Shown here: positions 1 to 64,000 of the stretch, piece by piece
Numbering within the stretch: position 1 is the first letter of the stretch
Layout of the letters: each line of letters begins with the position of its first letter
NCBI GenBank assembly: GCA_944324165.1
Contig: CALUVG010000001.1
Coordinates: forward strand, 2,773-66,772
Direction of reading: 5' to 3'
DNA from: Candidatus Gastranaerophilales bacterium
Lineage (GTDB): Bacteria > Cyanobacteriota > Vampirovibrionia > Gastranaerophilales > Gastranaerophilaceae
DNA length: 64,000 nucleotides
Notes under the pieces: generated by a model
What the model was told of the DNA's origin: nothing
What the model saw: only the letters and a program-made list of their open reading frames with translations
Databases searched by the model: none
Position numbers and translations under genes: made by a program

Positions 1-792
1 GCCGTCTTTAAACAATGAGACATTACAGTGCATTCCGGAGCCATTAATACCATATATAGGTTTAGGCATAAATGTAGCATGAAGATTGTGACGTGCAGCC
101 ACAGCCTTTACCGCTATTTTAAAAGTCGCAACATTATCAGCAGTTGTGAGAATATCTGCATATTTAAAATCAACTTCATGTTGCCCGTCTGCAACTTCGT
201 GGTGTGATGCCTCAATATCAAATCCCATTTCCTGTAAGGTTAAAACAATATCGGATCTTATATCTTCTCCAAGGTCGTCCGGTCCTACATCATAATATCC
301 GGCATGGTCTGAAGTCTTTGTTGTAACATTTCCGTTTTCATCTTTTGCAAAAAGGAAAAATTCAGCTTCTGGTCCCATATTCATTGAAAATCCCATTTTC
401 TCGGCTTCTTGCATAACTCTTTTCAAATTACATCTAGGGCAGCCTTCAAAAGGAGTTCCGTCTGCATTATGAATGTCACAAATTAATCTTGCGGCATTCA
501 CGCCGCCTCTTTCCTTCCAAGGCAAAATTTGGAATGTGTTTCTATCCGGATAAAAATACATATCAGAAGTTTCAATACTTCTAAACCCTTTGATAGATGA
601 ACCGTCAAGCATAATTTCATTTGCAAGAACTTTTTCAATGTGATCGGAAGGTATTGACAAATTTTTAACCTGTCCGTTTATATCAACGAATTGTAATTTA
701 ATGAACTTAATATTGTATTGTTTAATAAGTTCTTTAATGTCTTCATCCGAATAATTTTTGTTGTTAAGCGGAATGTGCTTAAATTCTGTCAT
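1..792 (-). CDS. glnA: Glutamine synthetase type I, N-terminal ~264 aa (C-terminus lies beyond window start)
   Basis: Not in the ORF track because it is open at the window edge. Own translation from ATG at 792..790 gives [48 protein letters not shown]...[23 protein letters not shown]...[16 protein letters not shown]...GPEAEFFLF. This is the GlnA beta-grasp domain and the start of the catalytic domain. Confidence 0.9.
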
Positions 793-960
793 ACCTACCT
801 ACTTTCTTTTTGTAAAATTTAACTAAAACATAACCTTAATATTAAAGACTTTTTTTCCAAAAAGGTCAAGTAGTTTTATATTAAGAATAAATAAAGATAA
901 ACAGTTAAGCGAATATTAAATATAAAAATCACTATATAAGAAACGCGAGCTTAAAACTAA

Positions 961-1560
961 TTACCAATCTTCCGAACCATACTTTTTGTAAAGCTCTATA
1001 GTTTTATTTAATTTCTTTTCTACCATTTCAATTTTTTCTAATGTTTCTTTATTAGTTAATTTTTTACGAAGCACCTTCAAATCAAGCAATTCTTCTTTTG
1101 CTTTGCGTACCCGTTCTTTGTCTTCTTCTCTTTTCAGAAATAACCAGCCGGAAAATCCACATCCCGGAGGCACGATAGCCCATGGTGAGCTCGGGAAATG
1201 CTTACATAAGGTCATTCTGTCTTCATATCTGGAACACATGTTATCATCCTGAAGGTATCTGCAATAGTAAAAAGTTAAGTTATCAGTACTTTTATCATCA
1301 TTTTTCATATGCTCAAGAATGTTTTCAACAGTTTCATTACTGGCTTTACGAGCATCATCAATAGACGGATAAGGCGCAAAAATTTCTAAAAACTCTTTGG
1401 CATATACATCACCTTTTGCCGCAAGTTCTACCAATTCTTCATGCGGCGTGCCGGTTGTCACCACACGACAACATTTTCCACACATTAAACATAAATTTTG
1501 AGGACGCTTGTTTAAATAATTTTTTTCATATGAATCCATAGTATTATTATAAAACTGCAT
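961..1560 (-). CDS. YkgJ/UPF0153-type cysteine-cluster (CxxCxxCC) protein with K/E-rich coiled-coil tail
   Basis: CLMCGKCCRV motif near the N-terminus, further Cys (YYCRY, CSRY, LCKHF, PGCG), and a C-terminal KERVRKAKEELLDLKVLRKKL helix. Confidence 0.6.
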   Translation of the reverse strand: MQFYNNTMDSYEKNYLNKRPQNLCLMCGKCCRVVTTGTPHEELVELAAKGDVYAKEFLEIFAPYPSIDDARKASNETVENILEHMKNDDKSTDNLTFYYCRYLQDDNMCSRYEDRMTLCKHFPSSPWAIVPPGCGFSGWLFLKREEDKERVRKAKEELLDLKVLRKKLTNKETLEKIEMVEKKLNKTIELYKKYGSEDW

Positions 1561-1666
1561 GCCTGAAAAAGTTAATAATCGTTACATTTCTTAAACTTAC
1601 ACTAAAATAAGCAATATTTTTTATGTTAAATACTTTTATAATATAAGTAAGTAGTAAAGGGTAGTC

Positions 1667-2563
1667 ATGGAAAACTCAGTAGGACAATATCAAACACAAC
1701 CTGTACAGCCGCAGGCACAAGCATATGCCCCGCAGCCAGCCCCAATAATTCCGGGCAGCCAGTCAGGTGTGCATATACAAATATTTAATCCCTCTGTAGG
1801 AATGCCAGGAGGAGCTCCCGTTTATAATGTAAATGCTCCTTCTTACGGAACAAATCCAAATCAGACTCCAAGTTATCCATCCAATTATTATACAAATAAC
1901 TGGGGTCAAGGCTGCTGTGTGCCGCAATACCCTTGTTCAAATGTCCCGGGACAGTCAATTAACGGCGGAGTAACTCAAACTCAGAATGTAACTGTTAACC
2001 CTATTCCTGAATACAATGCCTCCAATATGCCTGCACAGAATGGTATAAATACACAACAGTCACAAATACCTCAAAACGGTCAGGCATCTGCAACAGCAGC
2101 TGCATCTACAGATGCAGGTAAAAAAACAGAAAAAAGAACTATTGTAATGTTGACAGATGACTATATAAAAAATGTTGAAAATTATTTAAATAGTCAGGAT
2201 AAAGAAGTTCGTTTAATGGGGGCTAAAGAAGTTGTAGCCAGAGCCCTTGAAGATCCTTCAAGAAAAGATGATAAGGCACTTACTGCACTTGTAAATAAAA
2301 TGATACAGGATCCGGATATGAAAGTAAGATTTCTTGGTCTGAGCCTGTTGTATTCTCGCAACATAACCGGAGACGCAACCACTGCACAAATATTAACTAA
2401 TATGCAGAACACAACAACCGGTTACGGACAAGATGCCCTAATGGCAGCTAATATCCTTCTCAAAATGTCAGGACAAACAACTGAAAAAGAATTTGAAGTA
2501 ACAAGTAAAGATAAGAAAAAAGAAAAATCAGAAGATATTAACAAGGTAATGACATTATTATGA
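1667..2563 (+). CDS. Hypothetical protein: Q/P/N-rich low-complexity N-half plus HEAT/armadillo-like C-half
   Basis: 298-aa ORF with AAAGGG SD-like sequence upstream. The N-half is rich in Q, P, N and Y with a GCCVPQYPC motif. The C-half has VRLMGAKEVVARALEDP...DPDMKVRFLGLSLL, a HEAT-like repeat. Confidence 0.6.
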   Translation: MENSVGQYQTQPVQPQAQAYAPQPAPIIPGSQSGVHIQIFNPSVGMPGGAPVYNVNAPSYGTNPNQTPSYPSNYYTNNWGQGCCVPQYPCSNVPGQSINGGVTQTQNVTVNPIPEYNASNMPAQNGINTQQSQIPQNGQASATAAASTDAGKKTEKRTIVMLTDDYIKNVENYLNSQDKEVRLMGAKEVVARALEDPSRKDDKALTALVNKMIQDPDMKVRFLGLSLLYSRNITGDATTAQILTNMQNTTTGYGQDALMAANILLKMSGQTTEKEFEVTSKDKKKEKSEDINKVMTLL

Positions 2564-3030
2564 CGATAATTTCTGCAATAAAAAACAATTATGGTAAATA
2601 TCTTGCAAAAGGCGCAGGTGTGCTGGCTCTTGGCATTGTAGGCTATGATTCGCATGTACTTGGCAAAATAAATTCAGATGCTTATGCTAAAACTCAAGAT
2701 GCTAAGGCGTGCAGAGATTCTTATAATAACACTATGTTTCTTGCTGATCCAAGTATCACAACCTCAAAGGCTAAAAATTTCCTATTTGATTTACAGGTTC
2801 AGGATAATGTCCGTCATTTTGTAAATTCTGCTATCGGTTATTTTAAAGGATTCGGGTCCATGCTTGTTAATTCTGTTGTACCGCTTGGACTCGGTGCAGG
2901 AGCACTTTTATCAAAAAACAATAAAGTTGCAGGAGGCTTCGGTATAGGTCTTGCAGTCTATGGAGTAATTAAATTTTTGAAAGATGTCTGCGGGCTCGGA
3001 CACTCCAACGACTTTAAGAAGAAGTTTTAA
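2560..3030 (+). CDS. Hypothetical small membrane protein (Gly/Ala-rich hydrophobic segments)
   Basis: ATGA start/stop overlap with the preceding ORF. Segments GAGVLALGIVGY, VVPLGLGAGALL and GGFGIGLAVYGVIKFL. Confidence 0.55.
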   Translation: MTIISAIKNNYGKYLAKGAGVLALGIVGYDSHVLGKINSDAYAKTQDAKACRDSYNNTMFLADPSITTSKAKNFLFDLQVQDNVRHFVNSAIGYFKGFGSMLVNSVVPLGLGAGALLSKNNKVAGGFGIGLAVYGVIKFLKDVCGLGHSNDFKKKF

Positions 3031-3706
3031 TAAACTTTTCGTATAAATCAGGACGGCGTTCTTGAGTTCTTTTCAGACTTTCCTGATAACGAAACTCTTT
3101 TATCTGTTTATGATTACCGTTCAATAAAACATCCGGCACATTCAACCCTCTGTATTCTCTCGGCTTTGTGTAATGAGGATATTCCAAAAGACCGTTTGAA
3201 AAACTGTCTTCTTCTGCTGATTCAAGTTTTCCGAGAGTACCTTCCAGTTTACGGCTGACTGCATCAATTACGCATAATGCAGGTAATTCTCCTCCAGTCA
3301 AGACAAAATCTCCAATAGAAATTTCCCGTGGATTAATTATATCCCGAATTCTTTCATCAAATCCCTCATAATGCCCGCAAAGCAATATAATTTGATCAGC
3401 CTGCGCAAACTCATTAACTATACTGTCAGTAAAAGGTTCTCCCTGCGGGGAAAGCAAAACAGTTATTGATTTGTCTGCACGAACAATACTTTCATATGCA
3501 TCAACATAAGGCTGTGCCATTAAGACCATTCCTGCGCCACCCCCATATGGCGTGTCATCCACCTTTTTATGTTTATCCAGCGTGAACTCTCGCGGATTTA
3601 CCACGTTTAACCGAAAAACGTCGCGTTCTACTGCCCTTTTCATTATGCTGTAACTGCAAAATTGTTCTATCATTTCCGGGAAAAGTGTCAATACATCAAA
3701 TCTCAT
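3014..3706 (-). CDS. trmD: tRNA (guanine37-N1)-methyltransferase
   Basis: MRFDVLTLFPEM..., GGGAGMVLM, LLCGHYEGFDERI, FVLTGGELPALCVIDAVSR. 4-nt overlap with rimM. Confidence 0.95.
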   Translation of the reverse strand: MRFDVLTLFPEMIEQFCSYSIMKRAVERDVFRLNVVNPREFTLDKHKKVDDTPYGGGAGMVLMAQPYVDAYESIVRADKSITVLLSPQGEPFTDSIVNEFAQADQIILLCGHYEGFDERIRDIINPREISIGDFVLTGGELPALCVIDAVSRKLEGTLGKLESAEEDSFSNGLLEYPHYTKPREYRGLNVPDVLLNGNHKQIKEFRYQESLKRTQERRPDLYEKFIKTSS

Positions 3707-4218
3707 TCTAACAACCCTTCCAGATTATTTATAAAAATTCTTCTATCTGACAATTTTACATCTGTCACAATCGCTTTTACAAAAGGAATTAGAGAAATTT
3801 TTTTGGAATTTGTTTTTACTGATAACAGATCATTTGCGCCATTATTGGAAACCCCAATAACAAACCCTAATTTTTTGTTATTATTATCGAAAACTTCCAT
3901 TCCTACAAGTTCATCTATCAAAAACTCATCTTCTTCAAGATTTTCTCTTATAGTTTGTTCAGTTACAAAAAGCAGGTCACCTTTGTAATCAATCAAATCA
4001 TTAATGGACTCAATTCCCTCAAACTTGACAATAGCAACATTTTTGGAAATACGCACACGCAAAATTTTTAAAGGTAAATATTCATTGTTATGTTTAACAA
4101 AAACTTCCTTTAATGAGCAGAAAAAATCCTGCTGATTTTTTGAGAAACCGACTTTTGCTTCACCCTGTATTCCGTGAAAATTTAAAATCTTACCTACTGA
4201 AACTAATTTATCATTCAT
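3703..4218 (-). CDS. rimM: 16S rRNA processing protein RimM
   Basis: VSVGKILNFHGIQGEAKV N-terminus, a PRC-barrel-like C-terminus, and position directly upstream of trmD. Confidence 0.9.
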   Translation of the reverse strand: MNDKLVSVGKILNFHGIQGEAKVGFSKNQQDFFCSLKEVFVKHNNEYLPLKILRVRISKNVAIVKFEGIESINDLIDYKGDLLFVTEQTIRENLEEDEFLIDELVGMEVFDNNNKKLGFVIGVSNNGANDLLSVKTNSKKISLIPFVKAIVTDVKLSDRRIFINNLEGLLE

Positions 4219-5294
4219 GCTTCAGCTGTTTCTTCCGCTTTCTTAGATTTTCTTCCGCGTTTAGGTTTTGTTTCTTCAGCCGGTTTTTCTTCAGCGACCG
4301 CGGTTTCTTCAGATTTAGGAGTTTCTTCTACTATTTCTTTTATATCTTCAGAAACATTAGTTTCTTGTTCAGGAGCGGCATCTGTTTTTTCCTGTACATT
4401 TTCAACTGTTTCTTCCGGTTGAGGTTTAACTTTCTTAGGAGGTTTTCTGTATTCTTCTGGAGCATCAGGTCTATCCTGATTCCATCTTTTCAAGCCCATT
4501 TGAGCGCGAATCAAACCTATGCCTACGTGAACACGCCATTCATCCATTTTTAACTGAGCTGCTATAATTTTATGACATCCGATTGGAGGCAAAGGCAAAA
4601 GCGGTTCATAAAGATTTTTTATAGCAAATAGCTGATCAGGAGAAATTGCAAGTTTTCGTTTAGGGAACGGTAATTTCGGCAGCATGAGTTTTTGTCTTAT
4701 CAAATTAATACCGAAAAATACCTTTCTTGGTTCAAGACCGATTTTTTCACCGATAACTTCATGTGCATCAGGATTTGGCAATGGCAGCATAGCCTTATAG
4801 AGTAATTCTATCTGATCCAGCTGTTCTTTTGTTACAAGAAGTTGTTTTGGAGCTTTAGGTTTGCTGCTTGGACGTCTAAATTTGTTATTTTGCGTACGTC
4901 TGTTAAATCTGTTATCACGACTGCCTTGAGCCTTTTGACCACCGTATGAATTATTACGTCTATCACGATTATACGGATTACGGCTGCCATAATTAGAACG
5001 ATTTCCCTGTTGACGGGCATCTCTATTGTAGCCGCCTGCATTATAACTTGAACGCTGAGGTCTTTGCTGCGGTCTTTGAGAAGTACCGCCGGCACTATAA
5101 AATCTTGGTGCTTCAGGAGTACTATATGACTGCAGCGGTTGTTGTGTTTCTTCTTGCTGCTTATTCTCACCATCGGTTGCAGTCGAATTTATCATCATGC
5201 TTTTATCCGGGTACAAACAATCCGGACAGATAACTCTTTTGGGGTTTTTAGTTTCAAACTCACGACCGCATTTGATACACTTGTTTACATACAT
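4215..5294 (-). CDS. Hypothetical zinc-ribbon protein with R/N/Q/G/Y-rich linker, tandem ~50-aa duplicated module and acidic/lysine tail
   Basis: CIKCG...CPDC at the N-terminus. Two aligned modules, TKEQLDQIELLYKAMLPLPNP..GINLIRQKL and SPDQLFAIKNLYEPLLPLPPI..GIGLIRAQM. The stop overlaps the rimM ATG (ATGA). Confidence 0.7.
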   Translation of the reverse strand: MYVNKCIKCGREFETKNPKRVICPDCLYPDKSMMINSTATDGENKQQEETQQPLQSYSTPEAPRFYSAGGTSQRPQQRPQRSSYNAGGYNRDARQQGNRSNYGSRNPYNRDRRNNSYGGQKAQGSRDNRFNRRTQNNKFRRPSSKPKAPKQLLVTKEQLDQIELLYKAMLPLPNPDAHEVIGEKIGLEPRKVFFGINLIRQKLMLPKLPFPKRKLAISPDQLFAIKNLYEPLLPLPPIGCHKIIAAQLKMDEWRVHVGIGLIRAQMGLKRWNQDRPDAPEEYRKPPKKVKPQPEETVENVQEKTDAAPEQETNVSEDIKEIVEETPKSEETAVAEEKPAEETKPKRGRKSKKAEETAEA

Positions 5295-5462
5295 AATAGA
5301 TTAGCCTCTTAATTAAAAATAATACGATACATTAATAAAAAATAATAAAGTTAATAAAGTAAATTCTCCTCAGTGTAAAAAAATAAATTTTCTTCACAAA
5401 ATAGATCTATGCTAAGTAATATTATTATAACACAATATCTGAAAATTTTCAAGTGGTAAGTT

Positions 5463-5900
5463 TTATTTTTCGATATAAAATGTTACAGGACCGTCATTAA
5501 TCAGCTCTACATCCATCATAGCGCGGAATTTGCCTGTTTTGGAGTGCAGACCGCAGCTATTAACACATTTAATGAAATATTCATATAAGTCAACTGCCAT
5601 ATCAGGAGGAGCAGATTTATCAAACGAAGGGCGTGTACCCTTTTTGCAATCACCGCAAAGTGTAAACTGTGAAACTATAAGTATTTCACCTTTAACATCC
5701 AATAATGAATAATTCATTTTTTCATTTTCATCCTCAAAAATACGTAAATTTACAATCTTTTGCGCAAGTTTTTCCGCATTTTGACGGGTATCCGTTTTTT
5801 CAACCCCCAAAAATACAAGCAGCCCTTTTCCTATTTCTGAATACAAGTTTTTTTCTATTGTAACAGAGGCATGTTTAACCCTCTGGATTAATGCTTTCAT
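5463..5900 (-). CDS. dtd: D-aminoacyl-tRNA deacylase
   Basis: MKALIQRVKHASV..., LLVFLGVEK, SQFTLCGD, DGPVTFYIE. Typical length of 145 aa. Confidence 0.9.
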   Translation of the reverse strand: MKALIQRVKHASVTIEKNLYSEIGKGLLVFLGVEKTDTRQNAEKLAQKIVNLRIFEDENEKMNYSLLDVKGEILIVSQFTLCGDCKKGTRPSFDKSAPPDMAVDLYEYFIKCVNSCGLHSKTGKFRAMMDVELINDGPVTFYIEK

Positions 5901-6080
5901 TCAACATAGTCCTTACTTTATATCTTCACAATTATTTTAAGGAAAAAATATATATTTTTAAAGCTTTTATTTAGGTTAGTGAAAATGCTTAATAATACTT
6001 AATATTAACGCTTTAAAAGGCAATAAATTATTCTTTATATATTTTATATATATGAAGAACATATTAACGAGAGTATAGAA

Positions 6081-6638
6081 ATGACTTTTGGAATTTATAC
6101 CAACTACACACAGCAGACATTTCCAATGTACGGTCAACCCGGATTTATGGCACCGGTAACATTCAATTCGCCATCTTTATTTATGGCTGGAGGCTGCATA
6201 CCGCCTATGGTCGGCGGATGCTATGATACCTTTGGCGGTATGGGAATGATGGGATACGGTTATGACTGTTGCTGTGGGAACGGTTATGGCGGTTATGACG
6301 ACGGCGGAAAATTAACAGGATTGGAAAAAGGGTTATTAATAGGAGCCGGAGCCGCTGTAGGAGCAGGATTAATCGTAAGATTTGCGAAACCTATAGGTAA
6401 ATTCTTCTCGACTGTTGGAAAAGGCATCTGGTCAGGACTAAAATGGACAGGAAACATGATTGCCAAAGGGGCTAAAGGGGTCTGGAACGGCATGAAATGG
6501 GTTGGAAAGAAAATCGGACAAGGAGCAAAATGGTTATGGAACCACACTCTGGGAAAATTATTCAACAAAAAAGATAAGACAGAAACAGAAAATACAGGCA
6601 ATACAGCGGCAACTAAAACAACTACAGAAACTGAATAA
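6081..6638 (+). CDS. Hypothetical Gly/Cys/Met-rich protein with one Gly-zipper TM and three W/K/G amphipathic repeats
   Basis: GGMGMMGYGYDCCCGNGYGGYDDGG; TM segment GLLIGAGAAVGAGLIV; repeats KGIWSGLKWTG, KGVWNGMKWVG and AKWLWNHTLG. Followed by a terminator. Confidence 0.6.
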   Translation: MTFGIYTNYTQQTFPMYGQPGFMAPVTFNSPSLFMAGGCIPPMVGGCYDTFGGMGMMGYGYDCCCGNGYGGYDDGGKLTGLEKGLLIGAGAAVGAGLIVRFAKPIGKFFSTVGKGIWSGLKWTGNMIAKGAKGVWNGMKWVGKKIGQGAKWLWNHTLGKLFNKKDKTETENTGNTAATKTTTETE

Positions 6639-6647
6639 ATTTATAAA

Positions 6648-6672
6648 ACGAGGTTATTTGACCTCGTTTTTA
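6648..6672. terminator. Bidirectional intrinsic terminator between convergent genes
   Basis: acgaggt-tatttg-acctcgt stem-loop, followed by TTTTT on the plus strand and a T-rich run on the minus strand. Confidence 0.7.
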
Positions 6673-7902
6673 TTACTCATATCTTAGTGCATCAATAGGA
6701 TTTAACAGGGAAGCTTTATAGGCAGGATAGTACCCGAACAATACACCTATAGCTCCCGAAAATCCAAGTGAAAGAACAATAGAGAAAGTTGATATGGAAA
6801 TAGTCATTCCGCCGAAAATTTCCATACTCTTTGCCCCCAAAATACCTATTAAAACTCCGATAAGCCCCCCTATTATTGATAATAAAAATGACTCAATCAA
6901 AAATTGCAGCCTTATATCAGAGGCTTTGGCTCCTATTGCCATACGAATACCTATTTCTTTTGTTCTTTCCGTAACAGAAACAAGCATAATATTCATAATA
7001 CCTATTCCTCCCACCAGTAAAGAAACAGATGCTATAGCCCCCAAAAGCAGTGACATAGTCCGTGTTGAGGATTTAATTGTTTCCTGCATTTCAGTCAAAT
7101 TTCTTACCTGAAAATCATCCTCCTGAGTTTTGCCGAGATGATGACGTTTTCTAAGAAGTTCTGCAATTTCTTGTTCTGCACTTGAAAGATATTCATCAGA
7201 TTGAGTTTGGACATTAATCATTTTGACTGTTCCGGGAAAATCTGTACCAAAAACTTTTTTCTGGGCTGTGGTTATTGGTATAAATACAAGGTCATCCTGA
7301 TCCATTCCCATTCCGTTTTCACCTTTCACCTTTAAGGTTCCTATCACTTTAAACGGAATATTACCTATTCTGATTGTTTTATTAATTGGATCCATATCTC
7401 CAAAAAGTTCTGTAGAGACAGTATCCCCAATTATGGCAACCTTGGTTGTATTTTTTATATCTTCAGGAATAAAATTTCTGCCTGACATAATTTCCCAATT
7501 TCTTATAACGAGATAAGATGCAGTAGTTCCGGCTACAGTCGTAGACCAGTTTTGATTACCGTACGTTAATTGCTGTGCTTCCGAGCTATATGGGGCGACT
7601 GCAAAAATTCCGTTTACACTTTTTTCAATAGCTTCAGCGTCTTTTAAAGTAAGCGTTGGTTTAGTACCGCTCCCCATACGAACACCGCCTGAGGTAACAG
7701 ATCCGGAACGTATCATCAAAAGATTACTCCCCATAGATTCCATATCTTTAGCGATTTTTTCACTGGCCCCCGTACCTACAGCCAGCATTATAATAACTGC
7801 GCTGACACCGATAATTATTCCCAAACTTGTAAGCATTGAACGCATTTTATTAATTTTTAAAGACACAACAGACATCTTTAACAAGGATTTAAAATCAATC
7901 AT
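6673..7902 (-). CDS. ABC transporter permease, MacB/FtsX family
   Basis: N-terminal TM, large periplasmic domain, C-terminal FtsX-type 3-TM bundle, ...AYKASLLNPIDALRYE end. 4-nt overlap with the ATPase gene. Confidence 0.9.
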   Translation of the reverse strand: MIDFKSLLKMSVVSLKINKMRSMLTSLGIIIGVSAVIIMLAVGTGASEKIAKDMESMGSNLLMIRSGSVTSGGVRMGSGTKPTLTLKDAEAIEKSVNGIFAVAPYSSEAQQLTYGNQNWSTTVAGTTASYLVIRNWEIMSGRNFIPEDIKNTTKVAIIGDTVSTELFGDMDPINKTIRIGNIPFKVIGTLKVKGENGMGMDQDDLVFIPITTAQKKVFGTDFPGTVKMINVQTQSDEYLSSAEQEIAELLRKRHHLGKTQEDDFQVRNLTEMQETIKSSTRTMSLLLGAIASVSLLVGGIGIMNIMLVSVTERTKEIGIRMAIGAKASDIRLQFLIESFLLSIIGGLIGVLIGILGAKSMEIFGGMTISISTFSIVLSLGFSGAIGVLFGYYPAYKASLLNPIDALRYE

Positions 7903-8585
7903 ACTTTTACCTCATCGGAAATTATATTTCCGTCTTTAAACCTAACAACCCGCTTACAGTATTCCGCAATATCAGGTTCATGTGTTACAAGAACGATTGT
8001 TTTGCCGGTTTTGGCATTAAGATTAACAAAAAACTCCATAACCTCAATACTGGTTTTTGTATCAAGATTACCTGTAGGCTCATCAGCAAGGATAAGAGGC
8101 GGATCATTAATTATTGCCCTTGCAATAGCAACACGCTGCTGCTGACCTCCTGACATTTGATTGGGCATATGATTTGCTCGCCCCTCAAGTCCAACTATTC
8201 TCAAAGCCTCCATTGCTCTCTCACGTCGTTCATGTTCCGGGACACCGTAATATATCATCGGAAGTTCCACATTTTCAACAGCGGTAGTTCGCGATATAAG
8301 ATTAAACCCTTGAAATACAAACCCCATTTTTACATTTCTTATTTTAGAAAGTTCATCAGAATTTAGAGATAAAACATCTATACCATCAAGGTGATAACTC
8401 CCGGAATTAGGTTTATCCAGAGTGCCAAGCATATTCATAAAGGTTGATTTTCCTGAACCGGACGCCCCCATGATAGCGACAAATTCACCCTCATCAATGG
8501 ATAAAGAAACATTATTAAGTGCATTAAATGAATCTTCACCTGTCTGATATGTTTTTATCGCATTTTTTACTTCTATTAAACTCAA
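7899..8585 (-). CDS. ABC transporter ATP-binding protein (MacB/LolD-type)
   Basis: Walker A GASGSGKST, signature MSGGQQQRVAIARA, Walker B ILADEPTGNLD. Confidence 0.95.
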   Translation of the reverse strand: MSLIEVKNAIKTYQTGEDSFNALNNVSLSIDEGEFVAIMGASGSGKSTFMNMLGTLDKPNSGSYHLDGIDVLSLNSDELSKIRNVKMGFVFQGFNLISRTTAVENVELPMIYYGVPEHERRERAMEALRIVGLEGRANHMPNQMSGGQQQRVAIARAIINDPPLILADEPTGNLDTKTSIEVMEFFVNLNAKTGKTIVLVTHEPDIAEYCKRVVRFKDGNIISDEVKV

Positions 8586-8597
8586 ATTTACACCTTT

Positions 8598-9758
8598 CTA
8601 AAACATTCTCATTGGAGGTTTATGTTCACCGGTTTTGCTATCTTTTCCTTTGATACCGGTTATAACCTTAGTGCCTTCTTTTATATGTTTTGAAATAATT
8701 TCTGTACGAGAGTCATCACTGGCACCGGTTTCTATTGTAATTCTTTCCGGTTTACGTTTATTCATAACCCATATACCTTTAGTTTTATACTTTTTGCCAT
8801 CAGTATTAGGGGTAAATTTTAATGCTGTAGTTGGAGCGCAAAGAACATTTTCCCGTTTATTGGTAATAATAGAAACATTAGCCGTCATACCCGGTTTAAG
8901 TTTTAAATCATCATTTGCGACATCAACAATTACAGAATAAGTTACAACATTAGATGTATTGGTAGAAGCCAGACGCACCTGAGTAACTTTACCTTCAAAA
9001 ACGCTATCAGCATATCCGTCAAGCGTATAGGTTACATCCTGTCCTTCTTTTACCTCTCCTATATCTGCCTCTGAAACATTAACTTCTATCTGCATTTTAG
9101 TCAAATCCTGAGCAATAGTAAACAATTCTGGAGCCTGAAAGCTTGCAGCTACCGGCTGTCCAACATCAATTTCACGAGAAATAACTGTACCGTCAACCGG
9201 AGCTATAATTCTTGTATAGCCCAGATTGGTCAATGCAGTTTGCAATGATGCTTGATATTGTCTAATTTGAGCTTTAGCAGCCGCAATTTGAGCAAGATCT
9301 GACTTATATGTACTGTAAGCCTGATCTAATTCACTTTTTGCAACAAAATTTTTGGCATATAAATTTTTATAACGCTGATAAGTCATCCGGTCGTATTCAG
9401 TTACAGCCTCTAATTTTGCAACATTTGCCTGAGCATTAGCTATTTGTGCCTGATTTTGCTGGACAGTCGCCTCAAAAGTAGCCGGGTCAATTTGCGCAAG
9501 CACCTGACCTTTTTTAACCTGTGAATTATAATCAACATATATTTCTTTAATCAACCCGGAAACAGTTGAACCAACGCTTACTGTGTTAACAGGATTTATC
9601 GTGCCTGATGCTTCCACAAATTGTGTAATTGTACAGCGTTTTATATCTCTTGTTTCATATCTTACCCTATTTTTAATTTTGGTTGTTATTACCATTGATA
9701 GAATTAATAGAATAACAATTATAACAGGTATCCAATATTTTGGTTTCATTTTAATCAT
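8598..9758 (-). CDS. Efflux periplasmic adaptor, HlyD/MacA family
   Basis: N-terminal TM anchor, lipoyl-like GQVLAQIDP, long coiled coil (QAQIANAQANVAKLEA...), beta-barrel C-terminal part. Confidence 0.9.
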   Translation of the reverse strand: MIKMKPKYWIPVIIVILLILSMVITTKIKNRVRYETRDIKRCTITQFVEASGTINPVNTVSVGSTVSGLIKEIYVDYNSQVKKGQVLAQIDPATFEATVQQNQAQIANAQANVAKLEAVTEYDRMTYQRYKNLYAKNFVAKSELDQAYSTYKSDLAQIAAAKAQIRQYQASLQTALTNLGYTRIIAPVDGTVISREIDVGQPVAASFQAPELFTIAQDLTKMQIEVNVSEADIGEVKEGQDVTYTLDGYADSVFEGKVTQVRLASTNTSNVVTYSVIVDVANDDLKLKPGMTANVSIITNKRENVLCAPTTALKFTPNTDGKKYKTKGIWVMNKRKPERITIETGASDDSRTEIISKHIKEGTKVITGIKGKDSKTGEHKPPMRMF

Positions 9759-11209
9759 TATTTCTCATCCTCAACTGTTGTTGTTACTGCCTGCGGCAAT
9801 GCCATGGCAAGTTCAAGATTAGCTCTTGCTACATTATAATTATATACTGTTTGAACATATTCTTGCTGCGCGCTGTTATATTTAACTTTTGCATCTTGAA
9901 GTTCAATATAATCACCCAGTCCAACCCCGTAACGACCGTCCGCAAGTTCAAAATTTTCAAGTGTTTGTTTAACTTTTACAGCCGCAAGCGGTATTTGTTT
10001 TTCCAATTGTATCATATTAACATATGCATTTTGTACTTCAAAATATATATTCTGCTTGCTCTGCTCAATCTCGTTTTCGGCAAGTTTAACCTGCAATTTA
10101 CCATTATCAATTTCAAACTTTTTCCCCACTATATTTAAAGAAGTGTTTAAACTAACTGAGACATTAAATGATTGTGTATTGTTTGTATCTCTATATCCAT
10201 AACCTGCACGCCCTTGAATTGAAGGGTAATATTCACGTTTGATATATAATAACGATTGTTTCATCGCCTCTAGCGTTGCATCAAAAGCTTTTAAATCCGG
10301 ACGATTTTTATATGCAAGTTCAACACTTTCTTCAAATGTATAAGGAAACGGATCAAATTTAAAATCTTCCAGAATATCTAATTTTTCAACCTTTGAAGTC
10401 AAAAAAGCATCGGACACACCTTCCGGAGGCGGGCTGATATCTACTTTGTCATCAATTTTTTCTAAACTAACCGGCACATTAGCATTAAAATTAAAGGTTT
10501 CAGTATTTGTTATTTCATATTCCGGCGCAAAAGCTATATACATAGAATTATTAAGTTTTACCAGTGCATTCTGATATTCTTTAACTGAATTTACAAGGGT
10601 TACTTTTGAATCACTTAAATTCACCTCAGCATTAACAAGATCAATTTTAGACTTAATACCTTCTTCAAAATAGGCTTTTGTTCTCTGGTAATTTCTCTCA
10701 TTTATCTGTACATTTGCCTTGTTTATATCAACAGCGGCTTTTGCAGCCAGAACGCCGTAATAATTTGTTTTAACTCCAAAAATTGTATCAAGAACTGTGT
10801 CATCAAATGAATATAAAGCGGCAATGGCATTAAATTTATTCATTCTTATATTGGCATTAGTTTTGCCAAAATCCCAAATCAATTGTGTTAAAGATGCTTC
10901 TGCGCTGTAATAATTGTTTCGACCTCGGCGCATTAAACTGCTGCTTGTTGCATTCTCCGTGGCGTAATAACCGGTTCCTACGCCTATTGTAGGAAAATAA
11001 TCAGACTTTGCAATACTTGTATTATTTTTTGAAACATTATAGTTATACCGTGCTTTTTTAATTGCCGGACTATTCTGCAATGCCAATTGAATACAGTCCG
11101 TTATAGAAAGAACTGCATTTTTTTGAATAGAAACATTTTCTATAGCTTCCACCGGTATAAATGCACCTAATAAAACTATCAGAAATATAGCTTTTATGAA
11201 TATCTTCAA
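9758..11209 (-). CDS. TolC-family outer membrane efflux protein
   Basis: Signal peptide MKIFIKAIFLIVLLGAFIPVEA and two OEP-type repeats. First gene of the operon, with a 1-nt TAATG overlap with the adaptor gene. Confidence 0.85.
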   Translation of the reverse strand: MKIFIKAIFLIVLLGAFIPVEAIENVSIQKNAVLSITDCIQLALQNSPAIKKARYNYNVSKNNTSIAKSDYFPTIGVGTGYYATENATSSSLMRRGRNNYYSAEASLTQLIWDFGKTNANIRMNKFNAIAALYSFDDTVLDTIFGVKTNYYGVLAAKAAVDINKANVQINERNYQRTKAYFEEGIKSKIDLVNAEVNLSDSKVTLVNSVKEYQNALVKLNNSMYIAFAPEYEITNTETFNFNANVPVSLEKIDDKVDISPPPEGVSDAFLTSKVEKLDILEDFKFDPFPYTFEESVELAYKNRPDLKAFDATLEAMKQSLLYIKREYYPSIQGRAGYGYRDTNNTQSFNVSVSLNTSLNIVGKKFEIDNGKLQVKLAENEIEQSKQNIYFEVQNAYVNMIQLEKQIPLAAVKVKQTLENFELADGRYGVGLGDYIELQDAKVKYNSAQQEYVQTVYNYNVARANLELAMALPQAVTTTVEDEK

Positions 11210-11360
11210 AATGTATTACGTCCTCAACAAATTATTACATTCATGAATATAACGATTTAAGCACATTGGGTGTTCATTTTAATCATTTAAATAAATTAAA
11301 AATTTCATTCAAAAAATTACATTAAACTCTAAGAATATACCTGAATATTTTTTACAATAC

Positions 11361-11386
11361 TAAAAAGCCCCTCGTCGGGGCTTTCT
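11361..11386 (-). terminator. Intrinsic terminator after the 95-aa ORF
   Basis: Minus strand reads AAAGCCCC-gacga-GGGGCTTTTTA. Confidence 0.75.
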
Positions 11387-11429
11387 ATCTAATGTAGACA
11401 ATGAAATATATGATTTGTGTTTATTTAAT

Positions 11430-11717
11430 CTAAAAGTGCATGTCAAAGCTAGGCGGCATACCGTTCATTTTTTCATCTTCCATACGCATTGCAGACCCGA
11501 TTGTGAAACTTTCTGCAAATAATTTATTAATTTGATAATTTATATCTCCATTGAACACATTTTCATTTTCTTCCAAAAATTTAAACAATGGATCTGCCGG
11601 AGATTTTGCAAGGTTGCCGAGAGTTTCACCAGCAAGTTTCAATGTTCTTTCCGGTACCTTTACATTCATCCCGAAAGGTTTGTATGGGCGATTAAATGAT
11701 GCACCTGCTTCTGTCAT
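11430..11717 (-). CDS. Hypothetical 95-aa soluble protein
   Basis: ORF with no TM segment and a terminator downstream. Lies directly downstream of the HNH-like gene. Confidence 0.5.
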   Translation of the reverse strand: MTEAGASFNRPYKPFGMNVKVPERTLKLAGETLGNLAKSPADPLFKFLEENENVFNGDINYQINKLFAESFTIGSAMRMEDEKMNGMPPSFDMHF

Positions 11718-11822
11718 ATCCGTTTACTTCCTTATTGACTAAGTTTAATTACACTTATTTATTCGGCATAATTTTGTCAAAAGTTTAGGCTTTTACTTAT
11801 TATTTTTACAATTGTTAATATT

Positions 11823-13205
11823 CTATTTAAATTTAGTAGTGTCAATTTTGCGTCCGCTCTCCTGAACAAATGTGTCCACCATTTTAAAGAACACATTTTT
11901 AGGCAGATTATTACGCTTTACTTCCTGCCATATATCCATAAAATAACGCTGCTGATTTGACTGTTTGAACTGCTCTATAAAATGATGCATATCTTCGCTG
12001 GAACGATTGTTGTTGTCACGTCCGCAGGCTAATGCAAAGTTACCTAATACATCAGGTCCGCCGAGTGACTTTGGATGCATATGTTCAATTGTTGCAAGTG
12101 AAGGTCTGAGCATATCATATCCTATGGCATCAGATGCTGCATTTTCATGCTTTGTAATAAATGAATTTACACTGGTTTGGGAATTTGGCAAACGTTTTAC
12201 AATATCATCAATTCTTTTACGCAACCCTTCATCCGGCATCCCCTCCAGTGCCTCATTCAAATCGTATCTAAATGCTTTATTACTGAATTTTACTTTAACC
12301 GGCTGACGGTCTATTGTTTTTAGTGCCGTGTCGCAAAGATTTAATAAATCTTTACGATTCAATATTTCTCCATACTTTGCAATTTGTCTTATTAATAATT
12401 TTTGAAGATAAACTTTATCGACCATCATATTATTAACGTCTCGAGTTTCTGTCATAGATAAAACTTTTGAAACGAATTTAGCATTCAAAGGAGTATCTTT
12501 TGACTTAAAAATAGGATGTGTTAACGGTTCTGCCAATTTTAGAATTCGTCCTGCAAGATAATCGTCTTTAATCGAATCGCTTATCCTTCCTATTTTGTAG
12601 GAAAATTCTTTGCCACTGAATTCATCCGGAATATATTCTTTTTCTTCCAGCCTGTAACGTGAAATTCTCATTAATTTATTAAATTTTGTTTTCCAGCCGC
12701 GAGGCAACTCATCACTTAATGCCGAAATTTCCTTCAAAATAGGTTTTTGTTCTTTTAAAAGTTCCTTATTTGCCTCAGGATATAGTCTTTTTATAGCTTC
12801 AGAAAGTCTGATATCCGGAGAGTCAAATGTCATCATCGTAATTTTCTTTAATGCTTCTTTTTCTGTTGGATGAAGATAATCGAGATAATTAAACATTTCC
12901 TGAACAAAATTTTTGATTGGACCAGAAAAAATTCCGGTATTTTTTAATCTTCCTGCAACTTTGTTACTCAGCATCGGACGTCCGCAATAAAGACAATGTA
13001 CAGTTCTTGTATTTGCAAGACTACGAAAATCTCCTGCACTGCGCAATATTCCAAATGTCGGCTGGCTTTTTATAAACACATCTTTAGAGGGCTGCATACC
13101 TGAAAAAGAAATTCTACCTGCAGTATAATCTTTCTGAGCATTTACCGGCTGATTTTTATATTGAAATATATTTGATGTAAGTACCCCTAATATCTTCATA
13201 TTCAT
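11823..13205 (-). CDS. Hypothetical 460-aa protein with C-terminal HNH (beta-beta-alpha-Me)-like motif
   Basis: C-terminus ATIEHMHPKSLGGPDVLGNFALACGRDNNNRS resembles (D/E)H..P.S.GG....N..L.C..CN..K. A CxxC (HCLYCGRPM) sits about 300 aa upstream. The helical region between them is lineage-specific. Confidence 0.7.
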   Translation of the reverse strand: MNMKILGVLTSNIFQYKNQPVNAQKDYTAGRISFSGMQPSKDVFIKSQPTFGILRSAGDFRSLANTRTVHCLYCGRPMLSNKVAGRLKNTGIFSGPIKNFVQEMFNYLDYLHPTEKEALKKITMMTFDSPDIRLSEAIKRLYPEANKELLKEQKPILKEISALSDELPRGWKTKFNKLMRISRYRLEEKEYIPDEFSGKEFSYKIGRISDSIKDDYLAGRILKLAEPLTHPIFKSKDTPLNAKFVSKVLSMTETRDVNNMMVDKVYLQKLLIRQIAKYGEILNRKDLLNLCDTALKTIDRQPVKVKFSNKAFRYDLNEALEGMPDEGLRKRIDDIVKRLPNSQTSVNSFITKHENAASDAIGYDMLRPSLATIEHMHPKSLGGPDVLGNFALACGRDNNNRSSEDMHHFIEQFKQSNQQRYFMDIWQEVKRNNLPKNVFFKMVDTFVQESGRKIDTTKFK

Positions 13206-13219
13206 ATAACTTCCATAAT

Positions 13220-13259
13220 AAAAAAATTTGCCGGTTTATTAAGAAATATTACCGGCAAA
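13220..13259 (-). terminator. Intrinsic terminator directly after tsaB
   Basis: Minus strand reads TTTGCCGGT-15 nt loop-ACCGGCAAA followed by TTTTTTT. The T-tract ends 14 nt before the ATG at 13205. Confidence 0.8.
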
Positions 13260-13268
13260 TTATAATTT

Positions 13269-13883
13269 TTATCCCATTGGCGGCGGCTGTATATATAGCG
13301 GTAGAAGCTCACCCCAATTGCCCGTTGCACTATTAATCTTTTCTTCTGCCAGAGATGCCAGAATTTCACCAAGCGGATAATTGTCAGCCTGATAGGAAAT
13401 ACCACCAAGCAAAGGTTGAAGTTTATTATCTGTTATAACATCATAATCTCCGTTTGCAATAATCTCTTTTACCTGTTCTAACGGCAATGCTCCTTTAATT
13501 TCATTATCACACAAAAGATAAGCCATATTTTTACGGGCATCCAATGCTACCAAAGGATTTTTGTCCGCCAGTTTTGACAAAATCTCAAGAGAAGATACGC
13601 CTACGGTTTTACAATTTAACTGCTGAGCCATAACCCGTGCGACTGTTGTACATGCACGTATTCCGGTAAAACTGCCGGGACCTATATTTATTGCTATTAA
13701 GTCTATATCAGAAGGTCTCACGTTATTTTGACTCATAATTTCCTGTAAAGTTGAAATTAAAAATGCAGAATGATACTTGGTATCTGTATTTTCAACCACA
13801 TCAGATGCAAGTATTTTGCCGTCTTTTTTAAGAACTGCATACATTTTGTCCAAACATGTATCAAAAGCTAAAATTGTTGTCAT
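13269..13883 (-). CDS. tsaB: tRNA t6A37 biosynthesis protein TsaB
   Basis: MTTILAFDTC..., IAINIGPGSFTGIRACTTVARVMAQ motif. Next to tsaE. Confidence 0.85.
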   Translation of the reverse strand: MTTILAFDTCLDKMYAVLKKDGKILASDVVENTDTKYHSAFLISTLQEIMSQNNVRPSDIDLIAINIGPGSFTGIRACTTVARVMAQQLNCKTVGVSSLEILSKLADKNPLVALDARKNMAYLLCDNEIKGALPLEQVKEIIANGDYDVITDNKLQPLLGGISYQADNYPLGEILASLAEEKINSATGNWGELLPLYIQPPPMG

Positions 13884-13918
13884 ACTAATCCTTTCAGGAA
13901 TTTTTAATGTTTTTTTAT

Positions 13919-14392
13919 TTATGATATTGTTTCACTTAATCTTCTAACGATATTTGTTGATGTTTGTCCAATACCTTCAAACGCGTATATTCTGGCATCA
14001 TCATCCGAATAGGTAACATTAATTTTAAGATGATCGAACGGAATTTCATCCTGTGAAAATTCTGCCCACTCTACAAATGTCAATTGATGACCTTCCGAAT
14101 ATTCTCTTAATTCATCCAATATTGTGCTTACACCTTCATTTTCCAATCTGTATAAATCAAAATGGTAAACCGGTATTATTCCGCTATGGTATTCATTTAA
14201 AATAACAAAACTCGGACTTGTTACTTTTTCCTTAACATCAAGTGCATCTGCAACCAGTTTTACAAAAGCAGTTTTACCGGCACCTATCTCGCCGTAAAGA
14301 CTTACAAAAGCCCCATCTGTTACCAATTGTGCAAAGACCTGTGCCAATTGTTTTGTGTCTTCCAATGTTTTACAAGTTTTACTGAATATCAT
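13919..14392 (-). CDS. tsaE: tRNA t6A37 biosynthesis ATPase TsaE
   Basis: P-loop LYGEIGAGKT, SPSFVILNEY, HFDLYRL. Confidence 0.85.
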   Translation of the reverse strand: MIFSKTCKTLEDTKQLAQVFAQLVTDGAFVSLYGEIGAGKTAFVKLVADALDVKEKVTSPSFVILNEYHSGIIPVYHFDLYRLENEGVSTILDELREYSEGHQLTFVEWAEFSQDEIPFDHLKINVTYSDDDARIYAFEGIGQTSTNIVRRLSETIS

Positions 14393-15749
14393 AAACCACT
14401 ACCTTATTTCGTCCATCTGATTTTGCCTGATAAAGTGCATTATCAGCTTTTTGTAATAAATCAACATCTTCATCACTGCTTTGCAGCTGATAAACACCTA
14501 AGCTTATTGTCACATTTATATTTTTATTCAATGTATCAGGTACAACTTTGGATATGTCAACCGATTTTCGCTCTACCGCCTTTCTTAGACGTTCTGCTAC
14601 ACTTTGTGCATCTTCAAGTTTAGTAAACGGCAATAGAACAGTAAATTCTTCTCCGCCATAACGACCGGCAATATCGTATTCTCTTAACTGAGCTTTTATA
14701 ATATGCGCAACAGTTTTTAGCACTAAATCACCGACGGCATGTCCGTAAGTGTCGTTAACATTTTTGAAAAAGTCTATATCTATCATTATTGCGCATAAAT
14801 TATTATTTTTACGTTTAGCACCGGCAACTTCCTGCTTTATACGCTCTTCCAATTGACGTCTGTTATAGAATCCTGTCAAGGCATCAAGTGTCGCATGTTT
14901 TAAGATTTCTGCGTAAACATTAGCCCTGTCTATAGTTGTTGCGGCCTGATTGGTAAGCTGTTCTATATATTCAACTTCCTTTTCATTAAGTTTGCCGTCA
15001 GTACTTTTTGCAACTACACAGCCTATCAATTTGCCTTCGGTAACAAGAGGAAACAAACCTGTTTTTTTATCTGCCGTCATTATGCAATCCGAATTTGGCG
15101 TTAATATACTCAACAACCCAAGAATTTTATCATCGCGGCATGAGTTTGGCCAGCACAGATTATAATTTTCAGTTTCCTCATCTCGCAAGAAAATATATAT
15201 TAAATGATTTGATACAAATTTATCAATCATTTCACCGATTAAAGGTATTATATAACTCAATTCATACTGTGTTTCTATAATTTTAGCAATGTTCTTCATT
15301 GAGTCATGAAACTCAACATTTTTTTGCATTTTATCAGAAAGGATTACGTTCTGTATTTTTAAAGATATTATATAAGCCGAAATATCCAAAAAATTGATAA
15401 GATTTTCCGTATCAATAAAACTCACATCCATCCTGAGCATACCGATGAGTTTTTGAGATTTATACAGTCCGTAATAAAGAATTTTTTTATCTTCCATATA
15501 TACTCTGTCTTTAAGCAAATTAAAATGAGTATATAAAGATGCAGCCATATTTTTATCACAAATTTCTTCTATATAAACCCAATTTTTAGAAAAATCACGC
15601 AAACTTTTGGTTGTATCGTCATAAATATAAATATCAAGTGAGTTTATTCCGAAATTGTTAACAAAAAAATCAGACAGTGCAACAACAATACTTTTGGCTC
15701 CAAAAGTATCATTAAACAATGTTAAAAGATTTTTTATTTTTTCCTGCAT
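14379..15749 (-). CDS. Diguanylate cyclase (GAF-like sensory N-terminus plus GGDEF domain)
   Basis: DALTGFYNRR, active site GGEEF, and an RxxD I-site (REYD) five residues upstream of GGEEF. Confidence 0.9.
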   Translation of the reverse strand: MQEKIKNLLTLFNDTFGAKSIVVALSDFFVNNFGINSLDIYIYDDTTKSLRDFSKNWVYIEEICDKNMAASLYTHFNLLKDRVYMEDKKILYYGLYKSQKLIGMLRMDVSFIDTENLINFLDISAYIISLKIQNVILSDKMQKNVEFHDSMKNIAKIIETQYELSYIIPLIGEMIDKFVSNHLIYIFLRDEETENYNLCWPNSCRDDKILGLLSILTPNSDCIMTADKKTGLFPLVTEGKLIGCVVAKSTDGKLNEKEVEYIEQLTNQAATTIDRANVYAEILKHATLDALTGFYNRRQLEERIKQEVAGAKRKNNNLCAIMIDIDFFKNVNDTYGHAVGDLVLKTVAHIIKAQLREYDIAGRYGGEEFTVLLPFTKLEDAQSVAERLRKAVERKSVDISKVVPDTLNKNINVTISLGVYQLQSSDEDVDLLQKADNALYQAKSDGRNKVVVYDIQ

Positions 15750-16498
15750 TATCCCTCTATTTTTTGCAAAATCTCGTCTGATATGTCAAAGTTTGCGTAA
15801 ACATTTTGCACATCGTCGTGTTCTTCCAGTTTTTCCAACAATTTCATTACCTGCGCGGCAACATTTTCATCAGTAACTTCTACGGTATTTTGAGGTATTC
15901 TGGTAAGTTCGGCAGTCGTACTTTTAAACCCTTCTTGTTCTAATCCTTCTACAACTTTTTGAAAATTTTCAACAGAGGTAAATACCTTATATTCATCTTC
16001 CTCTTCAGTTATATCTTCTGCGTCAAGATTAATTGCAGCCTCAAACAACTTTTCATAATCAACAGATTTATCAAAAGAAATAACGCCTTTTTGATCAAAC
16101 ATCCAGCCGACACAACCGGTTGCCCCCAAACTTCCGTTGTACTTTGTAAAGTAACTTCTGATATCACCTGCCGTACGGTTTCTGTTGTCCGTCATTGCTT
16201 CTACAACAACAGCAACCCCTCCGGCAGCATATCCTTCATAAATTAATTCTTCGTAATTTTCAGATGCTCCTGCGCCGGCACCTTTTTCAATTGCGCGTTT
16301 AATATTATCGTTTGGCAGTCCGGCTGCTTTTGCTTTTTCAATTGCCGTTCTCAATCTGAAATTACCGGCAGGATCGGCTCCGCCAAGTCTTGCTGCTACA
16401 ATCAATTCTCTTGAATATTTCTGGAATACAACGGCGCGCTGCGAATCTACTTTTGCCTTTTTATGTTTAATAGTTGACCACTTTGAGTGTCCTGACAT
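15749..16498 (-). CDS. YebC/PmpR family DNA-binding regulator
   Basis: MSGHSKWSTIKHKKAKVDSQR N-terminus, diagnostic for the family. Confidence 0.9.
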   Translation of the reverse strand: MSGHSKWSTIKHKKAKVDSQRAVVFQKYSRELIVAARLGGADPAGNFRLRTAIEKAKAAGLPNDNIKRAIEKGAGAGASENYEELIYEGYAAGGVAVVVEAMTDNRNRTAGDIRSYFTKYNGSLGATGCVGWMFDQKGVISFDKSVDYEKLFEAAINLDAEDITEEEDEYKVFTSVENFQKVVEGLEQEGFKSTTAELTRIPQNTVEVTDENVAAQVMKLLEKLEEHDDVQNVYANFDISDEILQKIEG

Positions 16499-16564
16499 GT
16501 TTTTCTCCTTTTATCTATTTTTTCCTTCTATCAGAATTGTAGCATGAACAATTCTGTTTAAAAA

Positions 16565-16597
16565 ATATATAAAAAATTCCGGTAGTGAAACCGGAAT
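16565..16597 (-). terminator. Intrinsic terminator after the sigma-factor gene
   Basis: Minus strand reads ATTCCGGT-ttcact-ACCGGAAT followed by TTTTTTATATATTTTT. Confidence 0.75.
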
Positions 16598-16629
16598 AAG
16601 CACATCAAAGTATTAATATAAAGAACCAT

Positions 16630-17541
16630 TTAGTCCATGTAACAGGACAAGACTTCTTGTCCCAGTGCTGAAATACGCATTTTTTTCAATGCTCGCAGCT
16701 CTGTCTGTCGAATACATTCTTTCGTAACACCGTATATATTACCAATTTCTTCAAGTGTTCTTCTTGTCGTATCATCCAGTCCATAACGCATCTTGACCAC
16801 TGCCTGCTCTCTCTCTTTCAACGTTGAAACAACACTTAAAATATCTTTTTTTAACCCTTCATATTCAACTGTAGCAATAACAGACGCATTCTCGTCTTCT
16901 ATGATATCCGCAAAACTCATATCTTTGCCGTCACTATTTTCAAATCCGCTTTCTAAAGATATAGTCTTGCTGTATGCAGACAAAAATGTCTCTATCTTGT
17001 CAGAATCAATATTCATACGTTTTGCAACATCTTCATTCTTAACCTGACAGTTATTTTCTTTTTCCATCTGGGATTTAACTTTAGAAAATTTTGAAAGTGT
17101 TTCCTGAATATATACAGGAATTTTCATACAATGAGATTGTTCTGATATTGCTTTGAACATTGATTGTTTAATCCACCAGCTTGCATATGTCGCAAACTTG
17201 TATCCGAGTTTGTAATTGAATTTTTCAGCAGCAATCATCAACCCGAGATTACCTTCCTGAATCAGGTCAACCATTGGTAATTTAGACATATGTATCGCTT
17301 TTTTGGCAATAATTATAACTAGTTTAAGATTAGATTGAATAAGCTGTTTTTTAGCATCTTCATCTCCTTCTTTTGCTCTTTTGGCCAGTTCTCTTTCTTC
17401 TGCCGCACTAAGCTGCGGATAATTTGAAATTTCTCTGATGTATCCGGCAAGCTCGCTATTTGTATTGGCTTCTAACACTTCATATTTTGCCGGATTTGAG
17501 GACTCTGTCTTTTTCATTCTGATTGGGGCATTCTTACTCAT
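16630..17541 (-). CDS. RNA polymerase sigma-70 family factor (RpoD-like, regions 1.2-4)
   Basis: LIQSNLKLVIIIAKK (region 2.1), DLIQEGNLGLMIAAEKF, YASWWIKQS, and region 4 TLEEIGNIYGVTKECIRQTELRALKKM. Confidence 0.9.
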   Translation of the reverse strand: MSKNAPIRMKKTESSNPAKYEVLEANTNSELAGYIREISNYPQLSAAEERELAKRAKEGDEDAKKQLIQSNLKLVIIIAKKAIHMSKLPMVDLIQEGNLGLMIAAEKFNYKLGYKFATYASWWIKQSMFKAISEQSHCMKIPVYIQETLSKFSKVKSQMEKENNCQVKNEDVAKRMNIDSDKIETFLSAYSKTISLESGFENSDGKDMSFADIIEDENASVIATVEYEGLKKDILSVVSTLKEREQAVVKMRYGLDDTTRRTLEEIGNIYGVTKECIRQTELRALKKMRISALGQEVLSCYMD

Positions 17542-17648
17542 AGACTCTAAACTCCTTCTCTTCTGTTTTTAATTTGAGACGTACACGATTTATTTACTCT
17601 AGGACAACGGGAACATTTTATATATTTTAAATACAACTATATATACTT

Positions 17649-17677
17649 AGTATATATCATAATATATACTTTGTCAA
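17649..17677 (-). promoter_or_regulatory. Near-consensus sigma-70 promoter of the sigma-factor gene
   Basis: Minus strand reads TTGACA-aagtatatattatgata-TATACT (17-nt spacer), about 100 nt upstream of the ATG at 17541. Confidence 0.6.
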
Positions 17678-17777
17678 CCCCTTTGTAAAGTTTTATTACG
17701 AATTATAAAAAAATATTTAAGCAGTTCGTTTTATTATGCCAAAAATTTGTGATATATTTGTTATAGGGAGGCAAACT

Positions 17778-18263
17778 ATGAAAAAGAAGTTTATAATTAT
17801 ATTTAGTTTAATAATTACAGCGATTTTTGCGACAGTAGGCTGGGGCTTTGCTAACGGAGCGTTTAACCCGGCAGGCATGACCCCATCAGAATATAAAATC
17901 GGCATTTCATATCCTGAGGCAATGCAGTCTGACAAACCTGCAATAATACTGTTTTATACTGACTGGTGCGGCTACTGCAAAAAGTTTATGCCGAAATTCA
18001 AAATCATCAGCAAGTTATATAAAGATGACTACAACTTTGTAATGCTGAACGGCGAAGCTGATAATAATCAAGCACTTGTAGAGGACATAGCACTCACAGG
18101 GCTGCCAACATTATATATTTTCGACCCGAAATATGACAACCGTGTTCATTTAAACAATGGTATTTATATGGATTTGAAAAAACTGCGTGCAGAATTGGAT
18201 AGATATTTAAAAATAAGAAGTTTGTTGGATTCTGCACAGAGCTGCTCAACTCCGCAAGAATAG
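17778..18263 (+). CDS. Membrane-anchored or secreted thioredoxin-fold protein
   Basis: GGGAGG SD 6 nt before the ATG at 17778. Signal/anchor MKKKFIIIFSLIITAIFATVGWG. Active site WCGYC. Confidence 0.75.
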   Translation: MKKKFIIIFSLIITAIFATVGWGFANGAFNPAGMTPSEYKIGISYPEAMQSDKPAIILFYTDWCGYCKKFMPKFKIISKLYKDDYNFVMLNGEADNNQALVEDIALTGLPTLYIFDPKYDNRVHLNNGIYMDLKKLRAELDRYLKIRSLLDSAQSCSTPQE

Positions 18264-18317
18264 CAAAAAAAAAGACCTTGGTATTCAAGGCCTATCCGTT
18301 TAAATAAGAAGAGAGAG

Positions 18318-18335
18318 CTTTATATTTATATAAAG
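18318..18335. promoter_or_regulatory. 18-bp palindrome upstream of folE2 (candidate operator)
   Basis: CTTTATAT-TT-ATATAAAG, about 70 nt upstream of the ATG at 18407. Confidence 0.3.
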
Positions 18336-18406
18336 TATTAATGAACTCAAAAATTGCTAAAAACAGGTCATTTATTAAGAAATATTAAGAAAAAAGTTTA
18401 TAAATT

Positions 18407-19186
18407 ATGAAAGACGTTCAAAATTTAAAAGATACACGCGAAGTTGATATTCAAAAAGTTGGGATAAAACATCTTGATTTACCTTTGATAATCCAGCGGA
18501 AAAATAACTCAAATCAGATAGTTTGCGCAAAAGCAAGAGTAAGCGTTTCATTACCGAGGGATTACAAAGGCACGCATATGTCACGCTTTGTGGAAGTTTT
18601 AACCGAATGGCAGCATAAAAACTTGCTAGGGGTCGATATAAAAGGATGTCTTGAAAAAATCATAAAAAATCTTGATGCACAAAGCGGTGAATTACAATTT
18701 AAATTCAAATATTTTATCGACAAAAAATCACCTGTGACCGGCAACATTGCCCCGATGAGTTATGAATGCACATTTGAAGGCAAAATAGAAAAAGGAGATT
18801 ACAAGTTTATTCTAGGGGTTGTTGTGCCGGTTACAACACTTTGTCCGTGTTCTAAAGAAATATCCGACAACGGTGCTCATAATCAGCGGGCGTATATTTC
18901 TGTAAAAGTTTCATACGATGAAAATGAACAAATCTGGCTTGAAGATCTTATTGAACTAATCGAAAGCTGCGCATCCTGTGAAGTTTATCCTCTATTAAAA
19001 AGAGAAGATGAAAAATATGTTACGGAAAAAGCCTGGGAAAATCCTAAATTCGTAGAAGATGTATTGCGTGATGTTGTTGTAAAACTCCGCAAACATCCGA
19101 TTGTTAAGGAATTTGAGGTGGAATGCGAAGCCTTTGAAAGTATTCACAATCATTCAGCCTGGGCATATCAAAAAGAAATAAAATAA
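18407..19186 (+). CDS. folE2: GTP cyclohydrolase I type 2 (FolE2/MptA family)
   Basis: DIQKVGIKHLDLPL, KGTHMSRF, TLCPCSKEIS..GAHNQR, FESIHNHSA. Confidence 0.85.
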   Translation: MKDVQNLKDTREVDIQKVGIKHLDLPLIIQRKNNSNQIVCAKARVSVSLPRDYKGTHMSRFVEVLTEWQHKNLLGVDIKGCLEKIIKNLDAQSGELQFKFKYFIDKKSPVTGNIAPMSYECTFEGKIEKGDYKFILGVVVPVTTLCPCSKEISDNGAHNQRAYISVKVSYDENEQIWLEDLIELIESCASCEVYPLLKREDEKYVTEKAWENPKFVEDVLRDVVVKLRKHPIVKEFEVECEAFESIHNHSAWAYQKEIK

Positions 19187-19191
19187 ATGGT

Positions 19192-19220
19192 GAGGGCACT
19201 GCCAGAAAGGTACCGCCCTC
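19192..19220. terminator. Hairpin between convergent folE2 and the pilin-like gene (weak U-tract)
   Basis: GAGGGC...GCCCTC outer stem with an inner CC/GG pairing. No strong T-run on either side. Confidence 0.4.
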
Positions 19221-19229
19221 TTATAAAAC

Positions 19230-20102
19230 TTATTTATCAGAACATTTATGCTTACCGTCCCAGCTCAGGTCATCACAATGAAGATAATCCATATTTTCAT
19301 TTTCTATAACCCATGCTGTACATCCATAGCCGTTAGTGACACGGTGACCTGTTTTTCTATTACAATATCGAGGGAATGGTACACCTGTATCATCTTTACT
19401 CCCCATAGGAATAACACTGCCGTCTTTAGAATAATAAAAGAGAAATACATCTTTGCCTTGTGTATTAGGTTCTTTAATGCCGTTAACATCCACAAATATT
19501 TGCCCGCAAATATTTTGAAGTAATTTACTATCTCCGTTTGATCCTGTACAATCTGCAGAGATTATAGTAGCCCCATAAATAACACTCCCATCAGCCAATA
19601 CTATTCGAGACCCCCAATGGCTATATTCCTGACCATCTAATGTGTATCGTTTTACAAATATACCGCAACCGGTTTCAACATCATCACAAACTTCTATTAC
19701 CTTTAAGTTTTCTCTGATTCGTTCCCTTATAAATTTAGCCATATTCCTGCGGGCATCAATTTCTTCTTGTGGGGTATCTTCAGGAAGCTCGCTCTCTCCG
19801 CTCAAAGACAGCCCCCACTGATTTATTTCACCGTGTTGAACAACCGATAATCGTAATGCATTATTAAGGACTGAATGCATCTTTTTTAATCTGGTTACAG
19901 TAACTCTTTCATTATGTTTTTGTATCAAAGAAGGTATTGTTATTGCAGCAACTATACCTATAATCGCGAGGGTGATTAGCACCTCCGCGAGAGTGAAGGC
20001 GGATTCGTGTTTAAAGACGTTAAGTCCTTTATATTTTTTAGGCTTTATTTCTACGTGATTAGTTACGTTGAGATTAATAATACTTTTTAAATCTTTTCTC
20101 AT
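19230..20102 (-). CDS. Type IV prepilin-like protein (cassette 1), long leader, Cys-rich globular domain
   Basis: FTLAEVLITLAIIGIVAAITIPSL preceded by a 35-aa leader ending in Ala. FVDVNGIKEPN motif. 11 Cys in the C-terminal domain. Confidence 0.8.
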   Translation of the reverse strand: MRKDLKSIINLNVTNHVEIKPKKYKGLNVFKHESAFTLAEVLITLAIIGIVAAITIPSLIQKHNERVTVTRLKKMHSVLNNALRLSVVQHGEINQWGLSLSGESELPEDTPQEEIDARRNMAKFIRERIRENLKVIEVCDDVETGCGIFVKRYTLDGQEYSHWGSRIVLADGSVIYGATIISADCTGSNGDSKLLQNICGQIFVDVNGIKEPNTQGKDVFLFYYSKDGSVIPMGSKDDTGVPFPRYCNRKTGHRVTNGYGCTAWVIENENMDYLHCDDLSWDGKHKCSDK

Positions 20103-20193
20103 TTGTTAGTTCCATCTTTATTCCCATTTGGATTATTTTAAACAAATATTGTTTATAATCTTTATTTTGTGTCTTATAAACAACATTAATTTT

Positions 20194-20222
20194 ACTATAT
20201 ACCATTGTTGACACTTTGTCAA
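20194..20222 (-). promoter_or_regulatory. Near-consensus sigma-70 promoter of pilin-like gene 1
   Basis: Minus strand reads TTGACA-aagtgtcaacaatggta-TATAGT (17-nt spacer). Confidence 0.55.
20208..20222. promoter_or_regulatory. Palindrome TTGACA-ctt-TGTCAA overlapping the -35 of the pilin-1 promoter
   Basis: Perfect 6-bp arms with a 3-nt spacer. One arm is the -35 of the minus-strand promoter. Confidence 0.45.
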
Positions 20223-20239
20223 TCATTTATTATTTAAAA

Positions 20240-20467
20240 ATGAACGATGAAGAATTTCTAAAAAAAATAGGACACAACATTAAAATTTTGCGTACACTCC
20301 GCGGTCTTTCGCAAGAAGATATTATGGGCGAATTAAATATAGACAGGGCTTATTACAGCAGGCTTGAATGCGGCAAGGCTAACTGTTCAATACTTTATCT
20401 TAGAAAAATCGCACAAGTTCTAAATGTTGATTTAGGAAAACTTTTGAATTTAAATATTGAGATCTAG
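20240..20467 (+). CDS. XRE/Cro-type HTH transcriptional regulator (cassette 1)
   Basis: IGHNIKILRTLRGLSQEDIMGELNIDRAYYSRLECGKANCSILYLRKIAQVL. ATG at 20240 has no SD, and TATTAT ends 7 nt upstream (possible leaderless mRNA). The ORF track starts at TTG 20216. Confidence 0.75.
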   Translation: MNDEEFLKKIGHNIKILRTLRGLSQEDIMGELNIDRAYYSRLECGKANCSILYLRKIAQVLNVDLGKLLNLNIEI

Positions 20468-21586
20468 CAGTTCTCTATGCAATTTGACATTGTGAACTCT
20501 TATATAATCAACTTTTCGTTCAACCGCCAGAGTATTCAATGCAACAGTAAATATATCTTTAGTTAAATTGTCTTTTTCTTGCATATTTAGTAAGCTTTTC
20601 CTTGACACTCCTAACATAACAGGGCAGCCCAGCCCGTACAACTCCTCAATTCTTCGAATAATTTCAAAATTGTCCTCTCTTGTTTTGCCAAATCCTATTC
20701 CGGGGTCAATAATTATATTTTCAACTTTAATGCCTTTTGAAACCGCAAAATCAATCCGTTTCTTCAAGTCAAGATAAATTTCGTCCATCAAGCTCTCATA
20801 ATGAGGAGAAATCTGCATATTTTCAGGTGTCCCTTTTGAATGTTGAATAATAACCTGAACGCCGCTTGATGCAATTATATCTGCCATATTCTTATCATAA
20901 TCAAGCCCTGAAACATCATTGATAATCTTAACGCCGTATTCTATACATTTTTTTGCGACAAGTGAACTGCGAGTATCAATGCTTATAGGGATATTTATAT
21001 TTTTATCTTTGATATAACTCAAAACAGGCAAAATTCTTTCCAATTGATTTTCTGCACTTACAGGCTCAGAAAACGGCTTTGTAGATTCGGCACCAATATC
21101 AATTATATCTGCACCGCCATCAACAAGCTGATGCAAATGTTCACAGGCTTTATCAGTATTAAAATACATCCCTCCGTCAGAAAAAGAATTCTCTGTAATA
21201 TTTAAAATTCCGACAATTTTTGTCCTTTCATGACGTTTTTCCTGCAAAAACTCTTTTAATTCTAGACCTAAACTTTTCAATTTAAACGGCTGGAATTGTA
21301 ATTTTTCTGCGATTTTGATTAATTGCGAAACACTCCCGCCAAGAATACAATCTGATTTGTCGATTTTACCCGTGATTGTTTCTTGATGTGTTGCACAATC
21401 TGCTCCAATAGAAAGTGCTGTTTGTTTCAATATGTTTGCCTGTGCAACTGACAACCCGTAAATTTTTATATTGCGATACTGAAATTTATCGCACGCCTTA
21501 TGCAAATAAGATTTATCAAACCCTATTTTTTCAAGTTCAATTTCCATATCAGTATTTACAATATTTTTCAAAATAAAATCGTGCAT
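20450..21586 (-). CDS. folP: Dihydropteroate synthase with ~110-aa N-terminal extra domain
   Basis: IVGILNITENSFSDGG, DIIDIGAESTKP, NDVSGL, DPGIGFGK, LGVSRKS. The 3' end overlaps the XRE gene by 18 nt (convergent). Confidence 0.9.
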   Translation of the reverse strand: MHDFILKNIVNTDMEIELEKIGFDKSYLHKACDKFQYRNIKIYGLSVAQANILKQTALSIGADCATHQETITGKIDKSDCILGGSVSQLIKIAEKLQFQPFKLKSLGLELKEFLQEKRHERTKIVGILNITENSFSDGGMYFNTDKACEHLHQLVDGGADIIDIGAESTKPFSEPVSAENQLERILPVLSYIKDKNINIPISIDTRSSLVAKKCIEYGVKIINDVSGLDYDKNMADIIASSGVQVIIQHSKGTPENMQISPHYESLMDEIYLDLKKRIDFAVSKGIKVENIIIDPGIGFGKTREDNFEIIRRIEELYGLGCPVMLGVSRKSLLNMQEKDNLTKDIFTVALNTLAVERKVDYIRVHNVKLHRELLDLNI

Positions 21587-21641
21587 ACATTAAATGTAGC
21601 ACGATTTGAGTATATAAACAAGTTAATTTTATGAACAGTTT

Positions 21642-22184
21642 TTAAGCGACACTTGAATAACTATCAGAATCCGGCATTGCAATTCTCATAAACTTATCAG
21701 ATCTGTCATTAACCCCGTTAACGACTTTTTTAGTCATGTTTCCGACGCCTGTTACAAATACGAAAAATGCAACGGCACCGCCTATAACTCCTGCAGTACG
21801 TTTATAAATGCCGCTTTCCAGAATTGGTTTTACAAAACGATTGGCTTTAACAGTGTGTCCCCAGTCGATTATAGCATCAGTAAAACGTTTTGCATTCTTT
21901 GATAATCCTGCCCACAAACCTTTTGCTTCCTGTCCTGTTTTTTGCGCAAACTGAATAGCTTCTTTAGTTTCTGCAGACATATTTCTCATTTTTTGAGTGT
22001 CAAATCCAAATTGTTTAAAAGTTTTCCAGGCACCTGTTCTTGATGCAGTTGCAGTAGCGGCAGAAGTACCGGTAACTGCCGCAACTTCAGAGGTTGTGAC
22101 TTTTTTCTGGTCATCATCCTTGCCGTTGCGTCCGGCATAAGCTATGTTGTTGTAATTAACTGCATCAACTTTCATTTTTTTCAC
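21642..22184 (-). CDS. Hypothetical small protein (K/G/A-rich, one Gly-zipper TM)
   Basis: AKGLWAGLSKNAKRF, NRFVKPIL, and TM segment AGVIGGAVAFFVFVTGVG. The track start is GTG 22184; an alternative ATG is at 22175. Confidence 0.55.
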   Translation of the reverse strand: MKKMKVDAVNYNNIAYAGRNGKDDDQKKVTTSEVAAVTGTSAATATASRTGAWKTFKQFGFDTQKMRNMSAETKEAIQFAQKTGQEAKGLWAGLSKNAKRFTDAIIDWGHTVKANRFVKPILESGIYKRTAGVIGGAVAFFVFVTGVGNMTKKVVNGVNDRSDKFMRIAMPDSDSYSSVA

Positions 22185-22202
22185 ACACCCTGTTTTGTTT
22201 GC

Positions 22203-23030
22203 TTAGGCTCTGTTATGTTCTGCCTGAATAGTTTCAACGCCTGCAGTAACACCGCCGCTTACTCCAAAGAAGTTAGCAATTGTTGCTTTTACTTTTTCGC
22301 CTGTAATCTTTGAACCTTTTTCTTTTATTGTGGAAACAACATTATTAACTTTTTCAAATGCATTATCAGCTAATTCAGCAACGCGTTTAAAAATATTACT
22401 ATTCTTAGCATTATCGGTTAAATCATTTAAGGTTTGACCGGCTTTTGTGCCTTTTAATTTTTCAGTAAGTGCTGATGCGGCACCGGATACTGTTTTAGAG
22501 ATTTTTTCTCCGAATTTACCTTTTTTGACAGCATCTGCGACTAAATCATAGCCTGCGGTAAACGGTTTAGCCATTTCTTTAGCAATTTTTTGAGCAACAG
22601 GACTTTTGACAATATTTTCACCGACTTTCATTGTTCCTATTGTTGCCCATTTCATTGAGACAAATCCCATTGCCACACTGATTGCGCCAAGAATTATTTT
22701 TCCGGCAGTTTTAATCGGCTTGCCGACTTTTGAATTGCCTACCATATCTTCAACATTGTTAAGTGTTTCTTCTACATTGCGTTTGGCATTATTCAAAAAA
22801 TCTTTTTGTTCATCGTATTTAGCTTTTTCATCAATAGGGTCAGAGGCATTTCTCATTGTAAAATCATTAACGACATCTGCATCTGAAATATCAACAACAT
22901 CACCAAATTCTGAATTGTTATGCAGTTCTGAATTTTTTGGCTGCTGATTTTGCGGATTTAAAACGATAATCCTTGGTTCTCTGTTACCGAATGATGCAGA
23001 ATTTTTGGAAATACCGGAAATGTTTAACAT
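22203..23030 (-). CDS. Hypothetical protein (disordered N-terminus, one TM, K/A/G-rich amphipathic C-terminal half)
   Basis: VGKPIKTAGKIILGAISVAMGFV, then long amphipathic K/A/G/E stretches and DNAKNSNIFKR. Confidence 0.6.
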   Translation of the reverse strand: MLNISGISKNSASFGNREPRIIVLNPQNQQPKNSELHNNSEFGDVVDISDADVVNDFTMRNASDPIDEKAKYDEQKDFLNNAKRNVEETLNNVEDMVGNSKVGKPIKTAGKIILGAISVAMGFVSMKWATIGTMKVGENIVKSPVAQKIAKEMAKPFTAGYDLVADAVKKGKFGEKISKTVSGAASALTEKLKGTKAGQTLNDLTDNAKNSNIFKRVAELADNAFEKVNNVVSTIKEKGSKITGEKVKATIANFFGVSGGVTAGVETIQAEHNRA

Positions 23031-23166
23031 ATTTTCACCACTACCTTCTAATACTGATTTGCATTAACTATAAGACCACTAAAAAATATTTATTGCTAGT
23101 TACACAAATAATATTAAGAAATATTTACAAAATACACTACCTTCATTTATATTATTTCACATGATA

Positions 23167-24114
23167 TCAATTTTGTAAAGATGTAATCTGATATTTTGCT
23201 CCTTGATATGAATTTCTCTTAATAAATTCGCGGTCTATTTTGTTAAGACAATCCAATTTTTTTCCTAGCCAGCGCGGGGCAATTAAATTTTTCTTTAGAC
23301 CGTTGCCTGCTAGACGGTGAACTGACGTTTCCGGAGGAAGATACTCCAAAAAATCACAAACAGTCTGCACGTAATCGTCTTCACCCATAAAATCAATTTC
23401 ACCATTATTATAAAGTGATGCAAGTCCGGTATTTTCCAGTGCACAAAGCATATGAATTTTAACCCCGTCGACTTTTAACTCGGCAAGTTTCTGAGCAGTC
23501 TGCATCATTTCATCGTGGGTTTCCCACAAGCCCAAAATCACATGCACACATACATTAATGCCTTTTTCTTTTGTTTTTTCATATGCACGTAAAAAACAAT
23601 CAAAATCATGCCCTCTGTTTATTTTTTTTAGCGTCCTGTCATGAATGGACTGCAGTCCGTACTCAATCCACGTATAATAATCATCTTTATATCCTGAAAT
23701 TAAAGATAGTTTATCCTCATCAACGCAGTCAGGTCTTGTTCCTATTGAAAGTCCTACTATCTTTTCATTATTCAAAGCCGAGTTATAAATTTTTTCAAGT
23801 TCGTCAACAGGCTTATAAGTATTACTGTAAGCCTGAAAATAGGACATAAATTTTTCAGCCTTAAAACGGGCAGAAAGAGTCTTAATCCCTTCCTCAACCT
23901 GTTGCTCTATACTCAAGAGATTTGAATGAGCCTGAGAAAAACTTCCCCCCTCATCACAAAAAACACATCCGCCATGAGAAATGGTACCGTCTCTGTTCGG
24001 ACAGGAAAATCCGGCATCCAGTGTGATTTTATAAACTTTAACTCCGAATTTATCCTTTAAGAGCCGGCTAAACTGATTATAGCGTTTATTATCTCCGTCA
24101 GCGCACATAACCAA
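23167..24114 (-). CDS. Radical SAM protein, TIGR01212/YhcC-like
   Basis: DAGFSCPNRDGTISHGGCVFCDEGG cluster, TIM-barrel-like remainder, length about 315 aa. Confidence 0.85.
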   Translation of the reverse strand: MVMCADGDNKRYNQFSRLLKDKFGVKVYKITLDAGFSCPNRDGTISHGGCVFCDEGGSFSQAHSNLLSIEQQVEEGIKTLSARFKAEKFMSYFQAYSNTYKPVDELEKIYNSALNNEKIVGLSIGTRPDCVDEDKLSLISGYKDDYYTWIEYGLQSIHDRTLKKINRGHDFDCFLRAYEKTKEKGINVCVHVILGLWETHDEMMQTAQKLAELKVDGVKIHMLCALENTGLASLYNNGEIDFMGEDDYVQTVCDFLEYLPPETSVHRLAGNGLKKNLIAPRWLGKKLDCLNKIDREFIKRNSYQGAKYQITSLQN

Positions 24115-24282
24115 TTAGGCATTTTCTTTTTCTTCAATTATCGGATAAACATAATGTTCGCCGCAATTAGGGCAAACAACTTCCTGTTGTTTACCTTCTT
24201 CAAGCTGTGCTACTTCAAAAAGAGTTCTACAGCCGGATTGCACACATCTGATTGCCCATGTTGGTCTTATTAATCTTGCCAT
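24115..24282 (-). CDS. Small zinc-ribbon protein (55 aa)
   Basis: GAGGGAAG SD upstream of the ATG at 24282. C-x4-C...CPNC. Its stop abuts the radical SAM ATG. Confidence 0.5.
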   Translation of the reverse strand: MARLIRPTWAIRCVQSGCRTLFEVAQLEEGKQQEVVCPNCGEHYVYPIIEEKENA

Positions 24283-24404
24283 TTTTCTTCCCTCACTTAT
24301 TTTTCTATACACAATTAATATACCACAAATTAACATACTGCACAAGTGGCGGTTTAAAGCTCTGCAAACTTGTATTTTAAATAATTTTTTGATATACTCA
24401 CAGT

Positions 24405-25229
24405 ATGGAAAATATAAAAACTGTCAAACTTAAAAATTTTGAAATAGGCGGGGATAAATTAACAATATTAGCAGGTCCATGCGCCATTGAGAGTATGGAA
24501 ATTCTTGATGAAACCGCTAAAGGTCTGAAAGAAATAACTAACCGTCTGGATATTAATTTTGTATTTAAATCATCTTTTGATAAGGCTAACCGCTCATCAA
24601 TAAACTCTTTTCGTGGTCCGGGATTGAAAAAAGGACTGGAGATGCTGGCAGCAATTAAATCAAAATATGATTTGCCAATAGTCACAGACATTCACACTCC
24701 CGATCAGGCTGACCCGGTGGCAGAAGTTGCTGATATATTACAAATACCGGCATTTTTATGCCGCCAAACAGATCTTCTTGTAGCTGCGGCAAAAACAGGT
24801 AAAATTGTAAATATTAAAAAAGGGCAATTTCTTGCGCCTGAACAAATGGGGTCTCTAATAAAAAAAGTTGAGGACAGCGGGAATACCAATATTATGGTAA
24901 CCGACCGCGGCGTAACATTCGGATATAACAATCTGGTTGTAGATTTCCGTGCAATTCCGATTATGCAGTCTTTTGGATATCCTGTAGTCTTTGACGCAAC
25001 CCACAGCGTCCAATTGCCGGGAGCCGGCGGCACATGCTCAGGCGGTGACAGAAAATTTGTTCCGGTGCTTGCTAAAGCTGCTATGGCTGCAGGAGCCAAT
25101 GTTCTGTTTTTTGAAATTCACCCTGATCCTGATTGCGCAAAATGCGACGGACCAAATATGATTCCTCTGGATAAAGCCGAAGATTTATTCAAAATTTGCA
25201 AACAAATATTTCAACTTGTGAGAGCATAA
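24405..25229 (+). CDS. kdsA: 3-deoxy-8-phosphooctulonate (KDO8P) synthase
   Basis: LTILAGPCAIES, FKSSFDKANRSS, QIPAFLCRQTDL, FDATHSVQ. Confidence 0.9.
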   Translation: MENIKTVKLKNFEIGGDKLTILAGPCAIESMEILDETAKGLKEITNRLDINFVFKSSFDKANRSSINSFRGPGLKKGLEMLAAIKSKYDLPIVTDIHTPDQADPVAEVADILQIPAFLCRQTDLLVAAAKTGKIVNIKKGQFLAPEQMGSLIKKVEDSGNTNIMVTDRGVTFGYNNLVVDFRAIPIMQSFGYPVVFDATHSVQLPGAGGTCSGGDRKFVPVLAKAAMAAGANVLFFEIHPDPDCAKCDGPNMIPLDKAEDLFKICKQIFQLVRA

Positions 25230-25853
25230 ATGATTATAAAAACATATGTCGCAGGACCAATTCAAGCAAATAACTATCTGGTAATTGATGAAGAGTCAAA
25301 AGAGGCTGTTCTTATTGACTGTTCTGAAAGGAAACAGGAAATTCTTGATGAGGTTAAAAATCAACAATTAAAAGTTAAATACATTCTTCTTACTCACGGG
25401 CATTTTGACCATGCCCTGGGCGTAAATGACATGCAGAAAGAATTGAATGCCCCTGCTTTTGTTAACAAATTTGATATTCCGCAGCTTGAAAGCACATCCA
25501 GCATAATGTCTGCTTTTGGCATTCAAGGAGCCGCTAATCCTGCTGTCACACATTTTATAGAAAGCGGTGCCGACTTTTCAATCGGAAAACATAAAATAAA
25601 TATTCTGGAAACTCCTGGGCATACGGAAGGCGGCGTTTGCTATCTTATTGACGACAAACTTTTTTCAGGAGATACTTTATTTTATGAGAGTGTTGGAAGA
25701 ACTGATCTTATGGGTGGTGATTTCAAAAAACTTCACAACAGCGTTGTCAATATTTTGTTCAATCTGGATCAAAATACAACTGTTTACCCCGGTCACGGTT
25801 CTTCAACAACTATAGGATATGAAAAAAATAATAACGAAATTATTAATTATTAG
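25230..25853 (+). CDS. MBL-fold metallo-hydrolase (glyoxalase II-like)
   Basis: LLTHGHFDHALG, TPGHTEG, and GD..F...GRTDL motifs. Confidence 0.85.
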   Translation: MIIKTYVAGPIQANNYLVIDEESKEAVLIDCSERKQEILDEVKNQQLKVKYILLTHGHFDHALGVNDMQKELNAPAFVNKFDIPQLESTSSIMSAFGIQGAANPAVTHFIESGADFSIGKHKINILETPGHTEGGVCYLIDDKLFSGDTLFYESVGRTDLMGGDFKKLHNSVVNILFNLDQNTTVYPGHGSSTTIGYEKNNNEIINY

Positions 25854-25868
25854 ATAGACGAGGCAATA

Positions 25869-26903
25869 ATGAAAGAACAACTGGAAAAAATTTATGCAAA
25901 TGCAACAGAAGATCTTAACAAAGCATCTTCTATTAATGATATTGAAGAAATAAGAGCCAAATATTTAAGCCGTAAGGGTGAATTTAATGAAATAAAAAAG
26001 AATCTTAAAAATTTGTCAGATGAAGACAAACGTATTGTTGGCTCACTTGCAAATGAAATAACGCAGAAACTTGAATCTTCACTCAAAACTAAATATGATG
26101 AATTCTATAAAAAAGAATTAAACGAAAAACTTCAAAAAGAAAGAATAGATATAACTCTGCCCGGCAAATTTATACCGCGCGGAAAAGTTCATCCGCTTAC
26201 AGCAACCACAAATGAAATAGTTTCAATATTCCAAAGTCTGGGATTTTCAGTAGTTCCGGATGAACAATCTCCGGAAGTTGAAACTGAATACTATAATTTT
26301 GATGCATTGAATGTGCCTAAAGATCACCCTGCACGCGATGTACAGGATACATTCTACACTGAACTTGCATCAAATGTAGTATTGAGAAGTCAGACTTCAG
26401 GGGCTCAAATTCATGCAATGGAAGGTAAAAATCCGCCTATAAGAGTAATCTCTCCGGGACGCGTTTATAGAAATGAAAACATAAATGCACGTAAAAACAA
26501 CTTCTTCCATCAGATTGAAGGATTATACGTTGATAAAAATATAACATTCGGAGACTTAAAAGGAGTTCTTAATGAATTTATAAGAATTTATTTCGGAGCA
26601 AGCCGTCCAACCAGATTTAGAAGCAGCTTTTTCCCGTTTACCGAGCCTTCTGCGGAAATTGATGTTCAATGTATTATGTGTGAAGGTAAGGGATGCAGAA
26701 CATGTTCCGGCACAGGCTGGCTGGAAATTTTGGGGTCTGGCATGGTTGATCCTAATGTTCTACGTAATGTTGGCATAGACCCTGATGTTTATTCCGGATT
26801 TGCATTCGGTATGGGGGTAGAACGTCTGGCTATGCTGAAATATGCGATTGATGATATTCGTCTTTTCTTTAATAATGACGAAAGATTCTTGAAACAGTTT
26901 TAG
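25869..26903 (+). CDS. pheS: Phenylalanine--tRNA ligase alpha subunit
   Basis: HPARDVQDTFY, RSQTSGAQI, FHQIEGL, FPFTEPSAE, GFAFGMGVERLAML. Confidence 0.95.
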   Translation: MKEQLEKIYANATEDLNKASSINDIEEIRAKYLSRKGEFNEIKKNLKNLSDEDKRIVGSLANEITQKLESSLKTKYDEFYKKELNEKLQKERIDITLPGKFIPRGKVHPLTATTNEIVSIFQSLGFSVVPDEQSPEVETEYYNFDALNVPKDHPARDVQDTFYTELASNVVLRSQTSGAQIHAMEGKNPPIRVISPGRVYRNENINARKNNFFHQIEGLYVDKNITFGDLKGVLNEFIRIYFGASRPTRFRSSFFPFTEPSAEIDVQCIMCEGKGCRTCSGTGWLEILGSGMVDPNVLRNVGIDPDVYSGFAFGMGVERLAMLKYAIDDIRLFFNNDERFLKQF

Positions 26904-26958
26904 TTTGCAGCTATCTATCATTTATTTTTCATACTGTTTGATAGATATTTTATTATTT

Positions 26959-26993
26959 AAAGGCACTTCCAAATTTTTGAAAGTGCCTTTTTT
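26959..26993 (+). terminator. Intrinsic terminator after pheS
   Basis: AAAGGCACTT...AAGTGCCTTT stem followed by TTTTT. Confidence 0.75.
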
Positions 26994-27020
26994 ATATATA
27001 ATCAAGCAAATTATCAACAA

Positions 27021-27407
27021 CTAACTTAATGCCATTAATGCTTTTACTGAGCGGGCATTATCTCTGACTTCTTCATCAGAGTGCTTTTCAACAGTATCTG
27101 CCAAAATTTTAATTGCCTCAGTCTTATCTTTTAAACCTAACAATTCATTAATAGTACTCATCGCTACCATTGTTGAAAGGTCATTTATCCCTTTACCTTT
27201 GTTAGTAATAACAACTGATAAAGATTCATGATTATTTTTCTTTACCAGAGCACGGGAGGTCATTTCACGGATAACATCAAGTGAAGAATTTGTACCGATT
27301 TCTTCCAGAACTTGTACCGATTCAGGATCTTTATGGTTACCCAAACCTTCAATTATATTACTTACATTTTTCAAATGTTTATTATTTTTTGCCATTAATG
27401 CTGTCAT
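27021..27407 (-). CDS. Hypothetical HEAT-like repeat protein (128 aa)
   Basis: Helical repeats ending in SDEEVRDNARSVKALMALS. 12 nt downstream of the 175-aa ORF. Confidence 0.55.
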   Translation of the reverse strand: MTALMAKNNKHLKNVSNIIEGLGNHKDPESVQVLEEIGTNSSLDVIREMTSRALVKKNNHESLSVVITNKGKGINDLSTMVAMSTINELLGLKDKTEAIKILADTVEKHSDEEVRDNARSVKALMALS

Positions 27408-27419
27408 CTTCTACCTCCC

Positions 27420-27947
27420 TTAAGCTACCAATTTTGCTGCATCTTCAGCCTGTGCCACTTCACCGGCAAGCATAGGCTTAATATCTGAAATTTTCATATT
27501 TTCTACCTGCTTAGCGGTTATACCTTTATCAAACATTGAATTAATTTTATTTGTCATATTTTCTTTTGCGTTTGATACAGCACCTTTAAATGCGTCTTTC
27601 AACGGAGCAAAAGAAATTTCAGTTTCTCTCATTTTTTGCCATGCATTAGAAATGCCTTCTTTCATTCTTTTGCCAAAAGCAACAATGTTTTCAATACCGG
27701 CTTGAATTTTTGAGCCTAAATTTGTTAAAGATCCCACAAGCGCACTAGCTTTTAATTTAGTAGCCCCTGTAAATGCAGGTTCTTTAGGTTTAGATGTTTC
27801 GAAAACATCAGCTGTTAATACATTTCCTTTAAAAGTGTTAGCTGCAAACGGATTAGAAACGCTGTTTGCAGGTCTTGCAACGCTTGCTTCATGCTTAGAA
27901 GTATTGAAGATACGTTCACGGATGTTTGAAATTGATAAATTTGCCAT
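27420..27947 (-). CDS. Hypothetical 175-aa protein (disordered N-terminus, amphipathic K/A/G-rich C-terminus)
   Basis: MANLSISNIRERIFN..., SNPFAANTF, DVFETSKPKEPAFTG, VSNAKENMTNKI. Confidence 0.6.
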   Translation of the reverse strand: MANLSISNIRERIFNTSKHEASVARPANSVSNPFAANTFKGNVLTADVFETSKPKEPAFTGATKLKASALVGSLTNLGSKIQAGIENIVAFGKRMKEGISNAWQKMRETEISFAPLKDAFKGAVSNAKENMTNKINSMFDKGITAKQVENMKISDIKPMLAGEVAQAEDAAKLVA

Positions 27948-28080
27948 ATGTAGTCCTCTCTTCTCTTTAATTTACATATATAGAATAGCATTTCATTTTA
28001 TAATTTGCTCAACCTTTTGGATGATTATTCATATAAAATATTATACTTTAGTTGCAGTTTTTCTATGGTATAATTATGCT

Positions 28081-28848
28081 ATGGGATATGAAAATTTAGA
28101 GAAATTAATTGAAGTAGTTAAAAAATTACGCTCTCCTGAAGGCTGCCAGTGGGATAGAGCACAGACGCATAAATCTTTGCGTCCAAACATGCTTGAGGAG
28201 GCATATGAGGCTGTAGATGCAATGGACAGCGGAGATATGAAACATCTGAAAGAAGAATTGGGAGATGTATTATTACAGGTTGTTTTGCATGCCCAAATTG
28301 CAGCAGATGAAAACGAATTTACTATTGAGGATGTAGCTGGAGGACTTACAGATAAACTTATACACAGACACCCTCATGTTTTCGGAAACGTAAAAGTTAA
28401 CTCTACGCAGGATATAATAGACAACTGGGATAAACTCAAACAAGAAGAGAAAAAGCATCGAAAATCAGCAATGGATGGCATATCAAAATCCCAATCTGCT
28501 TTGATGAGTGCTCAAAAAATCAGTAAAAAAGCTGTAAAATGCGGATTTGAATGGCCTGATGAAAAATCTTTATATAAATGCATTTATTCAGAGTTTGAAG
28601 AATTTAAACAAGCTGTAAAAACTCAAAATAAAGAAAATATGGAAGAAGAGTTTGGCGATATTCTGTTTGCAATTGTAAATCTTGCAAGATGGAACAAAAT
28701 TGATGCAGAACAAGCTCTTTTAAAAGCTAACAAAAAATTCACAACCCGTTTTAGAAAAATGGAAGAATTTGCAACAAAGCCGCTTGAAGAATATTCTTTT
28801 ACGGAATATGACGCATTATGGCAACAGGCTAAAAAGGCAGTACAGTAG
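28081..28848 (+). CDS. mazG: Nucleoside triphosphate pyrophosphohydrolase MazG
   Basis: From the internal ATG at 28081: MGYENLEKLIEVVKKLRSPEGCQWDRAQTH..., EELGDVLLQVVLH, EEFGDILFAIVNLAR (two MazG repeats). Confidence 0.85.
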   Translation: MGYENLEKLIEVVKKLRSPEGCQWDRAQTHKSLRPNMLEEAYEAVDAMDSGDMKHLKEELGDVLLQVVLHAQIAADENEFTIEDVAGGLTDKLIHRHPHVFGNVKVNSTQDIIDNWDKLKQEEKKHRKSAMDGISKSQSALMSAQKISKKAVKCGFEWPDEKSLYKCIYSEFEEFKQAVKTQNKENMEEEFGDILFAIVNLARWNKIDAEQALLKANKKFTTRFRKMEEFATKPLEEYSFTEYDALWQQAKKAVQ

Positions 28849-28954
28849 TATTTAAAACAAATGTAAAGAAATGTAACGTATGACTAACCCAAAAAAGCAA
28901 TTCTCTGATCAAAAAATCCTTTATATAAATATACAGGAAAGAGGATTTAAGATT

Positions 28955-29158
28955 ATGAAAGAACAGGAATTAAATACTTTAATGTCAGTAGTTTCAGACC
29001 CGATTAATAACGTATATAAAATCAATTCACGTAGAGATCTGGAAGAAATTCAACGTATTATTCGAATCTTCAATATATCTAAAGAACAGCATAACAAACA
29101 CGCAATGCTTTCTATCAAAAATCTTGCCACTTTCAGACTTGTATTAAGCAATAATTAA
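28955..29158 (+). CDS. Hypothetical 67-aa protein
   Basis: AAAGAGGA SD before the ATG at 28955. A terminator follows. No recognisable motif. Confidence 0.4.
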   Translation: MKEQELNTLMSVVSDPINNVYKINSRRDLEEIQRIIRIFNISKEQHNKHAMLSIKNLATFRLVLSNN

Positions 29159-29183
29159 TTTGATGCATACATAATAAATTTTT

Positions 29184-29214
29184 AGGCTCCGTCAGAAACG
29201 GAGCTTTTGTTTTA
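29184..29214 (+). terminator. Intrinsic terminator
   Basis: GGCTCCGT-cagaa-ACGGAGC followed by TTTTGTTTT. Confidence 0.75.
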
Positions 29215-29224
29215 TCATACAATT

Positions 29225-29716
29225 TTAAATTTCATCAGAGTCTTCATCCTGAGGCTCAGTTTTATCAAAAAACATTTTGCCGCCTAATATTAACAAAGCA
29301 ACGCCGAGTATAATCCCCATAACATTAGCAACGCCAATACTTGAGCGATAATCAATAGTTTTATATTGCGGAAAAGCCCTCATATCAAGCAATTTGTCGG
29401 CATGGCGTCTGCATATTCTCAAATTAGGACAAGATTCCAGCACAAAAGGCTCTTTATTAACTTCAAGAGTTAATTCATAATAGGCACGGCGTCCGCCGCC
29501 GCGTGCCGCCTGAGTTCTGCGCTCACAGGTTATATATTTGATATCTGAAAACTTAAAAGTAATACTATCAAGTATTATATGTAATGCCGGTATACTTGAG
29601 TTTAAAGAACATTTATTTAACTCTTTGTCACAAGACAGATTTGTCTGTAACATTCCCAAAAAGAAAATTCCAAGCCCGATTAAAAATATAATAAATGCAA
29701 CTATCTTTTTAGACAT
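29225..29716 (-). CDS. Hypothetical two-TM membrane protein with Cys-containing central domain
   Basis: N- and C-terminal hydrophobic helices. Starts immediately after the glgA stop. Confidence 0.55.
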   Translation of the reverse strand: MSKKIVAFIIFLIGLGIFFLGMLQTNLSCDKELNKCSLNSSIPALHIILDSITFKFSDIKYITCERRTQAARGGGRRAYYELTLEVNKEPFVLESCPNLRICRRHADKLLDMRAFPQYKTIDYRSSIGVANVMGIILGVALLILGGKMFFDKTEPQDEDSDEI

Positions 29717-31159
29717 TTAACCTACAAGCTCCTTATAAAGTGCCAGATATTTTTCGCTGCTTTTTTTCCATGAAAAATCAGCTTCCATTGCAGACTTTTG
29801 CATCGCATTAAAAGTATATTTATCTTTATAAACGCCCAGAGCACAGTTTATTGCCTGCAGCATATCCCATCCGTCGTAACGCCAGAACTTAAATCCGGTA
29901 GAATTGTCCAGCGGATAACCTGTCACTGTATCTTCAAGACCTCCTGTAGCACGAACAACCGGCAATGCGCCATAATGCATTGCAATAAGCTGACTTAAGC
30001 CGCAAGGTTCAAATTTTGAAGGCATAAGAAAGAAATCTGCCCCTGCATATATTAAATTAGCTAATTCTGCCTTATACCCTATATATGCACGCACATTTGC
30101 GGAATTATTGGATAACCAGATTAAAAGATTTTCATAGTCATGATTACCGCTGCCCAGAAATACAAAATCTGCATCTAATCCTTTCAACTCATTTTCAACC
30201 TGTCTGATTAAATCAATTCCTTTTTGTTCTACAAGACGCGATATAAAGCCGATTAAAGGACGCTGCGGATTATACTTAAGTCCAAAAAATTCACAAACAG
30301 CCTTTTTATTATCTTGTTTACCCACCAAAGAGTTAGAATCATAATTTTTTATTATAGATTTATCTTTCTTCGGATTAAAAACATCATAGTCAATTCCGTT
30401 CAATATGCCCACAAGCTTATGTTTTGCCCCACGAAGAGTATAATCCATGCCCTCGCCGTATTCTCCTGTTAATATTTCATTTGCATAAGTCGGAGAAACA
30501 GCAATAACTTTATCCGCATAATTTATTGCGCCTTTCATCCAGTTGACTTTACCGTAATGCTCACAGCCCCATTCATTATACACAATATCTTTACGCATAT
30601 TGGCGAAATCCAGAATATCTTCAAACCACACGCCTTGATACGCAAGGTTATGTATCTCAAAAACAGATTTCGTTTTTGACCAGAATTCATCAAACTTATA
30701 ATTGCTATGTAAATATAAAGGCAGCATAGCAGTATGCCAATCATTAGCATGGATTACATCAGCGCGAAAATTCAACGCTTTTGCATATTCCATCACCGCA
30801 AGAGAAAACGCAACATAACGTTCATGTTCATATCGCGTATCAAGCCATTTGGGATAAACATCTTTAAAGCAGGTAAAATACCAGTCATTATGAACAAAAA
30901 AAACATTAATATCGGTACCCGGCAATTTACACATAAACAATCTGAATTTATGTCCCTGATTACCAAACATTAACCACATTTCAGAATTTTCTAATTCTTT
31001 AATATTATATTTATTTACATCAATACATCCATGCAGCGGTGTAAAAATAGCTATTTCCGCATCTTTTTCCAGATATTTAGGCAGACTTCCAACAACATCT
31101 GCCAACCCGCCTGCCTTTGAAAATGGCGCTACCTCTGCTGATGCAAATAATATTTTCAT
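29717..31159 (-). CDS. glgA: Glycogen synthase (ADP-glucose type)
   Basis: MKILFASAEVAPFSKAGGLADVVGSLP, HANDWHTA, SRLVEQKG, PSKFEPCGLSQL. Confidence 0.9.
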   Translation of the reverse strand: MKILFASAEVAPFSKAGGLADVVGSLPKYLEKDAEIAIFTPLHGCIDVNKYNIKELENSEMWLMFGNQGHKFRLFMCKLPGTDINVFFVHNDWYFTCFKDVYPKWLDTRYEHERYVAFSLAVMEYAKALNFRADVIHANDWHTAMLPLYLHSNYKFDEFWSKTKSVFEIHNLAYQGVWFEDILDFANMRKDIVYNEWGCEHYGKVNWMKGAINYADKVIAVSPTYANEILTGEYGEGMDYTLRGAKHKLVGILNGIDYDVFNPKKDKSIIKNYDSNSLVGKQDNKKAVCEFFGLKYNPQRPLIGFISRLVEQKGIDLIRQVENELKGLDADFVFLGSGNHDYENLLIWLSNNSANVRAYIGYKAELANLIYAGADFFLMPSKFEPCGLSQLIAMHYGALPVVRATGGLEDTVTGYPLDNSTGFKFWRYDGWDMLQAINCALGVYKDKYTFNAMQKSAMEADFSWKKSSEKYLALYKELVG

Positions 31160-31201
31160 ATATTTCTCCTTATATTACGGATATTAAACTCATTTGTCCT
31201 T

Positions 31202-34200
31202 TTATGGCTTTTGTGCAGGTGAATCTTCATTATTCGGCTGAAGCTGATCTAAATCCTGAATGCTGCCTTCTGCAAAAGCATTTTCTCCGGATGCCCCCTC
31301 TGCTCCTTCAGTTCCCTCTGTGCCTTCTGAAGATTCTTCCATGTCTTCGGCTTCGTAATGTGCCGGATCAAGGTCAAATTCAATGTTGATGCCTTTCTTC
31401 TGAGCCATATTTACAGCCTGTTCAATACAAAGTTTGGCGCTGTCATATTGTTTCATAAACATAAGGACTTTAAACATGTTATATTTAAACAGCAGTGTAA
31501 GATACTCATTAGAATAATCGCTTCTTTCCAATTGTATAATAGAATTATTTACAATACCATAAGCAACATCATACTTTTTCATTCGTAAATTATATTCACT
31601 CAACAGATACCAGGCAAAGTATAATATATTTGTCATACCATTTTCACTCGTTTCATTAATTATCCTATAGAATATATTAACAGCTTTGGTATAAGATTCC
31701 ATATCCATGTAAGAAGACCCGATCAAAACATCACAGAACAATTCTATCTGATGTAAATTATGATCTTTTGCGTTTAATTTCGCAATATAAATTTCTTCTG
31801 CAAACTTAACCGGATCTGTGCGTAAATACATAAACGCTGACATTATATGATAAATAGTCATTGCAAAACGGTCATTTGGGGCTATCTCCATTTCCGGCAG
31901 CTCTGAAAGACGACCATGTAATAATTCTTCCAGAAGAATAAATATATTATATGATGCAGGTATTCCCTGCAAATCCGCGCCTATCATATCCAGAAATTCT
32001 TTTACGTTTCCGCTCAGATTCAAAACATTTGCAAGTGCTACAAATCCAACCGAACTTATTAGCATATCTCTAAATTGTTCCGGCGTATACTCCTGCGGAC
32101 GCAGCTTTTCCAGATTTGCCTCTTTAACAACACTCATTACTTTATATCCGACATCAAGACAATCTTTTAGAGCTCCTATATTGAATAAAATCTCTATATG
32201 TATAAATGACATCAGGAAGAAATAACTGTTAAAATTTGATGCATTAGGATCTAAAGATGTATTAGGCAGTAATGATAATACCTTATGCATCAACTCCAAT
32301 GCTTTATGATAATTTCCGACATCCAACGATCCCAGTATCATTTTATTACACAATTCGATAATCTTTCCTGTCTCCGCATCGGATCTTTCAAGATTATCCA
32401 GCGTAATTTGTGCAATATCAGAAGTTTTACTTGGAATATACTGATATAAGTTATTTGAAATTTTATCGTATAATTCCATTTTATAATTTTCTATATTTTC
32501 AAAATTATCTTCATTGATTTTTGTTTCCATCATATCAATAATTTTGTTAGCGCAATTCAAATATGCACTGAAATCGCCCATTGAAAGGTCAATATCAGCC
32601 AATTTTTCCCATTCTGCAAACTCTTTGTCATATTGTTCCAGAAGATTATATAAATAAGCCTTTGTAGGACTTGGCATTTCATCTATGAAAACTTTTTCAA
32701 ACAATTCTTGTGCAACTTCTTTTAACAATTCCGGTTTAACTGATTCCAGCAAATTTTGACATAATAAATTGTAGTTAGGGAAATAAATACAATTATTATA
32801 TTGGTATATATAGCCCATTGCGCCTAATTTATCTATAATTTCGCCAATATTTTCATAGCCGAGACTTTCAATTGTTGCAGTGTCAATCCGTGTACCTAAC
32901 AGCAGCAATGATGCCAGAAATTTCAATGTTGTCGGATCATCTTCCAATAGATTTAATCTACGTTTCAGCAGCTTTGGCAAACTGGATGGTATTATAATTG
33001 TTTTTGCTGTATCTAACTCTATACTGTCTTCTGTTGCTTTATAAACACCCGATTCCATCAAGTATTGAAGAGCAAAATCTAAAAACAGAATACTGCCGCA
33101 GGAATATTTTGCGATTCTGTGAAAATAAAAATCATTCAAAATGTTTTTGTAATACTCTTTATTTTCCTCAATCATCTTCTCAAATGGCGTAGGTTTTAAT
33201 GCCATTTCCGTATAATAAGGCTGTTCTAATAAGAAATAACAATCTCTGTGAAGTGAGAATGTACTTTCATAAGAAAGAAGATAACTAATATCAAGCTGGT
33301 CAAATGCAGCAAACAAATGCTTAAGTACATCATAAGAACTTGCATCTATCTTTTCAAAATTTTCAATAAATATCAAACTATTCGGGATAGCCTTCAATAG
33401 CGTCAGGAAAATATCAAAATATACATATCGTGTATCTTCGGCATTTGTTGTATTTCGTTTAGTTAATGTTATCAAGTCTTTAACCATTGAATCCGGATCA
33501 ACTGATGCAAACATTGAAAAATCATTTTGAGAGAATAATTTCTGCGAAACAGTGTAACTAAAAATTGCAGAAACAAGTTCTCTGAAGAATGAATACGGCG
33601 AATATTTCATTTCATCATAACACGTAACACTAATAATATTACTGTATAAATTTAAATCTTCAATTGTGTTAATAATTTTCAACGAATAAGGTTTATAAAG
33701 CTCCATTGTCTTTATTGCAAGTATTCCCTTAGGAACAGATTGCAAACGGTTAATAACATGATAAAAGACATCTATATTTTCTGTTCGAACAAAATCAGCC
33801 TGAATTTCGCTAAATTTTATTGTTTCAATATCATAAATTGCATCAGGGTCATATGGTGTATCCATTTTCCTTAATGCCATACCGTCAATTTTGTCCTGTT
33901 CTATAAGCATATTTTGAACAAAGTTTGGTATTTCAATCTTTTCATTTTCCTCATCAGGGATTTGCTCAACAGTAATCAAATCTTTCACGTTAACTTCGTA
34001 AAACATTTTCATTTCACCGTTAATCATAACCGAGTTCAGCGGGGCAAATTCATAATCTTTTGAAAGAATATCCTGAACCTCTGAATCGGAAAGAACTTGA
34101 AAAGCACTCAATACTTTTTCTTCAGCACCGCCTTTACCGTGAGACAACAGATTAATATTGAACCCGGAATCTATATTATACGGATCATCATCAACAGAAC

Positions 34201-34768
34201 GTTTTAAAAGAAACATATTACAACGAACTGTAGCATTTTTCTTTTTTGTAAGACGAGCATTTGTTTTAGATATCAAATTCAATATTTCAACAGCAGCAGT
34301 AATTGCATTATTTGCAGAGCTGCCAATTGTGTAATCCTTATCAAATCTTATTACATAAGTATTACCTACCAATTGACGTCTGAGTCCTACTGACTTTGCA
34401 TAGTCATAAATAATCTTATCAAGATTAATTTTGAACTTATTAACAAGTTTCGCTGACCCCAAAAGTGTACGCATATCAGCCATATTAGGAAAGTCAATGG
34501 TCAAAATGACAAAGTTATCAGTATTAGATTCATTAAGAATTACGCTTTTTTCAAGCGAAAAGCCGCAATTAGAACATTTTTTCTTTGCAGTTTGATTTAC
34601 TTTACCGCACTTATTACATTTAGTTACGATAACATACCCGCACTTTTTACAGGTACTACCCTCGTTTACAGCCTTACAAACAGGGCAAACGAGCTTAAGC
34701 ACCTTTTTACAATTCGGGCAAACTAACGCTTTATCATCTATTTCTAAACCGCATTTTGGACATTCCAT
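31202..34768 (-). CDS. Large multidomain protein: 3 zinc ribbons, class III nucleotidyl-cyclase-like domain, AAA_16/STAND-like region without P-loop, TPR-like helical repeats, acidic tail
   Basis: Six CxxC pairs in the first 70 aa. FVILTIDFPNMADMRTL and VGNTYVIRF resemble cyclase beta1/beta4. SLIFIENFEKIDASSYDVLKHLF resembles the AAA_16 Walker B region. No GxxxxGK[ST] seen. The C-terminal half is helical repeats. Confidence 0.8.
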   Translation of the reverse strand: MECPKCGLEIDDKALVCPNCKKVLKLVCPVCKAVNEGSTCKKCGYVIVTKCNKCGKVNQTAKKKCSNCGFSLEKSVILNESNTDNFVILTIDFPNMADMRTLLGSAKLVNKFKINLDKIIYDYAKSVGLRRQLVGNTYVIRFDKDYTIGSSANNAITAAVEILNLISKTNARLTKKKNATVRCNMFLLKRSVDDDPYNIDSGFNINLLSHGKGGAEEKVLSAFQVLSDSEVQDILSKDYEFAPLNSVMINGEMKMFYEVNVKDLITVEQIPDEENEKIEIPNFVQNMLIEQDKIDGMALRKMDTPYDPDAIYDIETIKFSEIQADFVRTENIDVFYHVINRLQSVPKGILAIKTMELYKPYSLKIINTIEDLNLYSNIISVTCYDEMKYSPYSFFRELVSAIFSYTVSQKLFSQNDFSMFASVDPDSMVKDLITLTKRNTTNAEDTRYVYFDIFLTLLKAIPNSLIFIENFEKIDASSYDVLKHLFAAFDQLDISYLLSYESTFSLHRDCYFLLEQPYYTEMALKPTPFEKMIEENKEYYKNILNDFYFHRIAKYSCGSILFLDFALQYLMESGVYKATEDSIELDTAKTIIIPSSLPKLLKRRLNLLEDDPTTLKFLASLLLLGTRIDTATIESLGYENIGEIIDKLGAMGYIYQYNNCIYFPNYNLLCQNLLESVKPELLKEVAQELFEKVFIDEMPSPTKAYLYNLLEQYDKEFAEWEKLADIDLSMGDFSAYLNCANKIIDMMETKINEDNFENIENYKMELYDKISNNLYQYIPSKTSDIAQITLDNLERSDAETGKIIELCNKMILGSLDVGNYHKALELMHKVLSLLPNTSLDPNASNFNSYFFLMSFIHIEILFNIGALKDCLDVGYKVMSVVKEANLEKLRPQEYTPEQFRDMLISSVGFVALANVLNLSGNVKEFLDMIGADLQGIPASYNIFILLEELLHGRLSELPEMEIAPNDRFAMTIYHIMSAFMYLRTDPVKFAEEIYIAKLNAKDHNLHQIELFCDVLIGSSYMDMESYTKAVNIFYRIINETSENGMTNILYFAWYLLSEYNLRMKKYDVAYGIVNNSIIQLERSDYSNEYLTLLFKYNMFKVLMFMKQYDSAKLCIEQAVNMAQKKGINIEFDLDPAHYEAEDMEESSEGTEGTEGAEGASGENAFAEGSIQDLDQLQPNNEDSPAQKP

Positions 34769-34790
34769 AATGAAATTATATCACACTTTC

Positions 34791-35969
34791 TTAAACTGAC
34801 AAGTCATATCGAATACCTGCATCTTTCATTCTTCTGATGCATTCTTTTATTGTAGGAACATCTTTGGTTAATGCAACACGGAAATAGCCTTCACCACACT
34901 GCCCGTATCCATTACCTGCCGGAACAACGACATGAGCCTTTTCAAGCATCATAGTTACGAATTCCTCGCTGGTCATTCCCTTAGGTACCGGAAGCCAGAG
35001 ATAGAAAGTTGCTTTAGCAGGTTTCACATTCCAACCAAGTTCCCTAAATCCTTCTTCAGCCGCATCACGGCGTTCCTGATACATTTTATTAAGCTTGTCT
35101 ATAGTAGATTTATCTATATCAAAAGCTGCTGCAGCAGCATCCTGAATAGCTTTAAATGTACCGCTGTCTATATTATTCTTTATAGTCCCCAGTGCTTTAA
35201 TTGCCTCAGCATTACCGCAGACAAACCCGACTCTCCATCCGGTCATATTGTATGACTTTGAATGTGAGTAAAATTCAACAGCAATGTCTTTTGCCCCCTC
35301 AACTTGCAGAACAGAAGGCGCAACATAGCCGTCATATGTCATTTCAGAATATGCCATATCTGAACAAAGTAATATGTCATATTTTTTACAGAAATCGACA
35401 GCCTTTTTGAAAAAGACCAAATCAGCAACAGCTCCTGTTGGATTATTAGGATAATTCAAAAACATTAATTTTGATTTTTTAGCTATATCTTCAGGAATTT
35501 TATCAAAATCAGGGAGATAACCGTTTTCTTCCAATAATGGCATTGCATATGGGGTACCGCCCGCAAATATTGTAGCATTTTTATATACAGGATACCCTGG
35601 ATCAGGAACAAGCGTATAATCACCTTCATCTACAAATGCAAAGAAAATATGAGCAATAGCTTCTTTAGATCCGATATTTGCAAGCATTTCCTTATCAGGA
35701 TCAAGTTCAACACCAAAACGTTTCTTCATCCACGCACAAGCTGCTTTTCTGAATTTTTCGGTTCCGTTATAAGGCGGATAATCATGATTTTTAGGATTGT
35801 CAATTGCTCTGTGCATTTCTTCAACAACAGGCGCAAGTGTAGGTGTATCAGGATCACCTATTCCCAAACTGATTATATCAATGCCTTTAGCTTTTGCTTC
35901 TGCTATTTTTCTATCTATTTCTGCAAACAGGTATGGTGGAATTTTTTCTAAACGTTCTGAAACTTTCAT
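34791..35969 (-). CDS. Class I/II PLP aminotransferase, LL-diaminopimelate aminotransferase-like
   Basis: IPPYLFAEIDRKIAEAKAKGIDIISLGIGDPDTPT, NYPNNPTGA, YSHSKSYNMTGWRVG (PLP lysine). Confidence 0.75.
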   Translation of the reverse strand: MKVSERLEKIPPYLFAEIDRKIAEAKAKGIDIISLGIGDPDTPTLAPVVEEMHRAIDNPKNHDYPPYNGTEKFRKAACAWMKKRFGVELDPDKEMLANIGSKEAIAHIFFAFVDEGDYTLVPDPGYPVYKNATIFAGGTPYAMPLLEENGYLPDFDKIPEDIAKKSKLMFLNYPNNPTGAVADLVFFKKAVDFCKKYDILLCSDMAYSEMTYDGYVAPSVLQVEGAKDIAVEFYSHSKSYNMTGWRVGFVCGNAEAIKALGTIKNNIDSGTFKAIQDAAAAAFDIDKSTIDKLNKMYQERRDAAEEGFRELGWNVKPAKATFYLWLPVPKGMTSEEFVTMMLEKAHVVVPAGNGYGQCGEGYFRVALTKDVPTIKECIRRMKDAGIRYDLSV

Positions 35970-36061
35970 AACTTCTCTCCCTTAATAATATTTTCATCAG
36001 GTCAATTTTATGATAACATGAAAATATAGAAATGTGAAATATTTTAAAAAAGGTCATATAA

Positions 36062-37129
36062 ATGAGTATTGTAGCTGATGACAACGATTTTGCAATAAAA
36101 AAACACGGGGGTAAAAATCCGGTAATAAAGGCAGAGTCAATTGAATTTGACAAAAATTTTGAAAACTGCATACGCCCTAAGAGTTTTGACACCTATATCG
36201 GTCAATCAGCCCTGAAAGAAACTCTTAAAATATCTATAGAGGCGGCTAAAAAGCGAGAACTTCCGCTTGACCATCTGCTTTTTTATGGTCCTCCGGGACT
36301 TGGCAAAACAACATTAGCCGGAGTTATAGCTGAGCAAATGGGGGTTGAAATAAAAATTACTTCTGCGCCTGCACTTGAACGACCGCGTGATATAATAGGA
36401 ATTTTAATGTCGCTTAAGGGCGGCGAAATTCTATTTATTGATGAAATACACCGCCTGAATAAAGTTGCCGAAGAAATTTTGTATCCTGCTATGGAAGACT
36501 TTTTTCTTGATATGACAACGGGTAAAAGCCAGACAGTTAAGACATTACGGGTACCTTTGCCAAAATTTACATTAATTGGAGCAACGACGAAAGCCGGCGA
36601 ATTATCCGGACCGCTGCGTGACAGATTTGGGATAATTCACCGTCTGGAATTCTATACAGAAGACGAACTTGCACAGGTTATAACCCGTACGGCAGGAATA
36701 TTAAACATTGAAATAACTGAAGAAGGGGCACACGCAATTGCAAAACGCTCACGAGGCACACCACGTATTGCCAACCGTCTGGTTAAAAGAGTCTCTGACT
36801 ATGCACTAGTTAAACACGACGGCAAGATTACAGAAGATGTAGCGAATAAATCACTTGATATTCTAAAAATTGACCACTTTGGCTTAGACACAACCGATAG
36901 AGCCTTATTAAAGCTTATTATTGAAAAATACGACGGAGGACCGGTCGGAATAGAAACAATTGCCGCGGCAATTGGCGAAGATGTCCGAACACTTGAAGAT
37001 GTCTGCGAACCTTATCTTTTGCAAGCCGGACTATTACAAAGAACTCCGCGCGGCAGAAAAGTTTCTCCGGCTGCATACAGACATTTGGGATATAAAAACA
37101 CTCCTCCGGAACAACAGGGGCTGTTTTAA
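36062..37129 (+). CDS. ruvB: Holliday junction branch migration helicase RuvB
   Basis: [60 protein letters not shown]. Confidence 0.95.
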
Positions 37130-37289
37130 ATCTTTTTGTTAGATTTGGAATCTTTTGTAAATTTACTTATTGACTTAGATAACACATGTCCACATATTGC
37201 TATTTCCACTATTAATATACCCAATAATATATTTTGTAATAGACTTACTTTTTCCATACTCCGATTTTAACATTTTTTCTTAACAGTGT

Positions 37290-37946
37290 CTACAATTTAA
37301 CAGGATAATCATCGGGTATTTTCCAGCCGTTTAGTTCAATTATTTTAGTAAATGAGTTGGGATAGTTATATAAATCTTCTTTTGTACCATTCCAAGGGGA
37401 ATCAATATAAGGCACAATACCTTTATTATGGAAATACTCGTATCTTTTTGCCCAGATATCTGTTGTTTGAGGATAAAAGGCAAACATAAATGCATTTTTT
37501 CCCATTTCTGACTCTTGTCCGCAGTTTATATAATACACATAATCCTGTCCGGAATAGCCAATATGAAAACATGAACCATCTGCCAGATAAACTCTTAATC
37601 CGCCAAGAAGGTCACCATTATCATTTTCACCCAAATCTTCTCTGGGCACAAATTCTGCTTTATTATATTTAAAATACTTTTCTAAATATTTATCCCAAAA
37701 TCCTCTTATACAACTTTCTTCATACCCGGTTGAACATCCTGCCTCAAAATCCCAGCTTTCTTTTGGTCCGTTCTCTATTTCCGACAATTGTATTGCCTGA
37801 TTTGCCATAGAATAAAAACGTTTTAATTTTGTTTCTATTTCCGTTTTCTTATATTGATGCAAAAGATTAGGGATTGTTAAAACTGCAACAATACCAATTA
37901 TCGCAAGAGTAATAAGAACTTCTGCCAGTGTAAATCCATGTTTCAT
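37290..37946 (-). CDS. Type IV prepilin-like protein (cassette 2)
   Basis: MKHGFTLAEVLITLAIIGIVAVLTIPNL from the internal ATG at 37946, with a canonical short leader and Gly at -1. Confidence 0.85.
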   Translation of the reverse strand: MKHGFTLAEVLITLAIIGIVAVLTIPNLLHQYKKTEIETKLKRFYSMANQAIQLSEIENGPKESWDFEAGCSTGYEESCIRGFWDKYLEKYFKYNKAEFVPREDLGENDNGDLLGGLRVYLADGSCFHIGYSGQDYVYYINCGQESEMGKNAFMFAFYPQTTDIWAKRYEYFHNKGIVPYIDSPWNGTKEDLYNYPNSFTKIIELNGWKIPDDYPVKL

Positions 37947-37974
37947 TTTAAATACCTTTCTGTAATCCGAACTT

Positions 37975-37994
37975 ATGTATATTATAATATACAT
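37975..37994. promoter_or_regulatory. Perfect 20-bp palindrome covering the -10 of the pilin-2 promoter
   Basis: ATGTATATTA|TAATATACAT. Confidence 0.5.
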
Positions 37995-38009
37995 TTTATA
38001 ATATGTCAA
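37981..38009 (-). promoter_or_regulatory. Consensus sigma-70 promoter of pilin-like gene 2
   Basis: Minus strand reads TTGACA-tattataaaatgtatat-TATAAT (17-nt spacer). Confidence 0.6.
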
Positions 38010-38015
38010 TATTAT
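37998..38015. promoter_or_regulatory. Inverted repeat ATAATAT-gtca-ATATTAT centred on the -35 of the pilin-2 promoter
   Basis: 7-bp perfect arms. The centre GTCA is part of TGTCAA (38004..38009). Confidence 0.4.
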
Positions 38016-38037
38016 TTATACGATATTAAAATATTAT

Positions 38038-38043
38038 TACAAT
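38038..38043 (+). promoter_or_regulatory. Candidate -10 box (TACAAT) for a leaderless XRE-2 transcript
   Basis: TACAAT ends 7 nt before the A of the ATG at 38050. No SD lies between them. Confidence 0.35.
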
Positions 38044-38049
38044 ATTTTT

Positions 38050-38271
38050 ATGGATCAAAAAGAATTACTGATAAATTTTGGTATAAAACTGAAATACTGG
38101 CGGTTAAAACGTAATTTAACTCAGGAAGAACTTGCTGAAAAACTCCTTGTGGCTCCGCATTATATCAGCGATATAGAGCGCGGCAGAAGAAATATTACAA
38201 TGCAGACAATAGGCAGACTTGCGGAGGCATTGAATATTGAAGTTGTTCGGCTTTTTAATTTTTCGGATTAG
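38050..38271 (+). CDS. XRE/Cro-type HTH transcriptional regulator (cassette 2)
   Basis: FGIKLKYWRLKRNLTQEELAEKLLVAPHYISDIERGRRNITMQTIGRLAEAL. Confidence 0.8.
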   Translation: MDQKELLINFGIKLKYWRLKRNLTQEELAEKLLVAPHYISDIERGRRNITMQTIGRLAEALNIEVVRLFNFSD

Positions 38272-38301
38272 TTTTTTATGATAAACTAATCTTCGGGAGA
38301 T

Positions 38302-39432
38302 ATGTTCATGAAAAAATTAGCGGTTATTTTGTTTTTAATTTTAGGGCTTATAACACCAGCATTTGCTGATGATAAAAAAGTTTTGCCGTCCGAAACAGGC
38401 ATTGTTGAAAACATCAATTATGTGGATGTCTCAGAATTAAATCAGGGAGATCAAAATGTTAAACAGGAAGTTACCGTAAAAGTTTTGACAGGAGAGTTTA
38501 AGGGAGCCGAAAGAATTGTAGACAATATGCTTACCGGCAATCCGGCTTATGATATCCAATTGAATAAAGGCGATAAAGTCGTTCTGCACTTTGAACCGGT
38601 TTCTGATGATGTAATAACCGCTGATGATGTGGATATTTTTATTGCGGATATAAAACGTGATAAAGCTATGTATCTTACATTCGGCATTTTTGCTTTACTT
38701 GTACTGATTATAGGCAAACGCAAAGGACTTAACAGTTTAATTTCTATTGCCGCAACCGTAGGATTAATCTTTTATATGCTGATGCCTATGGTGCTAAACG
38801 GACTTTCGCCAATATTTGCAGCTACACTTGTTGGTATATTATCGACAATAATAACCATTTATCTTGTTGGCGGCTTAAACGCAAAAAGTACAGCGGCAAT
38901 TCTTGGAACAACGGCAAGCCTTATAGTCTCAGCCCTGCTTGCTGTTCTAACCATCAAAATTACCCACCTGACAGGATTTGCCGGCGAAGAAACAATGTTT
39001 TTATATACAGCAAGACCTGATCTTGATTTTACCGGACTTCTTGCCGCATCAATAATTATAGCTGCTCTTGGGGCACTCATGGATACAGGTGTTTCTATTG
39101 CCAGCACTATAAACGAAATTCATGATACGGATTCATCTCTCAGTATTAGAGAACTTTTTCATTCCGGAATGAATGTAGGACGCGATGTAATAGGTACAAT
39201 GTCAAATACCTTAATCCTTGTTTATTTAGGAAGTGCTCTGCCTCTGGTGTTACTGGCTAATAATATAGATTTAAATAAATTTTTTAACCTGAATCAAGTT
39301 GCAACAGAAATTACCTCTGCTCTTGTAGGAAGTATAGCTATTCTTGCCTGCGTACCGCTTACCGCTATAATAAGCGCTTATCTTATGAAAAAACATAAAG
39401 AAAGACCTGATTTTAATTTTGAAAAAAAGTAA
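38302..39432 (+). CDS. YibE/F-family integral membrane protein
   Basis: Signal peptide, extracytoplasmic domain (GDKVVLHFEP), then multiple TMs with GALMDTGVSIASTINEI...GRDVIGTMSNTLILVYLG, typical of YibE/F. Confidence 0.75.
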   Translation: MFMKKLAVILFLILGLITPAFADDKKVLPSETGIVENINYVDVSELNQGDQNVKQEVTVKVLTGEFKGAERIVDNMLTGNPAYDIQLNKGDKVVLHFEPVSDDVITADDVDIFIADIKRDKAMYLTFGIFALLVLIIGKRKGLNSLISIAATVGLIFYMLMPMVLNGLSPIFAATLVGILSTIITIYLVGGLNAKSTAAILGTTASLIVSALLAVLTIKITHLTGFAGEETMFLYTARPDLDFTGLLAASIIIAALGALMDTGVSIASTINEIHDTDSSLSIRELFHSGMNVGRDVIGTMSNTLILVYLGSALPLVLLANNIDLNKFFNLNQVATEITSALVGSIAILACVPLTAIISAYLMKKHKERPDFNFEKK

Positions 39433-39504
39433 TAAAACTTTATAAAATAAGCAATATTTCATTCAAATAATACTTTATATATATGTTAGGGGATATTTAT
39501 ATCT

Positions 39505-40734
39505 ATGAATGAAAATTATTGGGAAAGGTTTGATACCAGGCTGACCTGGCTTACAACACAACGCACTGCATTACAAAAAAATGGGACGCAGGCATATTAT
39601 GCTCCGCTTGTTTATGAATTGCCGCAACAGGAATCTATATTTACATCCAATCCTTTTGCGCAGCCCACAATTCCTCCAGGAGGAAATGTAGGGAAGTCGA
39701 AAACTGTAAATATACAGCAGTTTCGGCGTTACAATATAAACACAGGACATCAAGTTCTTAAATTCCAAAAAGCAGAAACAATGCAGGAGGCGGTGAATTA
39801 TGCCCGAACAAAACTCGGTATAAAGAATTTTAACATGCAAAATGATCTTGAACTTGCAAACTGGGTAAATGAAGGACTGACGGCAATATATAACAAATAC
39901 AAAGGCAAGGTACCAATGCCATCTAATGTAATAAAAGACGGCAGCAAGGATATGATTGGAGATGCATATTATAACTTAAATCGAGATACTCTTGCTATTG
40001 CTCCGGACAACAAAAAGAAAGTCTTAACAAGACTCCTTCGTAACATCGAAAATACCTGGGAAAGCAGCAACCGCCCGCTTACTCGCTGGTATAAAAGAGC
40101 ACTAAAAGAAGATTATTCTCAAATACCATACATTGATCCGAAATTCCAAAAGCAGGTTGCTCAACATATTCAGGAATTTCAACATTTTCCGGAGATTTTT
40201 GAGGTTACAGATGTCAAACAGCTCTATCACGAAATAAATGCACTGCTGGAGACAAAACATATCTTAAAAACAAATCCTATGAAGTTAATAGCAGATCTAT
40301 ACAATAATCCAAAATACAAGAAAGCATTAGAAAGTCCTGAATTTAAATCTCTTGTACAAATATCCCGTTTGGACAAAGACGAACAAAAACAGGAATTTTA
40401 TAAAATACTGGATAAACTAAAAGAAAAAGGAATAAATGCTTATGTCGAGCCTCAAAAATTTGCAGAAAATAACAAATTTCATGTAATTTTCCACGAATAC
40501 GGGCATTTTATGCATTTTAAGACCACTTCGTTTGAATCCTTAAAAGAGCATACAGATGAATTTAAATCAAATCCCCGCAAACAAAATACAGCAGAACAGG
40601 TTTCAGGTTACGCGAAAAGTGAACCTATGGAGTTTGTAGCAGAGGTCTATGCAGGAATGCTGAACGGTGAAAAATATTCACCTGAGGTAATGCGGCTTTA
40701 TCGCAGCTACAACGGACCGACGGTTCCACAGTAA
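39505..40734 (+). CDS. Hypothetical gluzincin-like metallopeptidase (HEYGH ... EFVAE)
   Basis: VIFHEYGHFMHF, plus EPMEFVAEVYAGML about 40 aa downstream. No signal peptide. Large N-terminal region of unknown fold. Confidence 0.7.
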   Translation: MNENYWERFDTRLTWLTTQRTALQKNGTQAYYAPLVYELPQQESIFTSNPFAQPTIPPGGNVGKSKTVNIQQFRRYNINTGHQVLKFQKAETMQEAVNYARTKLGIKNFNMQNDLELANWVNEGLTAIYNKYKGKVPMPSNVIKDGSKDMIGDAYYNLNRDTLAIAPDNKKKVLTRLLRNIENTWESSNRPLTRWYKRALKEDYSQIPYIDPKFQKQVAQHIQEFQHFPEIFEVTDVKQLYHEINALLETKHILKTNPMKLIADLYNNPKYKKALESPEFKSLVQISRLDKDEQKQEFYKILDKLKEKGINAYVEPQKFAENNKFHVIFHEYGHFMHFKTTSFESLKEHTDEFKSNPRKQNTAEQVSGYAKSEPMEFVAEVYAGMLNGEKYSPEVMRLYRSYNGPTVPQ

Positions 40735-40735
40735 T

Positions 40736-40768
40736 AAAAAAGGAGCGTTGAAAAACGCTCCTTTCCAG
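40736..40768. terminator. Bidirectional intrinsic terminator (strong for metK)
   Basis: AAAAA-AGGAGCG-ttgaaaaa-CGCTCCT-TTCC. On the minus strand the stem is followed by TTTTTTATT. Confidence 0.75.
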
Positions 40769-40786
40769 TTTTAGTTTAAATAAAAA

Positions 40787-42067
40787 CTACTTTGAACAAC
40801 CGCAGGCAACTTTACCGCAAGCTTGAGACTTTAAAGAGTCAGCTTTATCAGTTCTTTCCCACGGTACATCAATATCAGTTCTGCCCATATGACCGTAAGC
40901 AGCTAATAATTGATAGAATTTTCCGCCGTTTTTAGCCGGCAAACCGCGAAGATCAAACTGATTGATTATTGCAGCCGGTCTCAGGTCAAAGTTTTTAGAT
41001 ACCAATTCAGAAATTTCATCATCAGAAATTTTACCGGTACCAAATGTATCAACCATAATTGAAACAGGTTCAGCAACTCCAATTGCATAAGCCAATTCTA
41101 TTTCGCATTTTTCAGCTAAACCGGCAGCTACAATATTTTTAGCCACATATCTAGCAGCATAAGCAGCAGAACGGTCAACTTTTGTCGGATCTTTTCCTGA
41201 GAATGCTCCGCCGCCGTGACGGGAATAGCCGCCATAAGTATCAACAATAATTTTACGCCCTGTCAATCCTGCATCGCCTTGCGGACCACCTACTACAAAA
41301 CGTCCTGAAGGGTTTACAAGGATTTTTGTTGTATCGTCAAGTTTAATTGTTTCGTGCGCAAAAACTTCGTCAATAACATAAGCAATGATATCTCTTCTGA
41401 TTATATCCTGAACTTTTTGATTATCACATTCACCGTTAATTTCAGGGTCGTGCTGCGTAGAAATTAATACAGTATCAATTCTCGCCGGTTTACCGTCAAC
41501 ATATTCAACAGTAACCTGAGATTTGCCATCCGGTCTAAGGTAGTTTAAAATACCTTGTTTTCTAACCTGAGCCAATCTGTAAGACAATTTATGAGCAAGG
41601 CTTATAGGCAAAGGCATTAATTCAGGTGTTTCATTGCAAGCATAACCAAACATAATACCTTGATCTCCCGCACCGATATTTTCAGTTTCTGCAACTGAAG
41701 TATCAGCATTATCAGAACGAGATTCAAGAGCTTTATTAACTCCGCCTGCAATATCGCAAGACTGTTCATCAATACTTGTCAAAACAGCGCAAGTTTTATA
41801 ATCAAACCCTCCGCCATTAGTGCCTACATAACCAATGTTTTTAATAGTATTTCTAACAACTGCCGGAATATCAACATAACAATCAGCAGTAATTTCGCCG
41901 CAAACAAGTGCCATGCCTGTTGTAACAGTAGTTTCGGCAGCAACACGTGCACGCGGATACTTTGTTAAAAATTCATCCAAAATTGCATCAGATATCTGAT
42001 CGCAAACTTTGTCGGGGTGACCTTCTGTAACTGATTCAGAAGTGAACAAAAAATTTCTTGGTGTCAT
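40787..42067 (-). CDS. metK: S-adenosylmethionine synthase
   Basis: ATG at 42067 with AAGGAG SD (the track start is TTG 42073). [43 protein letters not shown]. Unusual tail [16 protein letters not shown]. Confidence 0.95.
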
Positions 42068-42355
42068 TTCCAATTTCTCCTTAATTTATTTTTGTACCGA
42101 CCGGTAAGTTTTTTAATTCCAACCCGGTCACATCATTAACCGACATCATAAATCAAAGAATATTTAAAAGCAAATTATGTATTAATAAATATTAATTATT
42201 TTTAATTATTTTTTTCTTCCGGATTTAAACAGTTCTATAAAAGTATTAATTTTCTGTACTCACGTGACAAAATATTAATTAATCATTAATTTTACTGACT
42301 TTTTTAAAATAAGCCTTAAAATAAAAATAAAGAATATAATAAATGGAGTTGTACT

Positions 42356-44965
42356 ATGGTAGATTTTAACAAATTGACTAATTATTCTCAGGAAATTCTG
42401 TCTTCAGCAAGTGCGATTATGAGTTCGCACAAGAATACGGAACTGCAGCCGGAACACATTATGCTTGCAATGATTAAAGATAACGGCATAATTAAGGACT
42501 ACCTGACAGAACTTAAACTTCTCAATCAGGGATTTATCGACAAAATAGTTACAGCAGTCAATTCTTTTCCTACTGTTTCATCCCCGCCAAACACAAGTCA
42601 ACTGTTTCTTTCAAGCCAGACATACAAGCTGCTTGATATTGCAGAAGAACTTGCAGGCGATATGAAAGATGAATTTATTGGTATTGAATTGATTTTACTT
42701 GCAATGACCAAACTTGACAATTCTAATATTCAAAAACTTTTGAAAGATTTTAGAGTTGAAAGTTCAAATGTACTTAACGCAATGAAAAAAATAAGAGGTA
42801 ATAAAAAAGTGGATAATAAAAATGCTGAAGAAAATATGAAAGCACTTGAAAAATATTCAACCGATCTAACGGCTTTAGCAAGAAAAGGCAAACTTGATCC
42901 TGTAATCGGTCGTGATGAAGAAGTCAGAAGAATAATTCAGGTACTTAACAGAAGAACAAAAAACAACCCTGTTCTGATTGGTGAACCCGGAGTTGGTAAA
43001 ACTGCAATAGTTGAAGGTCTGGCACAACGTATCGTAAGAGGCGATGTACCGATGAGCCTTAAGGATGTTAAACTTATTTCTCTGGATTTGGGCGCACTGG
43101 TTGCAGGGGCTAAGTTCCGCGGAGAATTTGAAGAACGATTGAAAGCCGTATTGAAAGAAGTTGAAGACTCCAACGGCGAGATTGTAATGTTTATTGATGA
43201 ATTACATACGGTTGTTGGCGCAGGAGCAACTGAAGGCTCAATGGATGCAGGCAACCTTTTAAAACCAATGCTTGCACGCGGTATTCTGCGAACAATAGGG
43301 GCAACTACAATCAATGAATATAGAAAATACATAGAAAAAGATCCGGCACTTGAGCGTCGTTTCCAGCCTGTAATGGTTGATGAGCCAAGTGTTGAGGATA
43401 CAATCAGCATTCTCAGAGGGCTGAAAGACAAATACGAAGTTCACCACGGAGTAAGAATTCTTGATGATGCACTAATAGAAGCCGCAAAATTATCTGACAG
43501 ATATATTACAGACAGATTTTTGCCGGATAAAGCGATTGATTTGATTGATGAAGCCGCATCTTCTTTGCGTATCCAGATAGATTCCATGCCGGAAGAAATA
43601 GATTCAATGCTGCGTCAGAAAATTCAACTTGAAATTGAACGTGAAGCCCTGAAAAAAGAAGATAGTGATGAGGCTAAAGCTAAAGTTGCAGATATAACCA
43701 AACAAATTGATGAACTTGAAGCTAAAACTTCAAAACTAAAAGCCCAGTGGGAAAGCGAAAAAGCAACAATTACCGGTGAAGCCGGCTTGAAAGAGCAAAT
43801 TGAAGATGTAAAACGTAAAATAGAAGAGGCTGAACGCAACACAGATTTGCAAACCGCTGCGGAACTTAAATACGGCAAATTGCTTGAATTGGAAAAACAA
43901 TTAAAAGCAATACAAAACAAAGAAAAAGTATCTAATCAACTTTTAAAAGAAGAGATAGATGCGGAAGATATTGCAAATGTAGTAAGCAAGTGGACAGGTA
44001 TTCCCGTAAACAAACTTGTTGAAAGCGAAATGCAAAAACTATTACATATGGAAGACATTTTGCATAAACGTTTGATAGGTCAGGATGAGGCTGTGGCAAC
44101 GGTTTCAGATGCAATACGCCGTGCGCGTTCCGGCTTGAAAGACCCGAAACGCCCTATTGGAACATTCCTGTTCTTAGGTCCGACCGGTGTTGGTAAAACA
44201 GAGTTAGCCAAGGCGCTTGCAGAATTTATGTTTAACGATGAAGATGCGCTTATCCGTATTGATATGTCAGAATATATGGAAAAACACAATGTTGCAAGAC
44301 TTGTTGGAGCGCCTCCGGGATATGTCGGCTATGAAGAAGGCGGTCAATTAACCGAGGCTGTCAGAAGAAAACCTTATTCTGTTGTGCTTTTTGATGAAAT
44401 TGAAAAAGCTCATCCGGATGTATTCAACATAATGCTGCAAATCTTTGATGACGGACGTTTGACTGATTCAAAAGGCAGAACAATCGACTTCAAAAACACT
44501 CTTATCATAATGACAAGTAACATTGGCAGCGATATTATTCTTGAAAACACGCTTAATTCAATGTTGTCACAGAGTGATTTTGAAGAGACAAAAAATAAAG
44601 TTCTTGAAGTTTTAAGAAGTCGTTTCAAACCGGAATTCTTAAACAGAATTGATGAGATTATATTCTTCAAAGCCTTGAATTTACAGCAGTTATCTGCAAT
44701 TGTAGATATTCAGATGGATTACTTGAGAAAATTGCTTGCTGATCAGGAAATACTGTTCAGAATAACTGATGAGGCAAAGGAATTTCTTGCTACACGCGGA
44801 TTTAATCCTGTTTATGGTGCAAGACCTTTGAAAAGAGTAATTCGTCAAATGGTAGAAAATCCGTTATCTAAATTACTGCTTGAACAGAAATTTCGCCGCG
44901 GTGATGAAGTGGTAATTGATGTAAATAATGACGAGATTACATTCAGGAAAGATGAAACCAAATAA
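42356..44965 (+). CDS. clpB: Chaperone/disaggregase ClpB
   Basis: Clp N domain, NBD1 [15 protein letters not shown], long coiled-coil M domain, NBD2 [22 protein letters not shown]. Confidence 0.95.
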
Positions 44966-44980
44966 TAATGATACCTGATA

Positions 44981-45014
44981 GAGGCGGCAATGAAAAAATT
45001 TTCATTGCCGCCTC
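44981..45014. terminator. Long perfect hairpin between convergent clpB and pyrF (no clear U-tract)
   Basis: GAGGCGGCAATGAAAA-aa-TTTTCATTGCCGCCTC (16-nt arms). Confidence 0.5.
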
Positions 45015-45019
45015 TAAAA

Positions 45020-45775
45020 TTACATATTTTCGTTCAATTCTTCCATAGCCGATTCAATTTCATCAATAATCAATCTTGCGGCGGCGATTCTATCTTCTGC
45101 CATGGTTATAGGTCTGCCGACTACCATGTAATCCACTCCGGCAAGAATTGCGTCACGCGGTGTATCAACTCTAACCTGATCGTTTACAGATGCCCAGGTA
45201 GGGCGTGTAGCAGGACAGAGTATTATAAAGTCTTCTCTAACGCATTTTCTTATCTTTTTAGCCTCTTCTGCGCTCGCTACAACCCCGTCTAATCCGTTTT
45301 CTTCTGCGACTTTTGCAAGCTGCAGGACATATGATTCAATATTTTTATCAACACATAATTCTTCAGTCAGAGTTCTCTGTCCAAAGCTTGAAAGCAAAGT
45401 TACTCCAAGTATTGTAGGAGGTTCGCATCCAATGGATTTTGCAGCAGCGCGAGATGCTTTAACAACAGAGGCAACCATTTTTGAGCCGCCTTGAATATGT
45501 ACGTTAAAGAAGTTAATTCTGTTTTTAACAAGGCTTATTGCTGCTTTTTGAACAGTATGCGGAATGTCATGGAATTTGCAGTCGAAATAGCATTTTGCAC
45601 CGAGTTCCTCAAGTAGTCTGAACGCCTCAAATCCGTAATTAACAATTAATGGTAACCCTATTTTGAAATAACCTACGTAATCTTTAAGCTCTCTAACTAA
45701 TTCTCTAGCCTCTTTAAGGTTGTCAACATCTAAGGCAAGAATAATTCTATCTTTAGCACATTCGGGTTTAATCAT
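45020..45775 (-). CDS. pyrF: Orotidine 5'-phosphate decarboxylase
   Basis: Internal ATG at 45775 with AGGAGAGAGG SD. RIILALDV, DCKFHDIPHTV, VVGRPI. Confidence 0.9.
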   Translation of the reverse strand: MIKPECAKDRIILALDVDNLKEARELVRELKDYVGYFKIGLPLIVNYGFEAFRLLEELGAKCYFDCKFHDIPHTVQKAAISLVKNRINFFNVHIQGGSKMVASVVKASRAAAKSIGCEPPTILGVTLLSSFGQRTLTEELCVDKNIESYVLQLAKVAEENGLDGVVASAEEAKKIRKCVREDFIILCPATRPTWASVNDQVRVDTPRDAILAGVDYMVVGRPITMAEDRIAAARLIIDEIESAMEELNENM

Positions 45776-45897
45776 CGCCTCTCTCCTAACAATACTATAT
45801 AAATACCACAAGCAGAAAAGAAAATCAAGAAAAAAAGTGCCGTCAGCTATTGACGGCACAGTAATCGTTTTGGTTTCACATCTGTGTAAACTTGTTG

Positions 45898-46599
45898 TTA
45901 TGAGCCAGTACCATCGCTAGGATTTGTTTCTGTACCTTGTTCATTGTTTTCAGACCCATATAATACTGCACGAGCAGCTGGTGAGTTTGGTGCTACAGTT
46001 TGATCATAGAATTTGATCGGGAAAATATCATTGATAGTAACTTTACTTGTACAATCTCCATCAGAGTTAGTACATTCAACGAGTTTATTCGGTCCCTTAG
46101 TACCATTTGTATCAATAAATCCTTTGCAAGGATCTGCTTCTGTACAACTAGCACCACTATTTGGGAAAGTAAAGACTATACCGTCTTGGAAACGAAATAC
46201 ATAGTTAGAATTAATTGCGTTTTCATCTCCACCATCTGCATCTTCACTAGTTCCAAACGTTAAAGCATCAGCATAATTTGTTAATTCATCACCTTCGATC
46301 AACGTACCGTTAGTTCTTTCAGTGAACATTCTGTACAATGAAGGAGTGTTCTCATTTTTATCTGTATTTGCAGACGTACCCGCCAGGTCATAATCATCAA
46401 GAGCGATGTTCATGACAACAGCCTGAGAAAGGACTGATAAAGCTTTTTTATATGCGGTTTTGAATTGCGCGCCATTTGTGTTGTTAATCAAAGTTGGCAT
46501 TGTCATAGCCGCAACTACCCCGATAATCGCCAAAGTAATCAAAACTTCAGCAAGTGTGAATGCATTGTTCATTGCATTGTTTTTTGTAATTAGTCTCAT
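45898..46599 (-). CDS. Type IV prepilin-like protein (cassette 3)
   Basis: GGAGG SD. ...NNAFTLAEVLITLAIIGVVAAMTMPTL. GFIDTNGTKGPN motif. 4 Cys. Low-complexity C-terminal tail. Confidence 0.85.
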   Translation of the reverse strand: MRLITKNNAMNNAFTLAEVLITLAIIGVVAAMTMPTLINNTNGAQFKTAYKKALSVLSQAVVMNIALDDYDLAGTSANTDKNENTPSLYRMFTERTNGTLIEGDELTNYADALTFGTSEDADGGDENAINSNYVFRFQDGIVFTFPNSGASCTEADPCKGFIDTNGTKGPNKLVECTNSDGDCTSKVTINDIFPIKFYDQTVAPNSPAARAVLYGSENNEQGTETNPSDGTGS

Positions 46600-46628
46600 G
46601 TTTACCTCCGATTTTCTATTACATAATC

Positions 46629-46657
46629 AGTATATCATATCAATATCAATTTGTCAA
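46629..46657 (-). promoter_or_regulatory. Near-consensus sigma-70 promoter of pilin-like gene 3
   Basis: Minus strand reads TTGACA-aattgatattgatatga-TATACT (17-nt spacer). Confidence 0.6.
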
Positions 46658-46668
46658 GATTATTGATA
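46644..46668. promoter_or_regulatory. Inverted repeat TATCAAT-N11-ATTGATA bracketing the -35 of the pilin-3 promoter
   Basis: 7-bp perfect arms. The 11-nt centre contains TGTCAA (46652..46657). Confidence 0.4.
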
Positions 46669-46725
46669 CAAATATCATTTATTAAGTGTAAAATCACGTA
46701 TATACTTATTAAAAAGGGGACTGTA

Positions 46726-47043
46726 TTGGATAAGAATTTTGTAGGTAAACAACTTAAACAAATACGTATTCAAAGGGGGATCTCGCAGGAGAAATTATCA
46801 GAACTGGTGGACATTTCGCCCCGTCAGATGTGTGTCATAGAAAATGGTAATTCTATACCTTCACTTGATACATTTATCAAGATTGCGAAAAATTTACATT
46901 TCGACATAAATGAGTTTTTCGGAATTGAATATGAGCCTACAGAAAATATTAGAAATGAGATTATCGAAAAGATTAAAACAGTCGACAGAAAACAACTTAA
47001 CCTGCTAAATGATATAGTTGATGCAGTTGCCCGAAACGCCTGA
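46726..47043 (+). CDS. XRE/Cro-type HTH transcriptional regulator (cassette 3), with ~40-aa C-terminal extension
   Basis: TTG at 46726 preceded by AAGGGGA SD. The only in-frame ATG lies inside the HTH. VGKQLKQIRIQRGISQEKLSELVDISPRQMCVIENGNSIPSLDTFIKIAKNL. Confidence 0.7.
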   Translation: MDKNFVGKQLKQIRIQRGISQEKLSELVDISPRQMCVIENGNSIPSLDTFIKIAKNLHFDINEFFGIEYEPTENIRNEIIEKIKTVDRKQLNLLNDIVDAVARNA

Positions 47044-47077
47044 AATATACGCATCTAAGTGAACAGTTGTTACCCAA

Positions 47078-47206
47078 AGGCACTAAGTTACTAAGGCACT
47101 AGCGGATTTGCGGACGGACGGAGTGAGCAGAGCAAGCGAGTCCGGATAGCGAACGGAACGAGCCGGCTTGTGCCTTAGTAACTTCCTACCTTCGTGTGGT
47201 CTTTTT
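47078..47206. other. GC-rich, GGA-rich intergenic island closed by a perfect 15-bp inverted repeat (candidate structured RNA or miniature repeat element)
   Basis: AAGTTACTAAGGCAC (47085..47099) pairs with GTGCCTTAGTAACTT (47170..47184). The 80 nt from 47095 to 47174 are 51/80 G+C by my count, in an otherwise AT-rich window. There are six GGA triplets, and a TTTTTT run at 47202..47207. Confidence 0.4.
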
Positions 47207-47261
47207 TCTGCTCCTGTCATATTTCTTTAATTTTTGTACACTTTAAATTTTTCATGTTAAC

Positions 47262-47855
47262 ATGATAATTATGAAGTGGAAAAATTTGAGCAGGAAAAAA
47301 AGAGCTTATATAGCGGCACTTGTTACAATTGTCGGTATCTTAATGTGGGCTTTTATATCCGCAGGTATTATTACCCACAATTTCAACCGCAGTCAGGTTG
47401 CCGGTGAGCAGGACAGAAAAGAAGCGCTTATCAACGGCATTATTCTGACTGAAACTAAAGATGAAATGAAATACTGGGAAATTTACGGCGAAACAGGTAC
47501 GTATGACAGTAACAACGAAGTTGCAATGCTAACTAATGTTCTTGGAAACTTCTATAAAGATAATGAAGTTTCAATGAGTTTTCAGTCAACAAACGGCACT
47601 TATAATTCAGTAAAAAAACAGATTACTCTGTATGATGATACATTTATAGTTATCAAAGACGGTACAACGCTTGAAGCTGACAGGCTTGTCTGGTCTGGCA
47701 ACGACAAACCTATTGTCGCTACAGGTAAAGTGCGTATAACCCGCGATAACAATCTCTTAACTCTGGCTGATAAGGTAGAAATCAGTCCGGATTATACTCA
47801 TTTTAAAGTTACAGGAAACACTGTTTCCAAACTCTACCAGGCTAAGGAGAAATAA
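47262..47855 (+). CDS. LptC-like LPS export protein (N-terminal anchor plus OstA-like fold)
   Basis: TM anchor AYIAALVTIVGILMWAFI. Beta-rich domain with LEADRLVWSGNDKPIVATGKVRI. Directly precedes the LptA-like gene (start and stop codons overlap by 1 nt). Confidence 0.65.
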   Translation: MIIMKWKNLSRKKRAYIAALVTIVGILMWAFISAGIITHNFNRSQVAGEQDRKEALINGIILTETKDEMKYWEIYGETGTYDSNNEVAMLTNVLGNFYKDNEVSMSFQSTNGTYNSVKKQITLYDDTFIVIKDGTTLEADRLVWSGNDKPIVATGKVRITRDNNLLTLADKVEISPDYTHFKVTGNTVSKLYQAKEK

Positions 47856-48847
47856 TGAAAAAGATACTTACTGCCATATTAATTGCTGCATTTACATTAG
47901 GCATAGGTGTTTATGCCTCAGATCTCGTTATTGAATCTAAAACACAGACTTTCAATGAAGGCGAAAATAAAATAAAATTTGACGGCGATGTAAAAGTAAC
48001 AATTGATGATATGAAAGTTGTCGGTGATTCTGCTGATGTTAATGTAAATGGCGAACAGCAGCTTGATACGGCTACTTTTTACGACAAACCTTATGCTTAT
48101 GAGGTTAAGAAGAATAAAAAACGTGAAGTTAAAGCAAATATATTAAAAGTATCCTTAATAACAAAAGTAGTAAGAGCAGAAGGTGACACGCAGTCTATTA
48201 TTTTTGACGGCAAAACACCGGTTGCGGTTATAAATGCCGATGTTCAGGAATATGACACTAAAACAGGTATTATGACAGCAACAGGCGCAGTTACTATTCA
48301 TTACAAAGATCTGGAAACATTCTCCAATATGGCTAAAGTTAAAAGTGATAAAAATGGCGATATGAAAAATATTGAGCTTATCGGAGCTGCCAGAATTAAA
48401 GAAAAAGGCAACGAATCTTATGCTGACAGATTTTTCTATGATTCTGCAACAGATGTCCTGACCGCTCACGGTAACACTACTTCAAAATCTATTAACGATG
48501 ACGGCAGTACTTTTATTTTAAAAGCTAACTATCAGGAATATACAAAAGCTAAAAATATATTTAATGCCAGCGGTAATGTAAGAGTATGGTATCAGGATTA
48601 TTATGCAGTAGGTCCGAAAGTTACCGTATACCCTTCCAAAACTACAGGCAAACCTAATGATATTTATATGAACGGACGTTCAAGTATTACACAGGGAGTC
48701 AGAACGATTTACGCGGACAGAATAAGAATGACGGTTGATCCAAAAGATTTTCAGGCTGAAGGCAATACTAGAACTGTTATTAAAAATATAGGCTCCGGCA
48801 ACAATTCAAACGGCAGCGAAGATTCCGGCATGGGCTTAGGATTATAA
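47855..48847 (+). CDS. LptA/OstA-like periplasmic protein (double OstA-type beta-jellyroll)
   Basis: Signal peptide. Repeated pattern of ..A D ....YD......A.GNV... strands (GDSADVNVNG, ATGAVTIHY, AHGNTTS, ASGNVRVWY, AEGNTRT). Confidence 0.6.
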   Translation: MKKILTAILIAAFTLGIGVYASDLVIESKTQTFNEGENKIKFDGDVKVTIDDMKVVGDSADVNVNGEQQLDTATFYDKPYAYEVKKNKKREVKANILKVSLITKVVRAEGDTQSIIFDGKTPVAVINADVQEYDTKTGIMTATGAVTIHYKDLETFSNMAKVKSDKNGDMKNIELIGAARIKEKGNESYADRFFYDSATDVLTAHGNTTSKSINDDGSTFILKANYQEYTKAKNIFNASGNVRVWYQDYYAVGPKVTVYPSKTTGKPNDIYMNGRSSITQGVRTIYADRIRMTVDPKDFQAEGNTRTVIKNIGSGNNSNGSEDSGMGLGL

Positions 48848-48861
48848 TAAGGATAAAATAA

Positions 48862-49644
48862 ATGAGTAGTAAGGCTGAAAAAGCTATCGAGGCTTATAAT
48901 AAAAAAGATTATCAGAAGGCAATAGATTTATTCAGTTCAGTTCTTGAAACAGGCGAGCCAAGTGCTGAATTATACAATAATATAGCACTTTGTTATTCTA
49001 ATACCGGTGATGTGGACAAGGCTGAAAAAAACTTTTTGAAAGCACAGGAACTTAATCCGAAACTGCCGCAAATATATATTAATTTAGCTGATATATATTA
49101 CAAAAAGAAAGAATACATGAATGGAATTGAATTGCTCTCACAAGGAATATATGAAATTCCGGATAATCTTGTACTGCGGCATTATCTTGCAAGATTTTAT
49201 ATGGAAGATGCACGTCTTGATTTAGCAATTGATGAATTATACAAAATACTGGATGAACAGCCAGAAAATTTCGATGCATATTACGACCTTGCACGCGTAA
49301 ACTTTGAACTCGGTAATTATGATGTTGCAATTGAAAATTTCGAAAATGTACTGGAATATAAAGATAATAATGAGTGGGTTTATTATTATCTGGCACAGGC
49401 TTATGAGGCTAACAACGAGATAGACAAAGCTATTTCAAATTATCTTAAAGCTATTGCCGTAAATTCTAACTTTATTCCTGCATATAAAAAGGTAGGGATT
49501 TTATTTCTTGCACGCGGCGATTACGAGGACGCGCTGGAATATTTTGAGGATTATCTGGGAATGGATATTCCGAAGGAAGAAGCCGCTCAGATTAAAGAAC
49601 TGATAAACAGAATTAAGAAAAAACAAGAACATGAACAACTCTAA
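48862..49644 (+). CDS. TPR-repeat protein
   Basis: About six 34-aa repeats of the A..Y...G....A...F..AL..NP type. Confidence 0.8.
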   Translation: MSSKAEKAIEAYNKKDYQKAIDLFSSVLETGEPSAELYNNIALCYSNTGDVDKAEKNFLKAQELNPKLPQIYINLADIYYKKKEYMNGIELLSQGIYEIPDNLVLRHYLARFYMEDARLDLAIDELYKILDEQPENFDAYYDLARVNFELGNYDVAIENFENVLEYKDNNEWVYYYLAQAYEANNEIDKAISNYLKAIAVNSNFIPAYKKVGILFLARGDYEDALEYFEDYLGMDIPKEEAAQIKELINRIKKKQEHEQL

Positions 49645-50722
49645 ATACTGGATTGCTTTTTCGTCAATAGAACAGATTGACAGCAATTTTATTCAACGTT
49701 TATACAACTATTTTGGCGATATAAAAACAGCTTTTGAGGCAAGCACAAAGGAACTTTCGCAAATCGAGGGGTTGAGTGTAAAAAAGGCTGAAAATTTTGT
49801 CAAACACAGAGATAAAGTAAATCCGGATAAAGCCATAGCACTAGTTGCTGAACGCGGGATTAGCTTTTATACATTTGAAGATGAAAAATATCCTCAAATG
49901 CTGCATAATATAGATAATCCGCCGGCGGTATTATATTACAAGGGTGATTTGGAAAGCTGTAATTTGCACAGAACGCTTGCGGTTGTAGGCTCAAGAAGAG
50001 CATCCAGTTATGCTAAAGACGCTCTTAGCAAAATTCTTTCAGAACTTGCAAATACTGATATCTGCATTGTATCGGGACTAGCCTCAGGTATTGACACAAC
50101 TGCCCATATAACCGCTCTTAACGCTAATCTTAAAACTATTGGTGTCATTGCAAGCGGCTTTGATTTTACCTACCCTGCTGCAAATAAGCAGCTTTATGAA
50201 AGAATAGAAAACGGTAATGGAGCGGTTGTAAGCGAATACTACCCGACATTTGAACCTATAAAATTCAGATTTCCACAGCGTAACAGAATTGTATCAGGTC
50301 TTTCCTACGGAACTCTGGTTGCTGAAGCATCCTTAAAAAGCGGAGCTTTAATTACTGCTAATTTAACACTTGAACAAGGAAGAGAATTAATGTGTATTCC
50401 GGGGCTTATCACAAACCCGAATACTGAAGGAATTTATAAACTGTTAAAAAACGGAGCAACCCTCGTTACATGTGCCGAGGATATTTTAAATGCCCTAAAT
50501 TGGGAAGTCAAACCGGCTGAACAACAAAAATTGTTTGCTACTGAACTTGAATCAGATGAGGAGAAAATATTCAAAGCTCTTGAAATAGAAGAAAAAGGCT
50601 TTGATGAATTATTAACTATAACAAAATTAGATGTCGATACACTCCTAACTAACTTGACAATGATGGAGCTTAAAGGCATAATAAAACAAGTCGACGGGGA
50701 CAGATACAGAAAAATCAATTAA
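49631..50722 (+). CDS. dprA: DNA-processing protein DprA
   Basis: VVGSRRAS.YA, SGLASGIDTTAH, FPQRNRIVSGLS, C-terminal winged-helix part. Confidence 0.9.
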   Translation: MNNSKYWIAFSSIEQIDSNFIQRLYNYFGDIKTAFEASTKELSQIEGLSVKKAENFVKHRDKVNPDKAIALVAERGISFYTFEDEKYPQMLHNIDNPPAVLYYKGDLESCNLHRTLAVVGSRRASSYAKDALSKILSELANTDICIVSGLASGIDTTAHITALNANLKTIGVIASGFDFTYPAANKQLYERIENGNGAVVSEYYPTFEPIKFRFPQRNRIVSGLSYGTLVAEASLKSGALITANLTLEQGRELMCIPGLITNPNTEGIYKLLKNGATLVTCAEDILNALNWEVKPAEQQKLFATELESDEEKIFKALEIEEKGFDELLTITKLDVDTLLTNLTMMELKGIIKQVDGDRYRKIN

Positions 50723-50734
50723 TAAAGGTTACAT

Positions 50735-53056
50735 ATGGCAGAAGTAAAAGAGAAAGCAGCAAAGTCAAAAAAAACTGAAAAATCACTCGTAATAGTTGAG
50801 TCTCCTGCTAAATCCAAAACAATAAAAAAAATTCTGGGAGACGGTTATCAGATTGAGGCAAGTTTCGGGCATATTAGAAATTTGCCGACAAAGGATCCCA
50901 AAACAGATAACCTTGGATTTGATGTTGATAAAAATTTTGAACCTAAATTTGAAATTATTCCGGGTAAAAAAGAAGTTGTAAAAAAATTAAATACCCTTGC
51001 AAAAAAATTCGACAATATCTACATTGCATCCGACCCCGACCGCGAAGGTGAAGCAATTGCCTGGCATGTACGTCAGGTACTTGATGTCCCTGATGAAAAA
51101 ATTAAACGTATAGAGTTTAATGAAATCACACCGAAAGCGGTTAAGTATTCAGTTGAACACCCGCGAATGATAAATATGGACATGGTTCAGGCGCAGCAAA
51201 CCAGACAAATTCTCGATAAACTGGTTGGTTATAAACTTTCTCCTGTGTTGTGGAAACAGATGGGGAATTATAACCTTTCAGCCGGACGCGTTCAATCAGT
51301 TGCACTACGTATGATTTGCGAACGAGAGGATGAAATAGAAGCTTTTGTGCCGCAGGAATACTGGTCTATTCACGCTGATCTTGCTAAGGACGGCAAAGTC
51401 TTTGAAGCAGAAGTCGCTAAATATAAAAATGAACCTATAGAAAAAAATATTAAAAATCAGGAAGAAGCACAAAAAATTGTAGACTATTTGACAGGGGCAG
51501 ATTTTAATGTTTCTAAGGTCACAAATAAAGCTACAAAACGTAAACCAACCGCTCCTTTTATAACTTCAACCCTTCAGCGTGCTGCCAGCTCTAAACTTGG
51601 ATTTGGCGTTCAAAAAACAATGCAGGTTGCACAAAAATTATACGAAGGTATTGAATTAGACTCCGGGGCTGTCGGTTTAATTACTTATATGAGAACTGAC
51701 AGTGTACGTGTTTCTGATGATGCAATGGCTATGGCTAAAGATTTTATTCTGACCAACTATGGTGAAAAGTATTATCCTGAAACACCTAATATTTATGCTA
51801 AAGGTAAACAAAATGTTCAGGATGCACACGAAGCCATTCGCCCTTCTTATCCAGAAAGAACTCCGGAAAGTATTAAAAAATATTTGGATAATGACCAATA
51901 TAAATTATATAAATTAATCTGGGAAAAATTTATGTCATCCCAGATGTCAAATGCTGAATTTGCAAACAAATCAATAGAAATTCAAGCCGGAGACTATACT
52001 CTGAAAGCCGGAACAAGCAAAGTAACTTTTGACGGTTTTTTAAAATTATATAATGACAGCGAAGAGGACAAAGAAAAAGTTGAGGATTCAAAGATACCGG
52101 ATCTTGAAAAGGGCGATAAAGTTGACTGTCAAAAAATAACTCCGAAACAACATTTCACCCAGCCGCCGCCACGGTACAACGAAGCATCACTTGTTAAAGC
52201 ACTTGAAGAATACGGCATAGGACGACCTTCAACCTATGCTACGATTATTACGGTTATACAGACAAGAAAGTATGTAGAAAAACGTGACAAGGCTCTGCAT
52301 CCGACAATTCTCGGACGCACGGTTTCAAAACAATTAGTAACCCAGTTTTCTGATATTATGGACTACAAATTTACAGCCGGCATGGAAGAAAAACTGGATA
52401 AAATTGCTGAAAAAAAAGCTGTCTGGAATAAAGTACTAAAAGATTTTTATGATCCATTTATGGCTGAAGTAAACTCTGTAATGAAAACAGCTCATAAGAT
52501 AAATATAGAAACAAATATAAAATGTCCGAATTGCGGTAGGACAATGATTGTCAGAACAAGCAAATTCGGTACTCAATTCCTTGGCTGCTCCGGTTATCCT
52601 GAGTGCAAAACAGTTATGTCAATGAATGTTTTATCCGAACAGCAGGAAGATGGCACAACCGCTGATAAGCCACAGGAAATTTGTGAAGAGAAGTGTGAAA
52701 AATGCGGTTCAGATATGGTATTCAAAACCGGTCCATACGGGAAATATATGGAATGTACAAACGAAAATTGTAAACACCGCAAACCTTATCGCAAATCTAC
52801 AGGCGTAAAATGCCCGAAATGCGGTCAGGGAGAAATAGTTGAACGAAAATCAAAACGCGGTACCGTATTTTATGGTTGCAACAGATATCCGGATTGTGAT
52901 TTTACTCTTTGGAATGAACCGACGGGTGAAGAATGTCCGGATTGCGGTGCGCTGCTTGTAAAAAAACAGCTTAAAAAAGGAACTGTTATAGAATGTTCAA
53001 ACAGAAACTGCGGATATAAGCGTACTGAAGAAACTTCAGAAACTCCGCAAGAATAG
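50735..53056 (+). CDS. topA: DNA topoisomerase I with four C-terminal zinc ribbons
   Basis: Toprim LVIVESPAKSKTIKK, DPDREGEAIAWH, active-site region ITYMRTDS, RPSTYA, and four CxxC...CxxxxC modules. Confidence 0.95.
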   Translation: MAEVKEKAAKSKKTEKSLVIVESPAKSKTIKKILGDGYQIEASFGHIRNLPTKDPKTDNLGFDVDKNFEPKFEIIPGKKEVVKKLNTLAKKFDNIYIASDPDREGEAIAWHVRQVLDVPDEKIKRIEFNEITPKAVKYSVEHPRMINMDMVQAQQTRQILDKLVGYKLSPVLWKQMGNYNLSAGRVQSVALRMICEREDEIEAFVPQEYWSIHADLAKDGKVFEAEVAKYKNEPIEKNIKNQEEAQKIVDYLTGADFNVSKVTNKATKRKPTAPFITSTLQRAASSKLGFGVQKTMQVAQKLYEGIELDSGAVGLITYMRTDSVRVSDDAMAMAKDFILTNYGEKYYPETPNIYAKGKQNVQDAHEAIRPSYPERTPESIKKYLDNDQYKLYKLIWEKFMSSQMSNAEFANKSIEIQAGDYTLKAGTSKVTFDGFLKLYNDSEEDKEKVEDSKIPDLEKGDKVDCQKITPKQHFTQPPPRYNEASLVKALEEYGIGRPSTYATIITVIQTRKYVEKRDKALHPTILGRTVSKQLVTQFSDIMDYKFTAGMEEKLDKIAEKKAVWNKVLKDFYDPFMAEVNSVMKTAHKINIETNIKCPNCGRTMIVRTSKFGTQFLGCSGYPECKTVMSMNVLSEQQEDGTTADKPQEICEEKCEKCGSDMVFKTGPYGKYMECTNENCKHRKPYRKSTGVKCPKCGQGEIVERKSKRGTVFYGCNRYPDCDFTLWNEPTGEECPDCGALLVKKQLKKGTVIECSNRNCGYKRTEETSETPQE

Positions 53057-53064
53057 GAGGTATT

Positions 53065-53904
53065 ATGTATAAATTTGGTTTGATAGGGTATCCTTTAGGG
53101 CATTCACTGTCAGCGGTTATTCATAAAGCCGGCTTTGAAAGTATCGGCGTGCAGGCAACATATGAAATTTTAGAAACGCCTCCGGAAGATTTGGTTACAC
53201 GCATAAAAATGCTTAAACGTGAAAATTATACAGGGTTTAACGTGACAATTCCTTTAAAATTGCCGGTAGCACTTTTTGTTGATGAAGTAGATAAACGAGC
53301 AGATATAGCCGGAGCAATTAATACAGTTACAATTAATCCGGATAAAACAATGAAAGGTCACAATACAGATGTAGCCGGATTTAAAAAAGCTATTCCTTAT
53401 GGAATTGACTTAAAAGGTAAAAAGGTTGGTATATTAGGAACAGGCGGAGCCAGCCGCGCTGCAACGGTTGCATTGACAGAATGCGGGGTTAAACATATAG
53501 CATATTACACAAGGAATATCCCTAATTCTCTTGAGTTTTTGAATTATGTACGCAGAACATTTCCGAATGTAGAATTCTCAACACATCAAATTGATGCAAT
53601 AAGAGATTTGTCAGAACTTTCAATGCTTGTTAATGCAACACCTATCGGAATGCTCGGGCGTTCAGCGGACATGACGCCGGTTGAGATGCCTGCTTTAAAA
53701 ACATTACCAAAAGACGCAGTTGTATATGATATTATTTACAATCCTAAAAAAACAATTCTGTTAAAAGATGCAGAAAGTCTAGGACTTCAGACAATCAATG
53801 GGCTTGATATGCTGGTATATCAGGCTGTAAGTGCTCAGGAAATATGGCTTAACCAAACACCTGACTTCAATGTTATGAAACTTGCAGCACTTGAAAATTT
53901 GTAA
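53065..53904 (+). CDS. aroE: Shikimate dehydrogenase
   Basis: FGLIGYPLGHSLSAVIH, GFNVTIPLK, NTDVAGF, LGTGGASRA. Confidence 0.9.
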   Translation: MYKFGLIGYPLGHSLSAVIHKAGFESIGVQATYEILETPPEDLVTRIKMLKRENYTGFNVTIPLKLPVALFVDEVDKRADIAGAINTVTINPDKTMKGHNTDVAGFKKAIPYGIDLKGKKVGILGTGGASRAATVALTECGVKHIAYYTRNIPNSLEFLNYVRRTFPNVEFSTHQIDAIRDLSELSMLVNATPIGMLGRSADMTPVEMPALKTLPKDAVVYDIIYNPKKTILLKDAESLGLQTINGLDMLVYQAVSAQEIWLNQTPDFNVMKLAALENL

Positions 53905-53959
53905 GCTTTCTTTAATCCATTGTAATAGGAATTTTTTAAAGATTTTTATAAATTTTCAG

Positions 53960-55357
53960 CTATAATTTTCGGGTTGGTTTATGTGCAACAAAAGCAAATG
54001 TCAGGCACACAAGACCAAATAATATGCCAAAAGTCATTGTTGTGCGGTAAGAATTCAAAAATGCATTTTCATATATTAGTCCTTTTGCGAGAAATATATT
54101 TTTAAAGCATTCAAACAATGTTATTGTTACCGCAACCCCTAAAATATTTCCCATATTTCTGGATAATGCAAGAATTCCGCTTGCAACTCCCAATTCTGAT
54201 TTATTCACACTTGTCATAATAGCAGTATTAGAGGGAGACTGAAATAATCCGTTTCCTATCCCCATAATACCTGATGCTAAAACAATCTGCCACATTGCAG
54301 CGTCTTTTCCATACAGAGTAAACATTAATAAAGCGGCAGAAAAAACAATAGGTCCTGCAAGAGTTAAATAGCGGCTTCCGTATTTACCTGCAAGATTACC
54401 GCAAATCGGGGCTGTCACAGACAGAGTGAGTGAATAAGGTAAAATCAAAAGTCCTGTTACAAATGGATTATATTTCAAAATTTCCTGCAAAAAGAATGGC
54501 AGCAATACACTGTTTGTGTACATTGCCATATATGACGTCATTACTGCAAGGCTGCCAAATGTAAATGTCCTTATTTTAAATATTTCAAAATTAATAAGAG
54601 GATAGTTAATTCTGTGGTCTCTAATATAAAATAGTGCTCCAAAAATCAAAGTAAGCACACCTAATACAATTATTTTTAAAGATGTCCAGCCCCAGGTATG
54701 CCCTTCAGATATAGCAAGCAGCAATGCAAATAGAGCAACACTAAAATAAAGAAATCCTTTATAATCAAATTTAAAAATTTTATCATGTGCTGTAACATGC
54801 GAAGGCAGCATTTTCCAAGAATAGTAAGCTCCGGCAAGTGCAATAGGAATGCAAGGGACAAAAATAGCATGCCAGCCGAAATAATTAATTAAAATCCCCC
54901 CCAATGCAGGTCCGCTCATTCCGCCAACAGCTATAATTCCGCCGTTAATACCCAATGCTTTTCCGCGTCTTTCATTTTTGAATATAGTTGCAATAATTGC
55001 CTGCGCATTGGAAAGCATTATAGATGCCCCAAGTGCTTCTATACATCTGTAGGTAATCAACAAGCCAAAACTTGTTGCTGTTGTATTTAAAAATGACCCA
55101 AGGGCAAATACCAAAAATCCTACAGCATAAAGCTTATTTTTAGGAAAAATATCACCCAATTTTCCGAAAAATGGCAAAAACACTGTTAATACCAGCATAT
55201 AAGCTATTACAACCCACTGGATCATGGATATATTTACATGCAAATCCTGAGACATTGGATACAACGCCAGATTAACGGTTGTGCCATCCAGCATCGCAAT
55301 AAAATTGCCGATAACCGTGATTATAAATATAGTCCATTTAATCTCTTTTGTGCTCAT
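53960..55357 (-). CDS. MFS transporter, DHA2 (EmrB/QacA-like, 14 TMS)
   Basis: LDGTTVNLALYPM, FGKLGDIFPKNKLY, and about 14 hydrophobic segments. Confidence 0.85.
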   Translation of the reverse strand: MSTKEIKWTIFIITVIGNFIAMLDGTTVNLALYPMSQDLHVNISMIQWVVIAYMLVLTVFLPFFGKLGDIFPKNKLYAVGFLVFALGSFLNTTATSFGLLITYRCIEALGASIMLSNAQAIIATIFKNERRGKALGINGGIIAVGGMSGPALGGILINYFGWHAIFVPCIPIALAGAYYSWKMLPSHVTAHDKIFKFDYKGFLYFSVALFALLLAISEGHTWGWTSLKIIVLGVLTLIFGALFYIRDHRINYPLINFEIFKIRTFTFGSLAVMTSYMAMYTNSVLLPFFLQEILKYNPFVTGLLILPYSLTLSVTAPICGNLAGKYGSRYLTLAGPIVFSAALLMFTLYGKDAAMWQIVLASGIMGIGNGLFQSPSNTAIMTSVNKSELGVASGILALSRNMGNILGVAVTITLFECFKNIFLAKGLIYENAFLNSYRTTMTFGILFGLVCLTFAFVAHKPTRKL

Positions 55358-55445
55358 AAATTAATTGTAACATGGACACTTAAAAATGGTCTGCATTTTT
55401 ATTTTTTTGTTAAATAACTAATTATTTTCATGCTAAAATAATTAT

Positions 55446-56588
55446 ATGGACAGAAAAGAATTTATAAATGCTAAACGTATAGTCATTAAATTAGGGACAA
55501 ATGTATTGAGAAATGATGATGGAAACATCTCTCTGCCGCGTGTGTTCTCATTTATAGAGGATATGGCCTCCCTTGTAAAAAACGGTAAAGAAGTTATATT
55601 GATAACCTCCGGTGCCGTTGGTATGGGCAAAAAACGCATGGGGCTTGAAAGTACTGAAGGAATGGCTATGAAACAGGCATGTGCAGCTATTGGTCAGGGT
55701 AAACTGATGTCTGTATACGAAACAGGTTTTGATGCATATGGACTGGTTGCCGCGCAAATTCTTTTGACAGAAGATGATTTTTCTATAAGAAAAAGATACC
55801 TCAGCTTAAGAACAACTATGAATAAACTCCTTGAACTCGGCACTGTACCTATAATTAATCAAAATGATACTGTCTCAACTCTTGAAATTTCTCAGCGTTA
55901 CGAGGACAGACTTGTTTGTTTTTCGGATAATGATAAACTTTCCGCTCTTGTAGCCAGCGAACTTGATGCAGATTTGTTAATTATACTTTCAGATATCGAC
56001 GGACTGTTTGATGCTAATCCCAAAGATAATCCTGATGCAAAACTTATTAAAGAGGTTCCGGAAGTTAGTGATGAAATTCTTTCACTTGCTCAAGGAGTCT
56101 CTTCAGGCGGGCGCGGCGGCATGGCGACCAAACTTGAGGCAGCACGTCTTGTTACACGTTTTGGAGGAAAAGTTTTAATCGCAAATGGAAAAATTCCATA
56201 TGTCATCAAAAAAATATTTTCAGGAGAAGATCTTGGCACTATGTTCCTTCCTCAAGGTGAATTTTTGTCAGATAAAAAACGCTGGATAGGTTACGCTACT
56301 AATATTATAGGTAAAATTGTTGTAAACAACGGGGCTAAAAAGGCACTCATTGAAAAACGAAAAAGTCTTTTGCCTATCGGAGTCTTAAAAGTTATAAACA
56401 AATTTGATAAGGGTGATGTCATTTCCATTCTTGACGAAAATGAAAAAGAATTTGCGCGCGGCATTGTAAATTACAATTCCAGTGCATGTAAAAAAGTTAT
56501 AGGCTGTCACTCTGATAATATTCTTGAAATTCTCGGGTTTAAAAATTATGATGCTATAATAACCCGTGATAATATTACTATCTTATAA
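55446..56588 (+). CDS. proB: Glutamate 5-kinase (with PUA domain)
   Basis: IVIKLGTNVL, ILITSGAVGMG, NDTV, FSDNDKLSALVA, C-terminal PUA (GDVISILDE...ARGIVNY). Confidence 0.9.
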   Translation: MDRKEFINAKRIVIKLGTNVLRNDDGNISLPRVFSFIEDMASLVKNGKEVILITSGAVGMGKKRMGLESTEGMAMKQACAAIGQGKLMSVYETGFDAYGLVAAQILLTEDDFSIRKRYLSLRTTMNKLLELGTVPIINQNDTVSTLEISQRYEDRLVCFSDNDKLSALVASELDADLLIILSDIDGLFDANPKDNPDAKLIKEVPEVSDEILSLAQGVSSGGRGGMATKLEAARLVTRFGGKVLIANGKIPYVIKKIFSGEDLGTMFLPQGEFLSDKKRWIGYATNIIGKIVVNNGAKKALIEKRKSLLPIGVLKVINKFDKGDVISILDENEKEFARGIVNYNSSACKKVIGCHSDNILEILGFKNYDAIITRDNITIL

Positions 56589-56601
56589 AAAGGGGAATAT
56601 A

Positions 56602-57849
56602 ATGGATTTTACAAATATTGCAAAATCAGCAAAACAGGCGGCTCTGGAAATTGCAGATATTTCTACTGAACTAAAAAATAAGGCTTTAACTGCTATTGCA
56701 GATGCACTTGAAACTCATAAAGACGAAATATTTAACGCAAATAAAAAAGATTTAGAAGAGGCTAAACACCTTGTTGAATTAGGTGAATTGTCACAGGCAA
56801 CTTTTAACAGGCTTAAACTTGACGATAATAAAATGCGCGATATGATATCAGGTATCCGCGATATTGTAAAATTGGAAGATCCGGTTAACAAAACTCTTTT
56901 TACCCGCGAACTGGATAAAGATTTGATTTTATATAAAATTTCCTGCCCTATTGGAGTGTTAGGAATAATTTTTGAGGCACGCCCTGATGTAATCGCTCAA
57001 ATTTCTTCACTTGCAATAAAATCCGCAAACGCAGTAATTTTAAAAGGCGGGAAAGAATCCATAAATACTAACAAAACAATTTTATCCATAATAAACTCCA
57101 CTCTGGATAAAATAGAAGGATTTCCGAAAAATGTCCTAAATCAAGTTTTTACACGCGAAGATGTCGCTGAAATGCTAAAATGTGATAAGTATATTAATCT
57201 TATAATTCCACGCGGCGGGAATAAACTTGTTAAATTCATAAAAGAAAACACAAAAATTCCTGTTTTAGGACACGCAGACGGTATTTGTCATATATTCGCG
57301 GATAAATCCGCTGATATTGAAATGGCTAAAAAAGTAATCATAGATGCAAAAACACAGTATCCTAGTGCCTGCAATTCTGTTGAAACATTACTCATACACG
57401 AAGAATTTCAAAACAAAACAGAATTATTAAATGCACTTGAGACCGCAGGAATAAAACTAATTTCAACTCCTGAAAGCTGGGCATTTGAATATGGGGATAA
57501 AATTCTTGCCTATAAAACTGTAAAAGATATTGATGAAGCAATAGAACATATAAATACTTATGGTTCCGGTCATACCGATAGTATTTTGACTTCAAATATT
57601 GAAAATGCCGAAAAATTTATGAACAAAGTTGATTCAGCAGGAGTATACCACAACGCCTCCACAAGATTTGCTGACGGCTACCGCTATGGTTTCGGGGCTG
57701 AGGTTGGAATTTCCACAAACAAAACGCATGCCAGAGGACCGGTGGGGCTTGAAGGGCTTACAATATACAAATATAAACTAAAAGGCAAAGGGCATATTGT
57801 TGCAGATTATGTAAGCGGAGAGAAAAAATTCACCCATATAGATATGTGA
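56602..57849 (+). CDS. proA: Gamma-glutamyl phosphate reductase
   Basis: ATG at 56602 after AAAGGGGAA SD. GVLGIIFEARPDV, ILKGGKE, IIPRGG, CNSVETLL, HTDSI, ASTRFADG. Confidence 0.9.
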   Translation: MDFTNIAKSAKQAALEIADISTELKNKALTAIADALETHKDEIFNANKKDLEEAKHLVELGELSQATFNRLKLDDNKMRDMISGIRDIVKLEDPVNKTLFTRELDKDLILYKISCPIGVLGIIFEARPDVIAQISSLAIKSANAVILKGGKESINTNKTILSIINSTLDKIEGFPKNVLNQVFTREDVAEMLKCDKYINLIIPRGGNKLVKFIKENTKIPVLGHADGICHIFADKSADIEMAKKVIIDAKTQYPSACNSVETLLIHEEFQNKTELLNALETAGIKLISTPESWAFEYGDKILAYKTVKDIDEAIEHINTYGSGHTDSILTSNIENAEKFMNKVDSAGVYHNASTRFADGYRYGFGAEVGISTNKTHARGPVGLEGLTIYKYKLKGKGHIVADYVSGEKKFTHIDM

Positions 57850-57924
57850 ACTCCTGCTTTACAAACAGCTGCAACGTTAAATAACGAACTTTCCGAAAGA
57901 AGGTAAATTTAATAAGGTAATAAA

Positions 57925-58692
57925 ATGCAGAAAATTGGAATTATCGGATTAGGCTTAATAGGCGGCTCTATATTTAAAGATTTAACAGCCTTAGGATATG
58001 AGGTTAAGGCTGTATCTCAATCTCAGCAAGGACAAAATATTTATAAATCATATGAGGATTTAAAAGACTGCAATTTAATCTTTGTTTGTTCAGCAATGAA
58101 TAAAACTCTTGCTATTCTTGATGATTTAGAATCTATTTTATCTACGGATACTATAGTTACAGATGTTTGCAGCCTCAAAGAATTTGTTAGTAAAAAGCAC
58201 AGACCTTATAAATTTATACCTTCCCATCCAATGGCAGGAACTGAAAATAAAGGATTTGAAAACTCTTTTCAGGGACTTTTTAAAGGGGCAAAATGGGTTA
58301 TTACAACTGATAAATCAAACGCAGGAGTAAAAGAATTAACAGAAATTGTAGAAAAATTAGGGGCAACCACTATTTTTACTTCACCACAAAAACATGATGA
58401 GGCTGTTGCACTGATATCTCATATGCCTATGGTCATATCACAGGCTTTGTTTTTAGCGGCATCAGAAAACCCACTTGCATTAGAAATTGCTTCCAGCGGC
58501 TTTAGAGATATGACACGTTTAGCACTTTCTAATGAAGAAATGGCAAATGACATGGTAACAATGAATGCCGAGAATATACAACATTCTATTCTTAAACTAT
58601 ACAAAGCAGTTGGATCTCTCATCTGCGGAGATTATCCGAAGATAATCTCCGATATCAAAAAAGAAAGGTCTAAAATGTTTAGACAAAATTAA
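57925..58692 (+). CDS. tyrA: Prephenate/arogenate dehydrogenase
   Basis: IGIIGLGLIGGS Rossmann motif, SHPMAGTE, HDEAVALISHMP. Confidence 0.8.
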   Translation: MQKIGIIGLGLIGGSIFKDLTALGYEVKAVSQSQQGQNIYKSYEDLKDCNLIFVCSAMNKTLAILDDLESILSTDTIVTDVCSLKEFVSKKHRPYKFIPSHPMAGTENKGFENSFQGLFKGAKWVITTDKSNAGVKELTEIVEKLGATTIFTSPQKHDEAVALISHMPMVISQALFLAASENPLALEIASSGFRDMTRLALSNEEMANDMVTMNAENIQHSILKLYKAVGSLICGDYPKIISDIKKERSKMFRQN

Positions 58693-59267
58693 GCCTTTTG
58701 GGTATCTGTTTTCATAACATTATATGCAACAGCTAACGCAAACCCTGTGAAAGCACCAAGCCCTACAAATGCCGGTCTTATGCGTTTAGTTACTCCGACT
58801 TCGTAAGCTGTAATATGACGTTTTAACATCTTAGCGGCATAGTCATTTACTGTTGCTACAATATTACGCAATTCAAGTTTATCTTCAGGTGATAAAGTTT
58901 TAATTAATTTTAGTTTTTTAGCGGATTTAAACATACTGATATCAGTTGGAACTTCTTTACCTTTCATATTTACAATTTTTTCAGGAATATCACCGGCTTC
59001 TGTATCTACCATTTTGATAAAAATATCTTGAGCCGGAGTTTTGTCAGGTATATTACGAATTTTGTCTATTATTACTCCCTTAATATTACCTGTCTCTCTC
59101 TTAATAATTTTCATTGCCTCCTGATATTCTTTGGTATTTTTCTCTCCGGGCTGCACCGGCAGCATATATTTAGAAATATACCCTGCTCCTGCTCCCAACG
59201 TAATACCTTTTAAAACATTACCCAACATAGAGTTGTCATTTTGATGTACTGCATTTACTGTTGCCAT
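58689..59267 (-). CDS. Hypothetical small protein with N-terminal GAGAGY segment and C-terminal Gly-zipper TM
   Basis: GITLGAGAGYISKY and RIRPAFVGLGAFTGFALAVAYNV. 4-nt convergent overlap with tyrA. Confidence 0.55.
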   Translation of the reverse strand: MATVNAVHQNDNSMLGNVLKGITLGAGAGYISKYMLPVQPGEKNTKEYQEAMKIIKRETGNIKGVIIDKIRNIPDKTPAQDIFIKMVDTEAGDIPEKIVNMKGKEVPTDISMFKSAKKLKLIKTLSPEDKLELRNIVATVNDYAAKMLKRHITAYEVGVTKRIRPAFVGLGAFTGFALAVAYNVMKTDTQKA

Positions 59268-59469
59268 AGCTAAACCTCACTACTTAATTTAACTAACACC
59301 TCGTAATAACACGATATCTGATAAGTTTTTAAATGTTTAAATAACACTTTTAAACTTATCTCTCGTATATATTGCAGATTTACACTTAAATATTTTAAAA
59401 CCCTTGTTGCAGAAAAAACACTAATTTTAAAACTGAGTAATTAAATCCATTTCAAACAATAACACATAA

Positions 59470-60504
59470 TTATTTTTTTGTCAATACTTTTATGAAGTTT
59501 AGTAACAACATAATTATGACCAGCACAGCAATTGCAATAAAATAATATTTAATTACACCAACAAATAATGTAGCCATTGCACCTGCTATAATTGCAAAAG
59601 AGGCAAGAATTACAACTGTTTTCTTTTGAGAAAATCCTGCATGCAGAAGTTTGTGATGAATATGTTCCGCATCAGCAACAAACGGTGATTTTCCTTTCCA
59701 TATTCTTCTTAAACTTGAATAAGTTATATCCATAATTGGTACTGCTAAAACAACAAATGGCAAAAGAATAGCAAGTGTCGCCGCCTTCATAACCCCTGTA
59801 ATAGAAATTGCCGCAAGCAAGAATCCTGAAAACAGCGCACCGGAATCTCCCATAAATATTTTTGCAGGATTGTAATTATATGTTAAAAATGCCAGCATTG
59901 AACCGGCAAGAATAAAGCCTATCAATGCACTAATAGGGCTTGATGGAGTAATAGACACGGCAATTATCGCAAGTGTTACAGCATTTATTGTAACAACAGA
60001 CCCGGCAAGCCCGTCTACACCATCTATAAAGTTAAATGCATTACTAATTCCCACAAGCCATAAAACTGTTATTGGATAAGACCATAATCCTAAATCTAAC
60101 CCTCCAAAAAATGGTATATGATTTATTTGAACACCTAAAAGATATACCAGTGTTGAAATAGCAATTTGTATAAACAGTTTAAATTTTGCATCAAGATTAT
60201 AAATATCGTCAATAAGCCCGAGTAAAAACATTAAAGAACTTCCGAGCAATATTCCGGACAGCAGACTGCCATAAGGATAATAACTTAAAAATACAAGGCA
60301 TAAAAATGACAACATTGCACTTAGCCATATTGCAACTCCGCCTATTCTGGAAATTGGTTTGGTATGAATTTTTCTTTCATTGGGTACGTCTACAAGACCT
60401 TCTTTTTTGGAAAAACTTATAACCAGCGGAACCAAAAATACTCCGAATATATAGGCTATAACCGTTCCCAGAATATGTGCGTGTGTGAGTTTTATAAACA
60501 TCAT
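59470..60504 (-). CDS. Polyprenyl-phosphate N-acetylhexosamine-1-phosphate transferase (glycosyltransferase family 4, WecA/MraY-like)
   Basis: 10-11 TMs, NAFNFIDGVDGLAG, GDSGALFSGFLLA, EHIHHKL. Confidence 0.85.
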   Translation of the reverse strand: MMFIKLTHAHILGTVIAYIFGVFLVPLVISFSKKEGLVDVPNERKIHTKPISRIGGVAIWLSAMLSFLCLVFLSYYPYGSLLSGILLGSSLMFLLGLIDDIYNLDAKFKLFIQIAISTLVYLLGVQINHIPFFGGLDLGLWSYPITVLWLVGISNAFNFIDGVDGLAGSVVTINAVTLAIIAVSITPSSPISALIGFILAGSMLAFLTYNYNPAKIFMGDSGALFSGFLLAAISITGVMKAATLAILLPFVVLAVPIMDITYSSLRRIWKGKSPFVADAEHIHHKLLHAGFSQKKTVVILASFAIIAGAMATLFVGVIKYYFIAIAVLVIIMLLLNFIKVLTKK

Positions 60505-60542
60505 TTATCCTTTAAAGCAATAATTTAATCTGCATTTATTAG

Positions 60543-61784
60543 TTAATCCTGATAAAGCGGATATTTTCTACAAAGTTTAAGCGAACGTTCCCTTAAGTTT
60601 TGTAATCCTATTTCATTATCAGACGAAAATATCGCAGATGCAATAATTTTTGCAACTTCAACCATATCATCTTCTTTAAATCCTCTTGTTGTAACAGCCG
60701 GTGTTCCCAGACGAATTCCGCTGGTAACAAAAGGACTCTGCGGATCATTCGGAACGGTATTTTTATTTGCGGTAATACCTACACGCTCCAGAACATTAGC
60801 CATATCCTTGCCCGTTTTACCTGTCCGTCTTAAATCAAGAGTCATTAAATGATTTTCTGTCATACCGCCGACAATATCCATACCTTCATCCATAAGTCCT
60901 TGAGCCAGAGCTTTTGCATTTTTAATAATTTGTTCTGCATATGTTTTGAATTCAGGTTTAGATGCCTCAAGCAAAGCAACGGCTTTTGCAGCAATAATAT
61001 GCTCCAAAGGCCCCCCCTGCATGCCGGGGAAAACAGCTTTATCTATACCTGCGGCATGTTCCTGTTTACACATAATAATACCGCCGCGCGGTCCTCTTAA
61101 TGATTTATGTGTTGTTGTTGTTACAAAATCAGCATAAGGAGCCGGTGACGGATGCAATCCGGCGGCAACAAGTCCTGCAATATGTGCAATATCTGCAAGC
61201 AGATATGCGCCAACTTCGTTCGCAATTTCTTTAAACTTTTTAAAATCTATAATTTTAGAATAGTTTGATGCTCCGCAAATAATAAGTTTAGGCTTATTTT
61301 CCAAGGCAATTTTGCGAACATTATCATAATCAATATTACCCTCTTCATCAACGCCATAACTCTTTACATCAAAGTACAACCCTGAAAAATTAACAGGAGA
61401 CCCATGAGAAAGGTGACCGCCATTTGATAAATCCATACCAAGTACACAATCTCCGGGTTTCAAACAGTACATAAACACTGCCATGTTCGCCTGCGCCCCG
61501 CTATGCGGCTGTACATTGGCATGCTCCATATGGAACAGTTCACAAGCACGTTTTTGAGCTATTTCTTCTATAACATCAACATGCTCACATCCGTTATAAA
61601 ATCTTTTATGAGGCTTACCTTCAGCGTATTTATTTGTTAAAACACTGCCTGCTGCCTCCATTACGGCCTGAGAAGTAATATTTTCACTGGCGATAAGTTC
61701 TATTGTTTCCTGTTGTCTTTTCAATTCAAGTTCAATCTGTTCCGCAACAACAGGATCAACTTTTTTAATATGTTCTAAATGCAT
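60543..61784 (-). CDS. glyA: Serine hydroxymethyltransferase
   Basis: [32 protein letters not shown] (PLP lysine), [13 protein letters not shown]. Confidence 0.95.
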
Positions 61785-61891
61785 TCTTCACCTCTCAGTC
61801 TTTTCATTAATTAAACTAAAAAAATATTACCCCAAAGACGCTACAAAAACAAGAATATTAAAAAAGCTTAATGTCTATTGCTAAAACGCGA

Positions 61892-64000
61892 TTATATCAG
61901 CAACAGTCCGATTTGGTATACGAGAAAAGCCACCAGCCAGGCAATAGAGCATTGAACGAGAATAACTAAACAGGCATAAATAGTGCCTAATTCACGTTTA
62001 ACAGTTGCAATTGTTGCCACGCAAGGAGTATAAAGCAATGAAAACACCAAAAATACAAATGCTGTTAGAGGAGTAAACAGTAAAGGCAGTTTTGAAGTGT
62101 CCCCGAGTAAAACACTCAATGTACTGACAACGCTTTCTTTTGCCATAAATCCGGTTAAAACAGATGTAGCGACCCGCCAATCCGCAATACCAAGAGGCTT
62201 AAACAAAGGTACTATAGAATTGCCTAATAATGCAAGCAAACTGTTTGATGTATCTGTAACCAGATTTAAACGGGTGTCAAATGTCTGCAAAAACCATATT
62301 ATTATTGTTGCAGTAAAAATAATCGTAAATGCTTTTGTAATAAATCCCTTAGATTTTGCATAAATTAATCTGTAAACATTCACTGCTCCGGGCATTCTAT
62401 AATTAGGCAATTCCATTACAAAAGGTACAGGCTCACCTTTGAATACAAAAAATTTCATAATGTAGGCAAAAATTATCCCTATAATTATACCGGTTACATA
62501 AAGACTAAGAATTACCAAAACCTGATTATCAACAAAAAATGCAGCAGTAAATAACGCATATATAGGCAATTTAGCCGAACAACTCATAAAAGGCGTTAAA
62601 AATATTGTCATTTTTCTATCACGTTCAGAAGGCAAAGTTCTTGTAGACATAATAGCAGGAACAGAACATCCAAATCCCATAAGCATAGGCACAAAACTTC
62701 TTCCTGACAATCCGATTTTTCTGAGTAATTTATCCATTACAAATGCAACTCTTGCCATATAACCGGTATCTTCCAGTATTGATAAGAAGAAAAATAACAC
62801 AACAATTACCGGTAAAAAACTTAACACACTGCCAACTCCGGCAAATATTCCATCTATAATTAAGGAATGTACAACTGTGTTCAGCCCATACGCAGTTAAT
62901 GCGGAATCTACCGTTTGAGTAACCCAATTTATTCCTGTTTCCATTAAATCCGATAAAAAGGTTCCTACAGGTCCAAACGTAATATAAAATATTAAAGCCA
63001 TAATAGCAAAAAATGCCGGCAAAGCCGTAAATTTACCTGTCAATATCTTATCCGCTCTGGCAGAAAGTTTATACCCCGGAGTTTCAGAAAATTTACTTAC
63101 ATAATGACTGCACAAATCTTCAATAAATGAAAATCGCATATCAGCAAGCGCAGCATTTCTATCCATGCCTGTTTCTTCTTCCATTTGCTGTATTATTTGC
63201 TCGCAGGTAGCCTTTTCATCATCTTCAAGATTTAAAGCCTGAAGAGTTATTGTATCGCCTTCTGCTATTTTTGTCGCAGCAAACCTGACTGGAATTTTAG
63301 CTCTTTGTGCGTGATCTTCAATCAAATGGATAACAGAGTGGATACATCTGTGCACTGCCCCTGATTTTCCGTCATCAGACGGACAAAAGTCCAATACCGT
63401 AGGATGCTCATCGTATTCAGCAACGTTTACAGCATGCTCACAAAGTTCAGACAATCCCTCGGATTTCGATGCTGATATAGGAATAACCGGCACACCCAGT
63501 GCGGCTTCCAACCCGTTTATATCTATACTGCCGCCGCTTTCTCGAATTTCATCCATCATATTTAATGCAATAACCATAGGAACATCAAGTTCTATCAACT
63601 GCATTGTTAAATACAAATTTCTTTCAATATTTGTAGCATCAACAATGTTTATTATTCCATCCGGCTTTTCGTTTAATATAAAATTACGTGTCACAATCTC
63701 TTCACTGCTATATGGCGAAAGAGAATAAATTCCCGGCAAATCCGTAATCGTTACATTATCATAATGTTTTATCACTCCGTCAGTCCGATCTACCGTAACC
63801 CCCGGGAAATTACCGACATGCTGATTTGATCCGGTAAGCTTATTAAACAAAGTTGTTTTGCCGCAATTTTGATTTCCCGCAAGCGCAAGTGATATTCTTG
63901 TTGTATCTGACGGTTTATGTTTCTTTAAACTTTTATATGGTGACTTTTCTCCGATTTGAGAATGCGCTATATCTTTAAATTGTTTATTTTTTCTGGGACA
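61892..64000 (-). CDS. feoB: Ferrous iron transporter FeoB (5' end beyond the window; N-terminal extension, possibly a FeoA fusion)
   Basis: The frame stays open from the G1 motif LAGNQNCGKTTLFNKLTG up to position 64000, with no in-frame ATG/GTG/TTG upstream of the TTG that begins LFNKL. G-domain plus gate and 8+ TM core. The track start at 63850 is an internal TTG. Confidence 0.9.
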   Translation of the reverse strand, partial: CPRKNKQFKDIAHSQIGEKSPYKSLKKHKPSDTTRISLALAGNQNCGKTTLFNKLTGSNQHVGNFPGVTVDRTDGVIKHYDNVTITDLPGIYSLSPYSSEEIVTRNFILNEKPDGIINIVDATNIERNLYLTMQLIELDVPMVIALNMMDEIRESGGSIDINGLEAALGVPVIPISASKSEGLSELCEHAVNVAEYDEHPTVLDFCPSDDGKSGAVHRCIHSVIHLIEDHAQRAKIPVRFAATKIAEGDTITLQALNLEDDEKATCEQIIQQMEEETGMDRNAALADMRFSFIEDLCSHYVSKFSETPGYKLSARADKILTGKFTALPAFFAIMALIFYITFGPVGTFLSDLMETGINWVTQTVDSALTAYGLNTVVHSLIIDGIFAGVGSVLSFLPVIVVLFFFLSILEDTGYMARVAFVMDKLLRKIGLSGRSFVPMLMGFGCSVPAIMSTRTLPSERDRKMTIFLTPFMSCSAKLPIYALFTAAFFVDNQVLVILSLYVTGIIIGIIFAYIMKFFVFKGEPVPFVMELPNYRMPGAVNVYRLIYAKSKGFITKAFTIIFTATIIIWFLQTFDTRLNLVTDTSNSLLALLGNSIVPLFKPLGIADWRVATSVLTGFMAKESVVSTLSVLLGDTSKLPLLFTPLTAFVFLVFSLLYTPCVATIATVKRELGTIYACLVILVQCSIAWLVAFLVYQIGLLLI

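Follow-up and report, generated by a model that had tools for sequence, protein, structure and literature searches.

Few DNA-cutting modules have been studied as thoroughly as the HNH nucleases, which are known from Cas9, colicins, and homing and restriction enzymes. The Gastranaerophilales are non-photosynthetic relatives of the cyanobacteria, and the Gastranaerophilaceae are uncultured bacteria of the human and animal gut with 2-Mb genomes. In Anabaena, the secreted beta-beta-alpha-Me nuclease NucA is paired with an intracellular inhibitor, NuiA; NucA carries a Sec signal and belongs to the Endonuclease_NS family, while NuiA has a Pfam family of its own. The locus considered here, from a member of the Gastranaerophilales, encodes a 460-residue predicted HNH nuclease (ORF460) followed by a 95-residue protein (ORF95). 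It resembles NucA/NuiA in that a His-Me finger nuclease of the cyanobacterial lineage might have a separate small protein protecting its producer, but this likeness is a lead only, and neither the Endonuclease_NS nor the NuiA Pfam family was matched at ORF460 or ORF95. The arrangement also recalls colicin E9/Im9 and the polymorphic toxins, where an HNH-type nuclease gene is followed by a small acidic ORF and the nuclease has a disordered N-terminus.

In the zinc-finger HNH endonucleases (PF01844/PF14279; Geobacter metallireducens 4h9d and small phage HNH enzymes), the zinc site is built from a knuckle and the N-terminus of a helix, in a treble clef (PMC4999995). ORF460 shares with these enzymes the beta-beta-alpha-metal core, the [D/E]-H ending beta1, the structural Asn and the Cxx[C]-N-N-x-[R/K] sequence at the start of the helix. 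However, a few to ∼30 residues separate their first CxxC from the catalytic His, against 304 residues in ORF460, which additionally has Asp at the fourth ligand position, a leader and three C-terminal helices. Among solved structures and curated models, those that come closest to the core are from Cas9 (type II-C: GeoCas9 8f43, NmeCas9 5vgb and 8d2k) and IscB, with which ORF460 has in common the D/E-H...N...N catalytic pattern and the placing of the HNH core within a larger helical protein. Unlike these, ORF460 has no RuvC domain, guide RNA or CRISPR array, and whereas the HNH domain is an insert in Cas9, in ORF460 a helical lobe appears to be inserted into the HNH zinc finger. ORF460 as a Cas9 or IscB was rejected as a candidate identity, the NCBIfam matches being to the HNH portion only, at 21 and 17.6 bits versus cut-offs of 175 and 375, and an Rfam search of positions 11000-13500 giving no RNA match.

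Layout of the locus

The window is the whole stretch of DNA analysed (64,000 nt). The features discussed below all lie on its minus strand and are given in the order of transcription.

13218..13261, minus: hairpin and U-run 3' of tsaB, ending ∼13 nt ahead of the ORF460 start
11823..13205, minus: ORF460, open frame of 460 residues, predicted split-zinc-finger HNH (His-Me finger) nuclease
13038..13205, minus: leader, residues 1-56, disordered, with the pattern M-K-I-x-[PG]-[IV]..N.. polar stretch ..D-x-F....[ST]-F-x-G
12984..12995, minus: zinc knuckle C71-x-x-C74, first half of the predicted treble-clef zinc site, from conservation and co-variation
12171..12968, minus: helical lobe, residues 80-345, from AF2 secondary structure, inserted between the zinc knuckle and the catalytic hairpin
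11994..12170, minus: HNH core, residues 346-404, from the Pfam HNH match, invariant residues and structural superposition
11826..11993, minus: three C-terminal helices, residues 405-460, from AF2, following the nuclease core
11718..11822, minus: ORF460-ORF95 spacer of 105 nt, with a conserved TTGACA/TTTACA box and, for ORF95, the Shine-Dalgarno sequence AAGGAAG, and without a terminator
11430..11717, minus: ORF95, open frame of 95 residues, small acidic protein, highly conserved and lineage-specific
11361..11387, minus: strong intrinsic terminator 3' of ORF95 (−20.6 kcal/mol, z = −5.2)

The layout described in an earlier note on this DNA, made from the sequence by eye, was borne out. Both frames are open and are separated by exactly 105 nt, and the pair, placed by the note between the tsaB and tolC operons, has TsaB on one side and a TolC-like OEP protein on the other according to Pfam. 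The full set of Pfam-identified neighbours is YebC, GGDEF, TsaE and TsaB on the 5' side, and the OEP protein, HlyD and a MacB-type ABC exporter on the 3' side. The intrinsic terminators said to bracket the pair both fold well, the post-tsaB hairpin (13225-13261 with its U-run) having a folding energy of −15.4 kcal/mol (z = −3.6), although a simple terminator scan picked up neither hairpin. The post-tsaB hairpin is kept in five genomes of the genus, one of which (G005) has a compensatory G-C to A-T change, and a GGAAG/AGGAG Shine-Dalgarno sequence lies between this hairpin and ORF460. The spacer between the two genes has a mean column identity of 82% in five genomes of the genus. The setting is that of an ordinary chromosome, with normal GC and housekeeping genes around.

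The HNH core, its zinc site and the helical lobe

The HNH/beta-beta-alpha-Me pattern noticed by eye in ORF460 was recovered by profile searches. Pfam PF01844 matched residues 370-403 above its cut-off (E = 1e-5, 26 bits against 21.4), and also matched 20 of 30 distant relatives of ORF460; HNH families of PHROGs matched as well, with a best E-value of 4e-7. Searched against the PDB, the ORF460 family profile found the HNH endonuclease 4h9d (E = 0.006), and the single protein as query found nothing. The motif itself occupies residues 371-402 (ATIEHMHPKSLGGPDVLGNFALACGRDNNNRS). The PF01844 alignment covers only profile positions 13-46 of 47, and the first CxxC is therefore locally absent. The motif had been thought to end the protein, which is not the case: 58 more residues (403-460) follow it and are modelled as three helices. 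This C-terminal segment is conserved across the family, carrying an HPEM..N.QKY.D.I motif in a short form of the protein.

The AF2 model (pLDDT 86.4, pTM 0.79) was built on the cluster representative P0001, from which the protein of the window differs at two residues (P96S and S211T). Its core consists of beta1 (370-375), beta2 (390-394) and a helix (395-401), all with pLDDT >90. The order of elements along the core is a helix with F349 and K352, beta1 ending in E374-H375, then N389, beta2 ending in C394, and the helix with D397 and N398. The beta-beta-alpha-Me fold, for which AlphaFold and Foldseek had been proposed as a check, was thus recovered as a modelled hairpin and helix with local HNH matches. 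The core superimposes locally on phage HNH enzymes with an rmsd of 0.6-1.2 Å (probability 0.96-1.0) and on the GeoCas9 HNH domain 8f43 with a probability of 0.82; given the shortness of the core, the Foldseek E-values of 0.3-1.3 do not reach significance, whereas the probabilities and rmsd are good. With the whole fold as query, no significant match was found in the PDB or BFVD, and the best whole-length matches were long helical proteins with a TM of ∼0.1.

E/D374, H375, N389, N398 and K352 are kept in at least 189 of 193 relatives, including members that lack the zinc ligands. Among the features that mark the HNH/His-Me finger nucleases, a profile match, the fold and the catalytic His/acidic/Asn set are present. 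By analogy with Cas9, IscB and the phage HNH enzymes, H375 would activate water, E374 and N398 would hold one Mg2+ or similar ion, and N389 would brace the hairpin; the substrate is presumed to be DNA.

The second half of the predicted zinc site lies far along the chain from the first. The sequence HCLYCGRPM occupies residues 70-78, and C71 is 304 residues before H375, in line with the ∼300 residues estimated previously. C71, Y73 and C74 do not vary among 34 orthologues, and the knuckle is modelled with a pLDDT of 92-96. In about half of the family the fourth Cys of the site is replaced by Asp, as at D397 of ORF460. The state of the site was tabulated for the 190 relatives with letters at all four positions. 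Where the N-terminal CxxC is present, a C-terminal [C/H]xx[C/D/H] is found in 123 of 124 relatives; where it is absent, in 0 of 66. Among 83,516 column pairs, C74-D397 ranks 1 in co-variation, with 72-391 at rank 39 and 74-394 at rank 122. By parsimony, each half-site trait changed eight times, and the three supported independent pairs are all concordant, these being so few independent events that a sign test cannot reach significance. Co-variation and the known treble-clef topology together support the view that C71/C74 and C394/D397 behave as one metal site, and the idea that the zinc-finger/nuclease module is split is upheld by this coupling and by the beta-beta-alpha core. C71 and C74 from the knuckle and C394 and D397 from the returning core would be the zinc ligands, so that the site would tie the beginning of the helical lobe to the catalytic helix.

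A large helical insertion splitting the module had also been predicted, and AF2 places an all-helical lobe between knuckle and core. The lobe measures ∼265-295 residues in ORF460 and 190-295 across the family; alignment of long and short proteins indicates that the short form (∼350 residues) lacks residues ∼187-300. No structural match to the lobe was found in the PDB or BFVD. The chain would thus run from a floppy 56-residue leader through the zinc knuckle and the helical lobe to the beta-beta-alpha core, and the basic lobe (overall pI 9.5) may lie over the active site, choosing or clamping the nucleic-acid substrate.

The family and its leader

ORF460 belongs to a family of 1,810 clusters at 50% identity (E ≤ 1e-3). 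Members were found in all the Gastranaerophilaceae genomes sampled, at 1 to at least 6 copies per genome, and the other Cyanobacteriota gave weak generic HNH matches only. Tandem arrays of family genes occur at other loci, the slot between tsaB and ORF95 holds one to three HNH genes, and in the source genome ORF460 is the sole member of its family. The site is occupied by the gene in all five other genomes of the genus, within which the gene has diverged in step with its flanking genes; on these comparisons, the gene is vertically inherited and a core gene of the lineage. A literature search for HNH proteins of the Gastranaerophilales gave nothing relevant, the Melainabacteria genome papers do not describe the family, Pfam and NCBIfam hold nothing beyond generic HNH for ORF460, and PADLOC defence-system models gave no match to ORF460 or ORF95 at E ≤ 1. 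The literature and curated-family searches fit the remark in the earlier note that no family with such a split arrangement had been described. Taken overall, our best explanation, to which we give a probability of roughly 60%, is that ORF460 is an apparently catalytically intact HNH (His-Me finger, treble-clef) nuclease of a large, undescribed family restricted to gut Gastranaerophilales.

The N-terminal ∼60 residues had been described as disordered, and AF2 gives a pLDDT of <50 for residues 1-51. Within this leader D42, F44, F51 and I54 are nearly invariant among orthologues. At E ≤ 0.01 a leader HMM found nine ORF N-termini in the source genome, and shuffled and internal control sequences gave no match; the leader is common to at least seven unrelated ORFs of this genome, among them an AAA ATPase of the classic type and a GH77 4-alpha-glucanotransferase. 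It may be an address-like tag. Since it is shared by unrelated proteins, ORF460 probably follows a targeting or export route that these proteins have in common.

ORF95 and the competing readings of the locus

ORF95 is slightly acidic (pI 5.07), as the earlier note had stated. Its homologues form 304 clusters, the best 120 of which are 73-99% identical, and its termini, SFNRPYKPFG and FDMHF, are invariant. Pfam, NCBIfam, PADLOC and PHROGs gave no family match to ORF95, and its AF2 model is poor (pLDDT 56.5, pTM 0.23). Elsewhere, a neighbour of ORF95 homologues encodes a product starting MINK...SFKGP. This product raised the idea that ORF95 is a chaperone or reader of the shared leader, which was rejected: the leader HMM misses the N-terminus of the neighbour (E = 2.6-3.4), and homologues of the MINK...SFKGP gene in the source genome (contig C15) are not near ORF95.

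The layout had suggested a toxin/immunity pair, with ORF460 as a nuclease of the colicin-E9-like or polymorphic-toxin kind and ORF95 as the cognate immunity protein. In about 40 loci from several genera, ORF95 does lie directly 3' of an HNH gene or array and is read in the same direction. The nuclease residues appear intact across the family, and the disordered N-terminus resembles colicin translocation domains. However, when the same loci are compared, ORF95 is 76-100% identical and the nuclease 25-88%, so that the two do not co-vary. A single ORF95 accompanies one to three different HNH genes in the slot, tandem nuclease arrays elsewhere have no intervening small ORFs, and close nuclease orthologues exist without any small ORF 3'. 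The proposed check on co-occurrence gave a divided answer, adjacency holding in the ∼40 loci and failing in at least six genomes (G331-G334, G015 and G024), where ORF95 homologues are unlinked from the nuclease family. Neither a toxin-delivery, colicin DNase nor immunity family was matched in Pfam, NCBIfam or PADLOC, and in contrast to colicin E9 the gene lacks a delivery, receptor or lysis module as well as a plasmid or SOS context. Rather than forming the C-terminal tip of a delivery protein, the core has the helical lobe wrapped around it and 58 residues after it, and its distribution, unlike that of colicins and polymorphic toxins, is not patchy but that of a vertically inherited gene with normal GC. 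A toxin/immunity pair is thus very improbable. ORF95 could instead be a conserved general partner (inhibitor, chaperone or adaptor) of the HNH array, recognizing an invariant feature such as the active-site face, in which case one conserved copy could serve diverse nucleases. The ∼40 loci and the conserved spacer make some functional tie possible; ORF95 stays 3' of the HNH gene or array while the gene beyond it changes (TolC-like here, PNPase in G009 and G021), and its invariant unstructured termini and low-confidence fold when modelled by itself hint that it may fold on a partner. Yet ORF95 homologues of other genera adjoin an alanine racemase and a membrane-protein gene, distant from HNH genes, ORF95 was not detected in the HNH-bearing genomes of family f8, and the attempt to tie it to leader-bearing neighbours failed. 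A single conserved syntenic block could account for the adjacency, and one subclade has such a block (YebC-GGDEF-TsaE-TsaB-[1-3 HNH genes]-ORF95). We find a general partner improbable, and on present sequence comparisons ORF95 is judged not to be part of the nuclease system; it would be an independent, strongly conserved small gene sharing a syntenic block, and not a cognate immunity protein.

Two further readings concern ORF460 alone. That it is a free-standing homing endonuclease or other selfish nuclease gene might be suggested by its position as a self-contained unit between terminators with conserved genes on both sides, by the slot copy number of one to three, and by phage HNH endonucleases being its best sequence matches. 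But its presence in every sampled Gastranaerophilaceae genome, its divergence in parallel with the flanking genes, the lack of introns, inteins, repeats or phage genes nearby, and the occupied site in all five other genomes of the genus, with no empty site, leave this barely credible. Alternatively, the leader could be a non-Sec export signal and ORF460 could act outside the cell in DNA scavenging or antagonism, which would explain why no immunity gene is needed. The leader is disordered, at the extreme N-terminus and common to unrelated proteins, and the family is multi-copy and fast-evolving, as such a role might lead one to expect. Against this, the leader is also found on the AAA ATPase and the GH77 4-alpha-glucanotransferase, types of protein that are normally cytoplasmic, it has no hydrophobic core and so is not a Sec or Tat signal, and the tagged genes examined have no adjoining secretion genes (on contig C4, metabolic genes only were seen). 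An exported nuclease therefore seems unlikely. In a broader and rather unlikely proposal, the split-HNH paralogues and the other tagged enzymes would be cargo of an undescribed addressing or export route, with fast-evolving lobes, fixed to the active site through the split zinc finger, giving paralogue-specific nucleic-acid targets and the arsenal needing no cognate immunity genes; if true, the Gastranaerophilales would possess a chromosomally anchored, tag-delivered nuclease arsenal.

With the preferred reading, in which ORF460 is a split-zinc-finger HNH nuclease and ORF95 a separate gene, a tempting but wrong toxin/immunity annotation is removed from the locus. The predicted architecture would show how widely the two halves of a treble-clef zinc finger can be separated in sequence, and ORF460 would be a natural scaffold tying a large recognition lobe directly to an HNH active site. 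A protein-addressing system peculiar to this lineage is hinted at by the shared leader. A family with a lobe inside its zinc finger, universal and multi-copy in these gut bacteria and without a described function, marks a gap in knowledge of the lineage.

The locus and the HNH core of ORF460

The window derives from a gut-dwelling member of the Gastranaerophilales (Melainabacteria/Vampirovibrionia), and its minus strand encodes, in order, YebC, a GGDEF cyclase, TsaE, TsaB, the 460-residue HNH-family protein (ORF460), a 95-residue protein (ORF95) and an OEP (TolC-like)/HlyD/MacB-type ABC exporter. The features considered here are:

11823-13205, minus strand, ORF460
11430-11717, minus strand, ORF95, spaced 105 nt from ORF460
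13218-13261, hairpin and U-run after tsaB (−15.4 kcal/mol, z = −3.6)
11361-11387, hairpin after ORF95, stronger than that after tsaB (−20.6 kcal/mol, z = −5.2)

The tsaB hairpin is kept across the genus; its single compensatory change, from G-C to A-T, occurs in the related genome G005. ORF460 starts ∼13 nt past the end of this hairpin (13206-13268), and its ATG is preceded, downstream of the U-run, by a TATTAT box and an AGGAG/GGAAG Shine-Dalgarno sequence. ORF460 would therefore be expressed either by read-through or from a promoter overlapping the tsaB terminator. Two in-frame ATGs, M1 and M3, lie at 13197-13205 (ATGAATATG); as the annotation of the relatives in genomes G002 and G004 begins at the second, translation may in fact start at M3.

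Profile comparisons and structure modelling both indicate that the nuclease core of ORF460 is real. The Pfam HNH profile matches at 26 bits (gathering score 21.4), with the alignment confined to profile positions 13–46 of 47, so the profile's first CxxC is missing locally. The best match among PHROGs HNH families has E = 4e-7, and the family profile picks up 4h9d, an HNH endonuclease of known structure (E = 0.006), placing TIEH opposite TMDH and CxxDNN opposite CKECNN. NCBIfam matches to IscB and Cas9d are sub-threshold and confined to the HNH stretch. The sequence observations of the earlier note on this locus were correct except for the position of the motif, which was said to end ORF460; it actually occupies residues 371–402 and is followed by 58 further residues.

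For P0001, the cluster representative (two differences from the window protein, P96S and S211T), the AlphaFold2 model was confident (pLDDT 86.4, pTM 0.79, 34 relatives in the alignment) and has a disordered stretch at residues 1–51, an all-helical body, and a beta hairpin and helix at 370–401. Foldseek searches of PDB and BFVD gave no match to the whole fold; the core was placed on Cas9 HNH domains (8f43, probability 0.82) and on many phage HNH endonucleases (rmsd 0.6–1.2 Å over 36–51 columns, probability 0.96–1.0). The protein is basic (pI 9.5).

A predicted split zinc site

Among 34 orthologues, C71, Y73, C74, E374, H375, C394, N398 and R401 are invariant, and the C-terminal ligand pair lies in CxxDNN in the window's genus versus CxxCNN in divergent members. 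Ligand states were compared in an alignment of 197 family members of 300–560 residues. Where the N-terminal CxxC is present, the C-terminal pair is CD (60 sequences), CC (56), HC (6), CH (1) or SL (1); thus all CxxC-bearing sequences except one have a ligand-competent pair, and no sequence without the CxxC has one. Restricted to the 190 rows that have a residue at each of the four sites, the counts are 123/124 with CxxC versus 0/66 without. On a tree built without the ligand columns each trait changes eight times, and the three well-supported independent contrasts are all concordant, a number too small for a significant sign test. By APC-corrected mutual information, C74-D397 ranks first of 83 516 pairs, with 72-391, 74-394 and 73-393 at ranks 39, 122 and 318.

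In HNH domains, which are treble-clef fingers, the knuckle and the helix N-terminus share one zinc (PMC4999995). Given this topology, C71/C74 and C394/D397 can be read as one predicted zinc site, split by ∼295 residues. The co-occurrence of the ligand pairs, their co-variation and the treble-clef topology support the earlier reading of a split zinc-finger/HNH module.

The family and its N-terminal leader

Among 1.84 billion representatives, a profile search found 1810 clusters at E ≤ 1e-3, of which 612 reach E ≤ 1e-10. In a phylum-wide sample, every Gastranaerophilaceae genome listed has the family, in 1 to 6 or more copies, often in tandem; ORF460 is the sole copy in its genome. Other Cyanobacteriota gave weak generic HNH matches only (1e-9 to 1e-14), and the family was not found in three genomes of another family within the class. 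In these proteins Pfam detects no domain other than HNH, and our literature search found no paper describing the family. In the minimal form (∼350 residues), the core is preceded by the same leader, a C-P-C-C-G knuckle and ∼110 helical residues; ORF460 has ∼115 additional helical residues, at roughly 187–300. At L080 (G008:C15), a non-syntenic HNH paralogue adjoins a putative flagellin gene, so named by eye from the N-terminus of its product; the neighbouring gene at L081 (G020:C2) looks similar.

An HMM of residues 1–56 of family members, searched against all 2910 ORFs of the window's genome (G000), matched nine ORF N-termini at E ≤ 0.01, and none among shuffled N-termini or internal segments. 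The leader is disordered, with the pattern M-K-I-x-[PG]-[IV]..N.., a polar stretch, then [DT]-T-[VL]-x-F-[ST]-G. Besides ORF460 its bearers are unrelated ORFs, including a classic AAA ATPase, several unknowns and, as a weaker match, a GH77 4-alpha-glucanotransferase.

Leader-bearing ORFs in G000, by contig
C4:28308-29810, C4:175-1092, C4:38702-39910, leader HMM
C2:48095-49012, C2:78725-79891, leader HMM
C9:64277-65371, C10:20782-21162, C21:16024-17991, leader HMM
C4:30153-31058, C4:31058-31963, further bearers found by eye

Lacking a hydrophobic core, the leader is not a Sec signal, and simple export is made less likely by the enzymes of cytoplasmic type that carry it. The ORFs at C2:48095-49012 and C4:175-1092 are nearly identical copies of a 305-residue protein, and as one sits at a contig end they would stem either from recent duplication or from a repeat in the assembly. 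The 402-residue ORF at C4:38702-39910 has motifs (SGYEDIQMRF ... HELIILFG...H...KVY) that by eye recall RelA/SpoT-type nucleotide pyrophosphokinases; Pfam gave no match to it at E ≤ 1e-3.

ORF95 and the role of the nuclease

The earlier proposal of a toxin/immunity pair was not supported, in view of the conservation of ORF95, the mismatch in copy number and its unlinked homologues. Across the same loci, identity is 76–100% for ORF95, 25–88% for the nuclease and 58–83% for TsaB. Immunity proteins co-vary with their cognate toxins; the lack of such co-variation indicates that ORF95 is not such a protein. Between tsaB and ORF95 the number of distinct HNH-family genes varies from one to three, but ORF95 is always single, and the tightly packed tandem HNH arrays elsewhere contain no small ORFs. 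Orthologues of ORF460 with 54–66% identity have different surroundings, with a convergent flavin-reductase/rubredoxin-like gene after them; in their genomes, and in G015, motA-motB follow tsaE-tsaB and the ORF95 homologue (42–45% identical) adjoins alanine racemase. No two of the three genes are linked in G024. The ORF460-ORF95 spacer is 82% conserved and holds ORF95's own conserved upstream box and strong Shine-Dalgarno sequence. That ORF95 is more loosely tied to the HNH array, serving it as a general partner, seems improbable.

In many genera (loci L021-L025, L028, L034, L044, L049, L053 and L063) the interval carries a short (∼320 residues) and a long (460–520 residues) HNH-family gene, with three such genes at L063; the window's genus retains the long gene alone. 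Few small proteins of the lineage are as conserved as ORF95. It has no family match in Pfam, NCBIfam, PADLOC or PHROGs and its structure model is poor; its ends are invariant (SFNRPYKPFG.N and FDMHF at the N- and C-terminus; 11430-11717, homologue alignment A3) and probably unstructured, flanking a helical middle. A tandem pair of ∼570-residue ORFs (G000:C15:23445-26897) has homologues in other genera that adjoin the ORF95 homologue.

To judge from the alignment, the catalytic residues of the nuclease are under selection: E/D374, H375, N389, N398 and K352 are retained by no fewer than 189 of the 193 relatives, among them the 69 whose zinc ligands are lost. By homology with other HNH enzymes, ORF460 would hydrolyse nucleic acid by a one-metal His-Me mechanism, with H375 as base, E374 and N398 as metal binders and N389 in a structural role. 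Through the split zinc site, the catalytic helix would be anchored to the helical lobe, which is large and basic and might thereby select or clamp the substrate. The biological process could be DNA conflict, DNA or RNA processing, or leader-mediated delivery elsewhere. Because the family is universally present, its paralogues have expanded, its lobes evolve fast and immunity genes are absent, a lineage-specific role in nucleic-acid surveillance or processing fits better than a bacteriocin.

Follow-up and report, generated by a model that had tools for sequence, protein, structure and literature searches.

In a 64-kb window of DNA (the whole stretch analysed) from an uncultured gut bacterium of the Gastranaerophilales, which are related to cyanobacteria, three type IV prepilin-like genes each face a divergent small XRE regulator gene, and this prepilin–regulator pairing is a clade-wide module. 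Each pair is probably a self-contained unit that controls the transcription of a single type IV pilin-like gene. A literature search found no paper on prepilin genes paired with divergent XRE genes, which agrees with the preliminary description of this DNA, whose author knew of no such system. The six genes were confirmed at the coordinates and on the strands given there:

19230..20102, minus strand, prepilin-like gene 1 (290 aa; N_methyl 26.7 bits; TIGR02532)
20240..20467, plus strand, XRE1 (75 aa, HTH domain alone; HTH_3 9e-11)
37290..37946, minus strand, prepilin-like gene 2 (218 aa; MKHG/FTLAEV; DUF6613 2e-16; N_methyl)
38050..38271, plus strand, XRE2 (73 aa; HTH_3 8e-17)
45898..46599, minus strand, prepilin-like gene 3 (233 aa; NNA/FTLAEV; N_methyl 26 bits)
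46726..47043, plus strand, XRE3 (105 aa; TTG start after AAGGGG; HTH_19 7.5e-14)

A six-frame motif scan detected exactly three prepilin motifs in the window. All three pilins scored above the Pfam N_methyl cut-off (26–27 bits vs 21.2) and passed TIGR02532, confirming the type IV prepilin N-termini proposed before. Around the cleavage site, position -1 is A or G, +1 is F and +5 is E; in prepilin 1, a 35-aa leader is followed by A/FTLAEVLITLAIIGIVAA. The start of pilin 2, called as a 234-aa form in the database, is most likely at 37946, with a GAAAGG ribosome-binding site. Pairwise identity among the pilins was about 30%, nearly all of it within the first 55 residues, and the globular parts are dissimilar, as had been noted. 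DUF6613 scores were 60.9 bits for pilin 2 and 22.7 bits, just below the cut-off of 24.3, for pilin 1; pilin 3 had no DUF6613 match and matched a PHROG pilin at 5e-8. The three are still distant relatives of one another. The D.NG.K.PN motif noted before in pilins 1 and 3 is present again in relatives. Pilin 2 has 2161 relatives, and its AlphaFold 2 model (pLDDT 93.9) consists of an N-terminal helix (7–59) and an α/β head. A PDB search with the predicted head gave no fold match, and no solved structural relative of the DUF6613 head domain was found.

The three XREs, each passing HTH_3 or HTH_19, were the only HTH_3 genes in the window annotation, so that three prepilin-type and three XRE genes make three divergent pairs. 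The XREs share 27–29% pairwise identity and each belongs to its own orthogroup; they are as divergent as first described, and the pairs are not three copies of one cassette, as had also been claimed. XRE3 has a C-terminal helical extension after its HTH, and its 91 relatives are all annotated as XRE. No sensor domain was found in the short XREs. The annotation also bore out that the flanking genes are housekeeping genes and that the 64-kb window contains no pilus or secretion machinery.

That the genes adjoin by coincidence, in an AT-rich genome that is densely packed and has numerous small HTH genes, is extremely improbable, and the only point in its favor is the small sample that a single window offers. 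When 3 + 3 genes were placed randomly among about 58, three adjacent pairs had a probability of about 2.6e-4, or about 4e-6 with divergent orientation also required. In a clade sample of 80 Gastranaerophilales loci plus the window, a divergent XRE was the upstream neighbor of 41 of 102 prepilin genes, versus 9 of 1038 other genes (odds ratio 77, p 3e-38). The preliminary description had named a lack of such enrichment as a refutation of its proposal, and the data passed this test. The enrichment was also seen from the XRE side, and 41 of 54 XREs faced a pilin. Starting from the XREs, a prepilin gene was found opposite 7/7 close XRE1 relatives, in 5/7 resolvable XRE2 loci, and in 5/5 loci of XRE3 relatives (L112–L116; intact except in L115, where a frameshift breaks the pilin 3 orthologue). 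Coincidence was refuted by the window estimate, the clade enrichment and the XRE-side pairing.

Only 14–41% of the pilins have an XRE partner; among pilins met in locus flanks alone, which were not selected for, 6 of 43 were paired. Another small regulator lies upstream of a further 15 pilins; of these regulators, 11 belong to a second small family, 3 may be AbrB-like and 1 is a MerR protein. A pilin was faced by 11 of the 13 members of the second family. The earlier view of the XRE as the partner therefore holds for 41/102 pilins and has to be widened to these other regulators. A small regulator at this position appears to be under functional selection, with unrelated families occupying the same place.

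In one locus (L050), a secretin, a T2SSE ATPase with an MshEN domain, and T2SSF are encoded beside a pilin. A Gastranaerophilus genome was reported to have pilA, pilB, pilC, pilT, and pilD (PMC5877343). Such assembly machinery in the clade favors the reading as pilin control units and argues against a toxin–antitoxin, abortive-infection or other defence module, with the membrane-anchored pilin-like protein as effector and the XRE as antitoxin or sensor. The XRE domains do match the antitoxin models HipB, HigA, and PezA, below cut-offs, and genuine HigB/HigA-type modules lie close to cassettes in related strains. However, a PADLOC search gave no match for the pilins, the genes are divergent instead of forming a co-directional operon, and the partner, of 190–350 aa, is of the secreted type, has a class III signal peptide and belongs to a large, rapidly evolving family. 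We regard a defence module as very improbable.

The following promoters and candidate operators were assigned in the three intergenic regions:

20194..20222, minus strand, pilin 1 promoter: TTGACA (20222-20217), 17 nt, TATAGT (20199-20194); 11/12 consensus matches
20136..20183, no strand, candidate XRE1 operator: inverted TGTTTATAA half-sites at 20150-20158 (+) and 20174-20182 (-)
20205..20233, plus strand, putative XRE1 promoter, read from sequence: TTGTTG, 17 nt, TATTAT, 6 nt to ATG
37981..38009, minus strand, pilin 2 promoter: TTGACA (38009-38004), 17 nt, TATAAT (37986-37981); 12/12 consensus
37976..37993, no strand, candidate XRE2 operator: palindrome TGTATA-N6-TATACA around the pilin 2 -10
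38015..38043, plus strand, putative (inferred) XRE2 promoter: TTTATA, 17 nt, TACAAT, 6 nt to ATG; 9/12 matches
46629..46657, minus strand, pilin 3 promoter: TTGACA (46657-46652), 17 nt, TG-TATACT (46634-46629), an extended -10; 11/12 matches
46632..46677, no strand, candidate XRE3 operator region: inverted repeat centred on the shared -35
46651..46678, plus strand, putative XRE3 promoter: TTGTCA, 16 nt, TATCAT; 10/12 matches

Each pilin gene thus has the near-consensus sigma-70 promoter ascribed to it before. Promoters with at least 11/12 consensus matches were found for 38% of paired and 31% of unpaired pilins, versus about 5% of other genes. As the pilin promoters are near-consensus, XRE repression of them is plausible and is the likely mode. 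The candidate operators lie over the core promoter or transcript start, and each motif is restricted to its own cassette within the window. Against this reading, the generic inverted-repeat strength upstream of XRE-paired pilins was not above that of unpaired pilins, and intergenic 8-mer sharing rose weakly with XRE similarity (Mantel r 0.11, about p 0.07).

In cassette 1, the candidate operator follows the -10 and falls within the initial ~50 nt of the pilin 1 transcript. Nowhere else in the window do two copies occur near each other, and a partial third copy (TTTAAAC) is near 20138-20144. Repeats of the GTTTATAA type occur at or after the -10 in nine further cassettes with XRE1-group regulators, whose pilin bodies range from about 20% identity up to about 80–90% (L031, L092, L093); in L096, both copies are altered together. 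The pilin 1 promoter geometry is repeated in L031, L070, and L091–L097. The putative XRE1 promoter is interleaved with that of pilin 1. No Shine-Dalgarno was read before the XRE1 ATG, and a -10 only 6 nt from the ATG implies a leaderless mRNA; this geometry recurs in L031, L048, L057, L047, and others.

In cassette 2, TGTATA-N6-TATACA belongs to a perfect 20-bp palindrome and occurs once in the window (0.00 expected). It is invariant in position and sequence in orthologues at 73–99% XRE identity (L087, L089, L106–L111), with flanking bases and cargo gene varying around it. The pilin 2 -35 is retained in 9/10 orthologous cassettes, L107 having TTGATA. The putative XRE2 promoter lies back-to-back with this -35, 5 bp apart, and its mRNA, too, would be leaderless. 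Conservation of the XRE2–pilin 2 intergenic region as a whole was not above that of other nearby intergenic regions.

In cassette 3, the operator elements are ATATCA (46632-46637), ATCAAT (46639-46644 and 46645-46650), ATTGAT (46662-46667), and ATATCA (46672-46677). ATCAAT-N11-ATTGAT spans the pilin 3 -35, 5/6 bp of which are shared with the putative XRE3 -35, and ATCAAT-N-ATTGAT occurs once in the window. TGATAT-N4-ATCAAT-N4-TTGACA-N-ATTGAT is kept in L112 and L114; L115 and L116, whose XREs are 65–67% identical, retain TGATAT and TTGACA-N-ATTGAT with a variant left arm. Inverted repeats had been described at the -35, as the place where a regulator would act. They exist, but only that of cassette 3 is conserved in orthologues; the conserved repeats of cassettes 1 and 2 are over or downstream of the -10, so the -35 placement is valid only in cassette 3. 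The earlier interpretation as a whole is partly supported. Its idea of private regulators is backed by operator-like repeats that differ among the three cassettes, every XRE orthogroup conserving its own.

The closest known regulators are the R-M controller (C) proteins, such as C.PvuII, C.AhdI, and C.Esp1396I, which are HTH-only XREs of about 75–80 aa. The short XREs are alike in domain and size, and in the PADLOC defence library their best match was an R-M control protein, at full length (XRE1, PDLC03665, 7.5e-13; XRE2, 6.5e-15), which adds to the plausibility of repression. Further likenesses are operators that are palindromic and lie in a short promoter region through which the regulator gene would be controlled as well, a probably leaderless mRNA, as that of C.PvuII, and one private regulator per cargo gene in varied genomic contexts. 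The control-protein match and the apparently leaderless mRNAs, with the two or three repeat copies in several cassettes, which would permit concentration-dependent occupancy, favor an activator or a dual controller that activates at a low level and represses its own and/or the pilin promoter at a high level, giving delayed or pulsed pilin expression instead of simple repression. However, promoters already near consensus should need no activator, and the conserved repeats over the -10, +1 or -35 are not at typical activator positions. C proteins use GACT...AGTC C-boxes in a co-directional C-R operon with a nuclease or methylase as cargo, whereas here the genes are divergent, the operators are unrelated, there are many units per genome, the cargo is a prepilin gene, and no R-M genes adjoin the cassettes in the window. 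A dual controller or activator is unlikely.

The stable unit is the XRE, operator, and promoter, and the pilin body is exchangeable, losable cargo. Some XREs are 87–89% identical, yet their adjoining pilins are about 20% identical. The site between RuvB and XRE2–YibE_F is occupied in some loci by a DUF6613 pilin of 218 aa and in others by a prepilin of 352 aa unrelated to it, and it can also be without a pilin. Between L087 and L089, the pilin dN was 0.096 with dN/dS 0.36, versus dN ≤0.011 and dN/dS ≤0.08 for neighbors; pilin bodies evolve 10–100 times faster than neighboring genes. In pilin 3 orthologues (L112, L114, L116), the ends are conserved and the center is variable.

Such cargo swapping at fixed sites would also be expected if the XRE mainly autoregulated itself and downstream genes and pilins landed beside, or captured, strong divergent promoters; the pairing would then reflect an insertion or recombination site preference and not dedicated regulation. 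YibE_F lies 30 bp downstream of XRE2 on the same strand. The two are linked in 7/7 YibE_F-context loci (L087, L089, L106–L109, and the window; L110/L111 alone differ), and the XRE2–YibE_F–409aa linkage is retained in most contexts. L106 and L107 keep XRE2, promoter, and operator and have lost the pilin, so XRE2 may have another target or only itself. Similar XREs also occur in differing genomic contexts. On the other side, no gene downstream of XRE1 or XRE3 is conserved as a partner, yet both are always opposite a pilin, as are most XREs in the sample; unrelated regulator families take the same pilin-side position; and the conserved repeats are on the pilin promoter, not the XRE promoter. We consider autoregulation with incidental pilins quite unlikely.

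In the preferred reading, a dedicated control unit for each pilin, the near-consensus promoter would strongly drive a monocistronic prepilin gene, and the divergent XRE would bind its cassette-specific repeat and hold the promoter off; this repeat covers the -10 in cassette 2, closely follows it in cassette 1 and spans the -35 in cassette 3. The weaker XRE promoter is interleaved or back-to-back with the pilin promoter, so the same sites would also set XRE levels. RNA polymerase on one promoter would impede the other, and each unit could thus be a two-state switch. In TetR/tetA and lambda CI/Cro (PRM/PR), promoters are likewise back-to-back or interleaved with common operators, an arrangement that allows autoregulation and mutual exclusion. 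TetR has a ligand-binding domain and Cro is a second regulator antagonistic to CI, whereas the XREs have no ligand-binding domain, no antagonistic second regulator is present, and what they would control is a structural protein of the cell surface. Fimbrial regulators such as PapI/PapB (E. coli pap operon) are also small proteins, one for each adhesin or fibre gene and divergent from it over a short control region, with several units per genome for presumed variable, individually switched surface structures. They differ in both families, being non-XRE regulators of chaperone-usher fimbriae and not of type IV pilins. Pap switching requires Dam methylation and Lrp; unlike Pap, the cassettes gave no indication of methylation sites, nor of DNA that can be inverted.

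All pilins would be processed by one prepilin peptidase and assembled by one machine of the type IV pilus or type II secretion-like kind, both with genes at other places in the genome, while the XRE, operator, and promoter would form the platform for a fast-evolving body past the conserved N-terminal helix. Neisseria pilE/pilS is alike in its conserved 5' segment (N-terminal helix) before a hypervariable body swapped at a fixed expression site, here with elevated pilin dN. It differs in that replacement here is only between species or strains, not programmed within a cell, and every copy has a promoter and regulator, with no silent promoterless copies. Scattered pilin genes with near-identical N-terminal helices, diverse heads, and presumably one machine are also known as the paralogue sets of Haloferax volcanii (PilA1-6), Synechocystis (minor pilins), and Planctomycetes (DUF1559 expansions), Gastranaerophilales being a sister lineage of Cyanobacteria. 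To our knowledge, none of these sets has been described with a dedicated divergent small repressor per gene. A stable platform with replaceable cargo would give a genome many independently switchable surface-fibre variants. If this reading is true, gut Gastranaerophilales would possess an undescribed set of switches, each working on its own, that turn the members of a changeable surface repertoire on or off.

Profile searches, a six-frame motif scan and annotation confirmed the three divergent prepilin/XRE pairs (cassettes 1–3) proposed in the preliminary description. The window, drawn from a metagenome scaffold of 284 kb, contains the following genes.

19230-20102, minus strand: prepilin-type gene of cassette 1 (pilin 1), passing N_methyl and TIGR02532
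20240-20467, plus strand: XRE partner of cassette 1 (XRE1), passing HTH_3 or HTH_19
37290-37946, minus strand: prepilin-type gene of cassette 2 (pilin 2), passing N_methyl and TIGR02532
38050-38271, plus strand: XRE partner of cassette 2 (XRE2), passing HTH_3 or HTH_19
45898-46599, minus strand: prepilin-type gene of cassette 3 (pilin 3), passing N_methyl and TIGR02532
46726-47043, plus strand: XRE partner of cassette 3 (XRE3), passing HTH_3 or HTH_19

All three pilins scored 26-27 bits with N_methyl (cut-off 21.2). Each carries the cleavage and methylation motif, with A or G at −1, F at +1 and E at +5, followed by LITLAIIG(I/V)VA. The motifs of pilins 1, 2 and 3 are HESA↓FTLAE, MKHG↓FTLAE and MNNA↓FTLAE, and the scan found prepilin motifs in exactly those three genes in the 64 kb. 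XRE1, XRE2 and XRE3 scored 42.0, 61.5 and 43.5 bits with HTH_3 (Pfam gathering threshold 23), and XRE3 scored 51.8 bits with HTH_19. According to the annotation of the source contig and sister strains, they are the only XRE genes of the window. The chance of three adjacent divergent pairs under random placement is about 4e-6.

The claimed divergence was also borne out. Pairwise identity is about 30% among the pilins, confined almost wholly to the first 55 residues, and 27-29% among the XREs. The flanks are all housekeeping genes: GTP cyclohydrolase and the pterin-binding protein for cassette 1, RuvB and YibE_F for cassette 2, and OMP decarboxylase and LptC for cassette 3. As claimed, no PilB, PilC, PilD, PilQ, Gsp or Com assembly gene was annotated in the window, in the source contig or sister-strain annotation. 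An Rfam scan of the window gave zero matches. The view that these are three copies of one cassette did not hold, as they fall in three separate XRE orthogroups. Two other features of the window were also recorded. The 3′ end of XRE1 overlaps that of the convergent pterin-binding (folate pathway) gene (20450-21586) by 18 bp (20450-20467), and a 1188-aa protein (31202-34768), conserved in sister strains, has weak zinc-ribbon (DZR) matches as its sole annotation.

To place the pairs in the clade, genes were called in the window and in 80 loci (L-numbers) from a scan of species-representative genomes. Nearly all loci are labelled Gastranaerophilales or Melainabacteria; a few bear plainly wrong bin names. 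Prepilin genes were identified by motif and XRE genes by an iterated profile. A divergent XRE was the upstream neighbour of 41 of the 102 prepilin genes with a callable upstream neighbour, compared with 9 of 1038 other genes (odds ratio 77, p 3e-38). The preliminary description had staked its proposal on this enrichment, which was equally seen from the XRE side, where 41 of 54 XRE genes face a pilin. Among unselected pilins, present only in the flanks, 6 of 43 were paired with an XRE. Close relatives of XRE1 from metagenomes all face a prepilin gene (7/7), and none of 8 farther matches (<=43% identity) does. The same arrangement was found in 5 of 7 resolvable XRE2 orthologues and at all five XRE3 loci looked up, with the copy in L115 broken by a frameshift. 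There (L115:1695-2437), the pilin 3 orthologue is split into frames of 65 and 180 aa, by a frameshift or an assembly error, and the XRE and candidate operator are intact. Pilin-like genes appear to occur roughly once per 21-27 kb. A third to a half of them have a small divergent putative regulator as partner, and for about half this comes with a recognisable candidate operator. The module is real, strongly non-random and clade-wide. A literature search found nothing on XRE-pilin pairing, on DUF6613 or on pilin-like gene expansions in Melainabacteria; the module is apparently undescribed, as had been supposed.

At several pilins without an XRE, the corresponding divergent position, equally far away, is taken by a different small gene. 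Members of a second small family (68-87 aa) lie upstream of 11 pilins, and 11 of its 13 members face a pilin. Members include the following.

L007:9640-9870
L014:2063-2269
L015:9658-9870
L021:536-772
L050:9643-9879
L082:936-1163
others

This family has the consensus ...TLTKLA...YT...LS.KL....E...I.DILGY.I. It gave only sub-threshold HTH_26 and DUF6471 matches and nothing in the PDB. Alignment to the XRE profile with hhalign was in register at a probability of 21%. It looks like an uncharacterised regulator family and is a probable HTH. One further pilin faces a MerR regulator (4e-20), and three face a small protein that appears AbrB/MazE-like by eye, for which Pfam gave no support. In total, 56 of 102 pilins have some small divergent putative regulator. 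The proposal of an XRE as the pilin's partner stands for 41 of the 102, and the regulator family is interchangeable. We argue that, since non-homologous proteins replace each other at the same position, the arrangement itself is under selection.

Candidate operators were sought by comparison within XRE orthogroups, which was diagnostic; generic inverted-repeat statistics were not. Inverted-repeat z-scores were higher upstream of XRE-paired pilins than in other divergent intergenic regions (p 0.012), but not higher than upstream of unpaired pilins. XRE similarity and shared intergenic 8-mers gave a Mantel r of 0.11, reached by 367 of 5000 permutations, and AT-rich words dominated. Footprinting by overall identity was set aside as uninformative, since the XRE2-pilin 2 intergenic region (77-84% identical) did not differ from neighbouring intergenic regions.

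In the XRE1 group (the window, L031, L070 and L091-L097; 47-100% identical), the pilin promoter reads TTGACA-17-TATAxT in all cassettes, and GTTTATAA-type repeats come at or right after its −10. The window copy is as follows.

20150-20158 and 20174-20182: candidate cassette 1 operator, an inverted pair with half-sites TGTTTATAA

L031 has the palindrome TTTGTTTATAAACAAA, and L070, L095 and L097 have two or three direct repeat copies 21 bp apart. In L096, both copies are altered together to AGTTTATAT. In the XRE2 group (L087, L089 and L106-L111; 73-99% identical), TTGACA-N10-TGTATA-N6-TATACA never changes and its palindrome encloses the −10 hexamer; the bases between and beyond vary. In the XRE3 group (L112-L116; 65-67% identical), TGATAT-N4-ATCAAT-N4-TTGACA-N-ATTGAT is conserved in L112 and L114, and L115 and L116 have a variant left arm. 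Within the window, each group's motif occurs only in its own cassette. These orthogroup-specific conserved repeats provide comparative evidence, the best available, for putative private regulator-operator pairs. The repeats previously described as centred on the −35 were kept in orthologues for cassette 3. Those of cassettes 1 and 2 were absent from XRE1-group relatives and not retained in the XRE2 group, respectively; the candidate operators there lie at or after the −10.

The near-consensus sigma-70 promoters reported for every window pilin gene were verified (11-12 of 12 consensus matches, 17-nt spacer). Promoters of this quality were seen before 38% of paired pilins, 31% of unpaired ones and about 5% of other genes in the clade. 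So strong a promoter should call for restraint rather than activation; as the repeats also fall on the core promoter or early transcript, repression is the likelier mode of control. Automatic choice of XRE promoters was noisy in AT-rich DNA, and of its predictions the leaderless arrangement of short XREs alone was retained. In these XREs (69-76 aa), a −10-like hexamer precedes the ATG by 5-7 nt and no Shine-Dalgarno sequence is present, suggesting that their mRNAs are probably leaderless. The longer XREs, of about 105 aa, do have a ribosome-binding site. Each cassette has its pilin promoter close to the putative XRE promoter: interleaved in cassette 1, where each −35 lies within the spacer of the other; separated by 5 bp in cassette 2; and with overlapping −35 hexamers in cassette 3. 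Judging from this geometry, RNA polymerase at one promoter would exclude it from the other, producing a two-state switch.

Simple co-diversification of regulator and pilin was ruled out, as XRE similarity and pilin-head similarity were uncorrelated (mirror-tree Mantel r -0.05). This result points instead to exchange of the cargo. The XRE of L091 shares 87-89% identity with its L031-group counterparts, whereas the L091 pilin body is about 20% identical to the pilin bodies of that group. That body is closest (34%) to window pilin 1, although the window XRE1 is just 52% identical to the L091 XRE. The genes around L091 also differ from those of the L031 group. At the site between RuvB and XRE2-YibE_F, the window, L087 and L089 have a DUF6613 pilin, L108 and L109 have an unrelated 352-aa prepilin similar over the first 53 residues only, and L106 and L107 have no pilin. 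The XRE (84-86% identical) and the candidate operator are retained whatever the cargo. The conserved unit is therefore the regulator platform rather than the pair, as the pilin at this site is replaced or lost. A reservation about pilin-specific switching is that XRE2 keeps its link to YibE_F and survives in some genomes where the pilin is absent. Among close relatives, pilin 2 has a dN of 0.096 and a dN/dS of 0.36, compared with at most 0.011 and 0.08 for its neighbours. Identity to the window in the same block was 99% for RuvB, 96% for the aminotransferase, 93-94% for the XRE, 90% for YibE_F and 75-77% for the pilin.

Downstream of XRE2-YibE_F lies a 409-aa protein without a Pfam match (39505-40734). 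It is 68% identical to its orthologue (dN 0.23), and its neighbours are 90-99% identical. It is another fast-evolving protein linked to cassette 2 and may be exposed on the surface. Sister strains, unlike the window, have insertions beside their cassettes, consisting of toxin-antitoxin modules (Gp49/HigB with HI1420/HigA; a HicB-like gene) and GIY-YIG fragments (L005:308-929, between XRE3 and LptC; L087 and L089:583-1225; L115:2945-3316). The edges of the cassettes seem prone to insertion.

Pilin 2 clearly belongs to DUF6613 (PF20318; 60.9 bits, gathering threshold 24.3) and has relatives in >2000 clusters. Pilin 1 fell slightly under the threshold (22.7 bits), and the precomputed annotation of the collection lists DUF6613 for it; pilin 3 had no match to the family. 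The exact 218-aa form of pilin 2 was unrecorded, and the database has a 234-aa form from an upstream start. Its AlphaFold2 model (pLDDT 93.9) predicts a long N-terminal helix (7-59) on an alpha/beta head with five strands. PDB pilins (Geopilin, PilA, PpdD and GspG) match the N-terminal segment or helix only. A Foldseek search against the PDB found no pilins among its matches for the head (best E 0.044, TM ~0.16), a weak negative because the query was the full-length model including the long helix.

Assembly machinery is found in the clade. L050:3669-8838 (also L057:16531-18540) has a row of genes for a secretin, a T2SSE ATPase whose N-terminal domain is MshEN, and T2SSF; in L050 this row is 1.2 kb from a pilin-like gene. 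A Gastranaerophilus genome with pilA, pilB, pilC, pilT and pilD has been reported (PMC5877343). MshEN is a c-di-GMP-binding type domain and the window has a GGDEF gene (14379-15749), which hints that pilus assembly may be under c-di-GMP control.

The leaders of some pilin genes are unusual. Long leaders with one or two extra partial AFTLAEVF... copies before the real motif were observed at L039:~9875-10010 (with a tandem AFTLAEVFHPVEMSKKI repeat), L019:7532-8500 and L075:~9833, and in proteins P0003, P0004, P0006 and P0021. Such upstream decoy motifs, some of them conserved, occurred in 2 of 116 genes from the loci and in 10 of 120 homologues, or about 2-8% of family members. They may be traces of recombination or form a functional long leader. 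Between pilin promoter and prepilin motif, several loci have a GC-rich repeat element (L033:~9803-10100, L035:~9358, L066:~1579, L106:2011-2385 and L110:2-268). Its translations resemble PSPLAGEGE or PLGEGGRRPDEG, and the element has stem-forming CCCTCGCCCC/GGGGAGAGGG segments inside it. In L106 and L107 it stands where the pilin is absent.

Controller-type XRE proteins are best known from restriction-modification (R-M) systems. XRE1 and XRE2 matched the PADLOC profile Control_protein PDLC03665 at 7.5e-13 and 6.5e-15 (~64/77 profile positions), and XRE3 matched more weakly (7e-7), in a library without a curated cut-off. The short XREs match C-protein profiles best and over the full length, but R-M genes flank none of the three XREs and the consistent partner is a prepilin gene; the short XREs are therefore not functional members of an R-M system. 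Identity as antitoxins (HipB, HigA or PezA) was rejected, as all models were under cut-offs and the partner gene is divergent; the pilins had no match in the defence library. PapI and PapB, private local regulators of fimbrial operons, may be the nearest functional analogue, along with classic divergent repressor-target pairs. A comparable pattern of conserved helix and variable body is seen in pilin antigenic variation, and in Haloferax and Synechocystis with their multi-pilin sets.

The proposal that each prepilin may be switched by its own divergent regulator was largely right, with four corrections: three orthogroups, the place of the candidate operators in cassettes 1 and 2, an interchangeable regulator, and the platform as the unit. 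From sequence comparison, the cassettes are most likely private repressor-operator switches, each serving an interchangeable pilin-like cargo. A fuller reading is offered tentatively, and we consider it rather doubtful as a whole. Gastranaerophilales would carry dozens of mutually orthogonal platforms, each comprising a C-protein-like XRE (or other small regulator), a private operator and interleaved divergent promoters, through which one type IV pilin-like cargo would be switched epigenetically between two states. Single cells would display differing pilin combinations, and new bodies would be slotted in by recombination within the region coding for the conserved N-terminal helix. If true, antigenic variation would have a transcriptional counterpart here, and the platforms would amount to a natural library of orthogonal repressor-operator pairs.

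Gastranaerophilales, relatives of cyanobacteria, are widespread in the gut and uncultured, and to our knowledge almost nothing is known of their cell surface. The uncharacterised DUF6613 family gains a context, and controller-type XRE proteins appear recruited to quite different cargo than R-M genes. The many small natural candidate repressor-operator pairs, apparently orthogonal, are testable in E. coli without culturing the organism. For the bacteria themselves, the cassettes give a concrete, testable model for variation of pili or pilus-associated adhesins, perhaps under phage, host or substrate pressure.
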